From the NCBI GenBank assembly GCA_950097015.1, contig CATNEN010000039.1:9362001-9426000 (forward strand): 64,000 nucleotides of DNA. The letters are read 5' to 3'. Below the pieces are notes generated by a model. It was not told where the DNA came from. It did not search any database and saw only the letters and a program-made list of their open reading frames with translations. The DNA comes from Macrostomum hystrix (lineage: Eukaryota; Animalia; Platyhelminthes). The position numbers and the translations under genes are program-made. Positions 1 to 64,000 of this stretch are shown piece after piece; position 1 is the first letter of the stretch; every line of letters starts with the position of its first letter.

Positions 1-92
1 CGCGGGTCCTCCTCTGAGCGCAGCAGCTGAGTACCGTTCTCTTCCACTTTGAGTACAGAGTCGCGGTGGGTGGCCATGTCGCATTGGATCAT
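1..92 (-). CDS. Exon (partial, runs off the window): spectrin repeat
   Basis: ctcatcag|ATG ATC CAA TGC GAC ATG GCC ACC CAC CGC GAC TCT GTA (MIQCDMATHRDSVLKVEENG, cf. VL.NDVLAHQ.TV..V...G). Confidence 0.85.
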   Translation of the reverse strand, partial: MIQCDMATHRDSVLKVEENGTQLLRSEEDP

Positions 93-3000
93 CTGATGAG
101 TTGTGATTGTGGAATTGTTGCAACCTCCGTCTGACCGTTTCTAATGGGATTGTTGCAACCCCCGTCTGACACTTTCTAATTGAATTGTTGCAACCTCAGT
201 CTGACACTTTCTAATTGGCTTGTTGCAACCTCCATCTGACACTTTCTAATTGGATTGTTGCAACCCCTGTCTGACAGTTTCTAATTGAATTGTTGCAACC
301 TCCGACTGATAGTTTCTAATGGAACTGTTGCAACCTCCGCCTGACAGTTTCTAATGGGATTGTTGCAACCTCCGCCTGACAGTTTCTAATGGGATTGTTG
401 CAACCTCCGCCTGACAGTTTCTAATGGGATTGTTGCAACCTCCGCCTGACAGTTTCTAATGGGATTGTTGCAACCTCCGCCTGACAGTTTCTAATGGGAT
501 TGTTGCAACCTCCGCCTGACAGTTTCTAATGGGATTGTTGCAACCTTCGCCTGACAGTTTCTAATGGAATTGTTGCAACCTCCGTCTGACACTTTCTAAT
601 TGAATTGTTGCAACCCCCGTCTGACACTTTCTAATTGAATTGTTGCAACCTCCGTCTGACACTTTCTAATTGAATTGTTGCAACCTCCGTCTGACACTTT
701 CTAATTGAATTGTTGCAACCTCAGTCTGACACTTTCTAATTGGCTTGTTGCAACCTCCATCTGACACTTTCTAATTGGATTGTTGCAACCCCTGTCTGAC
801 AGTTTCTAATTGAATTGTTGCAACCTCCGACTGATAGTTTCTAATGGAACTGTTGCAACCTCCGCCTGACAGTTTCTAATGGGATTGTTGCAACCTCCGC
901 CTGACAGTTTCTAATGGGATTGTTGCAACCTCCGCCTGACAGTTTCTAATGGGATTGTTGCAACCTCCGCCTGACAGTTTCTAATGGGATTGTTGCAACC
1001 TTCGCCTGACAGTTTCTAATGGGATTGTTGCAACCTTCGCCTGACAGTTTCTAATGGGATTATTGCAACCTTCGCCTGACAGTTTCTAATGGGATTGTTG
1101 CAACCGACTGACAGTTTCTAATGGGATTGTTGCAATTTCCGTCTGACACTTTCTAATTGGATTGTTGCAACCCCCGTCTGACAGTTTCTAATGGGATTGT
1201 TGCAACCTTCGCCTGACACTTTCTAATTGGATTGTTGCAACCTTCGCCTGACAGTTTCTAATGGATTTGTTGCAATTTCCGTCTGACACTTTCTAATGAT
1301 GTTTTGCAACTTGGTTTGATGTTCTATTTGAAAGAATTTTAGAGTAACATAAACCATGATTAACAAACAAAAAAATACTTAGGAAAAGTACTTTTTAAAT
1401 AAACCAAGACACCAAACAGAGGTTAAAGAGCGAAAATAACTGTACGACTACCTTTAGCGAGAAGTCGTTTAAACAGCGGGAAAATTCAACTCGCACAATA
1501 GCAATCTGTGAGAGATTTCAGACAGTGTTTAAGTAAGGTATTTTACAGATTCTTATAGATAATTAAAGGTAAAAAATAACCGATTACACCTGCCCTGATT
1601 AGGACAGCAGAGCCACACGATTGCGCGACGCATCTAAAGGCTGCGTACGGCTGTTCAGTCCATGGACTGGGGGGAGGACGCCACACCCTACTGCCTACTT
1701 CCCGATAGCTCCCAAACCGAATGACAGATAGTCGTGAAAGTGCCACCATGTGGATCTAAATTGATCGTCCTTTACGATAAAAATAACTTTCTTAGCCGTC
1801 CGACGTCAGCATCGTCGAGATATTCAGCAGTTCTTGTCGAACGCCCTGGTGACAAGGACAACTAACACTGTTCTGCACAAGCCTCTATGATAGCCGACAT
1901 GAGTACGAGCGTACATGACGCATTTTTTGAGCAGAAAAATTATGCCTATATTGATAGTTTATGCCAACGGAAACCCTGATGAGAATCGTTGAATATCTCG
2001 ACGATGCCGATGTTTAAAAACCACAATGGCCATCGGAATCGGTAATCGAACCCCCGACCTTCAAGTTGTGAGTCATCGGAGACTCAAAAACACGAGGCTG
2101 TGAAGCTGGATTTTATAGACAATAAATGAGCGGAAAGTCTCACCTTGTGCTTAGCGATTTCCATCTCAAGCACATTCGGCTCTCCAACGGGCGCTGTGAG
2201 GCCGTCCAGAGCCTCTTGGGACCTGGCAATCCAGGCCAGTACATGGTCCAGCGCTTGGCCGAACTCGCCCAGTGCGAGCAGCTGGGCCTGCAGGCGATGA
2301 GCGCGCTCGCCGGTGGCGTCCACCAGTAGGTCCCATCGACGCGCCGCCGAGTCCAGAGCCTCTCGGATTGGCTGGCGATTGTCCGGGCCGGCCGTTTGCG
2401 CCAGGCGATCGCCCAGCAGGCGGGACGATTCCAGCGAGGTTGCCAGGGACTCAAGGCCAGATTGGAAATCGGCCAGTTGGTCTATTTGAATGCGCACCTG
2501 CGAATGTTGGCGGAAACAACGACTGCTAATGTCGAGATAAGACCGAGAGGTTAGAAGTTCGAATCCTAGTCGAAACGGAAAGTAATTTCGTTAGTGATTA
2601 GCTATAGCACGAGCTATGAGCTATGAGCGAAATCATTAGGATATGAGCAGGATAATTAGGCTATGAGCAGGATCATTAGGTCATGAGCAGGATCATTAGA
2701 CCATGAGCGGGTTCATTAGGATATGAGCGGGATCATTAGGCTATGAGTAAGATCATTAGACTATGAGCGGGTCATTAGGCTATGAGCGGGTCATTAGGCT
2801 ATGAGCGGGATCATTAGACTATGAGCGGGATCATAAAGCTATGAGCAGGATCATTAAGCTATGAGCGGGATCCCACGCTCACCTGCTCGACCGTGCCGGC
2901 CACGGCTCCCATGCCCGCCAGCCGGGCCTCCGCTCGCTGCAGTCGGGCCAGGAAGTCTCGCAAGGCCTCCTGGAACTCTCTGGCCAGCTCCAGCTGGGCC

Positions 3001-6000
3001 TCCAGAGCCAATCGCCGCTTGGCCAGCTCGCTGCGCAGCTCAGCAGATGCAGTCTGAAGTTCGCGCACAGCAGACGCAACGTCGGGTTGTTCAGCGGCGC
3101 CAACGCGTCCTTTTAGACGATCGCCAGCCGTGGCCAGGCTGCCGAGGCCCAGCTCGGCGTCTTCAAGACCCCTGAGCAGAGTGTCGTTGGCGGTTCGCTG
3201 GCCAGCTAGCTGCTCAGGGCTGGAGCCAAGCGGCTGTGCCGCGCCAGCCCCGGCCGACAAGCCGTTGAGGCGCTCGGTCAGCCGGCTGACGTCGCGCCAG
3301 AAGGCATCGGAGTCGCGCAGGGTTTCGGCGAGACAGGCGGCCCGGGAATCTACGGCGGACTTCAGGTCGGACCATTCGCGCGAGAGCTCTTGGACCCGAT
3401 CGCGAACTAGCAGGTGTGGAGTGCAGGATTTTGTGCTAATCCTCAGAAATCCTCACAACTCGAGTAGAATGATTAAATAGTCCAAAAACATGCTTTGAGT
3501 CACCAAGGTTTGCAAAAGTTTTCTAGTCCCAAAAGTTTAATAATGCCTAATATTCCCAAATCCTAATTATCCTCAAACCTTATAATCCCCACAGTGAATA
3601 ACCCCTAAAGCAAACGACCCCTTTTAATCGAAGCAATTAAAAATCAATCGGCAAGCAACAGCGTAGAAGCAAGAAAGCATATTTTGATAAATTCCTAATT
3701 AAAAATTGATTGGATAAAAGAACAATAAGGCTGCGAACGAGGATATTGGAAAATGGGTAATGACCAACTAGAAGATCGGAAAGGAGGTAATGACCAACTA
3801 GAAGATCGGAAAGGAGGTAATGACCAACTAGAAGATCGGAAAGGAGGTAATGACCAACTAGAAGATCGGAAAGGAGGTAATGACCAACTAGAAGATCGGA
3901 AAGGAGGTAATGACCAACTAGGAGATTGTAAAGGAGGTAATGACGAACTAGAAGATCGAAAAGGAGGTAATGGCCAACTAGGAGATTGTAAAGTAGGTAA
4001 TGACCAACTAGGAGATTGTAATTGAGGTAATGAACAACTAGGAGATTGTAAAGGGGGTAATGACCAACTGGAGATTGTAAAGGAGGTAATGACCAACTAG
4101 AAGATCGGAAAGGAGGTAATGACCAACTAGGAGATTGTAAAGTAGGTAATGACCAACTAGGAGATTGTAAAGGGGGTAATGACCAACTTGGAGATTGGAA
4201 AATGGGTAATGACCAACTAGGAGATTGTAAATAAGGATAATAAATCACAAACTCATTAATCAATCGAAAAAATATTAATGAAAATTTGAGAAAAAGCCAT
4301 GCCATGATCTGCGGCTCATTCTCTAATTAGCTAATTAACACGTCACAAAAATTACTGACCAAAGTGATCAATCACAAAGATGATATATAAGCATTTCACA
4401 CGGACACTTTACACGCTTAGGCAAACTTACTATCGTTAACAATGCGCTGATGTCTTCTGTTGAAACCTGGTTGCGTTATTTTCGTTGGATGTATAGGTTT
4501 CTCGGAATAGATAAACCTTTTCGATTTGTTCTAAATTGCGTATCAAGCTTTGGGTTCAGGGCTCATTTTTCATAAATGGATCAGACTTTTGTGCTCAGGT
4601 TCGGGTTCTGGGTTCAGGGTTCAGGGTTCTGGGTTCAGTGTTCTAGGTTCAGTGTTCTGAGTTCAGGGTTCTGGGTTCAGGGTTCACGGTTCTGTGCTCC
4701 GGGTTCAGGGTTCACGGTTCTGTGCTCTGGGTTCAGGGTTCACGGTTCTGTGCTCTGGGTTCAGGGTTCACGGTTCTGTGCTCCGGGTTCAGGGTTCACG
4801 GTTCTGTGCTCTGGGTTCAGGGTTCTGTGTTCTGGGTTCAGGGTTCACGGTTCTGTGCTCTGGGTTCAGGGTTCACGGTTCTGTGCTCTGGGTTCAGGGT
4901 TCACGGTTCTGTGCTCTGGGTTCAGGGTTCACGGTTCTGTGTTCTGGGTTCAGGGTTCACGGTTCTGTGCTCTGGGTTCAGGGTTCACGGTTCTGTGCTC
5001 TGGGTTCAGGGTTCACGGTTCTGTGCTCTGGGTTCAGGGTTCACGGTTCTGTGTTCTGGGTTCAGGGTTCACGGTTCTGTGCTCTGGGTTCAGGGTTCAC
5101 GGTTCTGTGTTCTGGGTTCAGGGTTCACGGTTCTGTGCTCTGGGTTCAGGGTTCACGGTTCTGTGCTCTGGGTTCAGGGTTCACGGTTCTGTGCTCTGTG
5201 TTCTGGGTTCTGGGTTCTGTGTTCTGGGTTCTGGGCTCTGTGTTCTGGGTTCTGGGCTCTGTGTTCTGGGTTCACGGTTCTGTGTTCTGGGTTCATGGTT
5301 CACGGTTCTGTGCTCTGGGTTCAGGGTTCTGGGTTCTAGGTACAGGGTTCAGGGTTCAGAATTCTGGGTTCTGTGTTCTGGGTTCTGTGCTCCGGGTTCA
5401 GGGTTCACGGTTCTGTGTTCTGGGTTCAGGGTTCACGGTTCTGTGCTCTGGGTTCAGGGTTCACGGTTCTGTGCTCTGGGTTCAGGGTTCACGGTTCTGT
5501 GCTCTGGGTTCAGGGTTCACGGTTCTGTGCTCTGGGTTCAGGGTTCACGGTTCTGTGTTCTGGGTTCAGGGTTCACGGTTCTGTGCTCTGGGTTCAGGGT
5601 TCACGGTTCTGTGCTCTGGGTTCAGGGTTCACGGTTCTGTGCTCTGGGTTCAGGGTTCACGGTTCTGTGTTCTGGGTTCAGGGTTCACGGTTCTGTGCTC
5701 TGGGTTCAGGGTTCACGGTTCTGTGTTCTGGGTTCAGGGTTCACGGTTCTGTGCTCTGGGTTCAGGGTTCACGGTTCTGTGTTCTGGGTTCAGGGTTCAC
5801 GGTTCTGTGTTCTGGGTTCAGGGTTCACGGTTCTGTGTTCTGGGTTCAGGGTTCACGGTTCTGTGCTCTGGGTTCAGGGTTCACGGTTCTGTGCTCTGGG
5901 TTCAGGGTTCACGGTTCTGTGCTCTGGGTTCAGGGTTCTGGGTTCTGGATTCTGTGTTCTGGGTTCTGGGCTCTGTGTTCTGGGTTCTGGGCTCTGTGTT

Positions 6001-9000
6001 CTGGGTTCACGGTTCTGTGTTCTGGGTTCATGGTTCACGGTTCTGTGCTCTGGGTTCAGGGTTCTGGGTTCTAGGTACAGGGTTCAGGGTTCAGAATTCT
6101 GGGTTCAGTGTTCTAGGCTCAGTGTTCTAGGTTCAGTGTTCTGGGTTCAGGGTTCTGGGTTCTGGGTTCACGGTTCAGGGTTCAGGGTTCAGGGTTCAGG
6201 GTTATGGGTTCTGGGTTCAGGGTTCTGGGTTCTGTGTTCTGCGTTCAGGGTTCTGGGTTCTGGGTTCAGGGTTCTGGGTTCAGGGTTCTGGGTTCTGTGT
6301 TCTGCGTTCAGGGTTCTGGGTTCTGGGTTCAGGGTTCTGGGTTCAGGGTTCTGGGTTCAGGGTTCTGGGTTCAGGGTTCTGGGTTCACGGTTCAGGGTTC
6401 AGGGTTCAGGGTTCAGGGTTATGGGTTCAGGGTTCAGGGTTCTGGGTTCTGGGTTCTGGGTTCAGGGTTCTGGGTTCAGGGTTCTGGGTTCAGTGTTCTG
6501 AGTTCAGGGTTCTGGGTTCAGGGTTCAGGGTTCAGCATTCTGGGTTCAGGGTTCTGGGTTTAAAGTTCTGTGTTTAGTGTTCTGGGTTCAGGGTTCTGGG
6601 TTCTGTGTTCTGTGCTCTGGGTTCAGGGTTCTGGGTTCTGGGTACAGGGTTCAGGGTTTAGCATTCTGGGTTTAAAGTTCTGTGTTTAGTGTTCTGGGTT
6701 CAGTGTTCAGGTTCAGCATTCTGGGTTCAGGGTTCTGGGTTCAGGGTTCTGGGTTCAGGATTCTTGGTTCAGGGTTCTGAATTTAAAGTTCAGGGTTCAT
6801 AGTAATGGGTTCAGGGTTCTGGGTTGATTGCTCAGTATTCAGTATTCAGTATTCGGGGTCCTGACTTCAGTGTTCAGGACTTTTTAGGGAAACAAAGCCA
6901 GAATTTTACGCGTCTTTAGCGCCGGTTCACTATGAAAAAGAAGCAATATTTTCGCATTTTTTTCATACCAGTTATAAAAAATGACATAGAAACAAGAGAC
7001 GACACAATGAACCCAAACTTACTTTCGTTAGCCTCTCTTCCTGAGCTGTCAGCGGGCGCAGACGCGGCGGCCACTTCAGCGTCGCCAATAAGCTGATCGG
7101 CGGCGGAGCGGACAGAGTCAAGCGCAGCCAGCCGCAGCTCCAGCTCCCTATCCAGGCTGGCATTGTCGGCCAGCTGTTCGCGCAGTTTGCCAGGATGAGC
7201 CGACACGGGCTCCGGGCATCGAATTAGTTCGCCGGTTAGGGCCAGATTCTCGGCTACGGCGTCGAGTTTTTCGCCGATGTCGGCAGTCCGTGCCAGCAGG
7301 TCGTCGAGCTCGTGCAGCCGGTCGCGCAGGCGGTCCCGCAGGCCGGCGTAGCGATCGGCGGCAGTCTGGGCCCGCTCGGCCACGGTGACGGCCTCCTCGG
7401 GATCGATAAGGCCGGAGACGGCCTGGGCGGTTTTCCTCACTGTCTCAGCCAGGGGACGCTTGTCGTCGACTTGATCTTGAAGAGTCTGACAATGGGCGTG
7501 CGGCAGCAGGGTTTAGTGCTATTTCTTTGAAACATTGGAATCCGCCTAATTCGGCAGTTTCTTCGAGGAATCGAAGGAGGAATCGAGCGATCGTAAATGA
7601 TTAATAATTTACGCGACTCACCAATTGATATCAACATATTTGTGCAAAGTCAAACCTCCATACAAATAAATATAAATCATGTGATCAACATATTTTCCAG
7701 CTACTATAAGTAGGCTGTAATTTACGCCTTTGAGGGCCCACCTCCAAGGCACAGGGAGAGTGTACACTGCCTGACGATGAGAAAGTCACGGCAGATGTAC
7801 AAACCTGTGCAAGCGTGTGCTCAGGAGTCAGCGGAATGGACTGAATTGCCTCCTCGTTGGCTGCAGGTCTAGTGTCACCGAATGGTTTGTCAGTGTAGAC
7901 TGCTGATTGATTATTTTTAATAATTTCGACGTACTCCTGATAACTTGGCACCCAATATATTACTGACCAAACTTAATCAGTAGAATGCTAGACTTCCGAT
8001 TGATCTATAAATAGAGATAAGATTAGCGAGAATTCTTAAACTGTCTATGGCACAAATTGCTGCATGTACACGTACTAACAATTAACCGATACGCACGTAA
8101 TAGTCAGGCGGAATAAAAAAAACTAAAGCACAAAATGCATCGTGAATTATAAAACGATAATAATGAATAATAAATGGTTTCTCTCACCAGTATTAGTTCC
8201 GTCCATGGCTGTTGTAAATATGGTGAAAGTGTTGCCAAGTTAATATGCACTACTAAATCATAAAACCGTGCAAAGCATTTTTATCAACTTTGTCTAGTAA
8301 GCCATTCTTAAAACACAATACTTTTAATAGAGAAAAGTACAACATTCATGCAAAAATATAAAAATGCAAAGCAAAAATGAAAATGATTCTATTCATACTA
8401 CTTATTAGTGAATACGTGCAAGTAGATAATAAGCAAATTAAACTACTTTGGTATAACCCAACTAAGACGTCTAGGGTTCGAATCTCGCTTAAGGTGAAAC
8501 AATTAGTGTCGCTGAACAAGACAAATTGTAAAACTGCTGATAAATGTCCAATCTGCACTGTCCATGGACTGGAGTTTCTACCCAGGTGAGATTTCAGTGA
8601 ATTAGTTAATGACACCAATTGCTTTCCCTGGGCTGGAAATCGAACTCCCGACCTCTCGGTAAAGCACTGGACAACAAGCTTCCCATTTAATGAACAGGTA
8701 AAAATGCTGCCCACCTTAGCCTGGGCCAGGAGGGCTCGGAGATGGTCGGCGCTCAGCCTCGCCGACGGCAGGTCGGCCTCCTCGGCTTCGGCTCGAACTA
8801 GCCAGGCCTCCAGCTGTTCCAGACCTTCGGCCAGCTCGCCAGCCAGAGGAGCGAGTTCGTCTAGTCGGGCGCGTCGGTCAGATGCGAGTCGGACGGCAGC
8901 CGCCTCGGCCAGCCTGGCGGAGTCGATGGAAGCGCGCAGTCGGCCATGATCGTGCGCCGGCCATTCGTGCAGGACAGCCCGGCCGGCCAGCTGAGCCTCC

Positions 9001-12000
9001 GAGGACGTCGCCGACAGGCCGGACAACTCGGCTGCCAGAGACTTCAGAGCGGCCGACTGGCCGGCTAGGAGGCTCGGGTCGCTCGCTGGAGGCTCCAAGG
9101 CTGCCAGGCGACGCTCCAGACGTCGCAGGCGATCGGTGGCGTCGTCGAGACGATTGGCGGCGTCACCGGCTCGAATTCCGGCTGCGTCGGCGCGAGCCAG
9201 ACGATCGGCGAGTGACTCTTCGGCGCGTCGATAGCGCGCCTGATCGCGTTCGGCCACGTCCTCAATGGCGTCGGCGGCTTCTTCGGTTAAGAGGCGCTTG
9301 AGAGCGGCGCCGTCGGACTCCACGGTGGTCAGGCTCGGCCGGAGTCGCTTCAGCTCGCCGTCGATCCGGGCGAGCTCGCCTGAGTAATGAGAACAAGTGC
9401 GATGCTGAAATCTGCACTACGAGCAACTGAAACATCGCTCACAGTTTAAGGGGCGGAACAGCTGAAGAATCGGAGGAAATGGAGGGGTGGAACAGCTGAA
9501 GAATCGGAGGAAATGGAGAGGGGGCGGAACAGCTGAAGAATCGGAGGAAATGGAGAGGGGCGGAACAGCTGAAGAATCGGAGGAAATGGAGAGGGGCGGA
9601 ACAGCTGAAGAATCGGAGGAAATGGAGAGGGGCGGAACAGCTGAAGAATCGGAGGAAATGGAGAGGGGCGGAACAGCTGAAGAATCGGAGGAAATGGAGA
9701 GGGGCGGAACAGCTGAAGAATCGGAGGAAATGGAGAGGGGCGGAACAGCTGAAGAATCGGAGGAAATGGAGAGCGGAACAGCCGCTACAAACCTGAGTCA
9801 GTCTCCGCCCTTCGCGACCTAAGCGCGGCCTCCAGCTCAGGCAGCCGCTGTTCCAACTGGCGATGCGCTGCAGCGAAGCTCTCAGCCAGAGGCAGGGCCC
9901 GCTCCAGCTGCTCCAGCTTAGCGGCAGCTTTGCGCCTGAGCTCCACGTAGTACTGCGACAGCGATGCGACCCGAGCCCGGATGACGTCGGCTTCGGCAGG
10001 CTCCAGCACCGGGGCGTCGGTGCGGCCGCTGACGTTGGAGGACGTCAGACAGTTGGCCTGCCTGGCTAGCTCGTCCATGTCCGCCTGGTGGGCCTCGATA
10101 TCGTCGTTGACCTTCTGCAATTTTGAAAATTTCGAGAACAGAATTAAAATTTTGAAATGGTGCGTAAATTTGATGCGTGATTAACGTCGTTATTTTTTAG
10201 CGCGAATTTAAAGCAATAAAATGCATTTATATATTTCTCAAATATGTACAGTGAGGATTAAACAAAGCATTGTTATAGTTAAAATAAGTTACTCGATCAA
10301 CAATAGAGTGCATTTTAAATAACCACATTTTTTTCTACATCTCCTAAAATATTCAACCAATCGCATTGAAAATCCAGAACACGGGCTAACATTTTTCCGA
10401 TGAAACTAATTCTAGGCAGAATAATAGGCAGCGGGTATTTGAAATACCCCCGTGGTCTTTCCCCAGGAGAGAAAATAGCGTGATCTTTCTTCTGTTAAGA
10501 AATTCGTTACATTTTCTGCGTCTAAATAACTAATTTCGTTAAAAAGCAGGCATTTTTGTTTAGATGTTAGAGGAATCGCCTTGCAGTTATTTTCGATAGC
10601 AAGAAGTTGGCTGATTCTCTCTCAGTAATTTACCACTAGCAAGAGCATAGCCTCCCGATCTAAATCCGGATTAAGGCCAGCAACTTGAGCACCCGAGTCC
10701 ACCTGACTGTCTGTGTGGCACAGCCAGGTGGACAAATCGTTGCACAGCTGGCCATAGAGTCTGAGATGCTCGCTCATGGCTAGCAGGGCTTCCAGTCTGG
10801 ACTCGACACAGTCGAATAATTCTTTGTGCCTTGTGCTCAAGAGATTGAGTTGTTTCTGTACGGACTCTCTGTCAGCCGGGTCTGAGACCGACTCGGCCAA
10901 ACGGCGGCCCAGAATGTTCACTTGGCGCAGCTGGGTCTGCAGATCCGCGAGACCGCCTACAGCGACCTGAGTTGCGGTGAGTTGCAGCGCATGGCAAAAA
11001 ATCTAAAATTGCGCCTAGGAATCAGCTTGAGCCTAGCGACAAAGGTCGAGAGCTCGAATCCTATGTCGTCTCTTACCTGTCAATTCTATCCTCTCTCGCC
11101 TGTTAATCGTACCCTCTCTTACCTTTCAATTCTACCCTCTTTCACCTGTCAATCCTACATTCTCTCCCCTGCCAATCCTACCTTCTCTCACCTGCCAATC
11201 CTACATTCTCTCACCTGTCAATCCTAAACTCTCTCACCTGCCAATCCTACCTTCTCTCACCTGCCAATCCTACATTCTCTCACCTGCCAATCCTACCTTC
11301 TCTCACCTGTCAATCCTAAACTCTCTCGCCTGTCAATGCTACGTTCTCTCACCTGTCAATCCTAGATTCTCTCACCTGTCAATCCTATCTTCTCTCACCT
11401 GTCAATCCTACGTTCTCTCACCTGTCAATCCTAAACTCTCTCGCCTGTCAATGCTACGTTCTCTCACCTGTCAATCCTAGATTCTCTCACCTGTCAATCC
11501 TATCTTCTCTCACCTGTCAATCCTACGTTCTCTCACCTGTCAATCCTAAACTCTAATGCCTGTCAATCCTAAACTCTCACGCCTGTCAATCCTAAACTTT
11601 CTCGCCTGTCAATCCTACATTCTCTCACCTGCCAATCCTACATTCTCTCACCTGCCAATCCTACCTTCTCTCACCTGTCAATCCTAAACTCTCTCGCCTG
11701 TCAATCCTACCTTCTCTCACCTGTCAATCCTAAACTCTCTCGCCTGTCAATCCTAAACTCTCTCGCCTGTCAATCCAACCCTCCAACTTTCTATCCTACC
11801 GTCTCACTTTAAAAGAAAAAAATGTATAGCCTAGTTTTATATGCATATTATTAACATAGAAAATCAAACACATAGAGATTTAATTTAGTTACCTGATTTA
11901 GTAATCCACGATTTATCTATTAAAAGTACAATGCGCTAATCTATTAAAATACGGGGACATGCAACCGTGCTAGATTCAGAAGTCCATGCAAATATATTAA

Positions 12001-15000
12001 AGTACGGGAGCACGTGGAGTCAATGAACTATCTATAACGAGCTAAAATAGACGAAATGCAGCTCACCTTGTGCTCAGCGATGAGTCTAGCAATCCTGTCC
12101 GCATTGGTCGAGCCGCACTCCAGCTCCGCCACGCGTCTTCTAAAAGCGTCCAAAGCGGCCAGCAGCGGGTCGTATTTGGCCCGGAATTCGGCCGCCAAGT
12201 CGCGAGTCAAATCCAGTTTAGCCCGCCGATCGGTGAGTCGGGCCCTGGCGGACTCGTATCGGCGAGCGACGTCTTCGGCAGCCGGGATGGCGGCTGGATC
12301 CTCGTCGGAAGCAGCGGCTAGGGTTCGCAGTTCGTCTAGGAAAGGGCCCCGATCAGCGAATCGGCCGAGGAGGCGATCAATGTCCTGAATCGGAAGGGAA
12401 AATAGGCGACGTTGAAAATTAGGGAAGCTAAGCAAGTGAGAAGCTAAGGATGTGAGAAGCTAAGGATGTGAGAAGCTAAGGAATTAGGAAGCTAAGGAAT
12501 TAGGAAGCTAAGGAATTAGGAAGCTAAGGAATTAGGAAGCTAAGGAATTAGGAATCGAAGGAATCATGGAGTGATTCACGGTTCGACTAAGGAATCGAAC
12601 CTGCAGCTGTCCGGCCAACGAGTTGGGATCGTTCAACGCCGTCGCCGCTGATTCGCCCTCGCCGGCACTGGAGGCGGCCTCGCACTCGGCCAGCCAATCG
12701 CGCCAGGCCTTCAAAGCGTCGGCGAATCGGCCGCTGCGCAGTGCCCGATTGTCGGCTCGCTCGCGAGCAGTCGCCAATTCGTCGCGAAGCTGGCGCAGCT
12801 CGGCCTGCATCGAGTCGACGACGCCGGAGAGGCTGGCCGCGGCGGCTGGCGAAGCGCCGTGCGCCGAGGCGACCAGCGACTGGCCGGCGGCTGCCAGCTG
12901 GCCGCAGCGAGTCTCCAAAGGCGCCATGGGGTCGCGCTGAAACGCCGTCAGCTCTTCCGGAGCAGGCGTCGCTGTCGTCGCCAGAGCCTTGAGTCGGTCT
13001 CGCGCCGAGGCAATGTCTCCGCGCGCCGATGCCAGCTCGCGCGTTAATCTCTCCAGCTCGTTTAGTCGTCGACGAAGCGAACTTTGGCGATCTTCAGCTC
13101 GACGCGCCAGTCGACGATTCTGATCTCGCAGCCGTTCCAGACGCTGGCCGAGGCGCTCGTCGCCGGCCGCTAAATCGGCCAGACTGTCCGCCTGGTCGGA
13201 CAGCTCGCCCAGCCGGTCCAGAGTCGACCGAATGTCCTCCAGTTGGTCGCGCAGAGTGTCCAAGTCTAGAGAGGCCTGCGGCATCGCGTCCAAGCGACTC
13301 TCGATGGCTGACTGCTCGCCGCTCAACCGGCGTGCCTTGTCCTGCTCAGGTGCGGGCGGGGAGTCGGGCTGGGTTTAGGGAGGGCTGAGATTTTTTAGGA
13401 AATAAAATGCTAAAACCTAACGATTTCTTAGAAAATATAAAGCTTGGATTCTTAAAAACTCTCTATTAATTAGGGATATTTCAAGGAAAGCGGCAAGTTT
13501 GTGACATTTAGAAACAATTAGATAGCTTTTTAGTTAAAATGATAACACTATTTATGCTTTTTAGAAAAAATTTTTTTAAGAAACAGTCTAATTTTTTCTT
13601 TTTACCAACATACTTTACAAGTAAATGGTACAGTGTGGCAGAGCGGGTTAACGCGATCCCTCCCTCGCCCTTTAGGGCCAACCTTCAAGGTACAGTAAAA
13701 GTGTACACTGCCTGTGTACAGTATCTGTGTACGTGTGTGCTCAGGAGTCAGCGGAATAGGCAGAATTGCCTCCTCGCTGGATGCGGGCCTAGTGTCACAT
13801 TATGTGCCACTGCAACAGACATCATTAACAAGCTTCCTACCTTGAATTGTCCAAGGACCTCCGAGCCGGCAGCCAGTCGGCTTGCCAGGCTTCTCAGCTG
13901 ATCCTCAAGGGTGGATCGTCGGGCCGATACTTTGCCAGCTTCGTCGATTAGCTGGGCGCCGACAGAAGCGGGCGCCGCTGCAAGCCGGGATGCCAGGACG
14001 GCGGCGCCAGACGCCAGCTGCTCAGCCGGTGAAGCCAGAGACTCCACAGCCTCCAGCAGGGCGGCAACTTGGCTGGCGAATTTCGAATCGCGCGGCTTGT
14101 CGCCTTCCGAGCTTAGGCCAACCCAGCGAGCTTCAGCGCGATCCAGTTGAGCCTGGTGAGGTTACGGAGTAGAGTGAATGAAGGTGAGGGATGGTAGTGA
14201 GGGAGGTGAGGAATGAGTGTGAATGAAGGTGAGGGATGAGAGTGAATGCAGGTGACGGATGAGAGTGAATGCAGGTGAGGGATGAGAGTGAATGAAGGTG
14301 AGGGAGTAGAGTGTGAATGAAGGTGAGGGATGAGAGTGAGGGAATTGAGGGTTGCAAATTATTTCTATTGGACTGAGATTTGAACCCCCGACCTGGGTTG
14401 AAAACTTATAAAAAAGCGGCATATCTTTACACACGGATAGAAAGCTGAGATAAGTAAAAAAGTGGATAATAAAATACAGGGAGTTCCCCTGCTCTTCTCA
14501 CCAGGCAGTCGGCCAGTCTTTCAACGTGGTTCCTCAGCAGCTCGGCCGAGGCCTGGGCTTCGGCCAGCAGCTGGCCGGCTCGCCGACGGAGCTCGCCTAA
14601 CCGAGCTTCAACGGCCCTAACCTCGGCGTCGATTCGAACCCCGGACTCTCCGCCATTAACTGCGCCAGCGATAAGATCCTCGGCTAGGCGTTTTAATTCG
14701 GCGCATTCAAGAGACGCCTTCTGATCCAGCTCGCTGATGATGTGCCGCAGCTCCTGGAGGGCATGACTGGCCGATTGACTGTCCGGCCTGTCCACTGTCA
14801 GCGCGGCCTCCTTGGCGGACAGTTTGGCTTCCTCCAGGCCTAGCCAGGCCTGCAGGCGGCTGTGCCGCTCACTGTACTTGGCCAGCAGGTCTGCGAGTCT
14901 GCGATTGGCGGCGGGGATGTCAGCGATTAGCCCTGAGGCTTGCCAGGTACTCTGGATCCTCTACTTATCTCATTCCACCGTCTCTCTACACCTTATCTCC

Positions 15001-18000
15001 ACTGCCTCTCTACACCTTATCTCCACTGCCTCTCTACACCTTATCTCCACTGTCTCTCTACACCTTATCTCCACTGCCTCTCTACCCCTTATCTCCACTG
15101 CCTCTCTACCCATATCTCCACTGTCATTCTACACCTTATCTCCACTGTCATTCTACACCTTATCTCCACTGTCATTCTACACCTTATCTCCACCGTCTCT
15201 CTACACCTTATCTCCACTGCCTCTCTACACCTTATCTCCACTGTCATTCTACACCTTATCTCCACTGTCATTCTACACCTTATCTCCACCGTCTCTCTAC
15301 ACCTTATCTCCACTGTCATTCTACACCTTATCTCCACTGTCATTCTACACCTTATCTCCACTGTCATTCTACACCTTATCTCCACCGTCTCTCTACACCT
15401 TATCCCCACTGTCATTCTACACCTTATCTCCACTGTCATTCTACACCTTATCTCCACTGTCATTCTACACCTTATCTCCACCGTCTCTCTACACCTTATC
15501 TCCACTGTCATTCTACACCTTATCTCCACTGTCATTCTACACCTTATCTCCACCGTCTCTCTACACCTTATCTCCACTGTCATTCTACACCTTATCTCCA
15601 CTGTCATTCTACACCTTATCTCCACTGTCATTCTACACCATATCTCCACTGTCTCTCTACACCTTATCTCCACCATCTCTCGACCCATATATCCTGTGGC
15701 CGAATCTCACCTATTCAGCGCGGTTCGCAGCGCCTCCGTGTCGGTGTCCAGCTCGGCTAGACAGGCCTGCACGCTGCTCAGCGCTTCGCGGCCCCTGGCG
15801 GCGCCGTCCTGATTCTCGGCCACAATCAGCGTCATCAGGTCGCGGGACTCCGCCTCGCGCCAGCTAATCTCACCGGCCAGCCGAGTCAGGCCGCGCAGCC
15901 GATCGGCCAGGTGCCGGTTCCAATCCGGAATTTCCTCACCAGCGCCGGAGAGCTCGACCAGTCTGGCTCGACCAATCGGCAGCCAGTCGGCCAGGCGCTG
16001 CACCCGCTGCAGCATCTGATCCTCAGCCTGGCCGGCTCGCGCCCGACGTTGGGCCAGCTCCACCAGGCGAGCTTCCAGTTCGCGCAGCTGACGCTCCAGG
16101 CCGGATAGTTTGGTGCGCAGGTCGAACTGAGTGGCCGGGTCGTCGGTGGCAGCATCGCACAGCCGGCGACAGAGCTCGCGAGCCTGGCCTAGGTTGGCGC
16201 GAAGCGACGACAGCTCGGCCTCGGTTGGTCGACCTGGAGAGGATTCGTGTCCCATTGTATAGTACATTACTCGATAAGCACCCTGCTCAGTTTATAGCTC
16301 CATAAACACACTGCCCCAGTTTATTGCCCCATAAACACACTGCCCCAGTTTATTGCCCCATAAACACACTGTCCCAGTTTATTGTCCCATAAACACACTG
16401 TCCCAGTTTATTGCCCCATAAACACACTGCCCCAGTTTATTGCCCCATAAACACACTGCCCCAGTTTATTGCCCCATAAACACACTGCCCCAGTTTATTG
16501 CCCCATAAACACACTGTCCCAGTTTATTGCCCCATAAACACACTGTCCCAGTTTGTTGCCCCATAAACACACTGTCCCAGTTTATTGCCCCATAAACACA
16601 CTGTCCCAGCTTATCGCCCCATAAACACACTGCCCCAGTTTATTGCCCCATAAACACACTGTCCCAGTTTATTGCCCCATAAAAACACTGTCCAAGTTTA
16701 TTGCCCCATAAACACACTGCCCCAGTTTATCGCTCCATAAACACACTGTCCCAGTTTATTGCCCCATAAAAACACTGTCCAAGTTTATCGCTCCATAAAC
16801 ACACTGTCCCAGTTTATCGCTCCATAAACACACTGTCCCAGTTTATTGCCCCATAAAAACACTGTCCAAGTTTATCGCTCCATAAACACACTGTCCCAGT
16901 TTATCGCTCCATAAACACACTGTCCCGCAGTTTCCGCACGCTCACCAGCTTCTCCGGCCTCGTCTAGTCGATCAACAGCCGCGGGCAGAGCCTCGCCGAG
17001 TCGGCCAAGCAGTGAGTAGAAGTCCAGGGTCGGCTGTCGAAGTCTTTCAAGCGCTTCGGCGCGCTCAGTAAGGCGCCTCCGAAGATTGTCGAGCGACGCC
17101 AGCAGGTCGGCCAGGCCCGCGCGAACACGAGCCGCCGCCGAGTCGGCGTCGGCAGCATCAGCCAATGCGGCTATCGGCAACGACTTCAGCAAAGCTATTA
17201 ATGCCTCGCAGGTGGAACTGAGTTGATTAACGGCCGGCTGCTTTGAGTCCAGTTCGTCTAGAAGTAGATTTACCTGGATCGGAACCGTTTAAACAAATAA
17301 ATAATAAGCCACAATGTATGAAATCGCATTTCATTTGAAAGCAACAACACTTCATAGAAAGATAAGCAAAAATATTGGCGTTCCTTAGAAACGGATATAA
17401 AAATATTAATTATTTTAATTATTGAGGATACCTGCCCCGATTAGGCCAGGTGTGCAGCCGACAGCACAGCCGCAGCTATCGCGCGGCGCATCTGAAGGCT
17501 GCGTACGGCTGTTCAGTCCATGGACTGGGGGGACGCCACACCCACCCTCAATTACCCCAGCTGATGCTGGTTCCCAACAGCGTTGGGTAGTGACTGATTG
17601 GTTGACAGACAGGCGAGGGTGTCCTGTGCCTGAGCTGAGCCTAATATTTAGGATTGATCAGTGAAATAGGAGACATTCGCGTCAGAGTGTCCTTAGTGGC
17701 CCAGTTCCACCTGCTGTAGCCCTTGAAGGCCCAGCAGTCCATCTAGATAAAGGTAGGTGACCACCGAAGACGGAGATGATGTAGGCACATTCGGGTGACA
17801 AGGAGATAAATTTTGAAGGCCTAGCAAGGCCGCACTGAGGAGCAGTGCTAACTCATGTATAGTGGTGTATGAAATACACTAGCGCTTATAGGAAAAATCT
17901 GACCTTCGGCCAGAACCGTTGAATATCTCTACGGTCTTAAGAGCTGGCGACTTGATATTGTTTCAGAAGATGCGCAACAAAGATTTGGCCCTCATTCTTG

Positions 18001-21000
18001 AGTTTCATGTGCTTGCGTTGCTCCGTTTAGGTGCAGCAAAAATTACCCTCCTGGAAGTTCTACTGTTGAAAGTTGGGTAAATTGAAGTGTCTTAAGTGAG
18101 TTAAGGGTCTTGCTGAAGAACACAGTTGTTTGAGTAGAGCCGGGTATCGAACCCCCGAGTCCCGACCTACAAGTCGTGAGTCCAACGCTCTAACCACTAG
18201 GCTATAACCCTCCGTTGGGAAACGGAAAAATCTGAACAAGAATAGTTTCTAAGAAATTCGCAAAAACTCAAAACTTTCTTAGAAACAAATTGTGAACGTC
18301 ATCGTAGGTTTCTTAGAAATATCAGTTGAAAAGTGCAAACCGACCAACCTGCTGAGCCTGAGCGCTGGCCAGAGCGGGGGTGGTGACCACAGGGCAAAGC
18401 ACGGCCAGCATTCGCTCCTTCTGGGTCACCCAGTGCCGCAGCGAGTCCGACTGGGCTTCGCGTTCGGCGAGCAGTTCAACCAGACGACATGCCGCTGACA
18501 GCTGCGACACCGTCGTCGACATCAGGTCGGCTAGACGGGTGGCCAGCCTAGAGGCGGACTCACCAATGCGTCGGGCGCCGACAACGCCAGTCGAAGGCCG
18601 ATTTCTTTGTAACCTTTCAGCGTGGGCGGACAATGCGACAACCGCCGGCTGGACATCGGCGGTTAGGCGACGCTGGAAGTCGGTAACGAGGCGGACACGA
18701 AGCTCGGCATCCGACTGGGTGTCGATGCCAGCCGAGGGTTCAACGGACGCGATGGTGGACGCGGCTTCGGCCTCCTTGGCTTCCAGGGCGGAGTGTGCGC
18801 GGGCGTGATCGGCCCAGTAGCCGCGCAGCTGGTCTGACGTCGATTCGATGTCGCCGCTGCGCCGGCAAAGCGAGTCGCCAATGGAGGCGTAGCGACTTTG
18901 CAGATCGTCGAGTTCCTGAGCAATTTCCGATAGCTCTGTGTGCGAGTGTTGGGGCATGTTTTGCTAATTGCTTTTTTTCTGTTCGTTAAATTAAATACAA
19001 AAAGTGGATTTTTATACTCTAAAGCTGGGATAAGCAAGTGATAAACATTCCATAAAATAAATAATAAAGTACAAATCGTGCTTTTAAAAGATGCTTTTCT
19101 AGAAAGATGTTTTCACAACGCAGGTCAGGTAACGCATTACGCAGAATATAAGTAGCAGTGTGAAGCAGAGAGGTTGCGCATCTGCCTCTTGCACCAAGCG
19201 TTCTGAGCTCGAATCCGCAGAGAGGCCACCCTAATAGTTTAGGGCGCAGCGGCGTAAAGAAGTCTAGGGGTTTGATTACTCTCTTTAAGCCGATGAGGGC
19301 CGACCAACTCAATCCCCGATAGTAGACATGAAATAGGTAGAAATTAGATTAGGGAGAGATGAGACAGGGGAGAGATGAGACAAGGGAGAGATGAGACAGG
19401 GGAGAGATGAGACAAGGGAGAGATGAGACAGGGGAGAGAAAAGATAAGGGAGAGATGAGACAGGGGAGAGATAAGATAAGGGAGAGATGAGACAGGGGAG
19501 AGATAAGATAAGGGAGAGATGAGACAGGGGAGAGATAAGATAAGGGAGAGATGAGACAGGGGAGAGATAAGATAAGGGAGAGATGAGACAAGGGGAGAGA
19601 TGAGATAAGGGAGAGATGAGATAGGGAGAGATGAGACAGGGGAGAGATAAGATAAGGGAGAGATGAGACAAGGGGAGAGATGAGATAAGGGAGAGATAAG
19701 ATAAGGGAGAGATGAGACAGGGGAGAGATAAGATAAGGGAGAGATGAGACAGGGGAGAGATAAGATAAGGGAGAGATGAGACAGGGGAGAGATAAGATAA
19801 GGGAGAGATGAGACAGGGGAGAGATAAGATAAGGGAGAGATGAGACAGGGGAGAGATAAGATAAGGGAGAGATGAGACAAGGGGAGAGATAAGATAAGGG
19901 AGAGATGAGACAGGGGAGAGATAAGATAAGGGAGAGATGAGACAAGGGGAGAGATGAGATAAGGGAGAGATAAGATAAGGGAGAGATGAGACAGGGGAGA
20001 GATAAGATAAGGGAGAGATGAGACAAGGGGAGAGATGAGATAAGGGAGAGATGAGATAGGGAGAGATGAGACAGGGGAGAGATGAGATAGGGAGAGATGA
20101 GACAAGGGAGAGATGAGACAATGGAAGAGATAAAAAGAGGAGAGAAATGAGACACGGGGGGAGATGAGACAAGGTAGATATTAGATAAGGGAGAGATGAG
20201 AAAGGGGAGAGATGAGACAGGGGTTAAGACAGAGCTTGCGGACCTTGCACTATATCAATAAAAGTACTTTTAAAAGACAAGCCAAGCAAATGAAACTGAA
20301 ATGCAGTGACATGCTAAACACAAATAACAAATAAAATTACAACATCAGCATTTATAGAATCTAAAAAGCTAACAGTGGACAGTGGCTCCCATAAAAAATA
20401 AGAAAGAGAACAATGTCTTTTTGATGTGGATCAATAATTTTAAACCAAGCCAAACTAAACCGGGCAAATCACACAACAATTAGACGACAACACCGTTTGA
20501 GAGGTAAAAACATCAATACTAATCGTAGACAGAATGCGCAGGCTGCGAGTTACCATGCAGGGAGGCGGTGTTGCCAACGCTGCAAATTCCGCTGGACTCT
20601 GAGCTGGACACTGGGCTCAATGGCGACTGCCTACTGGCCCAGCCTGCGCGTGATTGATGGCGTTGGTGATTGTTGCTAGGCAACTGGACTGAATTGTTTA
20701 ATAACAAAATCTAGCTAGCTAGTAACTAGCTGTGCTCAGTGTTCAGGTAGTGATTCTACAAGCATACACGTATTTTTTAGACTCATGCAATTGTGCATAG
20801 CTAAAGAATAAAGTTGACCGAATTGTTTCCTGTTAAGAAAAAATTCTATCAGAACTATGTTCAACTGCAAAACACTGACGAAATTCTGTGTTTTCTATTC
20901 GTGATAATGACGCAAATCTAAGTATCTCAGAATCTGAAATGTTCTGTAGACTCTACCTGAGGATCTGGTAGGGTAGTAGACTCTACCTGAGAATCTGGTA

Positions 21001-24000
21001 GGGTAGTAGAGTCTACCTGAAAATCTGGTAGGGTAGTAGACTCTACCTGAGGATCTGGTAGGGTAGTAGAGTCTACCTGAAAATCTGGTAGGGTAGTAGA
21101 CTCTACCTGAGGATCTGGTAGGGTAGTAGACTCTACTTAAGGTTTTGTAGGTAGTAGACTCTACCTGAGAATCTGGTAGGGTAGTAGACTCTACCTGAGG
21201 ATCTGGTAGGTAGTAGACTCTAACTGAGAATCTGGTAGGGTAGTAGACTCTACTTAAGGTTTTGTAGGTAGTAGACTCTACCTGAGGATCTGGTAGGTAG
21301 GTAGTAGACTCTACCTGAGGATCTGGTAGGTAGGTAGCAGACTCTACCTGAGGATCTGGTAGGTAGGTAGTAGACTCTACCTGAGGATCTGGTAGGGTAG
21401 AAGACTCTACTTAAGGTTTTGTAGGTAGTAGACTCTACCTGAGGATCTGGTAGGGTAGTAGACTCTACCTGAGGATCTGGTAGGTAGGTAGTAGACTCTA
21501 CCTGAGAATCTGGTAGGGTGATAAGACTTTAGATAGGAGATAAGACTTTACCTGGGGATCAGGTAGGTTTGTAGACTACCTGAGGATCTGAGAAGTAGAC
21601 TCAGCCATGATCTTTTAAGATGGCATCTACAGCCGATGCGACCTGGGCCGCGGCAGATCCGGCACTAAAAGCTTGAGTCAACTAATTCAACTTACGCGAT
21701 CTCTTATGCGTGGGACTAGACGGGCTGACGATCGCGGCGGCGCCAGACCCGCTGCCGTGCAGAGCGGCGTCGTAGGCGAGGCCGGCGACCATCAGGCGGT
21801 CCATGGCCGGCTGGAAATCCTCAAACTGGCCAGTCAGGACGCCGGCAGAGTGTCGCTGAGCTGTCAGCTCATCGTCGTCAAGGGCCACAGGTGGCAGGGC
21901 GCGCAGGCGAGCCTCGAGGCGGCCCAGCCAGTCGAGCGCCTCACGCCTGGCTCGGTCGTACTCTTCGGCGCGCGACCGCCGCAGCCGCAGTTCTTCGCCG
22001 CGAGAATCTAGGCGAGAATTGAACTCAGTCCACAGCCTCTCCACCTGCATCATTGAGAGGACGTTTTTATTTGATAGTAACGTGTGCAGGAAAGGTACCG
22101 AACAAGGTGGAAACTGTGTACTTAAAAGCGTCTCTAACGACTCAAAAGGGTCTCTAACGACTCAAACCGGTCTCTAACGACTCAAAGGCATTTCCAACGA
22201 CTGAAACGCGTTTCCAACGACTCAAACGCGTCTCTAACGACTCAAACGTATATCTAATGAATTAAACAACATCACTTTAACTTCGCACGAGATGCGTTTT
22301 AAAACTAAAAGCAGGTTTAACACTACTAAGCAATATATTTTTCTGGCTTTGTTTGAATCGCCTCGTTCTTTTTACTTTTCAAAAGCCTTAAAGTAATCTA
22401 CTCTCGTATATGACTTTACACGCGGCTAAAGTTTCTATCGCACTAGTTTTTTCAGAATTCAGTCAGGGCCTCACCTCCTGCCACGTTTCCCTAACGAATT
22501 CGCCGGTAACTCCACCGGCTGTTGCCGCTTCACTGTCGGGCGCCTCGTTGGAATCAGAGGCGGCAGCGGCTCCTTCAGCGTCAACGGCAGTGGCCATTCT
22601 CAGCAGCTCCCTGGCCAGACTACGCACCGTGGAAAGTCCGCCCTCCGCCAGCTCGTCGCGCTGTCTGTCCAAGGTGTCCAGGCGTTCCAACCAGGCGGCG
22701 TCGGTGGCCGCAGCCGCCGCGGCAGCCGTTGGCAATGGAGCCGTCAGCAGCGGCACTTGCTGAGCCAGCCAGGCTCTCGTTGGCCTAGCCGATGCCAGAA
22801 ACGCCGCCAGACTATCTCGTGCCGCGTCGACCGCCTCGCGTCTGGCCGCCAAGCGTCGCTCCACTTCGTCGAATCGTCGTCGACAATTCACCGCTCGCTC
22901 GCGCAGCTGGCCGGTGGCTGAAGCCGAGGCTGGCGAAGCGGCCGCCTCCGCCTCAGCCAGGCCGTCTTCGGCTGCCTGCAGCGACGCTTGACGGCACTGC
23001 AGCTCGGCTTCCAGCACCTTGACCTGTTGAGCCTGCTCGTCCAGCAGTTCAGGGCGTAGGCCGACAGGTCGCATTGTATCGAGCTGACGCAGGGCCAGCG
23101 CTAGCCACTGCTGCAGGCCGGCGATGGCCTCCTGCAGGCCGGAGCAGTGCAGCAGCTGGCGTTGAAGGCTGGCGCCAAGGTCTGCGCACTCCTGCTTCAG
23201 TCGATCCTGCCTATTGAGCAGTCCGTTCACCTGGTCCTCGGCCTCGGTGGCTGCGACTGGTGGTCGACTGTGACCCTAGAATGTACAAATGTATGGAATG
23301 TATCATGCAGATGTTTCATGTACTTTGATGACAATATGACAAAACCAGAGAACTCAATAACTCAATACGAGGGGGTCAGTGGAAGAGCTGTTAACAAGTT
23401 AGCCTCTCGCACCAAGTTCGATTCCTCGGGTAGGCCACATTTATTTGGGGCGCAGAGAAGGCATTGGGTGTTTGTCGTGCAGTTTACGCCCTTGAGGGCC
23501 AACCTCCAAGGCACAGTCAAGTTTACACAGCCTGATGATGAGAAAGTCAGGGCAGATGTACATAAAACTATTCTTATGACGCAATACAAACCCCAGAGTC
23601 GGCATCCTCAGCCAAGGCGTCCGTCAACGACTCCGCCGCCTGGCGCAGACGTTCTACCAGGCCGTCCAATGAGAACAGGTCGGCGCTGAAACTGCGCACC
23701 CGCTGGGCTAGGGCGGCCAGCTCCGGCTCGCTTATTGGCCTCTGCTCAGCAAGCTTAGCCAGCTGAGACTCTAGAGAGGCCAGCTGGGATTCGGCTTGGC
23801 GCCTGAGGGTGAGGAATTCTCTCGCCAGCTCGGCGGCTGCTAGCCGAGCGCGGAGCAGCTCGCGGCATAGGTCCGTTAGGGCCGATTGGCGCTCCTGAAC
23901 CGATCGGACTGCCAGCCTGACGGCGGCCTCAGATTCGTGCGCAGTGCCAACAAAGCCAGCCGGCGATGGGTCTGACGGATCTGCCGCAGTCGATACGAAG

Positions 24001-27000
24001 GCTTCCTGCGCGGATTCCAGCGCTCTGGCGCAGTTGATCAGGCGCTGGCCGGCGCCGGCTAGGGCTTTCATCTCGGCCTGGCGTGCCAGCAGTTCCGCTT
24101 CGCAGGCTTTTAGACCGTCGATGATGTCGCTAATAGCGGCAGGCTCGGTTTCAGAGTCTGGATCAGCTGGGGGCCACACGGCGTCAGCCAATTCAGAGAG
24201 GCGTCGGTCGATTGCCTCCTGCCAGGATTGGGCGCTCTGCTGCCGGTCCGTCTGGGTTGGTTTGTGGTGTTGACAACGTTGCGTGGATCATCTCTTCTCT
24301 CCGCATTTTGTCTCACCCCATGCCTTATCTACCGACATCTTGCATCACCCCATGCCTTATCTACCGACATCTTGTCTCACCCCATGCCTTATCTACCGAC
24401 ATCTTGCATCACCCCATGCCTTATCTACCGACATCTTGTCTCACCCCATGCCTTATCTACCGACATCTTGCATCACCCCATGCCTTATCTACCGACATCT
24501 TGCATTACCCCATGCCTTATCTACCGACATCTTGCATTACCCCATGCCTTATCTACCGACATCTTGCATCACCCCATGCCTTATCTACCGACATCTTGTC
24601 TCACCCCATGCCTTATCTACCGACATCTTGCATCACCCCATGCCTTATCTACCGACATCTTGCATCACCCCATGCCTTATCTACCGACATCTTGCATCAC
24701 CCCATGCCTTATCTACAGACATCTCGTCTCTTCTGCACACATCTACCATCCCTCAAATACTACTGACCAACAGCTGCAGGGCGCACCTGATTCTCCAAAG
24801 CGTCCTGCAGAGCAGTGAGAAGTCGCAGTCGGGCGTCAGCTTCGCGTCGAAGCTGCTCCATCAGCGCCCGGCTCGTCGAAGCCGCGGTTATCAGCCTCTG
24901 CCGCTGCTCCTCGGGGACGGCATCGGAGTATTTGTGCAGAAGGCTCTCAGTCTGATAGCAGAGCGTCAACAGAGGCTGCTGGCGCGACAACAGATCGTTG
25001 TTGATGTCCTATTGAAAGAAAATCAAACCATTATTCAATTAAACAATCTTATTATCTTACCATGAGTAGGATTTCAGGACTGCGTCAAACAGATCTACCT
25101 GATGCTCATCCAACATCCGGGCCACTGATTTCTCGTTCAGTTCAGCCGATGGGAAAGCCAATAAGCGAGCTCGGAGAGTGCGCAACTTCGCGAGTTCTCG
25201 ATCCAAATCAGCCAGCAGATCCTCAGAATACTTCTTAGCGTCAACCTATATTTCAGTGGAATAGACGCAAGCGTAAATAAAACAGATCATTATGTACCTC
25301 TGTCCGACGCATTGCAGAAAGCGCGGCAGTTTAATTTTAAAGAAAGCTTTTAATTCTTTGCCTTGCTGAAGCGGAAGACACAGCAAACTACTATCAATGG
25401 GATAAACTACTCATTAGACAGACAAGGCTGACAACAATCATAGCGACCAAAAAGACAAATTTGCGTCCGGTTATGAAAAAACGATAATGGATTTGCAAGG
25501 CCACATGGATAATCTGTTTTCCAATGGGCAATGTATTTATGCTACAAAAACCGTTTTCAAAGTCACAATAAAATAACTATGAGCAATGCATCAGCGGCTC
25601 ATAGTGGGGATCGAACCATGGCAGGGCAGACTAGGACCACTTTCAGGTTTGCTTCACTAGTCTGTCAGTCGAAGTCGGCTCGAATTCAAGCCAGCTAATT
25701 GGAATGGCTATTAAGTACACACTGAGACAATTGTGAGGAAATGGCGCCGTGGTCAAATAGCTCTACAAGCAGTAGCTATCGCTTACACTACAAAAAAATC
25801 ACCACATAAAAGTAAAGATAAACAAAAGAGACTATCGAGCACAGTTACACACAACAAAAAGCAATATAATACTACAAGACTACAGAACTAACTAAAAGTG
25901 TATCCAAAAGAAGCCAATCAAAGACAGCCGTCAAAGCAAAGCAAATCAGAATGCGAAATTGAAAAAATGAAAATCAGTTTCCAGAAAAACCACAAAACGG
26001 TTTTACGATTTTTAGTCGTAAAAACGAGCTTAAATCTGAAATTAAAACTATTCAATCAAGGCTTACCGGACTGTCCAGTGTAACACACTGTAGCCAATCA
26101 GAGAACGATCGCTCAACAAATTGACCAAAACAGGGAAGAACAGCAGAACTCGAAGTGACGGGAGTGTTAGAGGAGGGAATTGAGTAAGAATTAGCTGAAA
26201 ACGATGACTGAGGACCCGATGAAAAGCTCACAAAAGTGTCACCATCTGTACCTCCTGAAGAGTTAAAGTTGTGGATCGCAACACCCTGCCTAGAATCAAC
26301 TAAGGCAACACTAAGCTCAGATGGACGAGCGATTGTCCGAAAACCATGATCTAAATACCAGTCTTCACTTGTCTGCAGCTGAACAGCCAACACGCGAGTC
26401 TCCGAGTCGACAACCACAGTCGACTCGTCAGCTTCTTTGGGCTGCTCGACCGGCGACTCAATCGTCTTTGCAGGGCTTTCAAGCTGCTCATCCTGCGTTG
26501 ACGGCTCCGACACTGACTCGACCTTTGACTCACGAGATTTCTCATCAACGCTCTCTGAGACTGCCGACTCTTGAATCTTGCTGACCTCATCATCAACACG
26601 ATGCTGTTCTTTCGTTGGCTTCTTGACTTCACGAGCTTCGTCTGACAGCAGCTCGATGTCTTTGCCTTCCGGCTTCAGCTGCTCAGTTCTCTGCTCAGAT
26701 GGTCGCGATTCCACAGCTCCCGTCTCGGATGCAGAAATCGCTTGCTCCTTTGCGACAGAGCTTGGTTCCTCATGGCTTGGAGTCTGCAGCTGATCAGCCA
26801 ACACTCGAGTCTCCGAGTCGACAACCACAGTCGACTCGTCAGCTTCTTTGGGCTGCTCGACCGGTGTCTCAGTCGTTCTTGCATGGCTTCCAAGCTGCTC
26901 ATCCTGCGTTGACGGCTCCGACACTGACTCGACCTTTGACGCACGAGATTTCTCATCAACGCTCTCTGAGACTGCCGACTCTTGAATCTTGCTGACCTCA

Positions 27001-30000
27001 TCATCAGCACGATGCTGTTCCTCCGTTGGCTTCTTGACTTCACGAGCTTCGTCTGACAGCAGCTCGATGTCTTTGCCTTCCGGCTTCAGCTGCTCAGTTC
27101 TCTGCTCAGATGGTCGCGATTCCACAGCTCGCGTCTCGGATGCAGAAATCGCTTGCTCCTTTGCGACAGAGCTTGGTTCCTCATGGCTTGGAGTCTGCAG
27201 CTGAACAGCCAACACGCGAGTCTCCGAGTCGACAACCACAGTCGACTCGTCAGATTCTTTGGCCTGCTCGACCGGTGCCTCAGTCGTTCTTGCAGGGCTT
27301 CCAAGCTGCTCATCCTGCGTTGACGGCTCCGACACTGACTCGACCTTTGACGCACGAGATTTCTCATCAACGCTCTCTGAGACTGCCGACTCTTGAATCA
27401 TGCTGACCTCGTCTTCAACACGATGCTGGTCCTCCGTTGGCTTCTTGACTTCACGAGCTTCGTCTGACAGCAGCTCGATGTCTTTGCCTTCCGGCTTCAG
27501 CTGCTCAGTTCTCTGCTCAGATGGTAGCGATTCCACAGCTCGCGTCTCGGATGCAGAAATCGCTTGCTCCTTTGCGACAGAGCTTGGTTCCTCATGGCTT
27601 GGAGTCTGCAGCTGAACAGCCAACACGCGAGTCTCCGAGTCGACAACCACAGTCGACTGCTTGTCGTCAGCTTCTTTGGCCTGCTCGACCGGTGCCTCAG
27701 TCGTTCTTGCAGGGCTTCCAAGCTGCTCATCCTGCGTTGACGGCTCCGACACTGACTCGACCTTTGACGCACGAGATTTCTCATCAACGCTCTCTGAGAC
27801 TGCCGACTCTTGAATCTTGCTGACCTCGTCTTCAACACGATGCTGTTCCTCCGTTGCCTTCTTGACTTCACGAGCTTCGTCTGACAGCAGCTCGATGTCT
27901 TTGCCTTCCGGCTTCAGCTGCTCAGTTCTCTGCTCAGATGGTCGCGATTCCACAGCTCCCGTCTCGGATGCAGAAATCGCTTGCTCCTTTGCGACAGAGC
28001 TTGGTTCCTCATGGCTTGGAGTCTGCAGCTGAACAGCCAACACGCGAGTCTCCGAGTCGACAACCACAGTCGACTCGTCAGCTTCTTTGGCCTGCTCGAC
28101 CGGTGCCTCAGTCGTTCTTGCAGGGCTTCCAAGCTGCTCATCCTGCGTTGACGGCTCCGACACTGACTCGACCTTTGACGCACGAGATTTCTCATCAACG
28201 CTCTCTGAGACTGCCGACTCTTGAATCTTGCTGACCTCGTCTTCAACACGATGCTGGTCCTCCGTTGGCTTCTTGACTTCACGAGCTTCGTCTGACAGCA
28301 GCTCGATGTCTTTGCCTTCCGGCTTCAGCTGCTCAGTTCTCTGCTCAGATGGTAGCGATTCCACAGCTCGCGTCTCGGATGCAGAAATCGCTTGCTCCTT
28401 TGCGACAGAGCTTGGTTCCTCATGGCTTGGAGTCTGCAGCTGAACAGCCAACACGCGAGTCTCCGAGTCGACAACCACAGTCGACTGCTTGTCGTCAGCT
28501 TCTTTGGCCTGCTCGACCGGTGCCTCAGTCGTTCTTGCAGGGCTTTCAAGCTGCTCATCCTGCGTTGACGGCTCCGACACTGACTCGACCTTTGACGCAC
28601 GAGATTTCTCATCAACGCTCTCTGAGACTGCCGACTCTTGAATCTTGCTGACCTCGTCTTCAGCACGATGCTGTTCCTCCGTTGGCTTCTTGACTTCACG
28701 AGCTTCGTCTGACAGCAGCTCGATGTCTTTGCCTTCCGGCTTCAGCTGCTCAGTTCTCTGCTCAGATGGTCGCGATTCCACAGCTCGCGTCTCGGATGCA
28801 GAAATCGCTTGCTCCTTTGCGACAGAGCTTGGTTCCTCATGGCTTGGAGTCTGCAGCTGAACAGCCAACACGCGAGTCTCCGAGTCGACAACCACAGTCG
28901 ACTCGTCAGATTCTTTGGCCTGCTCGACCGGTGCCTCAGTCGTTCTTGCAGGGCTTCCAAGCTGCTCATCCTGCGTTGACGGCTCCGACACTGACTCGAC
29001 CTTTGACGCACGAGATTTCTCATCAACGCTCTCTGAGACTGCCGACTCTTGAATCTTGCTGACCTCGTCTTCAACACGATGCTGTTCCTCCGTTGGCTTC
29101 TTGACTTCACGAGCTTCGTCTGACAGCAGCTCGATGTCTTTGCCTTCCGGCTTCAGCTGCTCAGTTCTCTGCTCAGATGGTAGCGATTCCACAGCTCGCG
29201 TCTCGGATGCAGAAATCGCTTGCTCCTTTGCGACAGAGCTTGGTTCCTCATGGCTTGGAGTCTGCAGCTGAACAGCCAACACGCGAGTCTCCGAGTCGAC
29301 AACCACAGTCGACTCGTCAGCTTCTTTGGGCCTGCTCGACCGGTGCCTCAGTCGTTCTTGCAGGGCTTCCAAGCTGCTCATCCTGCGCTGACGGCTCCGA
29401 CACTGACTCGACCTTTGACGCACGAGATTTCTCATCAACGCTCTCTGAGACTGCCGACTCTTGAATCTTGCTGACCTCGTCTTCAACACGATGCTGGTCC
29501 TCCGTTGGCTTCTTGACTTCACGAGCTTCGTCTGACAGCAGCTCGATGTCTTTGCCTTCCGGCTTCAGCTGCTCAGTTCTCTGCTCAGATGGTAGCGATT
29601 CCACAGCTCGCGTCTCGGATGCAGAAATCGCTTGCTCCTTTGCGACAGAGCTTGGTTCCTCATGGCTTGGAGTCTGCAGCTGAACAGCCAACACGCGAGT
29701 CTCCGAGTCGACAACCACAGTCGACTCGTCAGCTTCTTTGGCCTGCTCGACCGGTGCCTCAGTCGTTCTTGCAGGGCTTCCAAGCTGCTCATCCTGCGTT
29801 GACGGCTCCGACACTGACTCGACCTTTGACGCACGAGATTTCTCATCAACGCTCTCTGAGACTGCCGACTCTTGAATCTTGCTGACCTCGTCTTCAGCAC
29901 GATGCTGTTCCTCCGTTGGCTTCCTGACTTCACGAGCTTTGTCTGACAGCAGCTCAATGTCTTTGCCTTCCGGCTTCAGCTGCTCAGTTCTCTGCTCAGA

Positions 30001-33000
30001 TGGTCGCGATTCCACAGCTCGCGTCTCGGATGCAGAAATCGCTTGCTCCTTTGCGACAGAGCTTGGTTCCTCATGGCTTGGAGTCTGCAGCTGAACAGCC
30101 AACACGCGAGTCTCCGAGTCGACAACCACAGTCGACTCTTCAGCTTCCTTGGGCTGCTCGACCGGTGCCTCAGTCGTTCTTGCAGGGCTTTCAAGCAGCT
30201 CATCTTGCGTTGACGGCTCCGACAATGACTCGGCCTTTGACGCACGAGATTTCTCATCAACGCTCTCTGAGACTGCCGACTCTTGAATCTTGCTGACCTC
30301 GTCTTCAACACGATGCTGTTCCTCCGTTGGCTTCCTGACTTCACGAGCTTCGTCTGACAGTAGCTCGATGTCTTTGCCTTCTGGCTTCAGCTGCTCAGTT
30401 CTCTGCTCAGATGGTCGCGATTCCACAGCTCGCGTCTCGGATGCAGAAATCGCTTGCTCCTTTGCGACAGAGCTTGGTTCCTCATGGCTTGGAGTCTGCA
30501 GCTGAACAGCCAACACGCGAGTCTCCGAGTCGACAACCACAGTCGACTCGTCAGCTTCTTTGGCCTGCTCGACCGGTGCCTCAGTCGTTCTTGCAGGGCT
30601 TCCAAGCTGCTCATCCTGCGTTGACGGCTCCGACACTGACTCGACCTTTGACGCACGAGATTTCTCATCAACGCTCTCTGAGACTGCCGACTCTTGAATC
30701 TTGCTGACCTCGTCTTCAACACGATGCTGTTCCTCCGTTGGCTTCTTGACTTCACGAGCTTCGTCTGACAGCAGCTCGATGTCTTTGCCTTCCGGCTTCA
30801 GCTGCTCAGTTCTCTGCTCAGATGGTCGCGATTCCACAGCTCGCGTCTCGGATGCAGAAATCGCTTGCTCCTTTGCGACAGAGCTTGGTTCCTCATGGCT
30901 TGGAGTCTGCAGCTGAACAGCCAACACGCGAGTCTCCGAGTCGACAACCACAGTCGACTGCTTGTCGTCAGCTTCTTTGGCCTGCTCGACCGGTGCCTCA
31001 GTCGTTCTTGCAGGGCTTTCAAGCTGCTCATCCTGCGTTGACGGCTCCGACACTGACTCGACCTTTGACGCACGAGATTTCTCATCAACGCTCTCTGAGA
31101 CTGCCGACTCTTGAATCTTGCTGACCTCATCATCAACACGATGCTGGTCCTCCGTTGGCTTCTTGACTTCACGAGCTTCGTCTGACAGCAGCTCGATGTC
31201 TTTGCCTTCTGGCTTTAGCTGCTCAGTTCTCTGCTCAGATGGTCGCGATTCCACAGCTCCCTTCTCGGATGCAGAAATCGCTTGCTCCTTTGCGACAGAG
31301 CTTGGTTCCTCATGGCTTGGAGTCTGCAGCTGATCAGCCAACACTCGAGTCTCCGAGTCGACAACCACAGTCGACTCGTCAGCTTCTTTGGCCTGCTCGA
31401 CCGGTGCCTCAGTCGTTCTTGCAGGGCTTCCAAGCTGCTCATCCTGCGTTGACGGCTCCCACACTGACTCGACCTTTGACGCACGAGATTTCTCATCAAC
31501 GCTCTCTGAGACTGCCGACTCTTGAATCTTGCTGACCTCGTCTTCAACACGATGCTGGTCCTCCGTTGGCTTCTTGACTTCACGAGCTTCGTCTGACAGC
31601 AGCTCGATGTCTTTGCCTTCCGGCTTCAGCTGCTCAGTTCTCTGCTCAGATGGTCGCGATTCCACAGCTCGCGTCTCGGATGCAGAAATCGCTTGCTCCT
31701 TTGCGACAGAGCTTGGTTCCTCATGGCTTGGAGTCTGCAGCTGAACAGCCAACACGCGAGTCTCCGAGTCGACAACCACAGTCGACTCGTCAGCTTCTTT
31801 GGCCTGCTCGACCGGTGCCTCAGTCGTTCTTGCAGGGCTTCCAAGCTGCTCATCCTGCGTTGACGGCTCCGACACTGACTCGACCTTTGACGCACGAGAT
31901 TTCTCATCAACGCTCTCTGAGACTGCCGACTCTTGATTCTTGCTGACCTCGTCTTCAACACGATGCTGTTCCTCCGTTGGCTTCCTGACTTCACGAGCTT
32001 TGTCTGACAGCAGCTCGATGTCTTTGCCTTCCGGCTTCAGCTGCTCAGTTCTCTGCTCAGATGGTCGCGATTCCACAGCTCGCGTCTCGGATGCAGAAAT
32101 CGCTTGCTCCTTTGCGACAGAGCTTGGTTCCTCATGGCTTGGAGTCTGCAGCTGAACAGCCAACACGCGAGTCTCCGAGTCGACAACCACAGTCGACTCT
32201 TCAGCTTCCTTGGGCTGCTCGACCGGTGCCTCAGTCGTTCTTGCAGGGCTTTCAAGCAGCTCATCTTGCGTTGACGGCTCCGACACTGACTCGACCTTTG
32301 ACGCACGAGATTTCTCATCAACGCTCTCTGAGACTGCCGACTCTTGAATCTTGCTGACCTCATCATCAACACGATGCTGGTCCTCCGTTGGCTTCTTGAC
32401 TTCACGAGCTTCGTCTGACAGCAGCTCGATGTCTTTGCCTTCTGGCTTTAGCTGCTCAGTTCTCTGCTCAGATGGTCGCGATTCCACAGCTCCCTTCTCG
32501 GATGCAGAAATCGCTTGCTCCTTTGCGACAGAGCTTGGTTCCTCATGGCTTGGAGTCTGAAGCTGATCAGCCAACACTCGAGTCTCCGAGTCGACAACCA
32601 CAGTCGACTCGTCAGCTTCTTTGGGCTGCTCGACCGGTGCCTCAGTCGTTCTTGCAGGGCTTCCAAGCTGCTCATCCTGCGTTGACGGCTCCCACACTGA
32701 CTCGACCTTTGACGCACGAGATTTCTCATCAACGCTCTCTGAGACTGCCGACTCTTGAATCTTGCTGACCTCGTCTTCAACACGATGCTGGTCCTCCGTT
32801 GGCTTCTTGACTTCACGAGCTTCGTCTGACAGCAGCTCGATGTCTTTGCCTTCCGGCTTCAGCTGCTCAGTTCTCTGCTCAGATGGTCGCGATTCCACAG
32901 CTCGCGTCTCGGATGCAGAAATCGCTTGCTCCTTTGCGACAGAGCTTGGTTCCTCATGGTTTGGAGTCTGCAGCTGAACAGCCAACACGCGAGTCTCCGA

Positions 33001-36000
33001 GTCGACAACCACAGTCGACTCGTCAGCTTCTTTGGCCTGCTCGACCGGTGCCTCAGTCGTTCTTGCAGGGCTTCCAAGCTGCTCATCCTGCGTTGACGGC
33101 TCCGACACTGACTCGACCTTTGACGCACGAGATTTCTCATCAACGCTCTCTGAGACTGCCGACTCTTGAATCTTGCTGACCTCGTCTTCAACACGATGCT
33201 GTTCCTCCGTTGCCTTCTTGACTTCACGAGCTTCGTCTGACAGCAGCTCGATGTCTTTGCCTTCCGGCTTCAGCTGCTCAGTTCTCTGCTCAGATGGTCG
33301 CGATTCCACAGCTCGCGTCTCGGATGCAGAAATCGCTTGCTCCTTTGCGACAGAGCTTGGTTCCTCATGGCTTGGAGTCTGCAGCTGAACAGCCAACACG
33401 CGAGTCTCCGAGTCGACAACCACAGTCGACTCGTCAGCTTCTTTGGGCTGCTCGACCGGTGCTTCAGTCGTTCTTGCAGGGCTTTCAAGCAGCTCATCTT
33501 GCGTTGACGGCTCCGACAATGACTCGGCCTTTGACGCACGAGATTTCTCATCAACGCTCTCTGAGACTGCCGACTCTTGAATCTTGCTGACCTCGTCTTC
33601 AACACGATGCTGTTCCTCCGTTGGCTTCTTGACTTCACGAGCTTCGTCTGACAGCAGCTCGATGTCTTTGCCTTCTGGCTTCAGCTGCTCAGTTCTCTGC
33701 TCAGATGGTCGCGATTCCACAGCTCGCGTCTCGGATGCAGATATCGCTTGCTCCTTTGCGACAGAGCTTGGTTCCTCATGGCTTGGAGTCTGCAGCTGAA
33801 CAGCCAACACGCGAGTCTCCGAGTCGACAACCACAGTCGACTCTTCAGCTTCCTTGGGCTGCTCGACCGGTGCCTCAGTCGTTCTTGCAGGGCTTTCAAG
33901 CAGCTCATCTTGCGTTGACGGCTCCGACAATGACTCGGCCTTTGACGCACGAGATTTCTCATCAACGCTCTCTGAGACTGCCGACTCTTGAATCTTGCTG
34001 ACCTCGTCTTCAACACGATGCTGTTCCTCCGTTGGCTTCCTGACTTCACGAGCTTTGTCTGACAGCAGCTCGATGTCTTTGCCTTCCGGCTTTAGCTGCT
34101 CAGTTCTCTGCTCAGATGGTCGCGATTCCACAGCTCGCGTCTCGGATGCAGAAATCGCTTGCTCCTTTGCGACAGAGCTTGGTTCCTCATGGCTTGGAGT
34201 CTGCAGCTGAACAGCCAACACGCGAGTCTCCGAGTCGACAACCACAGTCGACTGCTTGTCGTCAGCTTCTTTGGCCTGCTCGACCGGTGCCTCAGTCGTT
34301 CTTGCAGGGCTTTCAAGCTGCTCATCCTGCGTTGACGGCTGCGACACTGACTCGACCTTTGACGCACGAGATTTCTCATCAACGCTCTCTGAGACTGCCG
34401 ACTCTTGAATCTTGCTGACCTCATCATCAGCACGATGCTGTTCCTCCGTTGGCTTCTTGACTTCACGAGCTTCGTCTGACAGCAGCTCGATGTCTTTGCC
34501 TTCCGGCTTTAGCTGCTCAGTTCTCTGCTCAGATGGTCGCGATTCCACAGCTCCCTTCTCGGATGCAGAAATCGCTTGCTCCTTTGCGACAGAGCTTGGT
34601 TCCTCATGGTTTGGAGTCTGAAGCTGATCAGCCAACACTCGAGTCTCCGAGTCGACAACCACAGTCGACTCGTCAGCTTCTTTGGGCTGCTCGACCGGTG
34701 CCTCAGTCGTTCTTCCAGGGCTTTCAAGCTGCTCATCCTGCGTTGACGGCTCCGACACTGACTCGACCTTTGACGCACGAGATTTCTCATCAACGCTCTC
34801 TGAGACTGCCGACTCTTGAATCTTGCTGACCTCATCATCAACACGATGCTGGTCCTCCGTTGGCTTCTTGACTTCACGAGCTTCGTCTGACAGCAGCTCG
34901 ATGTCTTTGCCTTCTGGCTTTAGCTGCTCAGTTCTCTGCTCAGATGGTCGCGATTCCACAGCTCGCGTCTCGGATGCAGAAATCGCTTGCTCCTTTGCGA
35001 CAGAGCTTGGTTCCTCATGGCTTGGAGTCTGCAGCTGAACAGCCAACACGCGAGTCTCCGAGTCGACAACCACAGTCGACTCGTCAGCTTCTTTGGGCTG
35101 CTCGACCGGTGCCTCAGTCGTTCTTGCAGGGCTTCCAAGCTGCTCATCCTGCGTTGACGGCTCCGACACTGACTCGACCTTTGACGCACGAGATTTCTCA
35201 TCAACGCTCTCTGAGACTGCCGACTCTTGAATCTTGCTGACCTCGTCTTCAACACGATGCTGGTCCTCCGTTGGCTTCTTGACTTCACGAGCTTCGTCTG
35301 ACAGCAGCTCGATGTCTTTGCCTTCCGGCTTCAGCTGCTCAGTTCTCTGCTCAGATGGTAGCGATTCCACAGCTCGCGTCTCGGATGCAGAAATCGCTTG
35401 CTCCTTTGCGACAGAGCTTGGTTCCTCATGGCTTGGAGTCTGCAGCTGAACAGCCAACACGCGAGTCTCCGAGTCGACAACCACAGTCGACTCGTCAGCT
35501 TCTTTGGGCTGCTCGACCGGTGCCTCAGTCGTTCTTGCAGGTCTTCCAAGCTGCTCATCCTGCGTTGACGGCTCCGACACTGACTCGACCTTTGACGCAC
35601 GAGATTTCTCATCAACGCTCTCTGAGACTGCCGACTCTTGAATCTTGCTGACCTCGTCTTCAACACGATGCTGTTCCTCCGTTGGCTTCCTGACTTCACG
35701 AGCTTTGTCTGACAGCAGCTCGATGTCTTTGCCTTCCGGCTTCAGCTGCTCAGTTCTCTGCTCAGATGGTCGCGATTCCACAGCTCGCGTCTCGGATGCA
35801 GAAATCGCTTGCTCCTTTGCGACAGAGCTTGGTTCCTCATGGCTTGGAGTCTGCAGCTGAACAGCCAACACGCGAGTCTCCGAGTCGACAACCACAGTCG
35901 ACTCGTCAGCTTCTTTGGCCTGCTCGACCGGTGCCTCAGTCGTTCTTGCAGGTCTTCCAAGCTGCTCATCCTGCGTTGACGGCTCCGACACTGACTCGAC

Positions 36001-39000
36001 CTTTGACGCACGAGATTTCTCATCAACGCTCTCTGAGACTGCCGACTCTTGAATCTTGCTGACCTCGTCTTCAACACGATGCTGTTCCTCCGTTGGCTTC
36101 CTGACTTCACGAGCTTTGTCTGACAGCAGCTCGATGTCTTTGCCTTCCGGCTTTAGCTGCTCAGTTCTCTGCTCAGATGGTCGCGATTCCACAGCTCGCG
36201 TCTCGGATGCAGAAATCGCTTGCTCCTTTGCGACAGAGCTTGGTTCCTCATGGCTTGGAGTCTGCAGCTGAACAGCCAACACGCGAGTCTCCGAGTCGAC
36301 AACCACAGTCGACTCGTCAGCTTCTTTGGGCTGCTCGACCGGTGCCTCAGTCGTTCTTGCAGGGCTTTCAAGCAGCTCATCTTGCGTTGACGGCTCCGAC
36401 AATGACTCGGCCTTTGACGCACGAGATTTCTCATCAACGCTCTCTGAGACTGCCGACTCTTGAATCTTGCTGACCTCGTCTTCAACACGATGCTGGTCCT
36501 CCGTTGGCTTCTTGACTTCACGAGCTTCGTCTGACAGCAGCTCGATGTCTTTGCCTTCTGGCTTCAGCTGCTCAGTTCTCTGCTCAGATGGTCGCGATTC
36601 CACAGCTCGCGTCTCGGATGCAGAAATCGCTTGCTCCTTTGCGACAGAGCTTGGTTCCTCATGGCTTGGAGTCTGCAGCTGAACAGCCAACACGCGAGTC
36701 TCCGAGTCGACAACCACAGTCGACTCGTCAGCTTCTTTGGGCTGCTCGACCGGTGCCTCAGTCGTTCTTGCAGGGCTTTCAAGCAGCTCATCTTGCGTTG
36801 ACGGCTCCGACAATGACTCGGCCTTTGACGCACGAGATTTCTCATCAACGCTCTCTGAGACTGCCGACTCTTGAATCTTGCTGACCTCGTCTTCAACACG
36901 ATGCTGTTCCTCCGTTGGCTTCTTGACTTCACGAGCTTCGTCTGACAGCAGCTCGATGTCTTTGCCTTCCGGCTTCAGCTGCTCAGTTCTCTGCTCAGAT
37001 GGTAGCGATTCCACAGCTCGCGTCTCGGATGCAGAAATCGCTTGCTCCTTTGCGACAGAGCTTGGTTCCTCATGGCTTGGAGTCTGCAGCTGAACAGCCA
37101 ACACGCGAGTCTCCGAGTCGACAACCACAGTCGACTCGTCAGCTTCTTTGGCCTGCTCGACCGGTGCCTCAGTCGTTCTTGCAGGGCTTCCAAGCTGCTC
37201 ATCCTGCGTTGACGGCTCCGACACTGACTCGACCTTTGACGCACGAGATTTCTCATCAACGCTCTCTGAGACTGCCGACTCTTGAATCTTGCTGACCTCG
37301 TCTTCAACACGATGCTGTTCCTCCGTTGGCTTCTTGACTTCACGAGCTTCGTCTGACAGCAGCTCGATGTCTTTGCCTTCCGGCTTCAGCTGCTCAGTTC
37401 TCTGCTCAGATGGTCGCGATTCCACAGCTCGCGTCTCGGATGCAGAAATCGCTTGCTCCTTTGCGACAGAGCTTGGTTCCTCATGGCTTGGAGTCTGCAG
37501 CTGAACAGCCAACACGCGAGTCTCCGAGTCGACAACCACAGTCGACTCGTCAGCTTCTTTGGGCTGCTCGACCGGTGCCTCAGTCGTCTTAGCTGGGCTT
37601 TCAAGCAGCTCATCCTGCGTTGACGGCTCCGACACTGACTCGACCTTTGACTCACGAGATTTCTCATCAACGCTCTCTGAGACTGCCGACTCTTGATTCT
37701 TGCTGACCTCGTCTTCAACACGATGCTGTTCCTCCGTTGGCTTCTTGACTTCACGAGCTTCGTCTGACAGTAGCTCGATGTCTTTGCCTTCCGGCTTCAG
37801 CTGCTCAGTTCTCTGCTCAGATGGTCGCGATTCCACAGCTCGCGTCTCGGATGCAGAAATCGCTTGCTCCTTTGCGACAGAGCTTGGTTCCTCATGGCTT
37901 GGAGTCTGCAGCTGAACAGCCAACACGCGAGTCTCCGAGTCGACAACCACAGACGACTGCTTGTCGTCAGCTTCTTTGGCCTGCTCGACCGGTGCCTCAG
38001 TCGTTCTTGCAGGGCTTTCAAGCTGCTCATCCTGCGTTGACGGCTCCGACAATGACTCGACCTTTGACGCACGAGATTTCTCATCAACGCTCTCTGAGAC
38101 TGCCGACTCTTGAATCTTGCTGACCTCGTCTTCAACACGATGCTGTTCCTCCGTTGGCTTCTTGACTTCACGAGCTTCGTCTGACAGCAGCTCGATGTCT
38201 TTGCCTTCCGGCTTCAGCTGCTCAGTTCTCTGCTCAAATGGTCGCGATTCCACAGCTCGCGTCTCGGATGCAGAAATCGCTTGCTCCTTTGCGACAGAGC
38301 TTAGTTCCTCATGGCTTGGAGTCTGCAGCTGAACAGCCAACACGCGAGTCTCCGAGTCGACAACCACAGACGACTGCTTGTCGTCAGCTTCTTTGGCCTG
38401 CTCGACCGGTGCCTCAGTCGTTCTTGCAGGGCTTTCAAGCTGCTCATCCTGCGTTGACGGCTCCGACAATGACTTGACCTTTGACGCACGAGATTTCTCA
38501 TCAACGCTCTCTGAGACTGCCGACTCTTGAATCTTGCTGACCTCGTCTTCAACACGATGCTGTTCCTCCGTTGGCTTCTTGACTTCACGAGCTTCGTCTG
38601 ACAGCAGCTCGATGTCTTTGCCTTCCGGCTTCAGCTGCTCAGTTCTCTGCTCAAATGGTCGCGATTCCACAGCTCGCGTCTCGGATGCAGAAATCGCTTG
38701 CTCCTTTGCGACAGAGCTTGGTTCCTCATGGCTTGGAGTCTGCAGCTGAACAGCCAACACGCGAGTCTCCGAGTCGACAACCACAGACGACTGCTTGTCG
38801 TCAGCTTCTTTGGCCTGCTCGACCGGTGCCTTAGTCGTTCTTGCAGGGCTTCCAAGCTGCTCATCCTGCGTTGACGGCTCCGACAATGACTCGACCTTTG
38901 ACGCACGAGATTTCTCATCAACGCTCTCTGAGACTGCCGACTCTTGAATCTTGCTGACCTCGTCTTCAACACGATGCTGGTCCTCCGTTGGCTTCTTGAC

Positions 39001-42000
39001 TTCACGAGCTTCGTCTGACAGCAGCTCGATGTCTTTGCCTTCCGGCTTCAGCTGCTCAGTTCTCTGCTCAGATGGTCGCGATTCCACAGCTCGCGTCTCG
39101 GATGCAGAAATCGCTTGCTCCTTTGCGACAGAGCTTGGTTCCTCATGGCTTGGAGTCTGCAGCTGAACAGCCAACACGCGAGTCTCCGAGTCGACAACCA
39201 CAGGCGACTGCCTGCGGTCATCGCCTTGGGTTTGTTCTTTGTGACTTCCGCTGGCATGTGTATAATGTGATTCAGTATTTTCTCGTTTGTTTTTTAGCTG
39301 CTGGAATTCTTTTGCCGGTTCGGATACGGATTTGGCTTGAGAGGTATTGGGCTGCGAATCAATGGAAAATATTCCCGTAGCAAAAGCGAGTGCTATTTTT
39401 TCCGTAATTGTTTTTGGAAGACTGATAAGGCTGAAGTTTTGCGGTGAAGAGGAAGATGGCAGATTAGTATTGAAAGGAGGTATCGAATCGGGATTGGAGT
39501 ATTCCTGTGTCATTTGGTCAATATGTTTATGCGATGTTAGCTGAATGGACTTCGTGTTAGAGTCAGTTGATATTTGCATTTTCTGTATAAATCAAACGAA
39601 AAAGTAGAAAAATAATAATTACTGTATGCAAATTTATTTCGCAATACACGATGTTAAAAGCTACTTTACTTTCCTAAATTTTATATGTTACGTGTTAGGC
39701 GAGAACACTGAATAATTAGAAAATGTGAGTTAAGCGCGACACCTTATTATCGGATTTAGAAGATACTTATACTTTTAAATCTACAAACCTGGTTTCCAAA
39801 TCCAAACAGACTGTATTGTTCGGCTTCCACTGTCTGACTATTCGAATCGCGGCTTGCACTGCGACTCAAATGCCCACGGATTAAAGAGATAGAACCTTGC
39901 TCTGAGATTGTCATCGGTAGCGTTTTTTCAGGCATCGCGAATTTTTTTGCGTCTTTGTCATCACTTGAGTGCTGTTTAGAGCCGGTCTTTTTAGATGGGA
40001 TCGAACTTTCGGATTCAAAAATAGGGTCTTGCTGCTTGACTGGGCCATCATCAAAGAAGGAAACTTTGAACGGACTTAAAAATGCATTCAAGTTTGAATT
40101 CTGCTGCTCGTTAAGATTGCTAGGCTGCGCTGAAAATTGAGTAGACTCAGTAGGTATAGTCGATACTTTTTCACTTTTGCTTGTGATTTTATAGACGAAC
40201 TCACTTTGAGAAGGGCTGTCTGATTTGAAAAATTCTAGCCGTTGTTTGCTAATATTATCGACGTCAATTTTCTGCAGGCAGATCAAATCAGGACTGGCCT
40301 CAGTTGGTCGTTCGGGATGAACGCATTGTGATACTATTTTAGCAGCTGGTTCAGTCTGTTCTGTAGACCCATTTGTCGAATCAGTCGTAGCAGCAGGCCC
40401 AGCGTTCAACGTGCTTGACAATTCAGTTTTAACTAGACTATCTTGTTCTGCCAAGGGTTCGTTTGAGCCTGTTTTGCAGACTGAATTAAATACTCTACTT
40501 TCGGGGCTGTTAGCTACTTCTTCTGGAGAATCTCGTTGAGCTGTTGTTCTATTCTCTTCTGTAGCAGCGGAGTTCGAAGCTTCCAACGAAGGGCTCGATA
40601 AGTCTACTCTGACAAGACTGGTTGGTTCTGAAAAACGTTCGTTCGAGACTGCCTGTACAATTGGTATCGATGTTCCGCTCTGGGAAGAATCAGTAACATT
40701 TTCTGGAGAAACGAGTTCCGATGTTGTCTCCTTATTTTCTGCAGCCCTAGAGTTTGAAGCTTCTGGCAAAGTGCTTAAAGAACTAATCATATCAGGACTG
40801 TCTGGTTCTGAAAAACGTTCGTTCGAGACTGCTTGTACAATTGGTATCGATGTTCCGCTCTGCGAAGACACAGTAACATTTTCTGGAGAAACGAGTTCCG
40901 ATGTTGTCTCCTTATTTTCTGCAGCCCTAGAGTTTGAAGCTTCTGGCAAAGTGCTTAAAGAACTAATCATATCAGGACTGTCTGGTTCTGAAAAACGTTC
41001 GTTCGAGACTGCCTGTACAATTGGTATCGATGTTCCGCTCTGGGAAGAATCAGTAACCTTTTCTGGAGAAACGAGTTCCGATGTTGTCTCCTTATTTTCT
41101 GCAGCCCTAGAGTTTGAAGCTTCTGGCAAAGTGCTTAAAGAACTAATCATATCAGGACTGTCTGGTTCTGAAAAACGTTCGTTCGAGACTGCTTGTACAA
41201 TTGGTATCGATGTTCCGCTCTGCGAAGACACAGTAACATTTTCTGGAGAAACGAGTTCCGATGTTGTCTCCTTATTTTCTGCAGCCCTAGAGTTTGAAGC
41301 TTCTGGCAAAGTGCTTAAAGAACTAATCATATCAGGACTGTCTGGTTCTGAAAAACGTTCGTTCGAGACTGCTTGTACAATTGGTATCGATGTTCCGCTC
41401 TGCGAAGACACAGTAACATTTTCTGGAGAAACGAGTTCCGATGTTGTCTCCTTATTTTCTGCAGCCCTAGAGTTTGAAGCTTCTGGCAAAGTGCTTAAAG
41501 AACTAATCATATCAGGACTGTCTGGTTCTGAAAAACGTTCGTTCGAGACTGCTTGTACAATTGGCATCGATGTTCCGCTCTGCGAAGACACAGTAACATT
41601 TTCTGCAGAAACGAGTTCTGATGTCGTCTCCTTATTTTCTGCAGCCCTAGAGTTTGAAGCTTCTGGCAAAGTGCTTAAAGAACTAATCATATCAGGACTG
41701 TCTGGTTCTGAAAAACGTTCGTTCGAGACTGCTTGTACAATTGGTATCGATGTTCCGCTCTGCGAAGACACAGTAACATTTTCTGGAGAAACGAGTTCCG
41801 ATGTTGTCTCCTTATTTTCTGCAGCCCTAGAGTTTGAAGCTTCTGGCAAAGTGCTTAAAGAACTAATCCTATCAGGACTGCCTGGTTCTGAAAAATATTC
41901 GCTTGAGACTGCCTGTACAATTGGTATCGATGTTCCGCTCTGGGAAGACACAGTAACATTTTCTGGAGAAACGAGTTCCGATGTTGTCTCCTTATTTTCT

Positions 42001-45000
42001 GCAGCCCTAGAGTTTGAAGCTTCTGGCAAAGTGCTTAAAGAACTAATCATATCAGGACTGTCTGGTTCTGAAAAACGTTCGTTCGAGACTGCTTGTACAA
42101 TTGGTATCGATGTTCCGCTCTGCGAAGACACAGTAACATTTTCTGCAGAAACGAGTTCTGATGTCGTCTCCTTATTTTCTGCAGCCCTAGAGTTTGAAGC
42201 TTCTGGCAAAGTGCTTAAATAACTAATCCTATCAGGACTGTCTGGTTCTGAAAAATATTCGCTTGAGACTTCCGCAGTATTTGGGTTCGATGCTTCAGTC
42301 TTGGTAGATTTAGGAACTTTCTGTTCTGGAAAAGCGGGCTGGGCCATGGCTTCGGTCTTTCTTGTAGCCTCAGAGTTTGGAGCTTCTGGTACAGTGCTTG
42401 AAGAATCTATTTCAACTGGACGGTTTGGTTCTAATAAACTTTCGTTCGTAATTGTTTTAGCTATTGGTTTAGATGTCTCATCCCCAAAATACTTATTAAA
42501 TTCTTTTGGATAAACTAGCTGAGATGTTCTTTTACTTTCTTCTGTTGCTCCATAGTTAGAAGCGTTCGGCAAAGTGCTTGATGAATTATCCATAAAAAGA
42601 CTGTTTGCCTCTGAAAAAAGTTCAATTGAGACTGCTTTGGCTATTGGTGTCGACGCTTCATTCTGGGAAGACATAGAATTTTTTTCTGGAGAAACAATAC
42701 TAGAAGCTGTTTCTGTCTGATCCGTAGCTGAAAATGTCGCCGGTTCTGGCAAAGTGCTTGACAAATCCACTCTAACTAAACTATCTCGTTCCTGAAATTT
42801 TTTATTTGACCCTACTTCCTTCACTGAACTTAACGCTTTAGTCTCGGTAGACTTAAAAAATTCGTCTGGAGGACCGAGTTCTGCAGGATCGAGTTGAGTA
42901 GAGAAGTTTGAAAGGTTTACATCATCATTGGAGCCGGCTGCATCAAGGTTTGGTGCAACACGAGTCCTGCTCTGAATATCAGAACATGTTATTTCATTAT
43001 TGAGGTTGTCAATTGGTTCACGTCTATCTGGAGCATCTCTACACTGTGGATTCTCACTTTCATTTGTAGTATTTGAACTCAAAATGGCGACTGGTATTTG
43101 ATGCCTTTCGTCATAATCAGATGGATTTTGTGGTCCAGTGTCTTCTTTCTCATTAGAAATCACACTCTTTGTTGTATCTTCATCAGAAAAAACATTTTCT
43201 TTCTTTTTATCCGTTGGCATACTTGTTCTCGCCAAGTTGTTTCTTAAGTGGACCTCCGCATGTTGCGCCGCGTCTTGTGTAGACAAATCCTCTAGAGTTG
43301 ATCCCTCTAGACCTACGGCACCAGTAGCAACATAAGGGCTACTGACATCAATATTGACGCCTGAAATTTCATTATCACATTGCTCTGTATCACCCAGGGC
43401 GCGACTGTCGGCTTCACCTTCCAGTGGTGATACCTGAGAAATATCGGTGCATATATTAAGTTCCTTGCCAGAGGATTTTGAACTTGCAATATCGCAGAGA
43501 TTAGCAACAATCTGCTTTGAAATTTCGCCATTATCAGTTAGCACTTGAATCTGAGACTTTATCAAGCCTGCATCAAGATATTGCTCCTGAGAAGGCGTTG
43601 ACCCTTGAATTACTAATTTGTCTGCATCATTGGAACACGGTAAAATTGAATGACTCTCCGACTGAGCATCAACAGAGTTGCCACTAACGTCACGCTGAGC
43701 ATTTGAGTCTGACAAGCAAGCCGCGATGTCTGAGTCAGTGAACTGCACATAGGGCTAAATTGAAAATGAATATATATTTCATTTATAAAAACGGCAAATT
43801 AACTCTCTATTTACAATTTATTAGGTAAAAATGTGAATAATTTTAATTTCAATACAGTCTAGCTCGTAGTTATTATTAAAATATTAGATATAGTATAGGT
43901 CAGAATACTCATCGTGCCAATTTAAACCTAACTATTATAGTTACATCGAACAGAATTATAACGACTTCAAACTGCATCCAGTGCACTTTTTAACAACAGA
44001 ACCAAGTGTCATGTTTAAATAATTACAATGGTTTAGCCCGAAACAAGTACCCGTCAAGGCACTGGATATTACTTTCTAGAGCACATTTCATTTCGACTTA
44101 TCAGATTTTTTCATTTATACATTTCTAGTACTAGATTTGTTACAGCTAGTGCTAATATAATGGCTCTAAATAATTATGAAGTCAGTAAAGCACTCACCAT
44201 GTCAAGCTGACTAGCAGGCCCGCCGACAGTATATTCGTCAGAAGCTCTGATCACGTGGGGACCTGCCTCAGACTCAAATTCTAAAATTACAAGCAAATCA
44301 CTGATGCATAGACATCAAATGCTCGTAGCTGAGAAAAAAAGCAAAAAACAAGCAAAAATGTAACAGGTTACCATTCCTCGGCTGTGAAGAAAATGTATTT
44401 CCAGAGATTGGATCCACAACCGAAGAAGTTTCCTCCGTTCTCGGATCCGGAATCGACGCATCCTTCACTGTGCCACTCTTTGTGTCCAGAGAGTTGCTCA
44501 TGTCGTCAAACGGCGGTTTGGATGCCTCCTTCAGTTTCTGAGCTTCGTCCTCTGATAAGAGACCGCGTCGTGCTGCTTCGTCGATGGACATCTGTTCTCC
44601 GGTTCTGGGATCAGTGACAAGACCGCTCTTCTTGTCCAGCGACTTGTTCAGGTCCTCGAACGACGGCTGAACTTTTCTTCGAAGTCGATCAGCCTCGTCT
44701 TCTGACAACAGTCCGCGACGAACGGCTTCGTCGAGGGAGATCTGCTCTCCAGTTCTGGGATCGGTCACTGTGCCACTCTTTGTGTCCAGAGAGTTGCTCA
44801 TGTCGTCAAACGGCGGTTTGGATGCCTCCTTCAGTTTCTGAGCTTCGTCCTCTGATAAGAGACCGCGTCGTGCTGCTTCGTCGATAGACATCTGTTCTCC
44901 GGTTCTGGGATCAGTGACAAGACCGCTCTTCTTGTCCAGCGACTTGTTCAGGTCCTCGAACGACGGCTGAACTTTTCTTCGAAGTCGATCAGCCTCGTCT

Positions 45001-48000
45001 TCTGACAACAGTCCGCGACGAACGGCTTCGTCGAGGGAGATCTGCTCTCCAGTTCTGGGATCGGTCACTGTGCCACTCTTTGTGTCCAGAGAGTTGCTCA
45101 TGTCGTCAAACGGCGGTTTGGATGCCTCCTTCAGTTTCTGAGCTTCGTCCTCTGATAAGAGACCGCGTCGTGCTGCTTCGTCGATAGACATCTGTTCTCC
45201 GGTTCTGGGATCAGTGACAAGACCGCTCCTCTTGTCCAGCGACTTGTTCAGGTCCTCGAACGACGGCTGAACTTTTCTTCGAAGTCGATCAGCCTCGTCT
45301 TCTGACAACAGTCCGCGACGAACGGCTTCGTCGAGGGAGATCTGCTCTCCAGTTCTGGGATCGGTCACTGTGCCACTCTTTGTGTCCAGAGAGTTGCTCA
45401 TGTCGTCAAACGGCGGTTTGGATGCCTCCTTCAGTTTCTGAGCTTCGTCCTCTGATAAGAGACCGCGTCGTGCTGCTTCGTCGATAGACATCTGTTCTCC
45501 GGTTCTGGGATCAGTGACAAGACCGCTCCTCTTGTCCAGCGACTTGTTCAGGTCCTCGAACGACGGCTGAACTTTTCTTCGAAGTCGATCAGCCTCGTCT
45601 TCTGACAACAGTCCGCGACGAACGGCTTCGTCGAGGGAGATCTGCTCTCCAGTTCTGGGATCGGTCACTGTGCCACTCTTTGTGTCCAGAGAGTTGCTCA
45701 TGTCGTCAAACGGCGGTTTGGATGCCTCCTTCAGTTTCTGAGCTTCGTCCTCTGATAAGAGACCGCGTCGTGCTGCTTCGTCGATAGACATCTGTTCTCC
45801 GGTTCTGGGATCAGTGACAAGACCGCTCTTCTTGTCCAGCGACTTGTTCAGGTCCTCGAACGACGGCTGAACTTTTCTTCGAAGTCGATCAGCCTCGTCT
45901 TCTGACAACAGTCCGCGACGAACGGCTTCGTCGAGGGAGATCTGCTCTCCAGTTCTGGGATCGGTCACTGTGCCACTCTTTGTGTCCAGAGAGTTGCTCA
46001 TGTCGTCAAACGGCGGTTTGGATGCCTCCTTCAGTTTCTGAGCTTCGTCCTCTGATAAGAGACCGCGTCGTGCTGCTTCGTCGATAGACATCTGTTCTCC
46101 GGTTCTGGGATCAGTGACAAGACCGCTCTTCTTGTCCAGCGACTTGTTCAGGTCCTCGAACGACGGCTGAACTTTTCTTCGAAGTCGATCAGCCTCGTCT
46201 TCTGACAACAGTCCGCGACGAACGGCTTCGTCGAGGGAGATCTGCTCTCCAGTTCTGGGATCGGTCACTGTGCCACTCTTTGTGTCCAGAGAGTTGCTCA
46301 TGTCGTCAAACGGCGGTTTGGATGCCTCCTTCAGTTTCTGAGCTTCGTCCTCTGATAAGAGACCGCGTCGTGCTGCTTCGTCGATAGACATCTGTTCTCC
46401 GGTTCTGGGATCAGTGACAAGACCGCTCTTCTTGTCCAGCGACTTGTTCAGGTCCTCGAACGACGGCTGAACTTTTCTTCGAAGTCGATCAGCCTCGTCT
46501 TCTGACAACAGTCCGCGACGAACGGCTTCGTCGAGGGAGATCTGCTCTCCAGTTCTGGGATCGGTCACTGTGCCACTCTTTGTGTCCAGAGAGTTGCTCA
46601 TGTCGTCAAACGGCGGTTTGGATGCCTCCTTCAGTTTCTGAGCTTCGTCCTCTGATAAGAGACCGCGTCGTGCTGCTTCGTCGATAGACATCTGTTCTCC
46701 GGTTCTGGGATCAGTGACAAGACCGCTCTTCTTGTCCAGCGACTTGTTCAGGTCCTCGAACGACGGCTGAACTTTTCTTCGAAGTCGATCAGCCTCGTCT
46801 TCTGACAACAGTCCGCGACGAACGGCTTCGTCGAGGGAGATCTGCTCTCCAGTTCTGGGATCGGTCACTGTGCCACTCTTTGTGTCCAGAGAGTTGCTCA
46901 TGTCGTCAAACGGCGGTTTGGATGCCTCCTTCAGTTTCTGAGCTTCGTCCTCTGATAAGAGACCGCGTCGTGCTGCTTCGTCGATAGACATCTGTTCTCC
47001 GGTTCTGGGATCAGTGACAAGACCGCTCTTCTTGTCCAGCGACTTGTTCAGGTCCTCGAACGACGGCTGAACTTTTCTTCGAAGTCGATCAGCCTCGTCT
47101 TCTGACAACAGTCCGCGACGAACGGCTTCGTCGAGGGAGATCTGCTCTCCAGTTCTGGTATCGGTCACTGTGCCACTCTTTGTGTCCAGAGAGTTGCTCA
47201 TGTCGTCAAACGGCGGTTTGGATGCCTCCTTCAGTTTCTGAGCTTCGTCCTCTGATAAGAGACCGCGTCGTGCTGCTTCGTCGATAGACATCTGTTCTCC
47301 GGTTCTGGGATCAGTGACAAGACCGCTCTTCTTGTCCAGCGACTTGTTCAGGTCCTCGAACGACGGCTGAACTTTTCTTCGAAGTCGATCAGCCTCGTCT
47401 TCTGACAACAGTCCGCGACGAACGGCTTCGTCGAGGGAGATCTGCTCTCCAGTTCTGGTATCGGTCACTGTGCCACTCTTTGTGTCCAGAGAGTTGCTCA
47501 TGTCGTCAAACGGCGGTTTGGATGCCTCCTTCAGTTTCTGAGCTTCGTCCTCTGATAAGAGACCGCGTCGTGCTGCTTCGTCGATAGACATCTGTTCTCC
47601 GGTTCTGGGATCAGTGACAAGACCGCTCTTCTTGTCCAGCGACTTGTTCATGTCCTCGAACGACGGCTGAACTTTTCTTCGAAGTCGATCAGCCTCGTCT
47701 TCTGACAACAGTCCGCGACGAACGGCTTCGTCGAGGGAGATCTGCTCTCCAGTTCTGGGATCGGTCACTGTGCCACTCTTTGTGTCCAGAGAGTTGCTCA
47801 TGTCGTCAAACGGCGGTTTGGATGCCTCCTTCAGTTTCTGAGCTTCGTCCTCTGATAAGAGACCGCGTCGTGCTGCTTCGTCGATAGACATCTGTTCTCC
47901 GGTTCTGGGATCAGTGACAAGACCGCTCTTCTTGTCCAGCGACTTGTTCAGGTCCTCGAACGACGGCTGAACTTTTCTTCGAAGTCGATCAGCCTCGTCT

Positions 48001-51000
48001 TCTGACAACAGTCCGCGACGAACGGCTTCGTCGAGGGAGATCTGCTCTCCAGTTCTGGGATCGGTCACTGTGCCACTCTTTGTGTCCAGAGAGTTGCTCA
48101 TGTCGTCAAACGGCGGTTTGGATGCCTCCTTCAGTTTCTGAGCTTCGTCCTCTGATAAGAGACCGCGTCGTGCTGCTTCGTCGATAGGACATCTGTTCTC
48201 CGGTTCTGGGATCAGTGACAAGACCGCTCTTCTTGTCCAGCGACTTGTTCAGGTCCTCGAACGACGGCTGAACTTTTCTTCGAAGTCGATCAGCCTCGTC
48301 TTCTGACAACAGTCCGCGACGAACGGCTTCGTCGAGGGAGATCTGCTCTCCAGTTCTGGGATCGGTCACTGTGCCACTCTTTGTGTCCAGAGAGTTGCTC
48401 ATGTCGTCAAACGGCGGTTTGGATGCCTCCTTCAGTTTCTGAGCTTCGTCCTCTGATAAGAGACCGCGTCGTGCTGCTTCGTCGATGGACATCTGTTCTC
48501 CGGTTCTGGGATCAGTGACAAGACCGCTCTTCTTGTCCAGCGACTTGTTCAGGTCCTCGAACGACGGCTGAACTTTTCTTCGAAGTCGATCAGCCTCGTC
48601 TTCTGACAACAGTCCGCGACGAACGGCTTCGTCGAGGGAGATCTGCTCTCCAGTTCTGGGATCGGTCACTGTGCCACTCTTTGTGTCCAGAGAGTTGCTC
48701 ATGTCGTCAAACGGCGGTTTGGATGCCTCCTTCAGTTTCTGAGCTTCGTCCTCTGATAAGAGACCGCGTCGTGCTGCTTCGTCGATGGACATCTGTTCTC
48801 CGGTTCTGGGATCAGTGACAAGACCGCTCTTCTTGTCCAGCGACTTGTTCAGGTCCTCGAACGACGGCTGAACTTTTCTTCGAAGTCGATCAGCCTCGTC
48901 TTCTGACAACAGTCCGCGACGAACGGCTTCGTCGAGGGAGATCTGCTCTCCAGTTCTGGGATCGGTCACTGTGCCACTCTTTGTGTCCAGAGAGTTGCTC
49001 ATGTCGTCAAACGGCGGTTTGGATGCCTCCTTCAGTTTCTGAGCTTCGTCCTCTGATAAGAGACCGCGTCGTGCTGCTTCGTCGATAGACATCTGTTCTC
49101 CGGTTCTGGGATCAGTGACAAGACCGCTCTTCTTGTCCAGCGACTTGTTCAGGTCCTCGAACGACGGCTGAACTTTTCTTCGAAGTCGATCAGCCTCGTC
49201 TTCTGACAACAGTCCGCGACGAACGGCTTCGTCGAGGGAGATCTGCTCTCCAGTTCTGGTATCGGTCACTGTGCCACTCTTTGTGTCCAGAGAGTTGCTC
49301 ATGTCGTCAAACGGCGGTTTGGATGCCTCCTTCAGTTTCTGAGCTTCGTCCTCTGATAAGAGACCGCGTCGTGCTGCTTCGTCGATAGACATCTGTTCTC
49401 CGGTTCTGGGATCAGTGACAAGACCGCTCTTCTTGTCCAGCGACTTGTTCAGGTCCTCGAACGACGGCTGAACTTTTCTTCGAAGTCGATCAGCCTCGTC
49501 TTCTGACAACAGTCCGCGACGAACGGCTTCGTCGAGGGAGATCTGCTCTCCAGTTCTGGTATCGGTCACTGTGCCACTCTTTGTGTCCAGAGAGTTGCTC
49601 ATGTCGTCAAACGGCGGTTTGGATGCCTCCTTCAGTTTCTGAGCTTCGTCCTCTGATAAGAGACCGCGTCGTGCTGCTTCGTCGATAGACATCTGTTCTC
49701 CGGTTCTGGGATCAGTGACAAGACCGCTCTTCTTGTCCAGTGAGGAAATGAGCTTTATTTCAGTCTTGTTTCTTTTTTCTTGGGTGGTTTCTACAGTTTG
49801 TTCTGACTTCTTGATTTTTGAACCCTTGGATTCCTGGAAGACCGTCTTGGTTGACTTGGTTGCGTTGTCAGAAACATCTACTGGGCCAGAGGTATTGTCT
49901 ACGTTTGTTTGTGTATCAGCGTCTACTAGTGAGTTTTTATCAGTGGAAACCGCAGAAACTACTTGGGTTTTCGATTCTTTAGCTTTATGACGGCTGCTTT
50001 CGTCCTCGAAATGTAGCTCTGATATTGTTTTTCTTTCAGTTGCGATTCGATCGTTAATCTCTAAGGTTTCTTGATGCTTATCATCAGAGTGAAGATCCAA
50101 GGCATCAATACTCTCATTTGATGGCTGTGATTTTGGACTTTGCACAACTGTGACATCTTTGAAATATACACTAGCCTCGGTTAGATATGTTGTATGAGCA
50201 CTCGCAAACGAAACAGCTGTTGTTTTCTCTTGCACGCTATGATCTTGCCTTGTGCTGAAAGTTTCCGCTGTTGGCGCTTTTGACATTATGATTTCCTCTG
50301 TAGTACTCCGCTTCGCCTTTAAAATATCAGAAACGTGGACAGTTTTTTGGCGGCTCTCGCCATCTTCTATATGGAGATCTTCCACTGGAGCATTTGCTTT
50401 ATCGTTTGCCTTTTGGGTGCCTGTAAGGTCTTTCAAAACACGACTAACAGTATGTGCTTCTTCTCGAGACAAGATGCCCCTTTTAATAGCTACATCGATA
50501 GACAGTGTTTGACCAGTTCTCGGGTCTGTGACAGTCCCGGTATTTGGATTTAGAGAGCTTGAAACTTCATCGAAACTGGGCTTAGTCCTGTCTCTAAGCT
50601 TCTTTGCTTCAACAGAGGACAGGATCTTTTTCGCTAAAGCTTCGTCAATAGTCAACTCCTCTCCAGTTCTTGGATCGGTAATAGTGCCGGCAAGTGGATC
50701 TAATGAACTGGCGATGTCATCGAACTTTGGTTTCACCTTGTTGCGCAGCTTTTTAGCTTCGGTTGGTGTTAAAATTTTATTGGTGACAGCGTCGTCAATC
50801 GACATCTCTTCGCCAGTTCTGGGATCAGTCACAGTACCGCTGATCGGATTAAGCGTGTCTGCAACATCATCAAACTTGGGCTTCATTGTGTCTTTAAGCT
50901 TTTTGGCCTCGGAAGGTGTCAATAGTTTATTCGCAAGCGCTTCTTCTATGGTCATTTCTTGACCATTTCTAGGATCAGTTACAATGCCGCTATCTGGATC

Positions 51001-54000
51001 AAAAGAGTGTGCCACATCTTTAAATTTGGGCTTCACCTTTTCGCGCAGTCGTTTTGCTTCGGCTGGCAAAAGAACATTCTTGTCTAGCGCTTCATCGATT
51101 GTCATATCCTCACCGGTCCTGGGGTCTGTGACGGTACCCTTAATCGGATCGAGTGAATTAGCAACATCTTCAAATTTCGGTTTGACCCTACTTCGCAGCT
51201 TCTTAGCTTCGGCGGGAGTAAGCAATTTGCTTTTAACTGCATCGTCAATAGATAGTTCTTCTCCAGTTCTGGGATCAGTGACTGTACCATCTGTGGGATC
51301 GAGCGATTTCGAAACATCTTCAAATTTAGGCTTTACCTTTTCACGAAGCTTCTTTGCTTCTGAAGGACTCAAAAGCTTCTTAGCTAGAGCATCATCCACA
51401 GTCATTTCCTCCCCAGTTCTGGGGTCAGCAATAGTGCCAGTTCTGGGATCCAAGGAACTAGCTAAATCAGCAAACTTTGGTTTCACTTTTCTTTGGAGCC
51501 TCTTAGCCTCATCAGGAGACAACAGCTTCTTCGACAAAGCCTCTTCGATTGGTATCACTTTTCCAGTTTCCGGATCTAAAAGGCTGCCTTTGTTAGGATC
51601 AAACGACTTGACAATATCATTAAAAGTAGGCTTGGCCTTCTCTGCTGGAGAAGGACTGGAAGATGCTGTAACTTCTGGAGCTACTTGCGGTGGAGTAACT
51701 GCTGATTGAACAACCGGCATTTCTTCAAGCTTCGACAAAGGAGGAGTCTGCAAAGCAATTTAAGTGTGTCATTTAGCCCTTAAACACTCCTATACAATCC
51801 CAGAACTGCAATCCCAGTCCTACAATCTCAGAACTACAAGTACAGCACTCACCGCTCGCTGGACCTCAGCCCTGGCCGCAAGCTGCTGGCGTTCCTTCTG
51901 CGCCACATCCGGCGGTAGCGGATTGGGGCTGCACAAGCCGATCTCCTCTTCGATGGTGCGAGCGTGATAGCTGTCGAAATAATCACCCAGCGGCGGTGGC
52001 GGTCTGCGATTGAACGGCGTGACGCGGACTAGGCCTTCGGCAATGGCGTCAGCCAGTGTGGACGTATCGCCAGTGGCAGAGTCCATGTAGGTCGCCCGAT
52101 TGGCGTCAATTAAGCCGGCGTTGAGCGCTTCATCTGGCGGCAACATGAGGCGCGATTTGGCATCGTAGACTGCGCGTACCTGTTTGATAGGGTAGTTTTT
52201 TAAGTCGGTTAGTTACGAGTACTGTCCTATCAATTAGTATGAGAGCCCTCAGAACAGGGATACGTACTGAAGCACGCACTCACTCAAGGGGGCCAGTGGC
52301 AGAGCGTTTAACGCGTTTGCCTGTCACACCATGGTCGCAAAGCTCGAATCCTTGTCCTGGAATTCGCAGCCTATTAAAGCCAACCCCCAGAGCACAGATA
52401 GAGTGCACACCGACTCCAGTGTGTTCAATGCGTAGAATTGCTTTATTTGCCTAAATTTCGCCAAGTGACGTCCCAGTAGTGTACACTTTCACTGTCCATT
52501 TGGGGATTGGTTCTTAAGGGTGTAAATTGCACAACAAGCCCTCAAACCTTCACTCCGCGGCTGCGACCCCAACTACGAGAAAATGTGAAACTAAACTACA
52601 GGAAGCAAACAAGACGGAATTAGGTACAACGAAGCAATGAATAAGTTTCTAACAAGCACCTCCAATGGCGGCTCGCGACGATGCCTGAACCGCTCTACTA
52701 GTAGCAGTCCGTCTCGACCGAACGTGACAATTGTGGCAAACAGGCTGCGTCTTCGAATGGCTTCAGAAATGCCAATCCGACTCTGAGTTGAAGGATCTTT
52801 CATTGTGCCAGCGTTCAGATCAATTTCACCATTAATCAGCATCTGGGAGGTGATGTGCAGCTCCAGGCCGGTGCCGCGATGCTCGTGCCAGATGCAGTCA
52901 ATTATGCAGTTCCGCTCGCCCCGAATTGGCTCGCCGAATTCTTCATGGTCATCTAGCGCCGGCTGGTGACTTTTTGGCGGAGGCAATGACGCCACCGACG
53001 CCGGTGATGTCAACGCTGTTGTAGCCGGTGGCGGCGGCGGCGGTCGTCTTCGTCGGCCAGTCGTCACTGTAGACGACGGCGGAAGGCGACGCTGAGCCGA
53101 CTCGCTCAGAATTTGAGACGCCGTGGTTGCAATCGAGTCTTCAACTGCGTCGGCGTCCTCTGCTTCGAGCCGCTCTTGCTCAGCTTCTAGATTTGCTTCA
53201 GAAGCGCTGGTTTCAACTGTTGAGGCTGTAGGCGTAGAGTGCAGCTGGTTAGTAAGCGACTCTTCGCTCTCATCTAGTCGCCTGTTTTCTGCACAACTCG
53301 GGTCAGTCCTAACAGGGCTGGCATTTTGTGTGCGCAAAGACAGGCCAGAGTCAGCCGAGGTGACGCCGCCCCCAAACTCATACTCGGCCGCAACGGAGCT
53401 CTCAGTTGAGGCCGGCCCACTCCGATGCACAATAGCCTCATTCTCCGCAGCCGCGCCCACACCGGGGCTAGCCGGGCCAGCCAATAGACTCTTTGCTAAT
53501 AAAGCCTCCTCTTCCACAATGGATCTGAGCTCCACATCGCCAGGTCGCAACAGAGTGGACAGAACAGCGTCGGGACCGACCAGACCATCGTCGGCGGCTT
53601 GGCGCAGGCTGATCCGTCTGCCAGTGCAGTGATTCACGTAGACGCCCTGATCCGGATCTACGATGCCCAGCTTGACAGCCTCTTCAAATGTGACCGACTC
53701 CAGCGTTACTGGATTGAGCACAGCTGCCGGGCCCACTAGCTTGGCTCTGGTGACACGAGCTCGCTCAACAGGGCGCATCGCCACCCTGGATGTAAGCAGC
53801 ACAGGGCAGGACAGTTGCATCAGAAGCAGGGCCTTGTCAGAGGTCAGCAAGGAGCCGCTGGCGGCCTCTTGAATAGTGTAGACTGCGCCGGACTTTGAGT
53901 CCACAACGCGACCCTGAGCGGCGTCGAATAAACCGGCTTGGGCGGCTTCCATCACCGACAGTTCAACGCCATCGGCTGATGTTTGCTGCTGGCGAAGGCC

Positions 54001-57000
54001 GGAGCCGGAATTTAGAGCCGCCGCCGCCTGCCCGCTTATCAAGCCGCGCTGCACAGCCTCGGCCAGCGGGAGGCCGCAGCAGCGTCCGGTTGCAAGGTCG
54101 ACTTGGCCTCTCTGAATCGCGGTTGCCAATGGCAATCGGACTGTGGTGCTGACGGACACGGTGTCGGAAAAAGGCACAGCGACCTCTTCGTCAAGCAGGA
54201 GGACTCGAGATTCGGCCAGCGCCGCCGTCAACGGCAATGGGGCGGGCTTGCAGCGCAGCCGACCGTCGGGCGTGAGGAGGCCTCGTTGAAGGCCCTCACT
54301 CAGGCTGATGACGTCACGCCTGCTGGAATTAGAACTATCTAGTACGAGTGCCTTCTGGTCGCCGTCAATAACGCCGTTGCTAAGCAACTCGGCCAGATTG
54401 ATATCGGTGTTGTCGCTAGTGGGCTGCAGCAGACCCTGGTTTAAAAAAATCAGAAGCTTTTGTAATCGAAGAACCTTTGATTTAACGAGATTATCAGAAT
54501 GCGAACTCGCAAAATATCCTCATTTCTTACCGAGCGCAGCGCCTCGGCCAGCGACACGGGTGGCCTCAGTAGGCTCAGCCGCCTAGCAGCTGCAAATTCC
54601 AGCCATTCGCCTGTGTGGAAGTCACGCATTCGTCCAGTTGTCAAGTCGACGATTCCGGCCGAGTCGGCCTCAGCTACAGTCAGCTTCTGGCCGTTGTCAG
54701 GCCCGGTGACAACCTCTCTAACGCCGGTATCGAGTAGGCCACCTGCAGACGCTTGAGCATAGGTGAGCAGCCGGCCTGAACATGGATCCAGCACGCCACC
54801 GGTGCGGCACAGGCCATTGTCCAGCAGTCGGCTCAGACTCATTCGAGCCAAACCAGTTCCAGCCAGTTCTTGGACACCAAAATGACCTCTGGTACTGGAA
54901 CGAATCATCAACCCGTCGTCGTAATCATCAATTAGAGTCTGCTCAGAGGGTGTCTTCGCAGGAGCAGCAGCAACAGCAGCAGCAGCGGCGTCAAGTCCCG
55001 CCGGGCCCAGAATTCTGGCTCTGAGGCTAGCGATAGCGGAATGTACGCCAGCCAGACAGGCCGAATAGTCGGCGTTAACGCGGGACAGCTCATCGGCCAG
55101 CTGTTGCGCATTGTCACCGCCGCCATCCACGGCTTCGTAGCGTTTCGCCGCGCTAGCCAAAGCGCCTCCGGCCATATTCAGAGCGTCAACATCTGAACGA
55201 GCGCTACAAAGACTCTGACGCAACGTCAGGGCGCGTTCGAATGCTTGACAGAGAGACTGCAGAGTGTCCGTGGACAAATTCGTTGACTGCGAAGAGACCT
55301 GCGACGGAGGCGGCGCTTGTAGATTGCGCAGCTTCTGCCGACAGCCGGCTAGCCAGACGGCGCAGTCCTGCACCAGCTGCTGGTAGGCGGCGAAATCGTT
55401 GCCGCAGGCGCGCAGAGCTCTCAGGCGAGGCTCCAACAAGGCTGACAAATGCTGGCGGCATCGGGCTATGATGGCTTCGGCTGCGGCGACGTCGGCATCG
55501 TTGGTTCTTGAAGAATCTGCAGCTAGCTGGCGATGTTGCTGCAGCTTAGCAATACAGTCATGCAAAGCTTCGGTTAAGCTTGTGTGCGTTTTCTGCAGAA
55601 ACGAATAGAGGATAAGGTCGCCATTGAAACTGGATTAAGAATGTAGATTTCTTACAGACAGTTTCTATAATGTGGGTCGTGGGCTAGTGGATTGAGCGTC
55701 GGACTTACGAATTAAAGGTCAGGGGTTCGATTCCCGATGCAACTAGAACACTTTCACCCAGCAGTTAAATGGGTACCAGCACTTAGCTAGGGAATTTGAG
55801 GGTGGGTGTGGCGTCCCCACCAGTTCATGGCCTTCTAAGAATCGTATGAAGTCTTCAGATCAGAAGCTGTCGTCTGCACGTCTCACCCAGTTAGGAAGGT
55901 GTAATCAACTAGTATAATGAATAATTGTAAACCCAAAAATTGCTATTTAACTTTTACTGAGAAGGCCACTGCGTCTAAGCAGTGCACAATGTACCTTCAA
56001 TGCGTCCAGACTCCGCTCCATCTGGGCTTGTGTCAACGGAAATGCAGCCACCTCGGCAAATGCCAGCGTGTCGGCCGCGTTCAAGCGAAGCTCCAAATCG
56101 GCCACTGAGTAGGCTAGGCCGGCTTCGCCGACGACTTCGCCAGCTGCAGATGAGCCGCCGATGGAGCTTTGACGCTCGCAGGCTCGCCTGCAGAGTTCCA
56201 ATTCCGAGCGCAGCTTCTTTGACTCTTCGTCTGCCTCAGCCGCATCGCTGCCTTCAAAAACGCCAGCCTCCTCAGTCAGTTGTTGCTCAACTTCGCGTTC
56301 CACAGCTGCCAGCGCCGCCAGCCGCTGTTCGGCTGAACCGGCGGCGGAGAAGGATGCACGCCTGCCGCTGCGCAACCCGGCCAAACGGCTCAGCAGGTGG
56401 CGACGGCGCAGGGCGAGTCGCCGGCGTCGCCATAGAGCGGCAGCAGAGGCGGCCTCGGCTTGGAGGCTGCGGGCAGTCAGGACAGCGGCTGGCCAAGGAG
56501 TCCGCAAGCACACAGCCGGCAGCCAGGTGGAAGCGGAAGCCGCTTGCGCTGCTGATGTTGGCGCGTAAGAGGTGGACATTGGTGAGACTAGGCACATTGG
56601 CCCGTCGACTTGTTCGATGCTGACTGTCAGGTTTGTGGGTAGGCCGGCCCATTGGCAGAGCATCTGGCCAGACATCCTGGGTGATGCGGCGGTTTCTGAG
56701 ACATTAAAGACAGCCGGAGCCAGCAGGGCCTGATGCGGAGCAGAGCTCGCTAGCTGTAAAACAAAAGTACAAAGTTTGTACGGTTATCCAAAACCTTAAC
56801 GACACAGGAAATGCTAAACCATTAACCCAACTTGAATCCCTTCAAATTTGGATCAATGATCCTTATAGCATGCCAAACCTAAGCTGGAAATACAAACTAA
56901 CTAACCGAGTCCGCATCGCCTGCCACGCGATCCAGGTTTTCTCGAAGGTCGTCAATGGCGCGCAATCGACTAGCCGTGGACTCAGCTGATTGGCCAGGCC

Positions 57001-59730
57001 TCTGGTCTAGAAATTCCGCTCCCAAGCGTCTAGAAATATCCATCAGGGTGGCTCGGATGCGCTTAGACGAGGCGAAATGGGCGGCGGCTGCCGCTGCCGC
57101 TTCCGTCTGATGCTGCAGACAGCTGGCCAGATTGAGATGGGCGGCCCAGCGATCCTCTAGACGGCGCAGGCAGGCTTCGGCCGGATGAGAGGCCCCGGTT
57201 GAAGATGAAACGTGGGCGGCGTATCGGCGAATCAGGCGAGCACCGGACGAGACAACAGTGGCAAATCGGGCCTCGCGAGCTTCCAGATCGGACACGGTGG
57301 ACTGTGGGAACAATTTTGTTAACGATATTTTTAGCATCGTCAAGGAAGCGCTAATTTGGTGTAGCGATGCCTAAAGAAAATGAAAGTGTGCTCACCTGAA
57401 GTCTCTGCTGGCAACCCTGCAAAGGTTAGAAAATAAGAAGGTGGAGATTTGTCAACATATAAATTCGCTATGCAATTGGGTCTTTTAAGCTAGTTCTATA
57501 TACTAAATTCTTAGTTTCGTAGCCACAAAGAGAAGGCTTGGGGGACAAGCCCTCAAGGCACAGATCTCTTAAATAACTCACCCTTAGATAGGCCTCAACC
57601 TCGGCAATCTCGGTTAGCGGCTGTTTCGTTCTCTGCAGCCGCAGCACGCTGGCCTCGCGCTCATTTAGCCAGCTAAGAAGCGATTCAGCGGCTTCAGCAA
57701 AGGCAAGCCAAGCTTCCAGATGCCGCAGACGTCGCTGACTAGCTGAGGTCAAATCAGTGCAGGCGGCCTCCAATTCGTTCAACAGGGCGGCGTACGTAGC
57801 CCGGTCCGATTCCGGCAGGCCATCGCCGATCGCTCCGCAGGCGGCCGCTTCGGCTACGGTTTCATTTGCCGAACGGCAGAACTCTTGTTGCCAGGCAACG
57901 CGACGACGCAGATCGTCCAGATCGAAGACACAGTCCGCCGAGGAGGATGCGCATGCGGCCGCAGATAACGTTGTGGCGTCGGCGCGGTCAAGCTGATCGC
58001 GTCGCTCTCTGACGCGACCCATGCAACGACGAATTGGCGAGAACGCTGGCGAATCTGAAAACGCCCGACTGACGCTGGTTACGTCGTCATAGTGCGCTCG
58101 ACTACGACTACCAATCGGCCGGTGCTGCTGATGATGATCAACGATGGTGTGCTGATGCTGTCGCCGAAGTAGACGAATCCTGGGCGCCAGATTGTCAATG
58201 AGTCGGTGCAGCTCCAGGTAGGCCAGGTGCGCGGTGCACAGCGAATGATAGAGCTGCTCGGCCCGGCCGTAGCGCTCATCGCGGAGTCGCTGAATCCTTT
58301 CAAACAGACGATTCACAGCGTCGCCAGACTCGGCAACGCCAACAGCCAGACGCTCCATGGCAGCTTCGGCGTCCAAAGCGTCGAGACTGTTGCCGGCACG
58401 AGAGCAGGAGGACAGGCTAGCCCGGAGGCGACGCTCGGAGTCGGCCAGATCGGCTAGGCGAGCTTCGAGAGCTGCAGTATCGGCTCTTGCAGCTTCGGCC
58501 AGCCGGTGAAGCCGTTCCAGTCTCTGCCGATGCAGCTGGGCCGATCGGCACCGGTCGCGAGACAGAGCGAGGCAACGATCGGCCAGCCGTCTAAGGTGAT
58601 CCGGCTGAAGTGTGGGCTCTAGCTGCTGATGCTGATGTGTGAGCCGCCGATGCCGCTGATCGGAGGCGCCAGAGTTAGATAGCGACATCAGGCGGTCGTA
58701 GCGAAGACAAATATCTTGCAATTGTCCACTAATGCGATCTGTGATCTGCGTTGGTCAACAACAAAAAATGTCTAATTTTCCAGGCGCTAGTTTCTTTTAT
58801 GAATCCTAAAATTCTATTGCGACATTGTACTTGGTCACGCAAAGTGGAGTTTGCATCTCAGCCTAAATGAAGCTATTTATGTCCTTAAGCAAGACACTGA
58901 ATCCCTCATTGCCTCAGTTAAACCCAGATTAATATAATTAGCAAATCGAATTGAAGGCCAACCTCATTCAGCAACGCCTGCGCCGCCTCAGCATTCGTCC
59001 GCGCCTGCGTCAAGCCGGTAGGCGGATCTGCGCCGCCGCCGCCGGCAGCTTCGGAAGCCGCCCGCTGCAGCCAGGCTAGAAGCTCACCAGCTGCCGCTCG
59101 ATAGTCGGCTTCCTCTCGACGTGCAGCTTCTACGTCGCACTGACTGTCGTCATCGACTTTGGCGACCAGATTGTCCCGATCAGCAAAAGCGTCATACAAC
59201 GAGCTCAGATAAGTAATCAGAGATAGGTCGTCGGCGTGCGGCGTGTCAACATCTTCGGGCTCGAGAAGGCGAGCAACGCCAAGTTGACGCTCGTTTAAGT
59301 CGAAAGCGAGTCGCAGTCGTTCAGAGTTGGATAGTCGGTTGGATTGGTCTAAATCGATCAGGTCCGATCTGCGGTAGAGATTAATTCAGCTTGAGTTAAT
59401 GTTATGGAATGAATCATACCCATCTCTAGAATCATTCAGCAACCCTGACCAGCATAACGATTCTGATTGGCAGCAGTCCACTACCCCAGCCCGCACTCGC
59501 CTGTATCTGTGCACCAGACAGGCGAAGGCTCGTCCATCGCGCCAGCAGCTAGTGAAGTTGGTCACGGACAGTCCATAGGTTGACAGTTCAGCTCTGCACC
59601 AGGCTAATAGGAAATCGCGTACGGCACGGTTGTCGTCTGATTGCTGCTGCTGCTGATGATGATGCTGATGCTGATGAGGCTGAGTGGCTGTAGAGGCACC
59701 GGTGGCAAAGGCAGGAAGAACCTCCGAAAT
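1..59730 (-). CDS. MACF1/DST: Giant spectraplakin (Shot/VAB-10/MACF1/dystonin family), multi-exon, partial (3' end runs off the window; no CH1 exon seen)
   Basis: CH2 motifs (LLAWC..TNFTSCWRDGRAFACLVHRYR/SDLID..LGVARLLEPEDVD..SLITYLSSLYDAF), plakin helical region with SH3-like WLPAVCL, plectin repeats (DPRTGEQISLDEAVRRGLL) and many spectrin-repeat exons. 33 exons with GT/GC-AG boundaries and compatible phases, traced manually. Confidence 0.93.
110..1310. repeat. Intronic minisatellite, 35-bp unit (~34 copies)
   Basis: tgttgcaacctccgcctgacagtttctaatgggat; 525-bp higher-order duplication (191 vs 716). Confidence 0.95.
1582..2075 (-). mobile_element. SINE-like family 1 copy (body 1582-1690, head ~2035-2075) with a nested inverted-repeat element
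   Basis: Body near-identical to 17430-17545; ggtaatcgaacccccgacc is a reverse B-box. Confidence 0.6.
1802..2015. mobile_element. Inverted-repeat (MITE-like) element
   Basis: gcatcgtcgagatattca (~1809) and tgaatatctcgacgatgc (~1990) are reverse complements; the same motif occurs at ~62105-62145 and partially at ~17915. Confidence 0.6.
2144..2497 (-). CDS. Exon: spectrin repeat
   Basis: ttcgcag|GTG ... AAG|GTGAGA; LLALGEFGQALDHVLAWI...VGEPNVLEMEIAKHK (cf. MACF1 LL.LGQFQHALEEL..WL...GDPK.IE.ELAKH). Confidence 0.92.
2600..2872. repeat. Intronic minisatellite, ~20-bp unit
   Basis: ctatgagcgggatcattagg tandem copies. Confidence 0.9.
2883..3406 (-). CDS. Exon: spectrin repeats
   Basis: ctgctag|TT CGC ... 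CAG|GTGAGC; SDAFWRDV...LELAREFQEALRDFLARL. Confidence 0.87.
3750..4232. repeat. Intronic minisatellite, 30-bp unit
   Basis: ggtaatgaccaactagaagatcggaaagga tandem copies. Confidence 0.95.
4550..6825. repeat. Intronic G/T-rich heptamer satellite (GGGTTCA/GGGTTCT) with a 28-bp higher-order unit
   Basis: gggttca-gggttca-cggttct-gtgctct; 735-bp block duplication (5336 vs 6071). Confidence 0.95.
7023..7485 (-). CDS. Exon: spectrin repeats
   Basis: attgtcag|ACT ... GAA A|GTAAGT; EPVSAHPGKLREQLADN (cf. spectraplakin EP.SAHP.K..EQ..EN). Confidence 0.9.
8715..9379 (-). CDS. Exon: spectrin repeats
   Basis: actcag|GC GAG ... AAG|GTGGGC; LEQLEAWLVRAEAE. Confidence 0.86.
9450..9783. repeat. Intronic minisatellite, 36-bp unit (~9 copies)
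   Basis: ggcggaacagctgaagaatcggaggaaatggagagg. Confidence 0.95.
9793..10114 (-). CDS. Exon: spectrin repeat
   Basis: ttgcag|AAG ... TCA G|GTTTGT; LEQLERALPLAESF. Confidence 0.86.
10634..10966 (-). CDS. Exon: spectrin repeat
   Basis: aactcag|GTC ... GTG|GTAAAT; LCNDLSTWLCHTD. Confidence 0.83.
11070..11780. repeat. Intronic minisatellite, ~23-bp unit
   Basis: ctctcacctgtcaatcctaNNNt tandem copies. Confidence 0.93.
12067..12384 (-). CDS. Exon: spectrin repeat
   Basis: gattcag|GAC ... AAG|GTGAGC; FRAKYDPLLAAL...IARLIAEHK. Confidence 0.85.
12420..12555. repeat. Intronic minisatellite, 16-bp unit
   Basis: gaattaggaagctaag tandem copies. Confidence 0.88.
12601..13341 (-). CDS. Exon: spectrin repeats
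   Basis: gagcag|GAC ... CAG|GTTCGA; ALRSGRFADALKAWRDWLAECE (cf. spectraplakin ALL.SG.F.DAL..L..WL). Confidence 0.87.
13841..14152 (-). CDS. Exon: spectrin repeat
   Basis: ctcaccag|GCT ... AAG|GTAGGA. Confidence 0.8.
14165..14345. repeat. Intronic degenerate ~23-bp purine-rich repeat
   Basis: ggtgagggatgagagtgaatgaa-like units. Confidence 0.8.
14502..14898 (-). CDS. Exon: spectrin repeat
   Basis: aatcgcag|A CTC (phase 2, chosen to match the upstream donor) ... CTG|GTGAGA; HSRLQAWLGLEEAKL. Confidence 0.72.
14965..15680. repeat. Intronic minisatellite, 24-bp unit
   Basis: ctacaccttatctccactgtcatt tandem copies. Confidence 0.95.
15711..16233 (-). CDS. Exon: spectrin repeats
   Basis: ctctccag|GT CGA ... 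AAT AG|GTGAGA; DPATQFDLRTKLSGLERQL. Confidence 0.85.
16285..16926. repeat. Intronic minisatellite, 29-bp unit
   Basis: ttattgccccataaacacactgtcccagt tandem copies. Confidence 0.95.
16946..17273 (-). CDS. Exon: spectrin repeat
   Basis: gatccag|GTA ... GCT G|GTGAGC (phase 1). Confidence 0.83.
17428..18205 (-). mobile_element. SINE-like family 1 copy (body 17428-17575, tRNA-like head ~18140-18205, interrupted)
   Basis: Shares aaggctgcgtacggctgttcagtccatggactggggg with 1637-1675; head gggtatcgaacc...cgctctaaccactaggcta. Confidence 0.6.
18349..18935 (-). CDS. Exon: spectrin repeats
   Basis: cacacag|AG CTA ... CAG|GTTGGT; LSEIAQELDDLQSRYASIGDSL...WVTQKERMLAVLCPV. Confidence 0.87.
19345..20222. 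repeat. Intronic purine-rich minisatellite (15-16-bp units)
   Basis: gggagagatgagacag alternating with gagagataagataag. Confidence 0.93.
20554..20688 (-). CDS. Ser/Pro-rich linker exon, symmetric phase 1-1 (possible cassette)
   Basis: aattcag|TC CAG ... CAT G|GTAACT; 135 nt; RQSPLSPVSSSESSGICS. The exact acceptor is uncertain. Confidence 0.6.
20945..21600. repeat. Intronic minisatellite, ~30-bp unit
   Basis: gtagactctacctgaggatctggtagggta tandem copies. Confidence 0.93.
21696..22044 (-). CDS. Exon: spectrin repeat
   Basis: atgcag|GTG ... TCG C|GTAAGT (phase 1); EALDWLGRLEARL. Confidence 0.87.
22125..22260. repeat. Short intronic ~20-bp tandem repeat
   Basis: tctctaacgactcaaa-containing units. 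Confidence 0.8.
22475..23275 (-). CDS. Exon: spectrin repeats
   Basis: attctag|GGT ... GAG|GTGAGG; GLQEAIAGLQQWL...LLDEQAQQVKVLEAEL. Confidence 0.85.
23371..23562 (+). mobile_element. tRNA-headed SINE-like element, family 2
   Basis: Head ggtcagtggaagagctgttaac...gttcgattcc; body cgcccttgagggccaacctccaaggcacag...cctgatgatgagaaagtca recurs at ~7720-7880 and ~13630-13800; related pieces at ~52268-52340 and inverted at ~52480-52570. Confidence 0.65.
23592..24251 (-). CDS. Exon: spectrin repeats
   Basis: aacccag|ACG ... GGG|GTTTGT; 220 codons. Confidence 0.78.
24305..24725. repeat. Intronic minisatellite, 32-bp unit
   Basis: ccccatgccttatctaccgacatcttgcatca tandem copies. Confidence 0.95.
24787..25008 (-). 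CDS. Exon: spectrin repeat
   Basis: ttcaatag|GAC ... CAG|GTGCGC; DINNDLLSRQQPL...ARLRLL. Confidence 0.82.
25099..25245 (-). CDS. Exon: first spectrin repeat of the rod
   Basis: aatatag|GTT ... CAT CAG|GTAGAT; VDAKKYSEDLLADLDRELAKL...ARMLDEHQ. Confidence 0.78.
26067..39582 (-). CDS. Giant exon C (13.5 kb): 31 copies of a 137/139-aa acidic repeat; +1 frameshift at ~29330
   Basis: ttatacag|AAA ATG ... AGT CCG|GTAAGC; ORFs 29317-39579 and 26052-29522 join if one base at 29328-29332 is removed; phase 0-0. Confidence 0.82.
26370..39210 (-). repeat. Coding tandem array: 31 units of 411/417 bp (137/139 aa)
   Basis: 31 recurring marker ORFs from 26578 to 38951, spaced 411 or 417 bp (one 412); the 417 variant has an in-frame 6-bp insert (ADES to ADDKQS). 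Confidence 0.97.
39789..43754 (-). CDS. Giant exon B (4.0 kb): Ser/Glu-rich region with 60-aa repeats
   Basis: caatttag|CCC ... AAC CAG|GTTTGT; 1322 open codons, phase 0-0. Confidence 0.8.
40620..42270 (-). repeat. Coding tandem array: 9 near-identical 180-bp (60-aa) units with diverged flanking copies
   Basis: gcagccctagagtttgaagc recurs every 180 bp from 40741 to 42181; degenerate copies extend to about 40400 and 42830. Confidence 0.95.
44198..44280 (-). CDS. 83-nt exon restoring phase 0 after giant exon A
   Basis: aattttag|AA TTT GAG ... GAC ATG|GTGAGT; phase 1 to 0; EFESEAGPHVIRASDEYTVGGPASQLDM. Confidence 0.8.
44372..51747 (-). CDS. Giant exon A (7.4 kb): ~43 plectin-repeat-like 50-aa units; +1 frameshift at ~48187
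   Basis: tttgcag|ACT ... AAT G|GTAACC; ORFs 48106-51753 and 44298-48221 join if one base at 48186-48188 is removed. Confidence 0.85.
44465..49741 (-). repeat. Coding tandem array: ~17.5 units of 300 bp (dimer of two 50-aa plectin-like repeats)
   Basis: Sequence lines repeat almost exactly every 300 bp; 18 A-type monomers, 17 B-type plus a partial. Confidence 0.97.
50460..51635 (-). repeat. 8 older, diverged 150-bp (50-aa) plectin-like repeats
   Basis: KPKF.D...SLDP..GTVTDPRTGEE..IDEAL.K.LL.P.EAKKL repeated eight times with many synonymous differences. Confidence 0.9.
51853..52179 (-). CDS. Exon: plectin repeats
   Basis: caaacag|GTA ... GCG|GTGAGT; VYDAKSRLMLPPDEALNAGLID...DSATGDTSTLADAIAEGLV. 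Confidence 0.85.
52660..54435 (-). CDS. Exon: diverged plectin repeats and low-complexity linker
   Basis: aaaccag|GGT ... GAG|GTGCTT; LNPVTLESVTFEEAVKLGIVDPDQGVYVNHCTGRRISLRQAADDGLV. Confidence 0.85.
54531..55592 (-). CDS. Exon: end of plakin domain and first plectin repeats
   Basis: ttctgcag|AAA ... TCG|GTAAGA; VLDPCSGRLLTYAQASAGGLLD and GPDNGQKLTVAEADSAGIVD. Confidence 0.85.
55673..55907 (+). mobile_element. tRNA-headed SINE-like element, family 1
   Basis: A-box-like gctagtgg and B-box ggttcgattcc, then cacccagcagttaaatgggtacc...gggtgggtgtggcgtcc; the body recurs inverted at ~1582-1690 and ~17428-17575. Confidence 0.7.
55995..56753 (-). CDS. Exon: degenerate plakin SH3 plus helical repeats
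   Basis: tttacag|CTA ... AAG|GTACAT; MLCQW...WLPAVCL resembles the plakin SH3 ALCDY...VPSVCF. Confidence 0.8.
56906..57301 (-). CDS. Exon: plakin domain
   Basis: ttcccacag|TCC ... TCG|GTTAGT; HPAEACLRRLEDRWAAHLNLASCLQHQ resembles the plakin HPA...W..LL.L..C...H motif. Confidence 0.85.
57396..57416 (-). CDS. 21-nt microexon (GCQQRLQ) in the plakin domain
   Basis: cctttgcag|GGTTGCCAGCAGAGACTTCAG|gtgagc; phase 0-0, no stop. Confidence 0.7.
57582..58745 (-). CDS. Exon: plakin domain
   Basis: cgcag|ATC ... AGG|GTGAGT; 388 codons; helical repeats (RRLRHLEAWLAFAEAAESLLSWLNERE). Confidence 0.85.
58963..59368 (-). CDS. Exon: second half of CH2 and start of plakin domain
   Basis: ccgcag|A TCG GAC (phase 2); SDLIDLD...RLRLAFDLNERQLGVARLLEPEDVDTPHADDLSLITYLSSLYDAF; donor GAG|GTTGGC. 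Confidence 0.92.
59501..59730 (-). CDS. Exon: CH1-CH2 linker (poly-Q/H) and first half of CH2
   Basis: Acceptor ctcttag|ATTTCG; ISEV...QHQHHHQQQQQ...DFLLAWCRAELSTYGLSVTNFTSCWRDGRAFACLVHRYR; donor AG|GCGAGT. Missing from the ORF track. Confidence 0.92.
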
Positions 59731-59911
59731 CTAAGAGAGTGTTAGACATTGAATTATTTAAATTAAGTCAATCTAGCGACTAAAAATAAACAGGTTAAAC
59801 GTCAAGAGTAGAAAATAACAAATTATCACTGCCACCGAAAGTGCTACACCTGAAACCAGATTGCCTATAAATTCTGACATTATTATATTGGCTATAGACT
59901 CTAATGTCCAC

Positions 59912-60139
59912 CTCCTGAGTTGAAGCTCCGCATTTCTCTTCAACACTGACGCCATCAAGCCAGAGTCGCTGCGTGGACACCGCGGCAAGGCTATCTTCGC
60001 TACTTAATCCGGCCACGTGACTTCCAGCGGCAGCGGCGCTGCCTGCTCCGCTGTGCGGCTTCCATTTGTACTTTAGTCGCCAACCGCCTCCAATGAGCAG
60101 CCATCGGCGAGCGCCGCAGCAGCCGCTAAATGGAAACAT
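59912..60139 (-). CDS. Candidate alternative first coding exon (MFPFSGCCGARRW...), giving a CH1-less isoform
   Basis: ATG at 60139 with in-frame TGA 6 nt upstream; GC-rich like the other exons; phase-0 donor GAG|GTGGAC at 59911 (AAT|GTCAGA is an alternative) matches the phase-0 acceptor at 59730. Confidence 0.45.
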
Positions 60140-60615
60140 TGGTCAGCTGGACTAGCCAGCGCTACTGATTCGTCTGTCTTATTCTTGACAAAACAGCTCG
60201 TGCAGTGAGTGCAGCCGAAGCGTCTTTAATACGTAAGGGAACTCCGCCCTATTCTGTTAAGGAAATAAATGTATTTATAAGCCCGATTTCTCTTTCCATT
60301 CTTAACAGTCAGCACTCCACATTCCGCTTCCATTTTCTCCTCTAACTGCAGTCTGCACAATTCCCAAAGCCCCAATAACGAGTGGATCGTTTTAATTTAC
60401 AGGAAGTGTACTTTAATATATAACTTCGGTTATCCAATAATTTGATAATCTAATTTGAGTACATAAATACTTCCGGTGTGTCATTAGTAATGCCAGTTTT
60501 CACATTTTTAAGACCAAGACAAGTAGATAAAATTGGAAAAAATATTTATCTACTAGCACAGTTTGCTGCAGTTTGAATGACCCGTCGGCAGTGAGCATAT
60601 TGAAAGCATATCTAA

Positions 60616-60935
60616 CACAGAATATATATCGTCTAGATGTGTCCGTCACTCAAGCAAAATTCTTTCCGCCAATGATCCACGAAAACCCAGAGGTTTGGCC
60701 ATAGACACTTCTGCTGATTAACACTTCCCGATTACATACACTTGTATGTTCACAAAGGTTCTGCAAGCTGAATCAATATATAGTTTTAAAGTTTATAAAC
60801 CCGATAGCCTGGGTAAACAAATCGCGGAAAATTAGTCTAGGGCCAAAAGGATGGGTTTTCGTGGCAGCCAGCGAGCGGAAATTCTCGCAAGCTAAAACGG
60901 GGTGAGTGATACATCTAGAGGATATATAATCTGTG
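60616..60935. mobile_element. 320-bp MITE with terminal inverted repeats and a 6-bp target-site duplication
   Basis: Left end cacagaatatatatcgtctagatgt; right end acatctagaggatatataatctgtg; both flanked by atctaa (60610-60615 and 60936-60941). Confidence 0.85.
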
Positions 60936-63239
60936 ATCTAACGCTTTGTATGCATCAACTTGTCTGATTATTAACAACAGGGGCTGTAGGGCCATAGACA
61001 TCAGGGGCTGAGTGTTTATCTCACAACACTATATGCACTTTAAGATGTTGGCTTAGCTACCTGTCCAGAAAGATAAACTACGAGTATCAGTGACCTTATT
61101 CGGACTTTCGATACAACACAACCAGATAAGGATAACCTTCGTAAATTATAATGTTCGTTGCCAAACTGCATAAATATTGTTTTCGTTTTTCCGTAGCTTT
61201 TGTTAGGAGTAATATCTAAACGAAGCCAACAATGCCAACAATGCCAACAATGGCCATTAGGTGCAGCTGCCGCTTCTTTTTGCTTCTCTCCCTTTCTCTC
61301 TCTCTCGCGAAATCTCCAGTTAAAAAATTCTTCCTACTTATTTAAGAAGAAATAAAGAAAACGAATTCCAGAAAGGTTTTCTCGACACGACACACAAAAT
61401 TAGCCCTGACAGCTAACCATTACTTGGGCAGAGAGCAAATGAACAAACTCATGGCGCGTGTGAGTCCTTTTTTGTCGAGAAAAAAATAGAAAATTGTACA
61501 GCTCTCAGTTGTGTACACATAACTCGAGGCGTGTAAAAGATCTATTTTGCGAGAAAAATGCCTTTAACTATGCTAACGCAATAGCAAGGCTTTCGCATTT
61601 CAAGCCAGTATAAATGTAGGTGTGCGCATGTGCGAAAGCATTACTCATTTTTTAGATCAGAAAAACTCAAATAAACTAATTATCTCTCTCTGTGGCACAG
61701 GCATGCAGATATGTAAACTGACTCGTGACACGATTAAGCGACTAACTCGCTGTCAATCATTCTGACCGAGTTTTTTCTAATCGTTTTCGATATTAACCGT
61801 GTTAAACACTTTTAAAGACTATATTAAAACCAAACTAATACTTTCGAACAAGTGCTGGCTCTCTCAACTACTCGCACGGACTAGTCAGATAGGGAATTAT
61901 GAGGCATTACCAGGACACATAACACTGATAACTTCCAGTTCGTTCAACCGATCTATAACAGTAGAAATATCTCATGGGTATTTCAAATACGCCCGTTTTT
62001 CTTTTTTCTCTATCTTCCAAAATGTTTAACCAATCGCTATGAAAATCCAGAACACGGGCTAGATTTTTTCGGTCTATGCGATGAAACAACTTCCAGAATA
62101 ACAAAACATCGGCATCGTCGAGATATTCAACGATTCTCTGGTCGGGGTGTATGTTGCAAAAGCCATTAATTTGGGCAGACTTTTTCGGCTCACCAAAGTT
62201 CGTCATGTCGGCTATTGTTGTTGGTTATATTTTAATGATATTGTTTAGCTTGTATTATTACATTATTCTACAAATATGGCTTCGCCACATAGGTTCATGC
62301 AGGGCATCCTTGTCCCCACCGTCCACCGGAACAACCCTTTATTCAACTATTTAAAATTGCACCTTCGACTTAGTGGGGCGAGCTGAATTTGCAATAGCTC
62401 ACTTAAGGCTACCTTAAATGGTCTCGCTGGAGTTTCACTTTAACATTCGGGAGAAAGCGTTGCATCCCTTTAATCTCCTCCGAAGGAGGAGTTAAGGATA
62501 GTTTCTCGTTAAAAAAACAGTCAGCCTTAGATAGGAGTTAAGAGCCCAGTAACAAGAAGAAGAATGAGCTTTAACAGCACAAGAAAGCCTTAAAGCTGGC
62601 TGCAGTCATTTCACAATAACAAACTGAAATAGTTTTCTAGCAGCTAAAAGCCAAGTTTGAATAATAAAAAGGCTGGGCAATGAAATAAAGAATTTCGAAT
62701 GAATGAGAGTAATTAAGGCTCGGAGGTTGATTTATAATAGAGAAAATCTGCGAAGATTAGACCATCGAGAAAAAATATGCACCTGGCTGGTCCAAGCAGG
62801 TAGAGTCTTCTCATTTAGTAACTAGACTAGAAGAAGAGTAGAAAGATAGAAATTCTTCACGCTTCGTAGAGACTTAAATAGTATTTTGAAGACGCAGAAA
62901 AATAACTCGAGAATGAAAACTATTTTTCTAACTACCGAGTTCAGTCTCTGTGCTTAATATACCCCTGTTTGCAACTCATCGCACTACTTATGAGTAGTCA
63001 TAATGCACACGACAAAACGTTTAACGATAGTAAGACAAAAGACCGTTCGAATTTTTTTAACCTTTGCAAGAGTTTTACACTTAAGCAGCAGTTTTAAAGA
63101 TTGAAGTTAGGCAGCTATAACCATATTGAACAATATTATTGAATACGAGCATCTACTCGAAGCATCTACTTATATCTACTAACGCACAGAACTTATTAGA
63201 CTGAATTTTTTCTATAAAATAATGACTGAATACAGGCTA

Positions 63240-63527
63240 AGGGTCAAATACAGCCTCTCTAATGGCCAAATACAGTCTTTCAAATGACTGAACGCAGCCT
63301 ATCTAATGGCCAAATGTAGCCTTTCTAATGACCAAAGATAGTCTCTCTAATTAATAAATGCAGCCTATCTAATTGTCAAATAGAGTTTCTCAAATGGCTA
63401 AATCCAATCTCACTTAACACAGCCTCTCTAATGGCCAAATACAGTCTACCTAATGACCAAATGTAGCCACTCTAATGACCAAATACAGTCTCTCAACAGC
63501 CTTTCTAAAATACAGCCTCTCTAATCC
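63240..63527. repeat. Degenerate ~22-bp tandem repeat
   Basis: aaatacagcctctctaatggcc-like units. Confidence 0.75.
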
Positions 63528-64000
63528 TAAAATAAAGTTTCTCCAACATTCTCACTAGTAGGTGTGAGTGTAATAAAATAGATTTCAGAACTATCAGAAC
63601 TTTAAGAACTTTTCAGAACTCACAGCAAGTCGGTAACTGACAACTCTTGGAGACAATCTGACAATTCGTTTGACCGCCACTAGAAAGCAAGAGTACAAAA
63701 TAATGATTAAGAGACACGCTAGCAGCAGTGCACCGGGCCATAGCACATGTACTTCTCGCGTGAATGGACTCGACATTGGGACAGGAGCTATATTATAAGA
63801 AACTAATCCTGCGTGTCCGCTTCATTTTAGATCACCTCGATCTAACGGAAACTGAGTTTTCTTCCTGTTTTGAATCTCATCAATAATTAGCTCTAAATAT
63901 AAACTACGTATATTCATATATGAATGTATACGCTCGTATTTTATAAACAGCGACCGCCATTTGGCAAGCGGGAAAGGAAAGGATAATATAATCTGGGGCT

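Follow-up and report, generated by a model that had tools for sequence, protein, structure and literature searches.

Spectraplakins are the main cross-linkers of actin, microtubules and intermediate filaments in animal cells. Macrostomum hystrix has two spectraplakin genes, one of which is encoded on the minus strand in the window analysed here (64,000 nt of contig C39); downstream of its plakin-repeat mega-exon, which is of the kind already known in flies and mammals, this gene carries two more giant repeat exons. We give a probability of roughly two in three to the reading that this insert is built in two layers. The first layer would be a putatively optional plakin-repeat module, A, consisting of exon A1 and mini-exon A2 (2,486 aa with ~43 plectin repeats). 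In the second, the A2 donor at 44198 would choose between exon B (1,322 aa), exon C (4,505 aa) and the rod exon at 25245, to which a putative C donor at 26067 would also join. Phase 0 at all boundaries would mean that any choice keeps the frame, provided that two extra bases in the assembly (see below) are ignored. Exons B and C may then serve as flexible spacers that differ in length and motifs between the plakin-repeat region and the rod, and the arrays were probably expanded through recent unequal crossing-over. Such a gene would have added to the optional region of spectraplakins two lineage-specific mega-exons that are spliced on an either/or basis.

All features described below lie on the minus strand, and positions are those of the window unless a contig is named. 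The locus encodes a CH actin-binding domain (PF00307, 59182-59613 = C39:9421182-9421613, E 2.6e-13), plectin repeats (PF00681) at 52.6-55.6 kb and all through module A, and a downstream spectrin-repeat rod (PF00435, 2862-3452, E 1.5e-7), of which further PF00435 repeats at C39:9358954-9362107 reach just below the window. A GAS2 domain (PF02187, C39:9354635-9354838, E 7e-29) follows ~7 kb below the window on the same strand and is putatively part of the gene. On the upstream side, the insert is bordered by an exon, or the 3′ part of one (51853..52212), which has an open frame and a phase-0 donor (GTGAGT at 51853), and which is collinear with C2:440254-440583 of the M. hystrix paralog on contig C2 at 45% identity. 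Downstream, the first exon past the insert (25061..25245) begins in phase 0, and its donor at 25060 reads GTAAGA.

The three modules between these exons had been proposed in a first-pass annotation, and their positions and strand are borne out by large open stretches at 51759-48109, 48248-44301, 43754-39759, 39591-29320 and 29564-26055. The proposed introns are GT..AG in all five cases. Tandem arrays were found with TRF in each module, namely 300 nt x 17.6 at 99% in module A, where a sub-period of 150 nt is also present, 180 nt x 9.2 at 96% in B and 411 nt x 31 at 97% in C, and the repeat peptides quoted in the annotation are present in the translations. Its claim that every module begins and ends in phase 0 stands as far as the exon ends are concerned, but A and C are each 3n+1 in length, and the phase sum works out only when both extra bases are ignored. 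The same applies to the insert of ~8,300 aa that it had put forward, as 2,486 + 1,322 + 4,505 (= 8,313) aa are reached only on that condition.

Module A was examined with Pfam PF00681, TRF, translation, AlphaFold2 and Foldseek. Exon A1 (44372..51747, 7,376 nt) contains ~8 old, diverged 50-aa plectin-like repeats (~51635-50450), a unique linker and 17.6 young 100-aa dimers (49740-44465), and mini-exon A2 (44198..44280, 83 nt), from whose donor the paths to B, C or the rod diverge, brings the module to 7,459 nt. Specifically, PF00681 matches the module in 17 and 24 stretches (E 1e-131 and 1e-200), the AlphaFold2 model (pLDDT 84) has a beta-hairpin plus helices every 50 aa in an extended, non-globular arrangement, and Foldseek returned the repeat domains of desmoplakin, envoplakin and plectin (1lm5, 4qmd, 2n03). 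The ratio of repeat to unique depth in A1 is ~20 in RNA and ~19 in DNA. The insert had been described as a spacer made of three unrelated arrays beyond the plectin repeats, a description that fails for module A, which is itself a plectin-repeat array. Indeed, module A is placed after the plakin domain and ahead of the spectrin rod, encodes plectin repeats and has flanks collinear with the paralog; its counterpart is the internal plakin-repeat region of the Shot-PH, MACF1b and dystonin-b type. The role of this region in spectraplakins is still poorly understood (10.1101/122010).

Among the closest likenesses is that to Drosophila Shot-PH, where the exon of Röper and Brown (2003), an optional mega-exon, occupies the same position. 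The Shot exon measures 10,497 nt and gives isoforms of up to 8,846 aa (PMC2173965; 10.1101/122010), and its 33-40 plectin repeats are dispersed rather than gathered in 4.5-repeat globular domains, so that module A matches it in position, content and extended model. The M. hystrix repeats differ in their strict 50-aa period and in that most of them belong to a young, 99%-identical array, and the gene adds the alternative mega-exons B and C, which lack plectin repeats, an arrangement not described for shot in PMC2173965 or 10.1101/122010. In MACF1b and dystonin-b (BPAG1b) an internal plakin-repeat region is likewise spliced in ahead of the rod and after the plakin domain, but these mammalian regions consist of ~20 or 9-11 plectin repeats arranged as plakin repeat domains, and they have no disordered repeat cassettes of 1,300-4,500 aa.

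Exon B (39789..43754) is a cassette mega-exon with a single open frame, the unique parts of which are covered by RNA contigs. The encoded segment is rich in serine (18.7%) and acidic (pI 4.3), a composition that suggests disorder, and contains a young array of 60 aa x 9.2 (42270-40616) with older, diverged copies on both sides. No Pfam family gave a matched stretch in exon B, and a homolog search found none; within the M. hystrix genome, the sequences of both B and C are confined to a single locus.

Exon C (26067..39582) is the other cassette mega-exon; with its 3′ end set by the putative donor at 26067, it measures 13,516 nt, which leaves one base over after 4,505 codons. A unique head of 124 aa is followed by 31 acidic units (39209-26371), each 137 or 139 aa long, and by a tail of ~100 aa; the units are 411 or 417 nt long in 30 of the 31 cases, all multiples of three, and 412 nt in the remaining one. 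Module C is rich in E, S, V, A, Q and K; its unit (D+E 23%, K+R 14%) is free of aromatic residues, and proline makes up 6% of the exon as a whole. The AlphaFold2 model is mostly of low confidence (pLDDT 53), with one confident helix of ~30 aa per unit, and this low confidence is consistent with disorder. The only homologs found are PAA88133.1 and PAA88136.1 of M. lignano (38-39% identity), with which two motifs present in every C unit are shared (VVV[D/E]SETRVLAVQLQ.P and ESRPSE.R.EQLKPE.K..EL). Titin PEVK and other disordered spacers resemble this arrangement in having long, low-complexity acidic arrays in differentially spliced exons, but PEVK is spread over many small exons rather than a single exon of 13.5 kb and has no sequence homology to exon C, and a titin-like or PEVK-like spring role for the insert, drawn from this analogy, would be speculation.

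As assembled, A1 and C are each broken by one inserted base and neither is fully open. The first insertion is an extra T at 48186 (ATGTCC[T]ATCGACG) inside one A unit, where the original frame stops at ~48109; the second is an extra C at ~29330 (GCAGGCC[C]AAAG, turning CC into CCC) in the sole 412-nt unit of C, where the original frame stops at ~29320. Both are probably consensus errors of the PacBio CLR assembly, which was made with canu, Arrow and Pilon and polished with long and short reads to a QV of 42.8, a value that translates into ~1.3 expected errors in 25.7 kb. Both fall inside near-identical arrays, and dropping the extra bases restores the phase-0 ends at the RNA-verified donors 44372 and 44198 as well as at the putative donor 26067. 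If either insertion were real, however, mRNAs containing A or C would carry premature stops. With both real in the inbred line, transcripts containing A, and with them those containing B or C, would be truncated or non-productive: translation would stop within the plakin-repeat array, leaving the mega-exons downstream of it in an early stage of decay. We put the chance of this at about one in five: the assembly as given does contain the two stops, the T at 48186 lies outside a homopolymer, which is less typical of long-read consensus error, and polishing drew on both kinds of reads, but residual errors are to be expected at the rate above and short-read polishing is unreliable in arrays that are 98-99% identical. 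Moreover, transcripts running through the tail of A, A2, B and the head of C assemble readily and with no sign of depletion, every other C unit keeps a length divisible by three, and the long unique parts stay open, with ~770 stop-free unique codons in B and ~360 in C. More generally, single-base consensus errors in arrays of this type can break gene models even in polished long-read assemblies.

The splicing pattern was read from contigs of runs X4 and X5 of one study, a kind of data in which rare variants are lost; the two runs were classed as RNA from their intron-less joints, and X1 consists of DNA contigs that run through the introns. All three introns are absent from the X4 and X5 contigs, giving the joints 44372>44280, 44198>43754 and 44198>39582. 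More specifically, the intron within module A (44281..44371, 91 nt, GT..AG) is spliced out in X4 and X5 contigs that bridge the joint by 83 nt and 123 nt to either side, and the intron between A2 and B (43755..44197, 443 nt, GT..AG) is missing from X4/X5 contigs and kept in an X1 DNA contig. Loose contig ends at 39786 (X4, X5) and 44196 (X5) map uniquely to 25217-25242, which yields the joints 39789>25245 and 44198>25245. The paths seen in RNA contigs are therefore A2 to B, A2 to C, A2 to the rod and B to the rod. In these contigs only A-derived sequence precedes A2, B and C, and the upstream joint 51853>51747 is a predicted one. The predicted junction 44198>43754 was thus recovered in both runs, as was 44372>44280, and acceptor 25245 is used from two donors, 39789 and 44198. 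Modules B and C are parts of the spectraplakin transcript rather than separately transcribed units, since their acceptors join exon A2.

No joint between B and C (39789>39582) occurs in the X4 or X5 contigs. The contig that leaves the 3′ end of B continues for ~29 nt into the rod exon without branching, and the one that covers the 5′ end of C extends for 30 nt into A2, so that acceptor 39582 receives A2 only. The interval between the two exons (39583..39788, 206 nt, GT..AG) is part of the larger introns spliced from A2 to C and from B to the rod, and apart from a few bases directly adjoining exon B it has no RNA depth in X4 and X5. Because no contig joins B to C, the B donor runs to 25245 and the C acceptor takes only A2, B and C look like alternative cassettes that are effectively mutually exclusive. 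The first-pass view of modules that can be skipped independently is right in that RNA contigs show in-frame skipping of B and of C, but the two look either-or; likewise, donor 39789 and acceptor 39582 are each in use, but not with each other. The inserts supported are ~2,486, ~3,808 and ~6,991 aa, the largest being A plus C, for which RNA shows the entry into C and the exit is putative. Macrostomum is a regenerating model genus, and isoforms that differ by thousands of residues could there be assigned to cell types.

A more specific version of the two-layer reading, which we hold tentatively and at clearly less than even odds, is that B and C are regulated, mutually exclusive and unrelated mega-exons that act as a switch for how long the linker is and which motifs it contains, with C possibly acting as a multivalent docking array. 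The two share the upstream donor at 44198, and the downstream acceptor at 25245 is seen for B and proposed for C. They have neither sequence nor unit length nor composition in common and are thus not the homologous duplicates of the classical case, and a search of the introns for docking/selector complementarity found none. If this version is correct, B and C would form, as far as we know, an unusually large mutually exclusive exon pair that was not born by exon duplication.

Two further arrangements appear improbable, at about one chance in eight each. Had A, B and C been included together and each skipped independently, as the first-pass annotation proposed, an insert of ~8,300 aa in a protein of >13,000 aa would result; the 206-nt interval between B and C does have good GT..AG sites and compatible phases, and contigs may miss a rare junction, leaving room for a minor B-to-C isoform, but 39789>39582 is found in neither RNA-type run, the 3′ end of B and the 5′ end of C are unbranched, and the depth of A2 in X4 contigs (29.7) is close to the sum of B (13.6-15.8) and C (14.6), roughly additive even if contig depth is a poor measure, and the 13,000-residue protein with all modules is unsupported. 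Alternatively, C could be a terminal exon whose isoforms end four codons after 26067, without rod and GAS2, like the plakin-only VAB-10A and BPAG1e, which would suit a donor that is only putative, a frame that stops at 26055 just beyond it and a following proposed intron (25246..26066, 821 nt, GT..AG) that is the longest of the five and holds two ATTAAA, but the GTAAGC donor lies exactly on a phase-0 codon boundary and matches the acceptor at 25245 used by two other donors, and that intron lacks AATAAA, its ATTAAA sites being ~700 nt downstream.

Under the two-layer reading, the gene illustrates the birth and homogenisation of giant coding tandem arrays. The synonymous excess among array copies is weak, with 11 synonymous against 15 non-synonymous differences in C (p = 0.03) and p = 0.13 in B. 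The paralog on contig C2 has a collinear arrangement of CH domain, few plectin repeats, rod and GAS2, and at the same position it carries giant open exons of 2,855 and 2,576 aa. These are unrelated to B and C and consist of 10-11-aa repeats rich in T, Q, S and G and of a non-repetitive exon rich in S, E and D, so that both paralogs have giant inserts at one site, with wholly different content.

The locus is a spectraplakin gene whose internal insert is extended by two alternative, lineage-specific mega-exons. The gene itself is a genuine spectraplakin, as judged by its domains on the minus strand: a CH domain in the upstream part of the gene (59182-59613, from a Pfam-type domain search), plectin repeats at 52.6-55.6 kb and all through 44.3-51.7 kb, spectrin repeats at 2862-3452 and immediately below the window, and, farther downstream on that strand and presumably in the same gene, a GAS2 domain (C39:9354635-9354838, C39 being contig CATNEN010000039.1). 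Genome searches covered 220,453,370 bases in 42 contigs of the M. hystrix assembly, produced by canu from long PacBio reads, with Arrow and Pilon for polishing and a Merqury QV of 42.8 (PMC10468722). CH-domain matches with equal scores and opposite orientations were also seen at C10:57517-58785 and C41:604328-605506, on two other contigs; these look like either a recent duplication or a haplotig that survived the purging of the assembly.

The minus-strand stop-to-stop map has giant open stretches where the first-pass annotation had placed three modules, namely A (exon A1, 51747-44372, and mini-exon A2, 44280-44198), B (43754-39789) and C (39582-26067). The five introns proposed around them (105, 91, 443, 206 and 821 nt) are AT-rich and each begins with GT and ends with AG. 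Tandem Repeats Finder reports an array in each module: a 300-nt unit in A (17.6 copies, 99% identity, with a 150-nt sub-period at 71%), a 180-nt unit in B (9.2 copies, 96% identity) and a 411-nt unit in C (31.1 copies, 97% identity). Among 31 units of C, 23 are 411 nt long, seven are 417 nt and one is 412 nt, and no higher-order repeat was found in C, the identity between units being independent of their spacing. The reading frame across junctions was established solely through coordinate arithmetic. Module B is intact (3,966 nt, 1,322 codons) and is a phase-0 module as had been claimed, but A (7,459 nt) and C (13,516 nt) as assembled are both of length 3n+1, and the same claim holds for them (2,486 and 4,505 codons) only if extra bases are ignored. 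Specifically, the frame switches in exon A1 between 48248 and 48109 and in exon C between 29564 and 29320; when the register was scanned and units were aligned with one another, these switches proved to come from one extra T at 48186 (ATGTCC[T]ATCGACG) and one extra C at about 29330 (GCAGGCC[C]AAAG).

Indirect evidence favours consensus errors as the source of both frame breaks. At QV 42.8 (PMC10468722) about 1.3 errors are expected in 25.7 kb, and both breaks fall within arrays of units that are 98-99% identical, so that short-read polishing would have had no unique read placement there. Dropping each extra base lets the frame run to a phase-0 end at a donor; RNA confirms the donors on the A side (44372 and 44198), and that of C (26067) is predicted. 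Nor is there a stop in the non-repeated sequence, which amounts to some 770 codons of B and some 360 of C. Against a consensus error, the insertion at 48186 lies outside any homopolymer. The assembly holds no second haplotype copy of the locus that could serve as a check, and on balance it is unlikely that even one of the two breaks is real.

Evidence on splicing comes from sequencing runs found with window 39210-44500 as the query, which returned DNA runs (X1 and others) and the four runs X4-X7 of one study, which contain about 72% of its words. Contigs of X1, X4, X5 and X9 were compared with this 5,291-nt stretch. Those of X1 continue through the introns and are therefore DNA, while those of X4 and X5, whose kind is not on record, are taken as RNA because all three introns are missing from them and their exons are joined at minus-strand GT..AG sites; the RNA evidence thus consists of assembled contigs from two runs of a single study. 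In these contigs the joint 44372>44280 is present with 83 and 123 nt on its two sides, and the A2 donor is joined both to B (44198>43754) and, skipping B, to C (44198>39582). Loose ends of 26 nt at the B donor (X4 and X5) and of 27 nt at the A2 donor (X5) have a sequence that occurs once in the window, at 25217-25242, abutting the acceptor of the first rod exon at 25245; therefore the junctions 39789>25245 (B to rod, C skipped) and 44198>25245 (both skipped) exist.

Among the X4 and X5 contigs, neither the B acceptor nor the C acceptor has a loose end of foreign or spliced-leader sequence; therefore the two modules are not separate transcripts, and with both acceptors joined to A2 they belong to the spectraplakin transcript, as the first-pass annotation had proposed. 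Contigs were found with B skipped, with C skipped and with both skipped, but its idea of independent skipping is not supported: the B-to-C joint 39789>39582 is absent from the X4 and X5 contigs. The contig at the end of B runs on unbranched for k-1 letters of the rod exon, and that at the start of C reaches back into A2 by k-1 letters; the graph of contigs thus gives B the rod exon as its sole successor, and A2 is the sole predecessor of both B and C. RNA pairing as a cause of this apparent exclusivity was considered and rejected, the complements shared by the three introns being AT-rich, 9-11 nt long and at chance level. Neither B nor C is a duplicate of the other.

We describe the insert as probably having two layers. 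The first would be a plakin-repeat exon (A1 and A2), conserved in kind, and in the second the A2 donor would pick among B, C or neither. The predicted inserts are 2,486 aa (A) and 3,808 aa (A+B), both shown by RNA past their predicted entry 51853>51747, and 6,991 aa (A+C), for which entry into C is shown by RNA and exit from it is presumed. The insert of about 8,300 aa with all modules included, which had been the original proposal, is not borne out, as A+B+C (8,313 aa) does not occur among the RNA contigs. An isoform that skips A, if made, would be the canonical rod-only isoform. Contig depth, a poor measure, is nevertheless consistent: in X4 it is 29.7 for A2, against 13.6-15.8 for B plus 14.6 for C. 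With the same caution, the A array exceeds the unique A tail in word depth about 20-fold in RNA (592/29.7) and about 19-fold in DNA (1384/73.1), which suggests that mature RNA contains the entire A array and that the assembled copy number of this array is about right. No AATAAA was found after C, which is not decisive. Matches to module B were also seen in X9, a run with a different organism code and guessed to be RNA (two contigs of about 240 nt, 39981-40214 and 42919-43171, with 2-3 differences), and 85% of the query's words occur in X2, a run that the study behind the assembly assigns to another organism; possible reasons are a sibling species or close strain, mislabelling or cross-contamination.

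The first-pass annotation had regarded all three modules as unrelated arrays forming a spacer, but this does not apply to A, which is a plectin-repeat array by both Pfam PF00681 and Foldseek. PF00681 matches the two open halves of A with E 5.7e-131 (17 stretches) and E 8.6e-201 (24 stretches), and the translation consists, in order, of about 8 older, diverged 50-aa repeats, a unique linker and a young array of 100-aa dimers. A confident AlphaFold2 model of four A repeats from a single sequence (pLDDT 84) has a beta-hairpin followed by helices in every 50 aa, and Foldseek matches it best to plakin repeat domains, namely those of desmoplakin (1lm5), envoplakin (4qmd), plectin (2n03) and periplakin (4q28), with a lowest E of 1.7e-6 and a global TM-score of only about 0.2. 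As modelled, the repeat motif thus agrees with plakin repeats and the overall arrangement appears extended and non-globular. In this dispersed, non-globular layout A resembles the exon of shot described by Röper and Brown, which has 10,497 nt and 33 dispersed plakin repeats with no 4.5-repeat domains, separates the spectrin rod from the actin-binding/plakin part, and yields isoforms of up to 8,846 residues (PMC2173965). A protein homolog search with the old array of A was blank within the limits of its length window and word indexing.

Modules B and C are of another kind, and the Pfam search gave no credible family for either. B is an acidic sequence rich in serine (S 18.7%, D+E 15.5%, pI 4.3), with a 60-aa unit whose young core is flanked by older, diverged copies. 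C is also acidic, with a unit of 137 or 139 aa that has 23% D+E and no aromatic residues; AlphaFold2 on two units gave mostly low confidence (pLDDT 53), apart from a single helix of about 30 residues that was predicted confidently in each unit. Pfam scores in A, B and C for families such as OCRE, CART, FHIPEP, CIS_tube, WWE_1 and Rib include no individually significant stretch and were rejected because weak scores add up over identical repeats. No further copies of B or C exist elsewhere in the genome, and searches with B in the protein atlas and with its unique N-terminal part for homologs were blank, within the same length-window and indexing limits. For C, the head and three units served as the query for HMMER against all of 1.84 billion representative proteins, which found one relative, the partial hypothetical M. 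lignano protein PAA88133.1 (cluster mate PAA88136.1), at 38-39% identity, and a profile of C units and the M. lignano proteins, within the limits already given, recovered M. lignano alone again. The motifs VVV[D/E]SETRVLAVQLQ.P and ESRPSE.R.EQLKPE.K..EL are invariant between the two species, and C-type repeats thus predate the hystrix-lignano split. In the M. lignano proteins ESRPSE..EQLKPE occurs 3-4 times per about 250 aa and SETRVLAVQLQ once; therefore the unit architecture differs from that of M. hystrix, in which the C units are homogenised to about 98% identity. Array copies show few variants and a weak synonymous excess in a coding-constraint comparison.

A second spectraplakin, at C2:432.7-477.4 kb on another contig, has a CH domain, a few plectin repeats, spectrin repeats and GAS2. 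On either side of the insert the exons of the two genes are collinear (52212-51853 with C2:440254-440583, and the ORF 24287-23577 with C2:461242-461805), and between these anchors, at the position of A-B-C, open exons of 2,855 and 2,576 aa are present in the paralog. Their content, T/Q/S/G-rich repeats of 10-11 aa (coded by 33-nt and 30-nt units) and S/E/D-rich sequence, has no relation to that of B or C. In this lineage the family is thus characterised by giant, fast-evolving inserts at this site.

The tRNA and Rfam scans of the window gave no match. Long plus-strand ORFs lie antisense to the B array (40771-42222, 483 aa) and to the older plectin repeats of A (50984-51709, 241 aa), and are most likely by-products of repetition rather than genes. 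The introns of the rod part (110-24724) are crowded with minisatellites, which have periods of 16-36 nt and reach 80 copies (for instance 4599-6825, 11069-11776, 14974-15673, 19339-20223 and 24313-24724), and these give rise to strong skews in local base composition and, on both strands, to long ORFs that are spurious.
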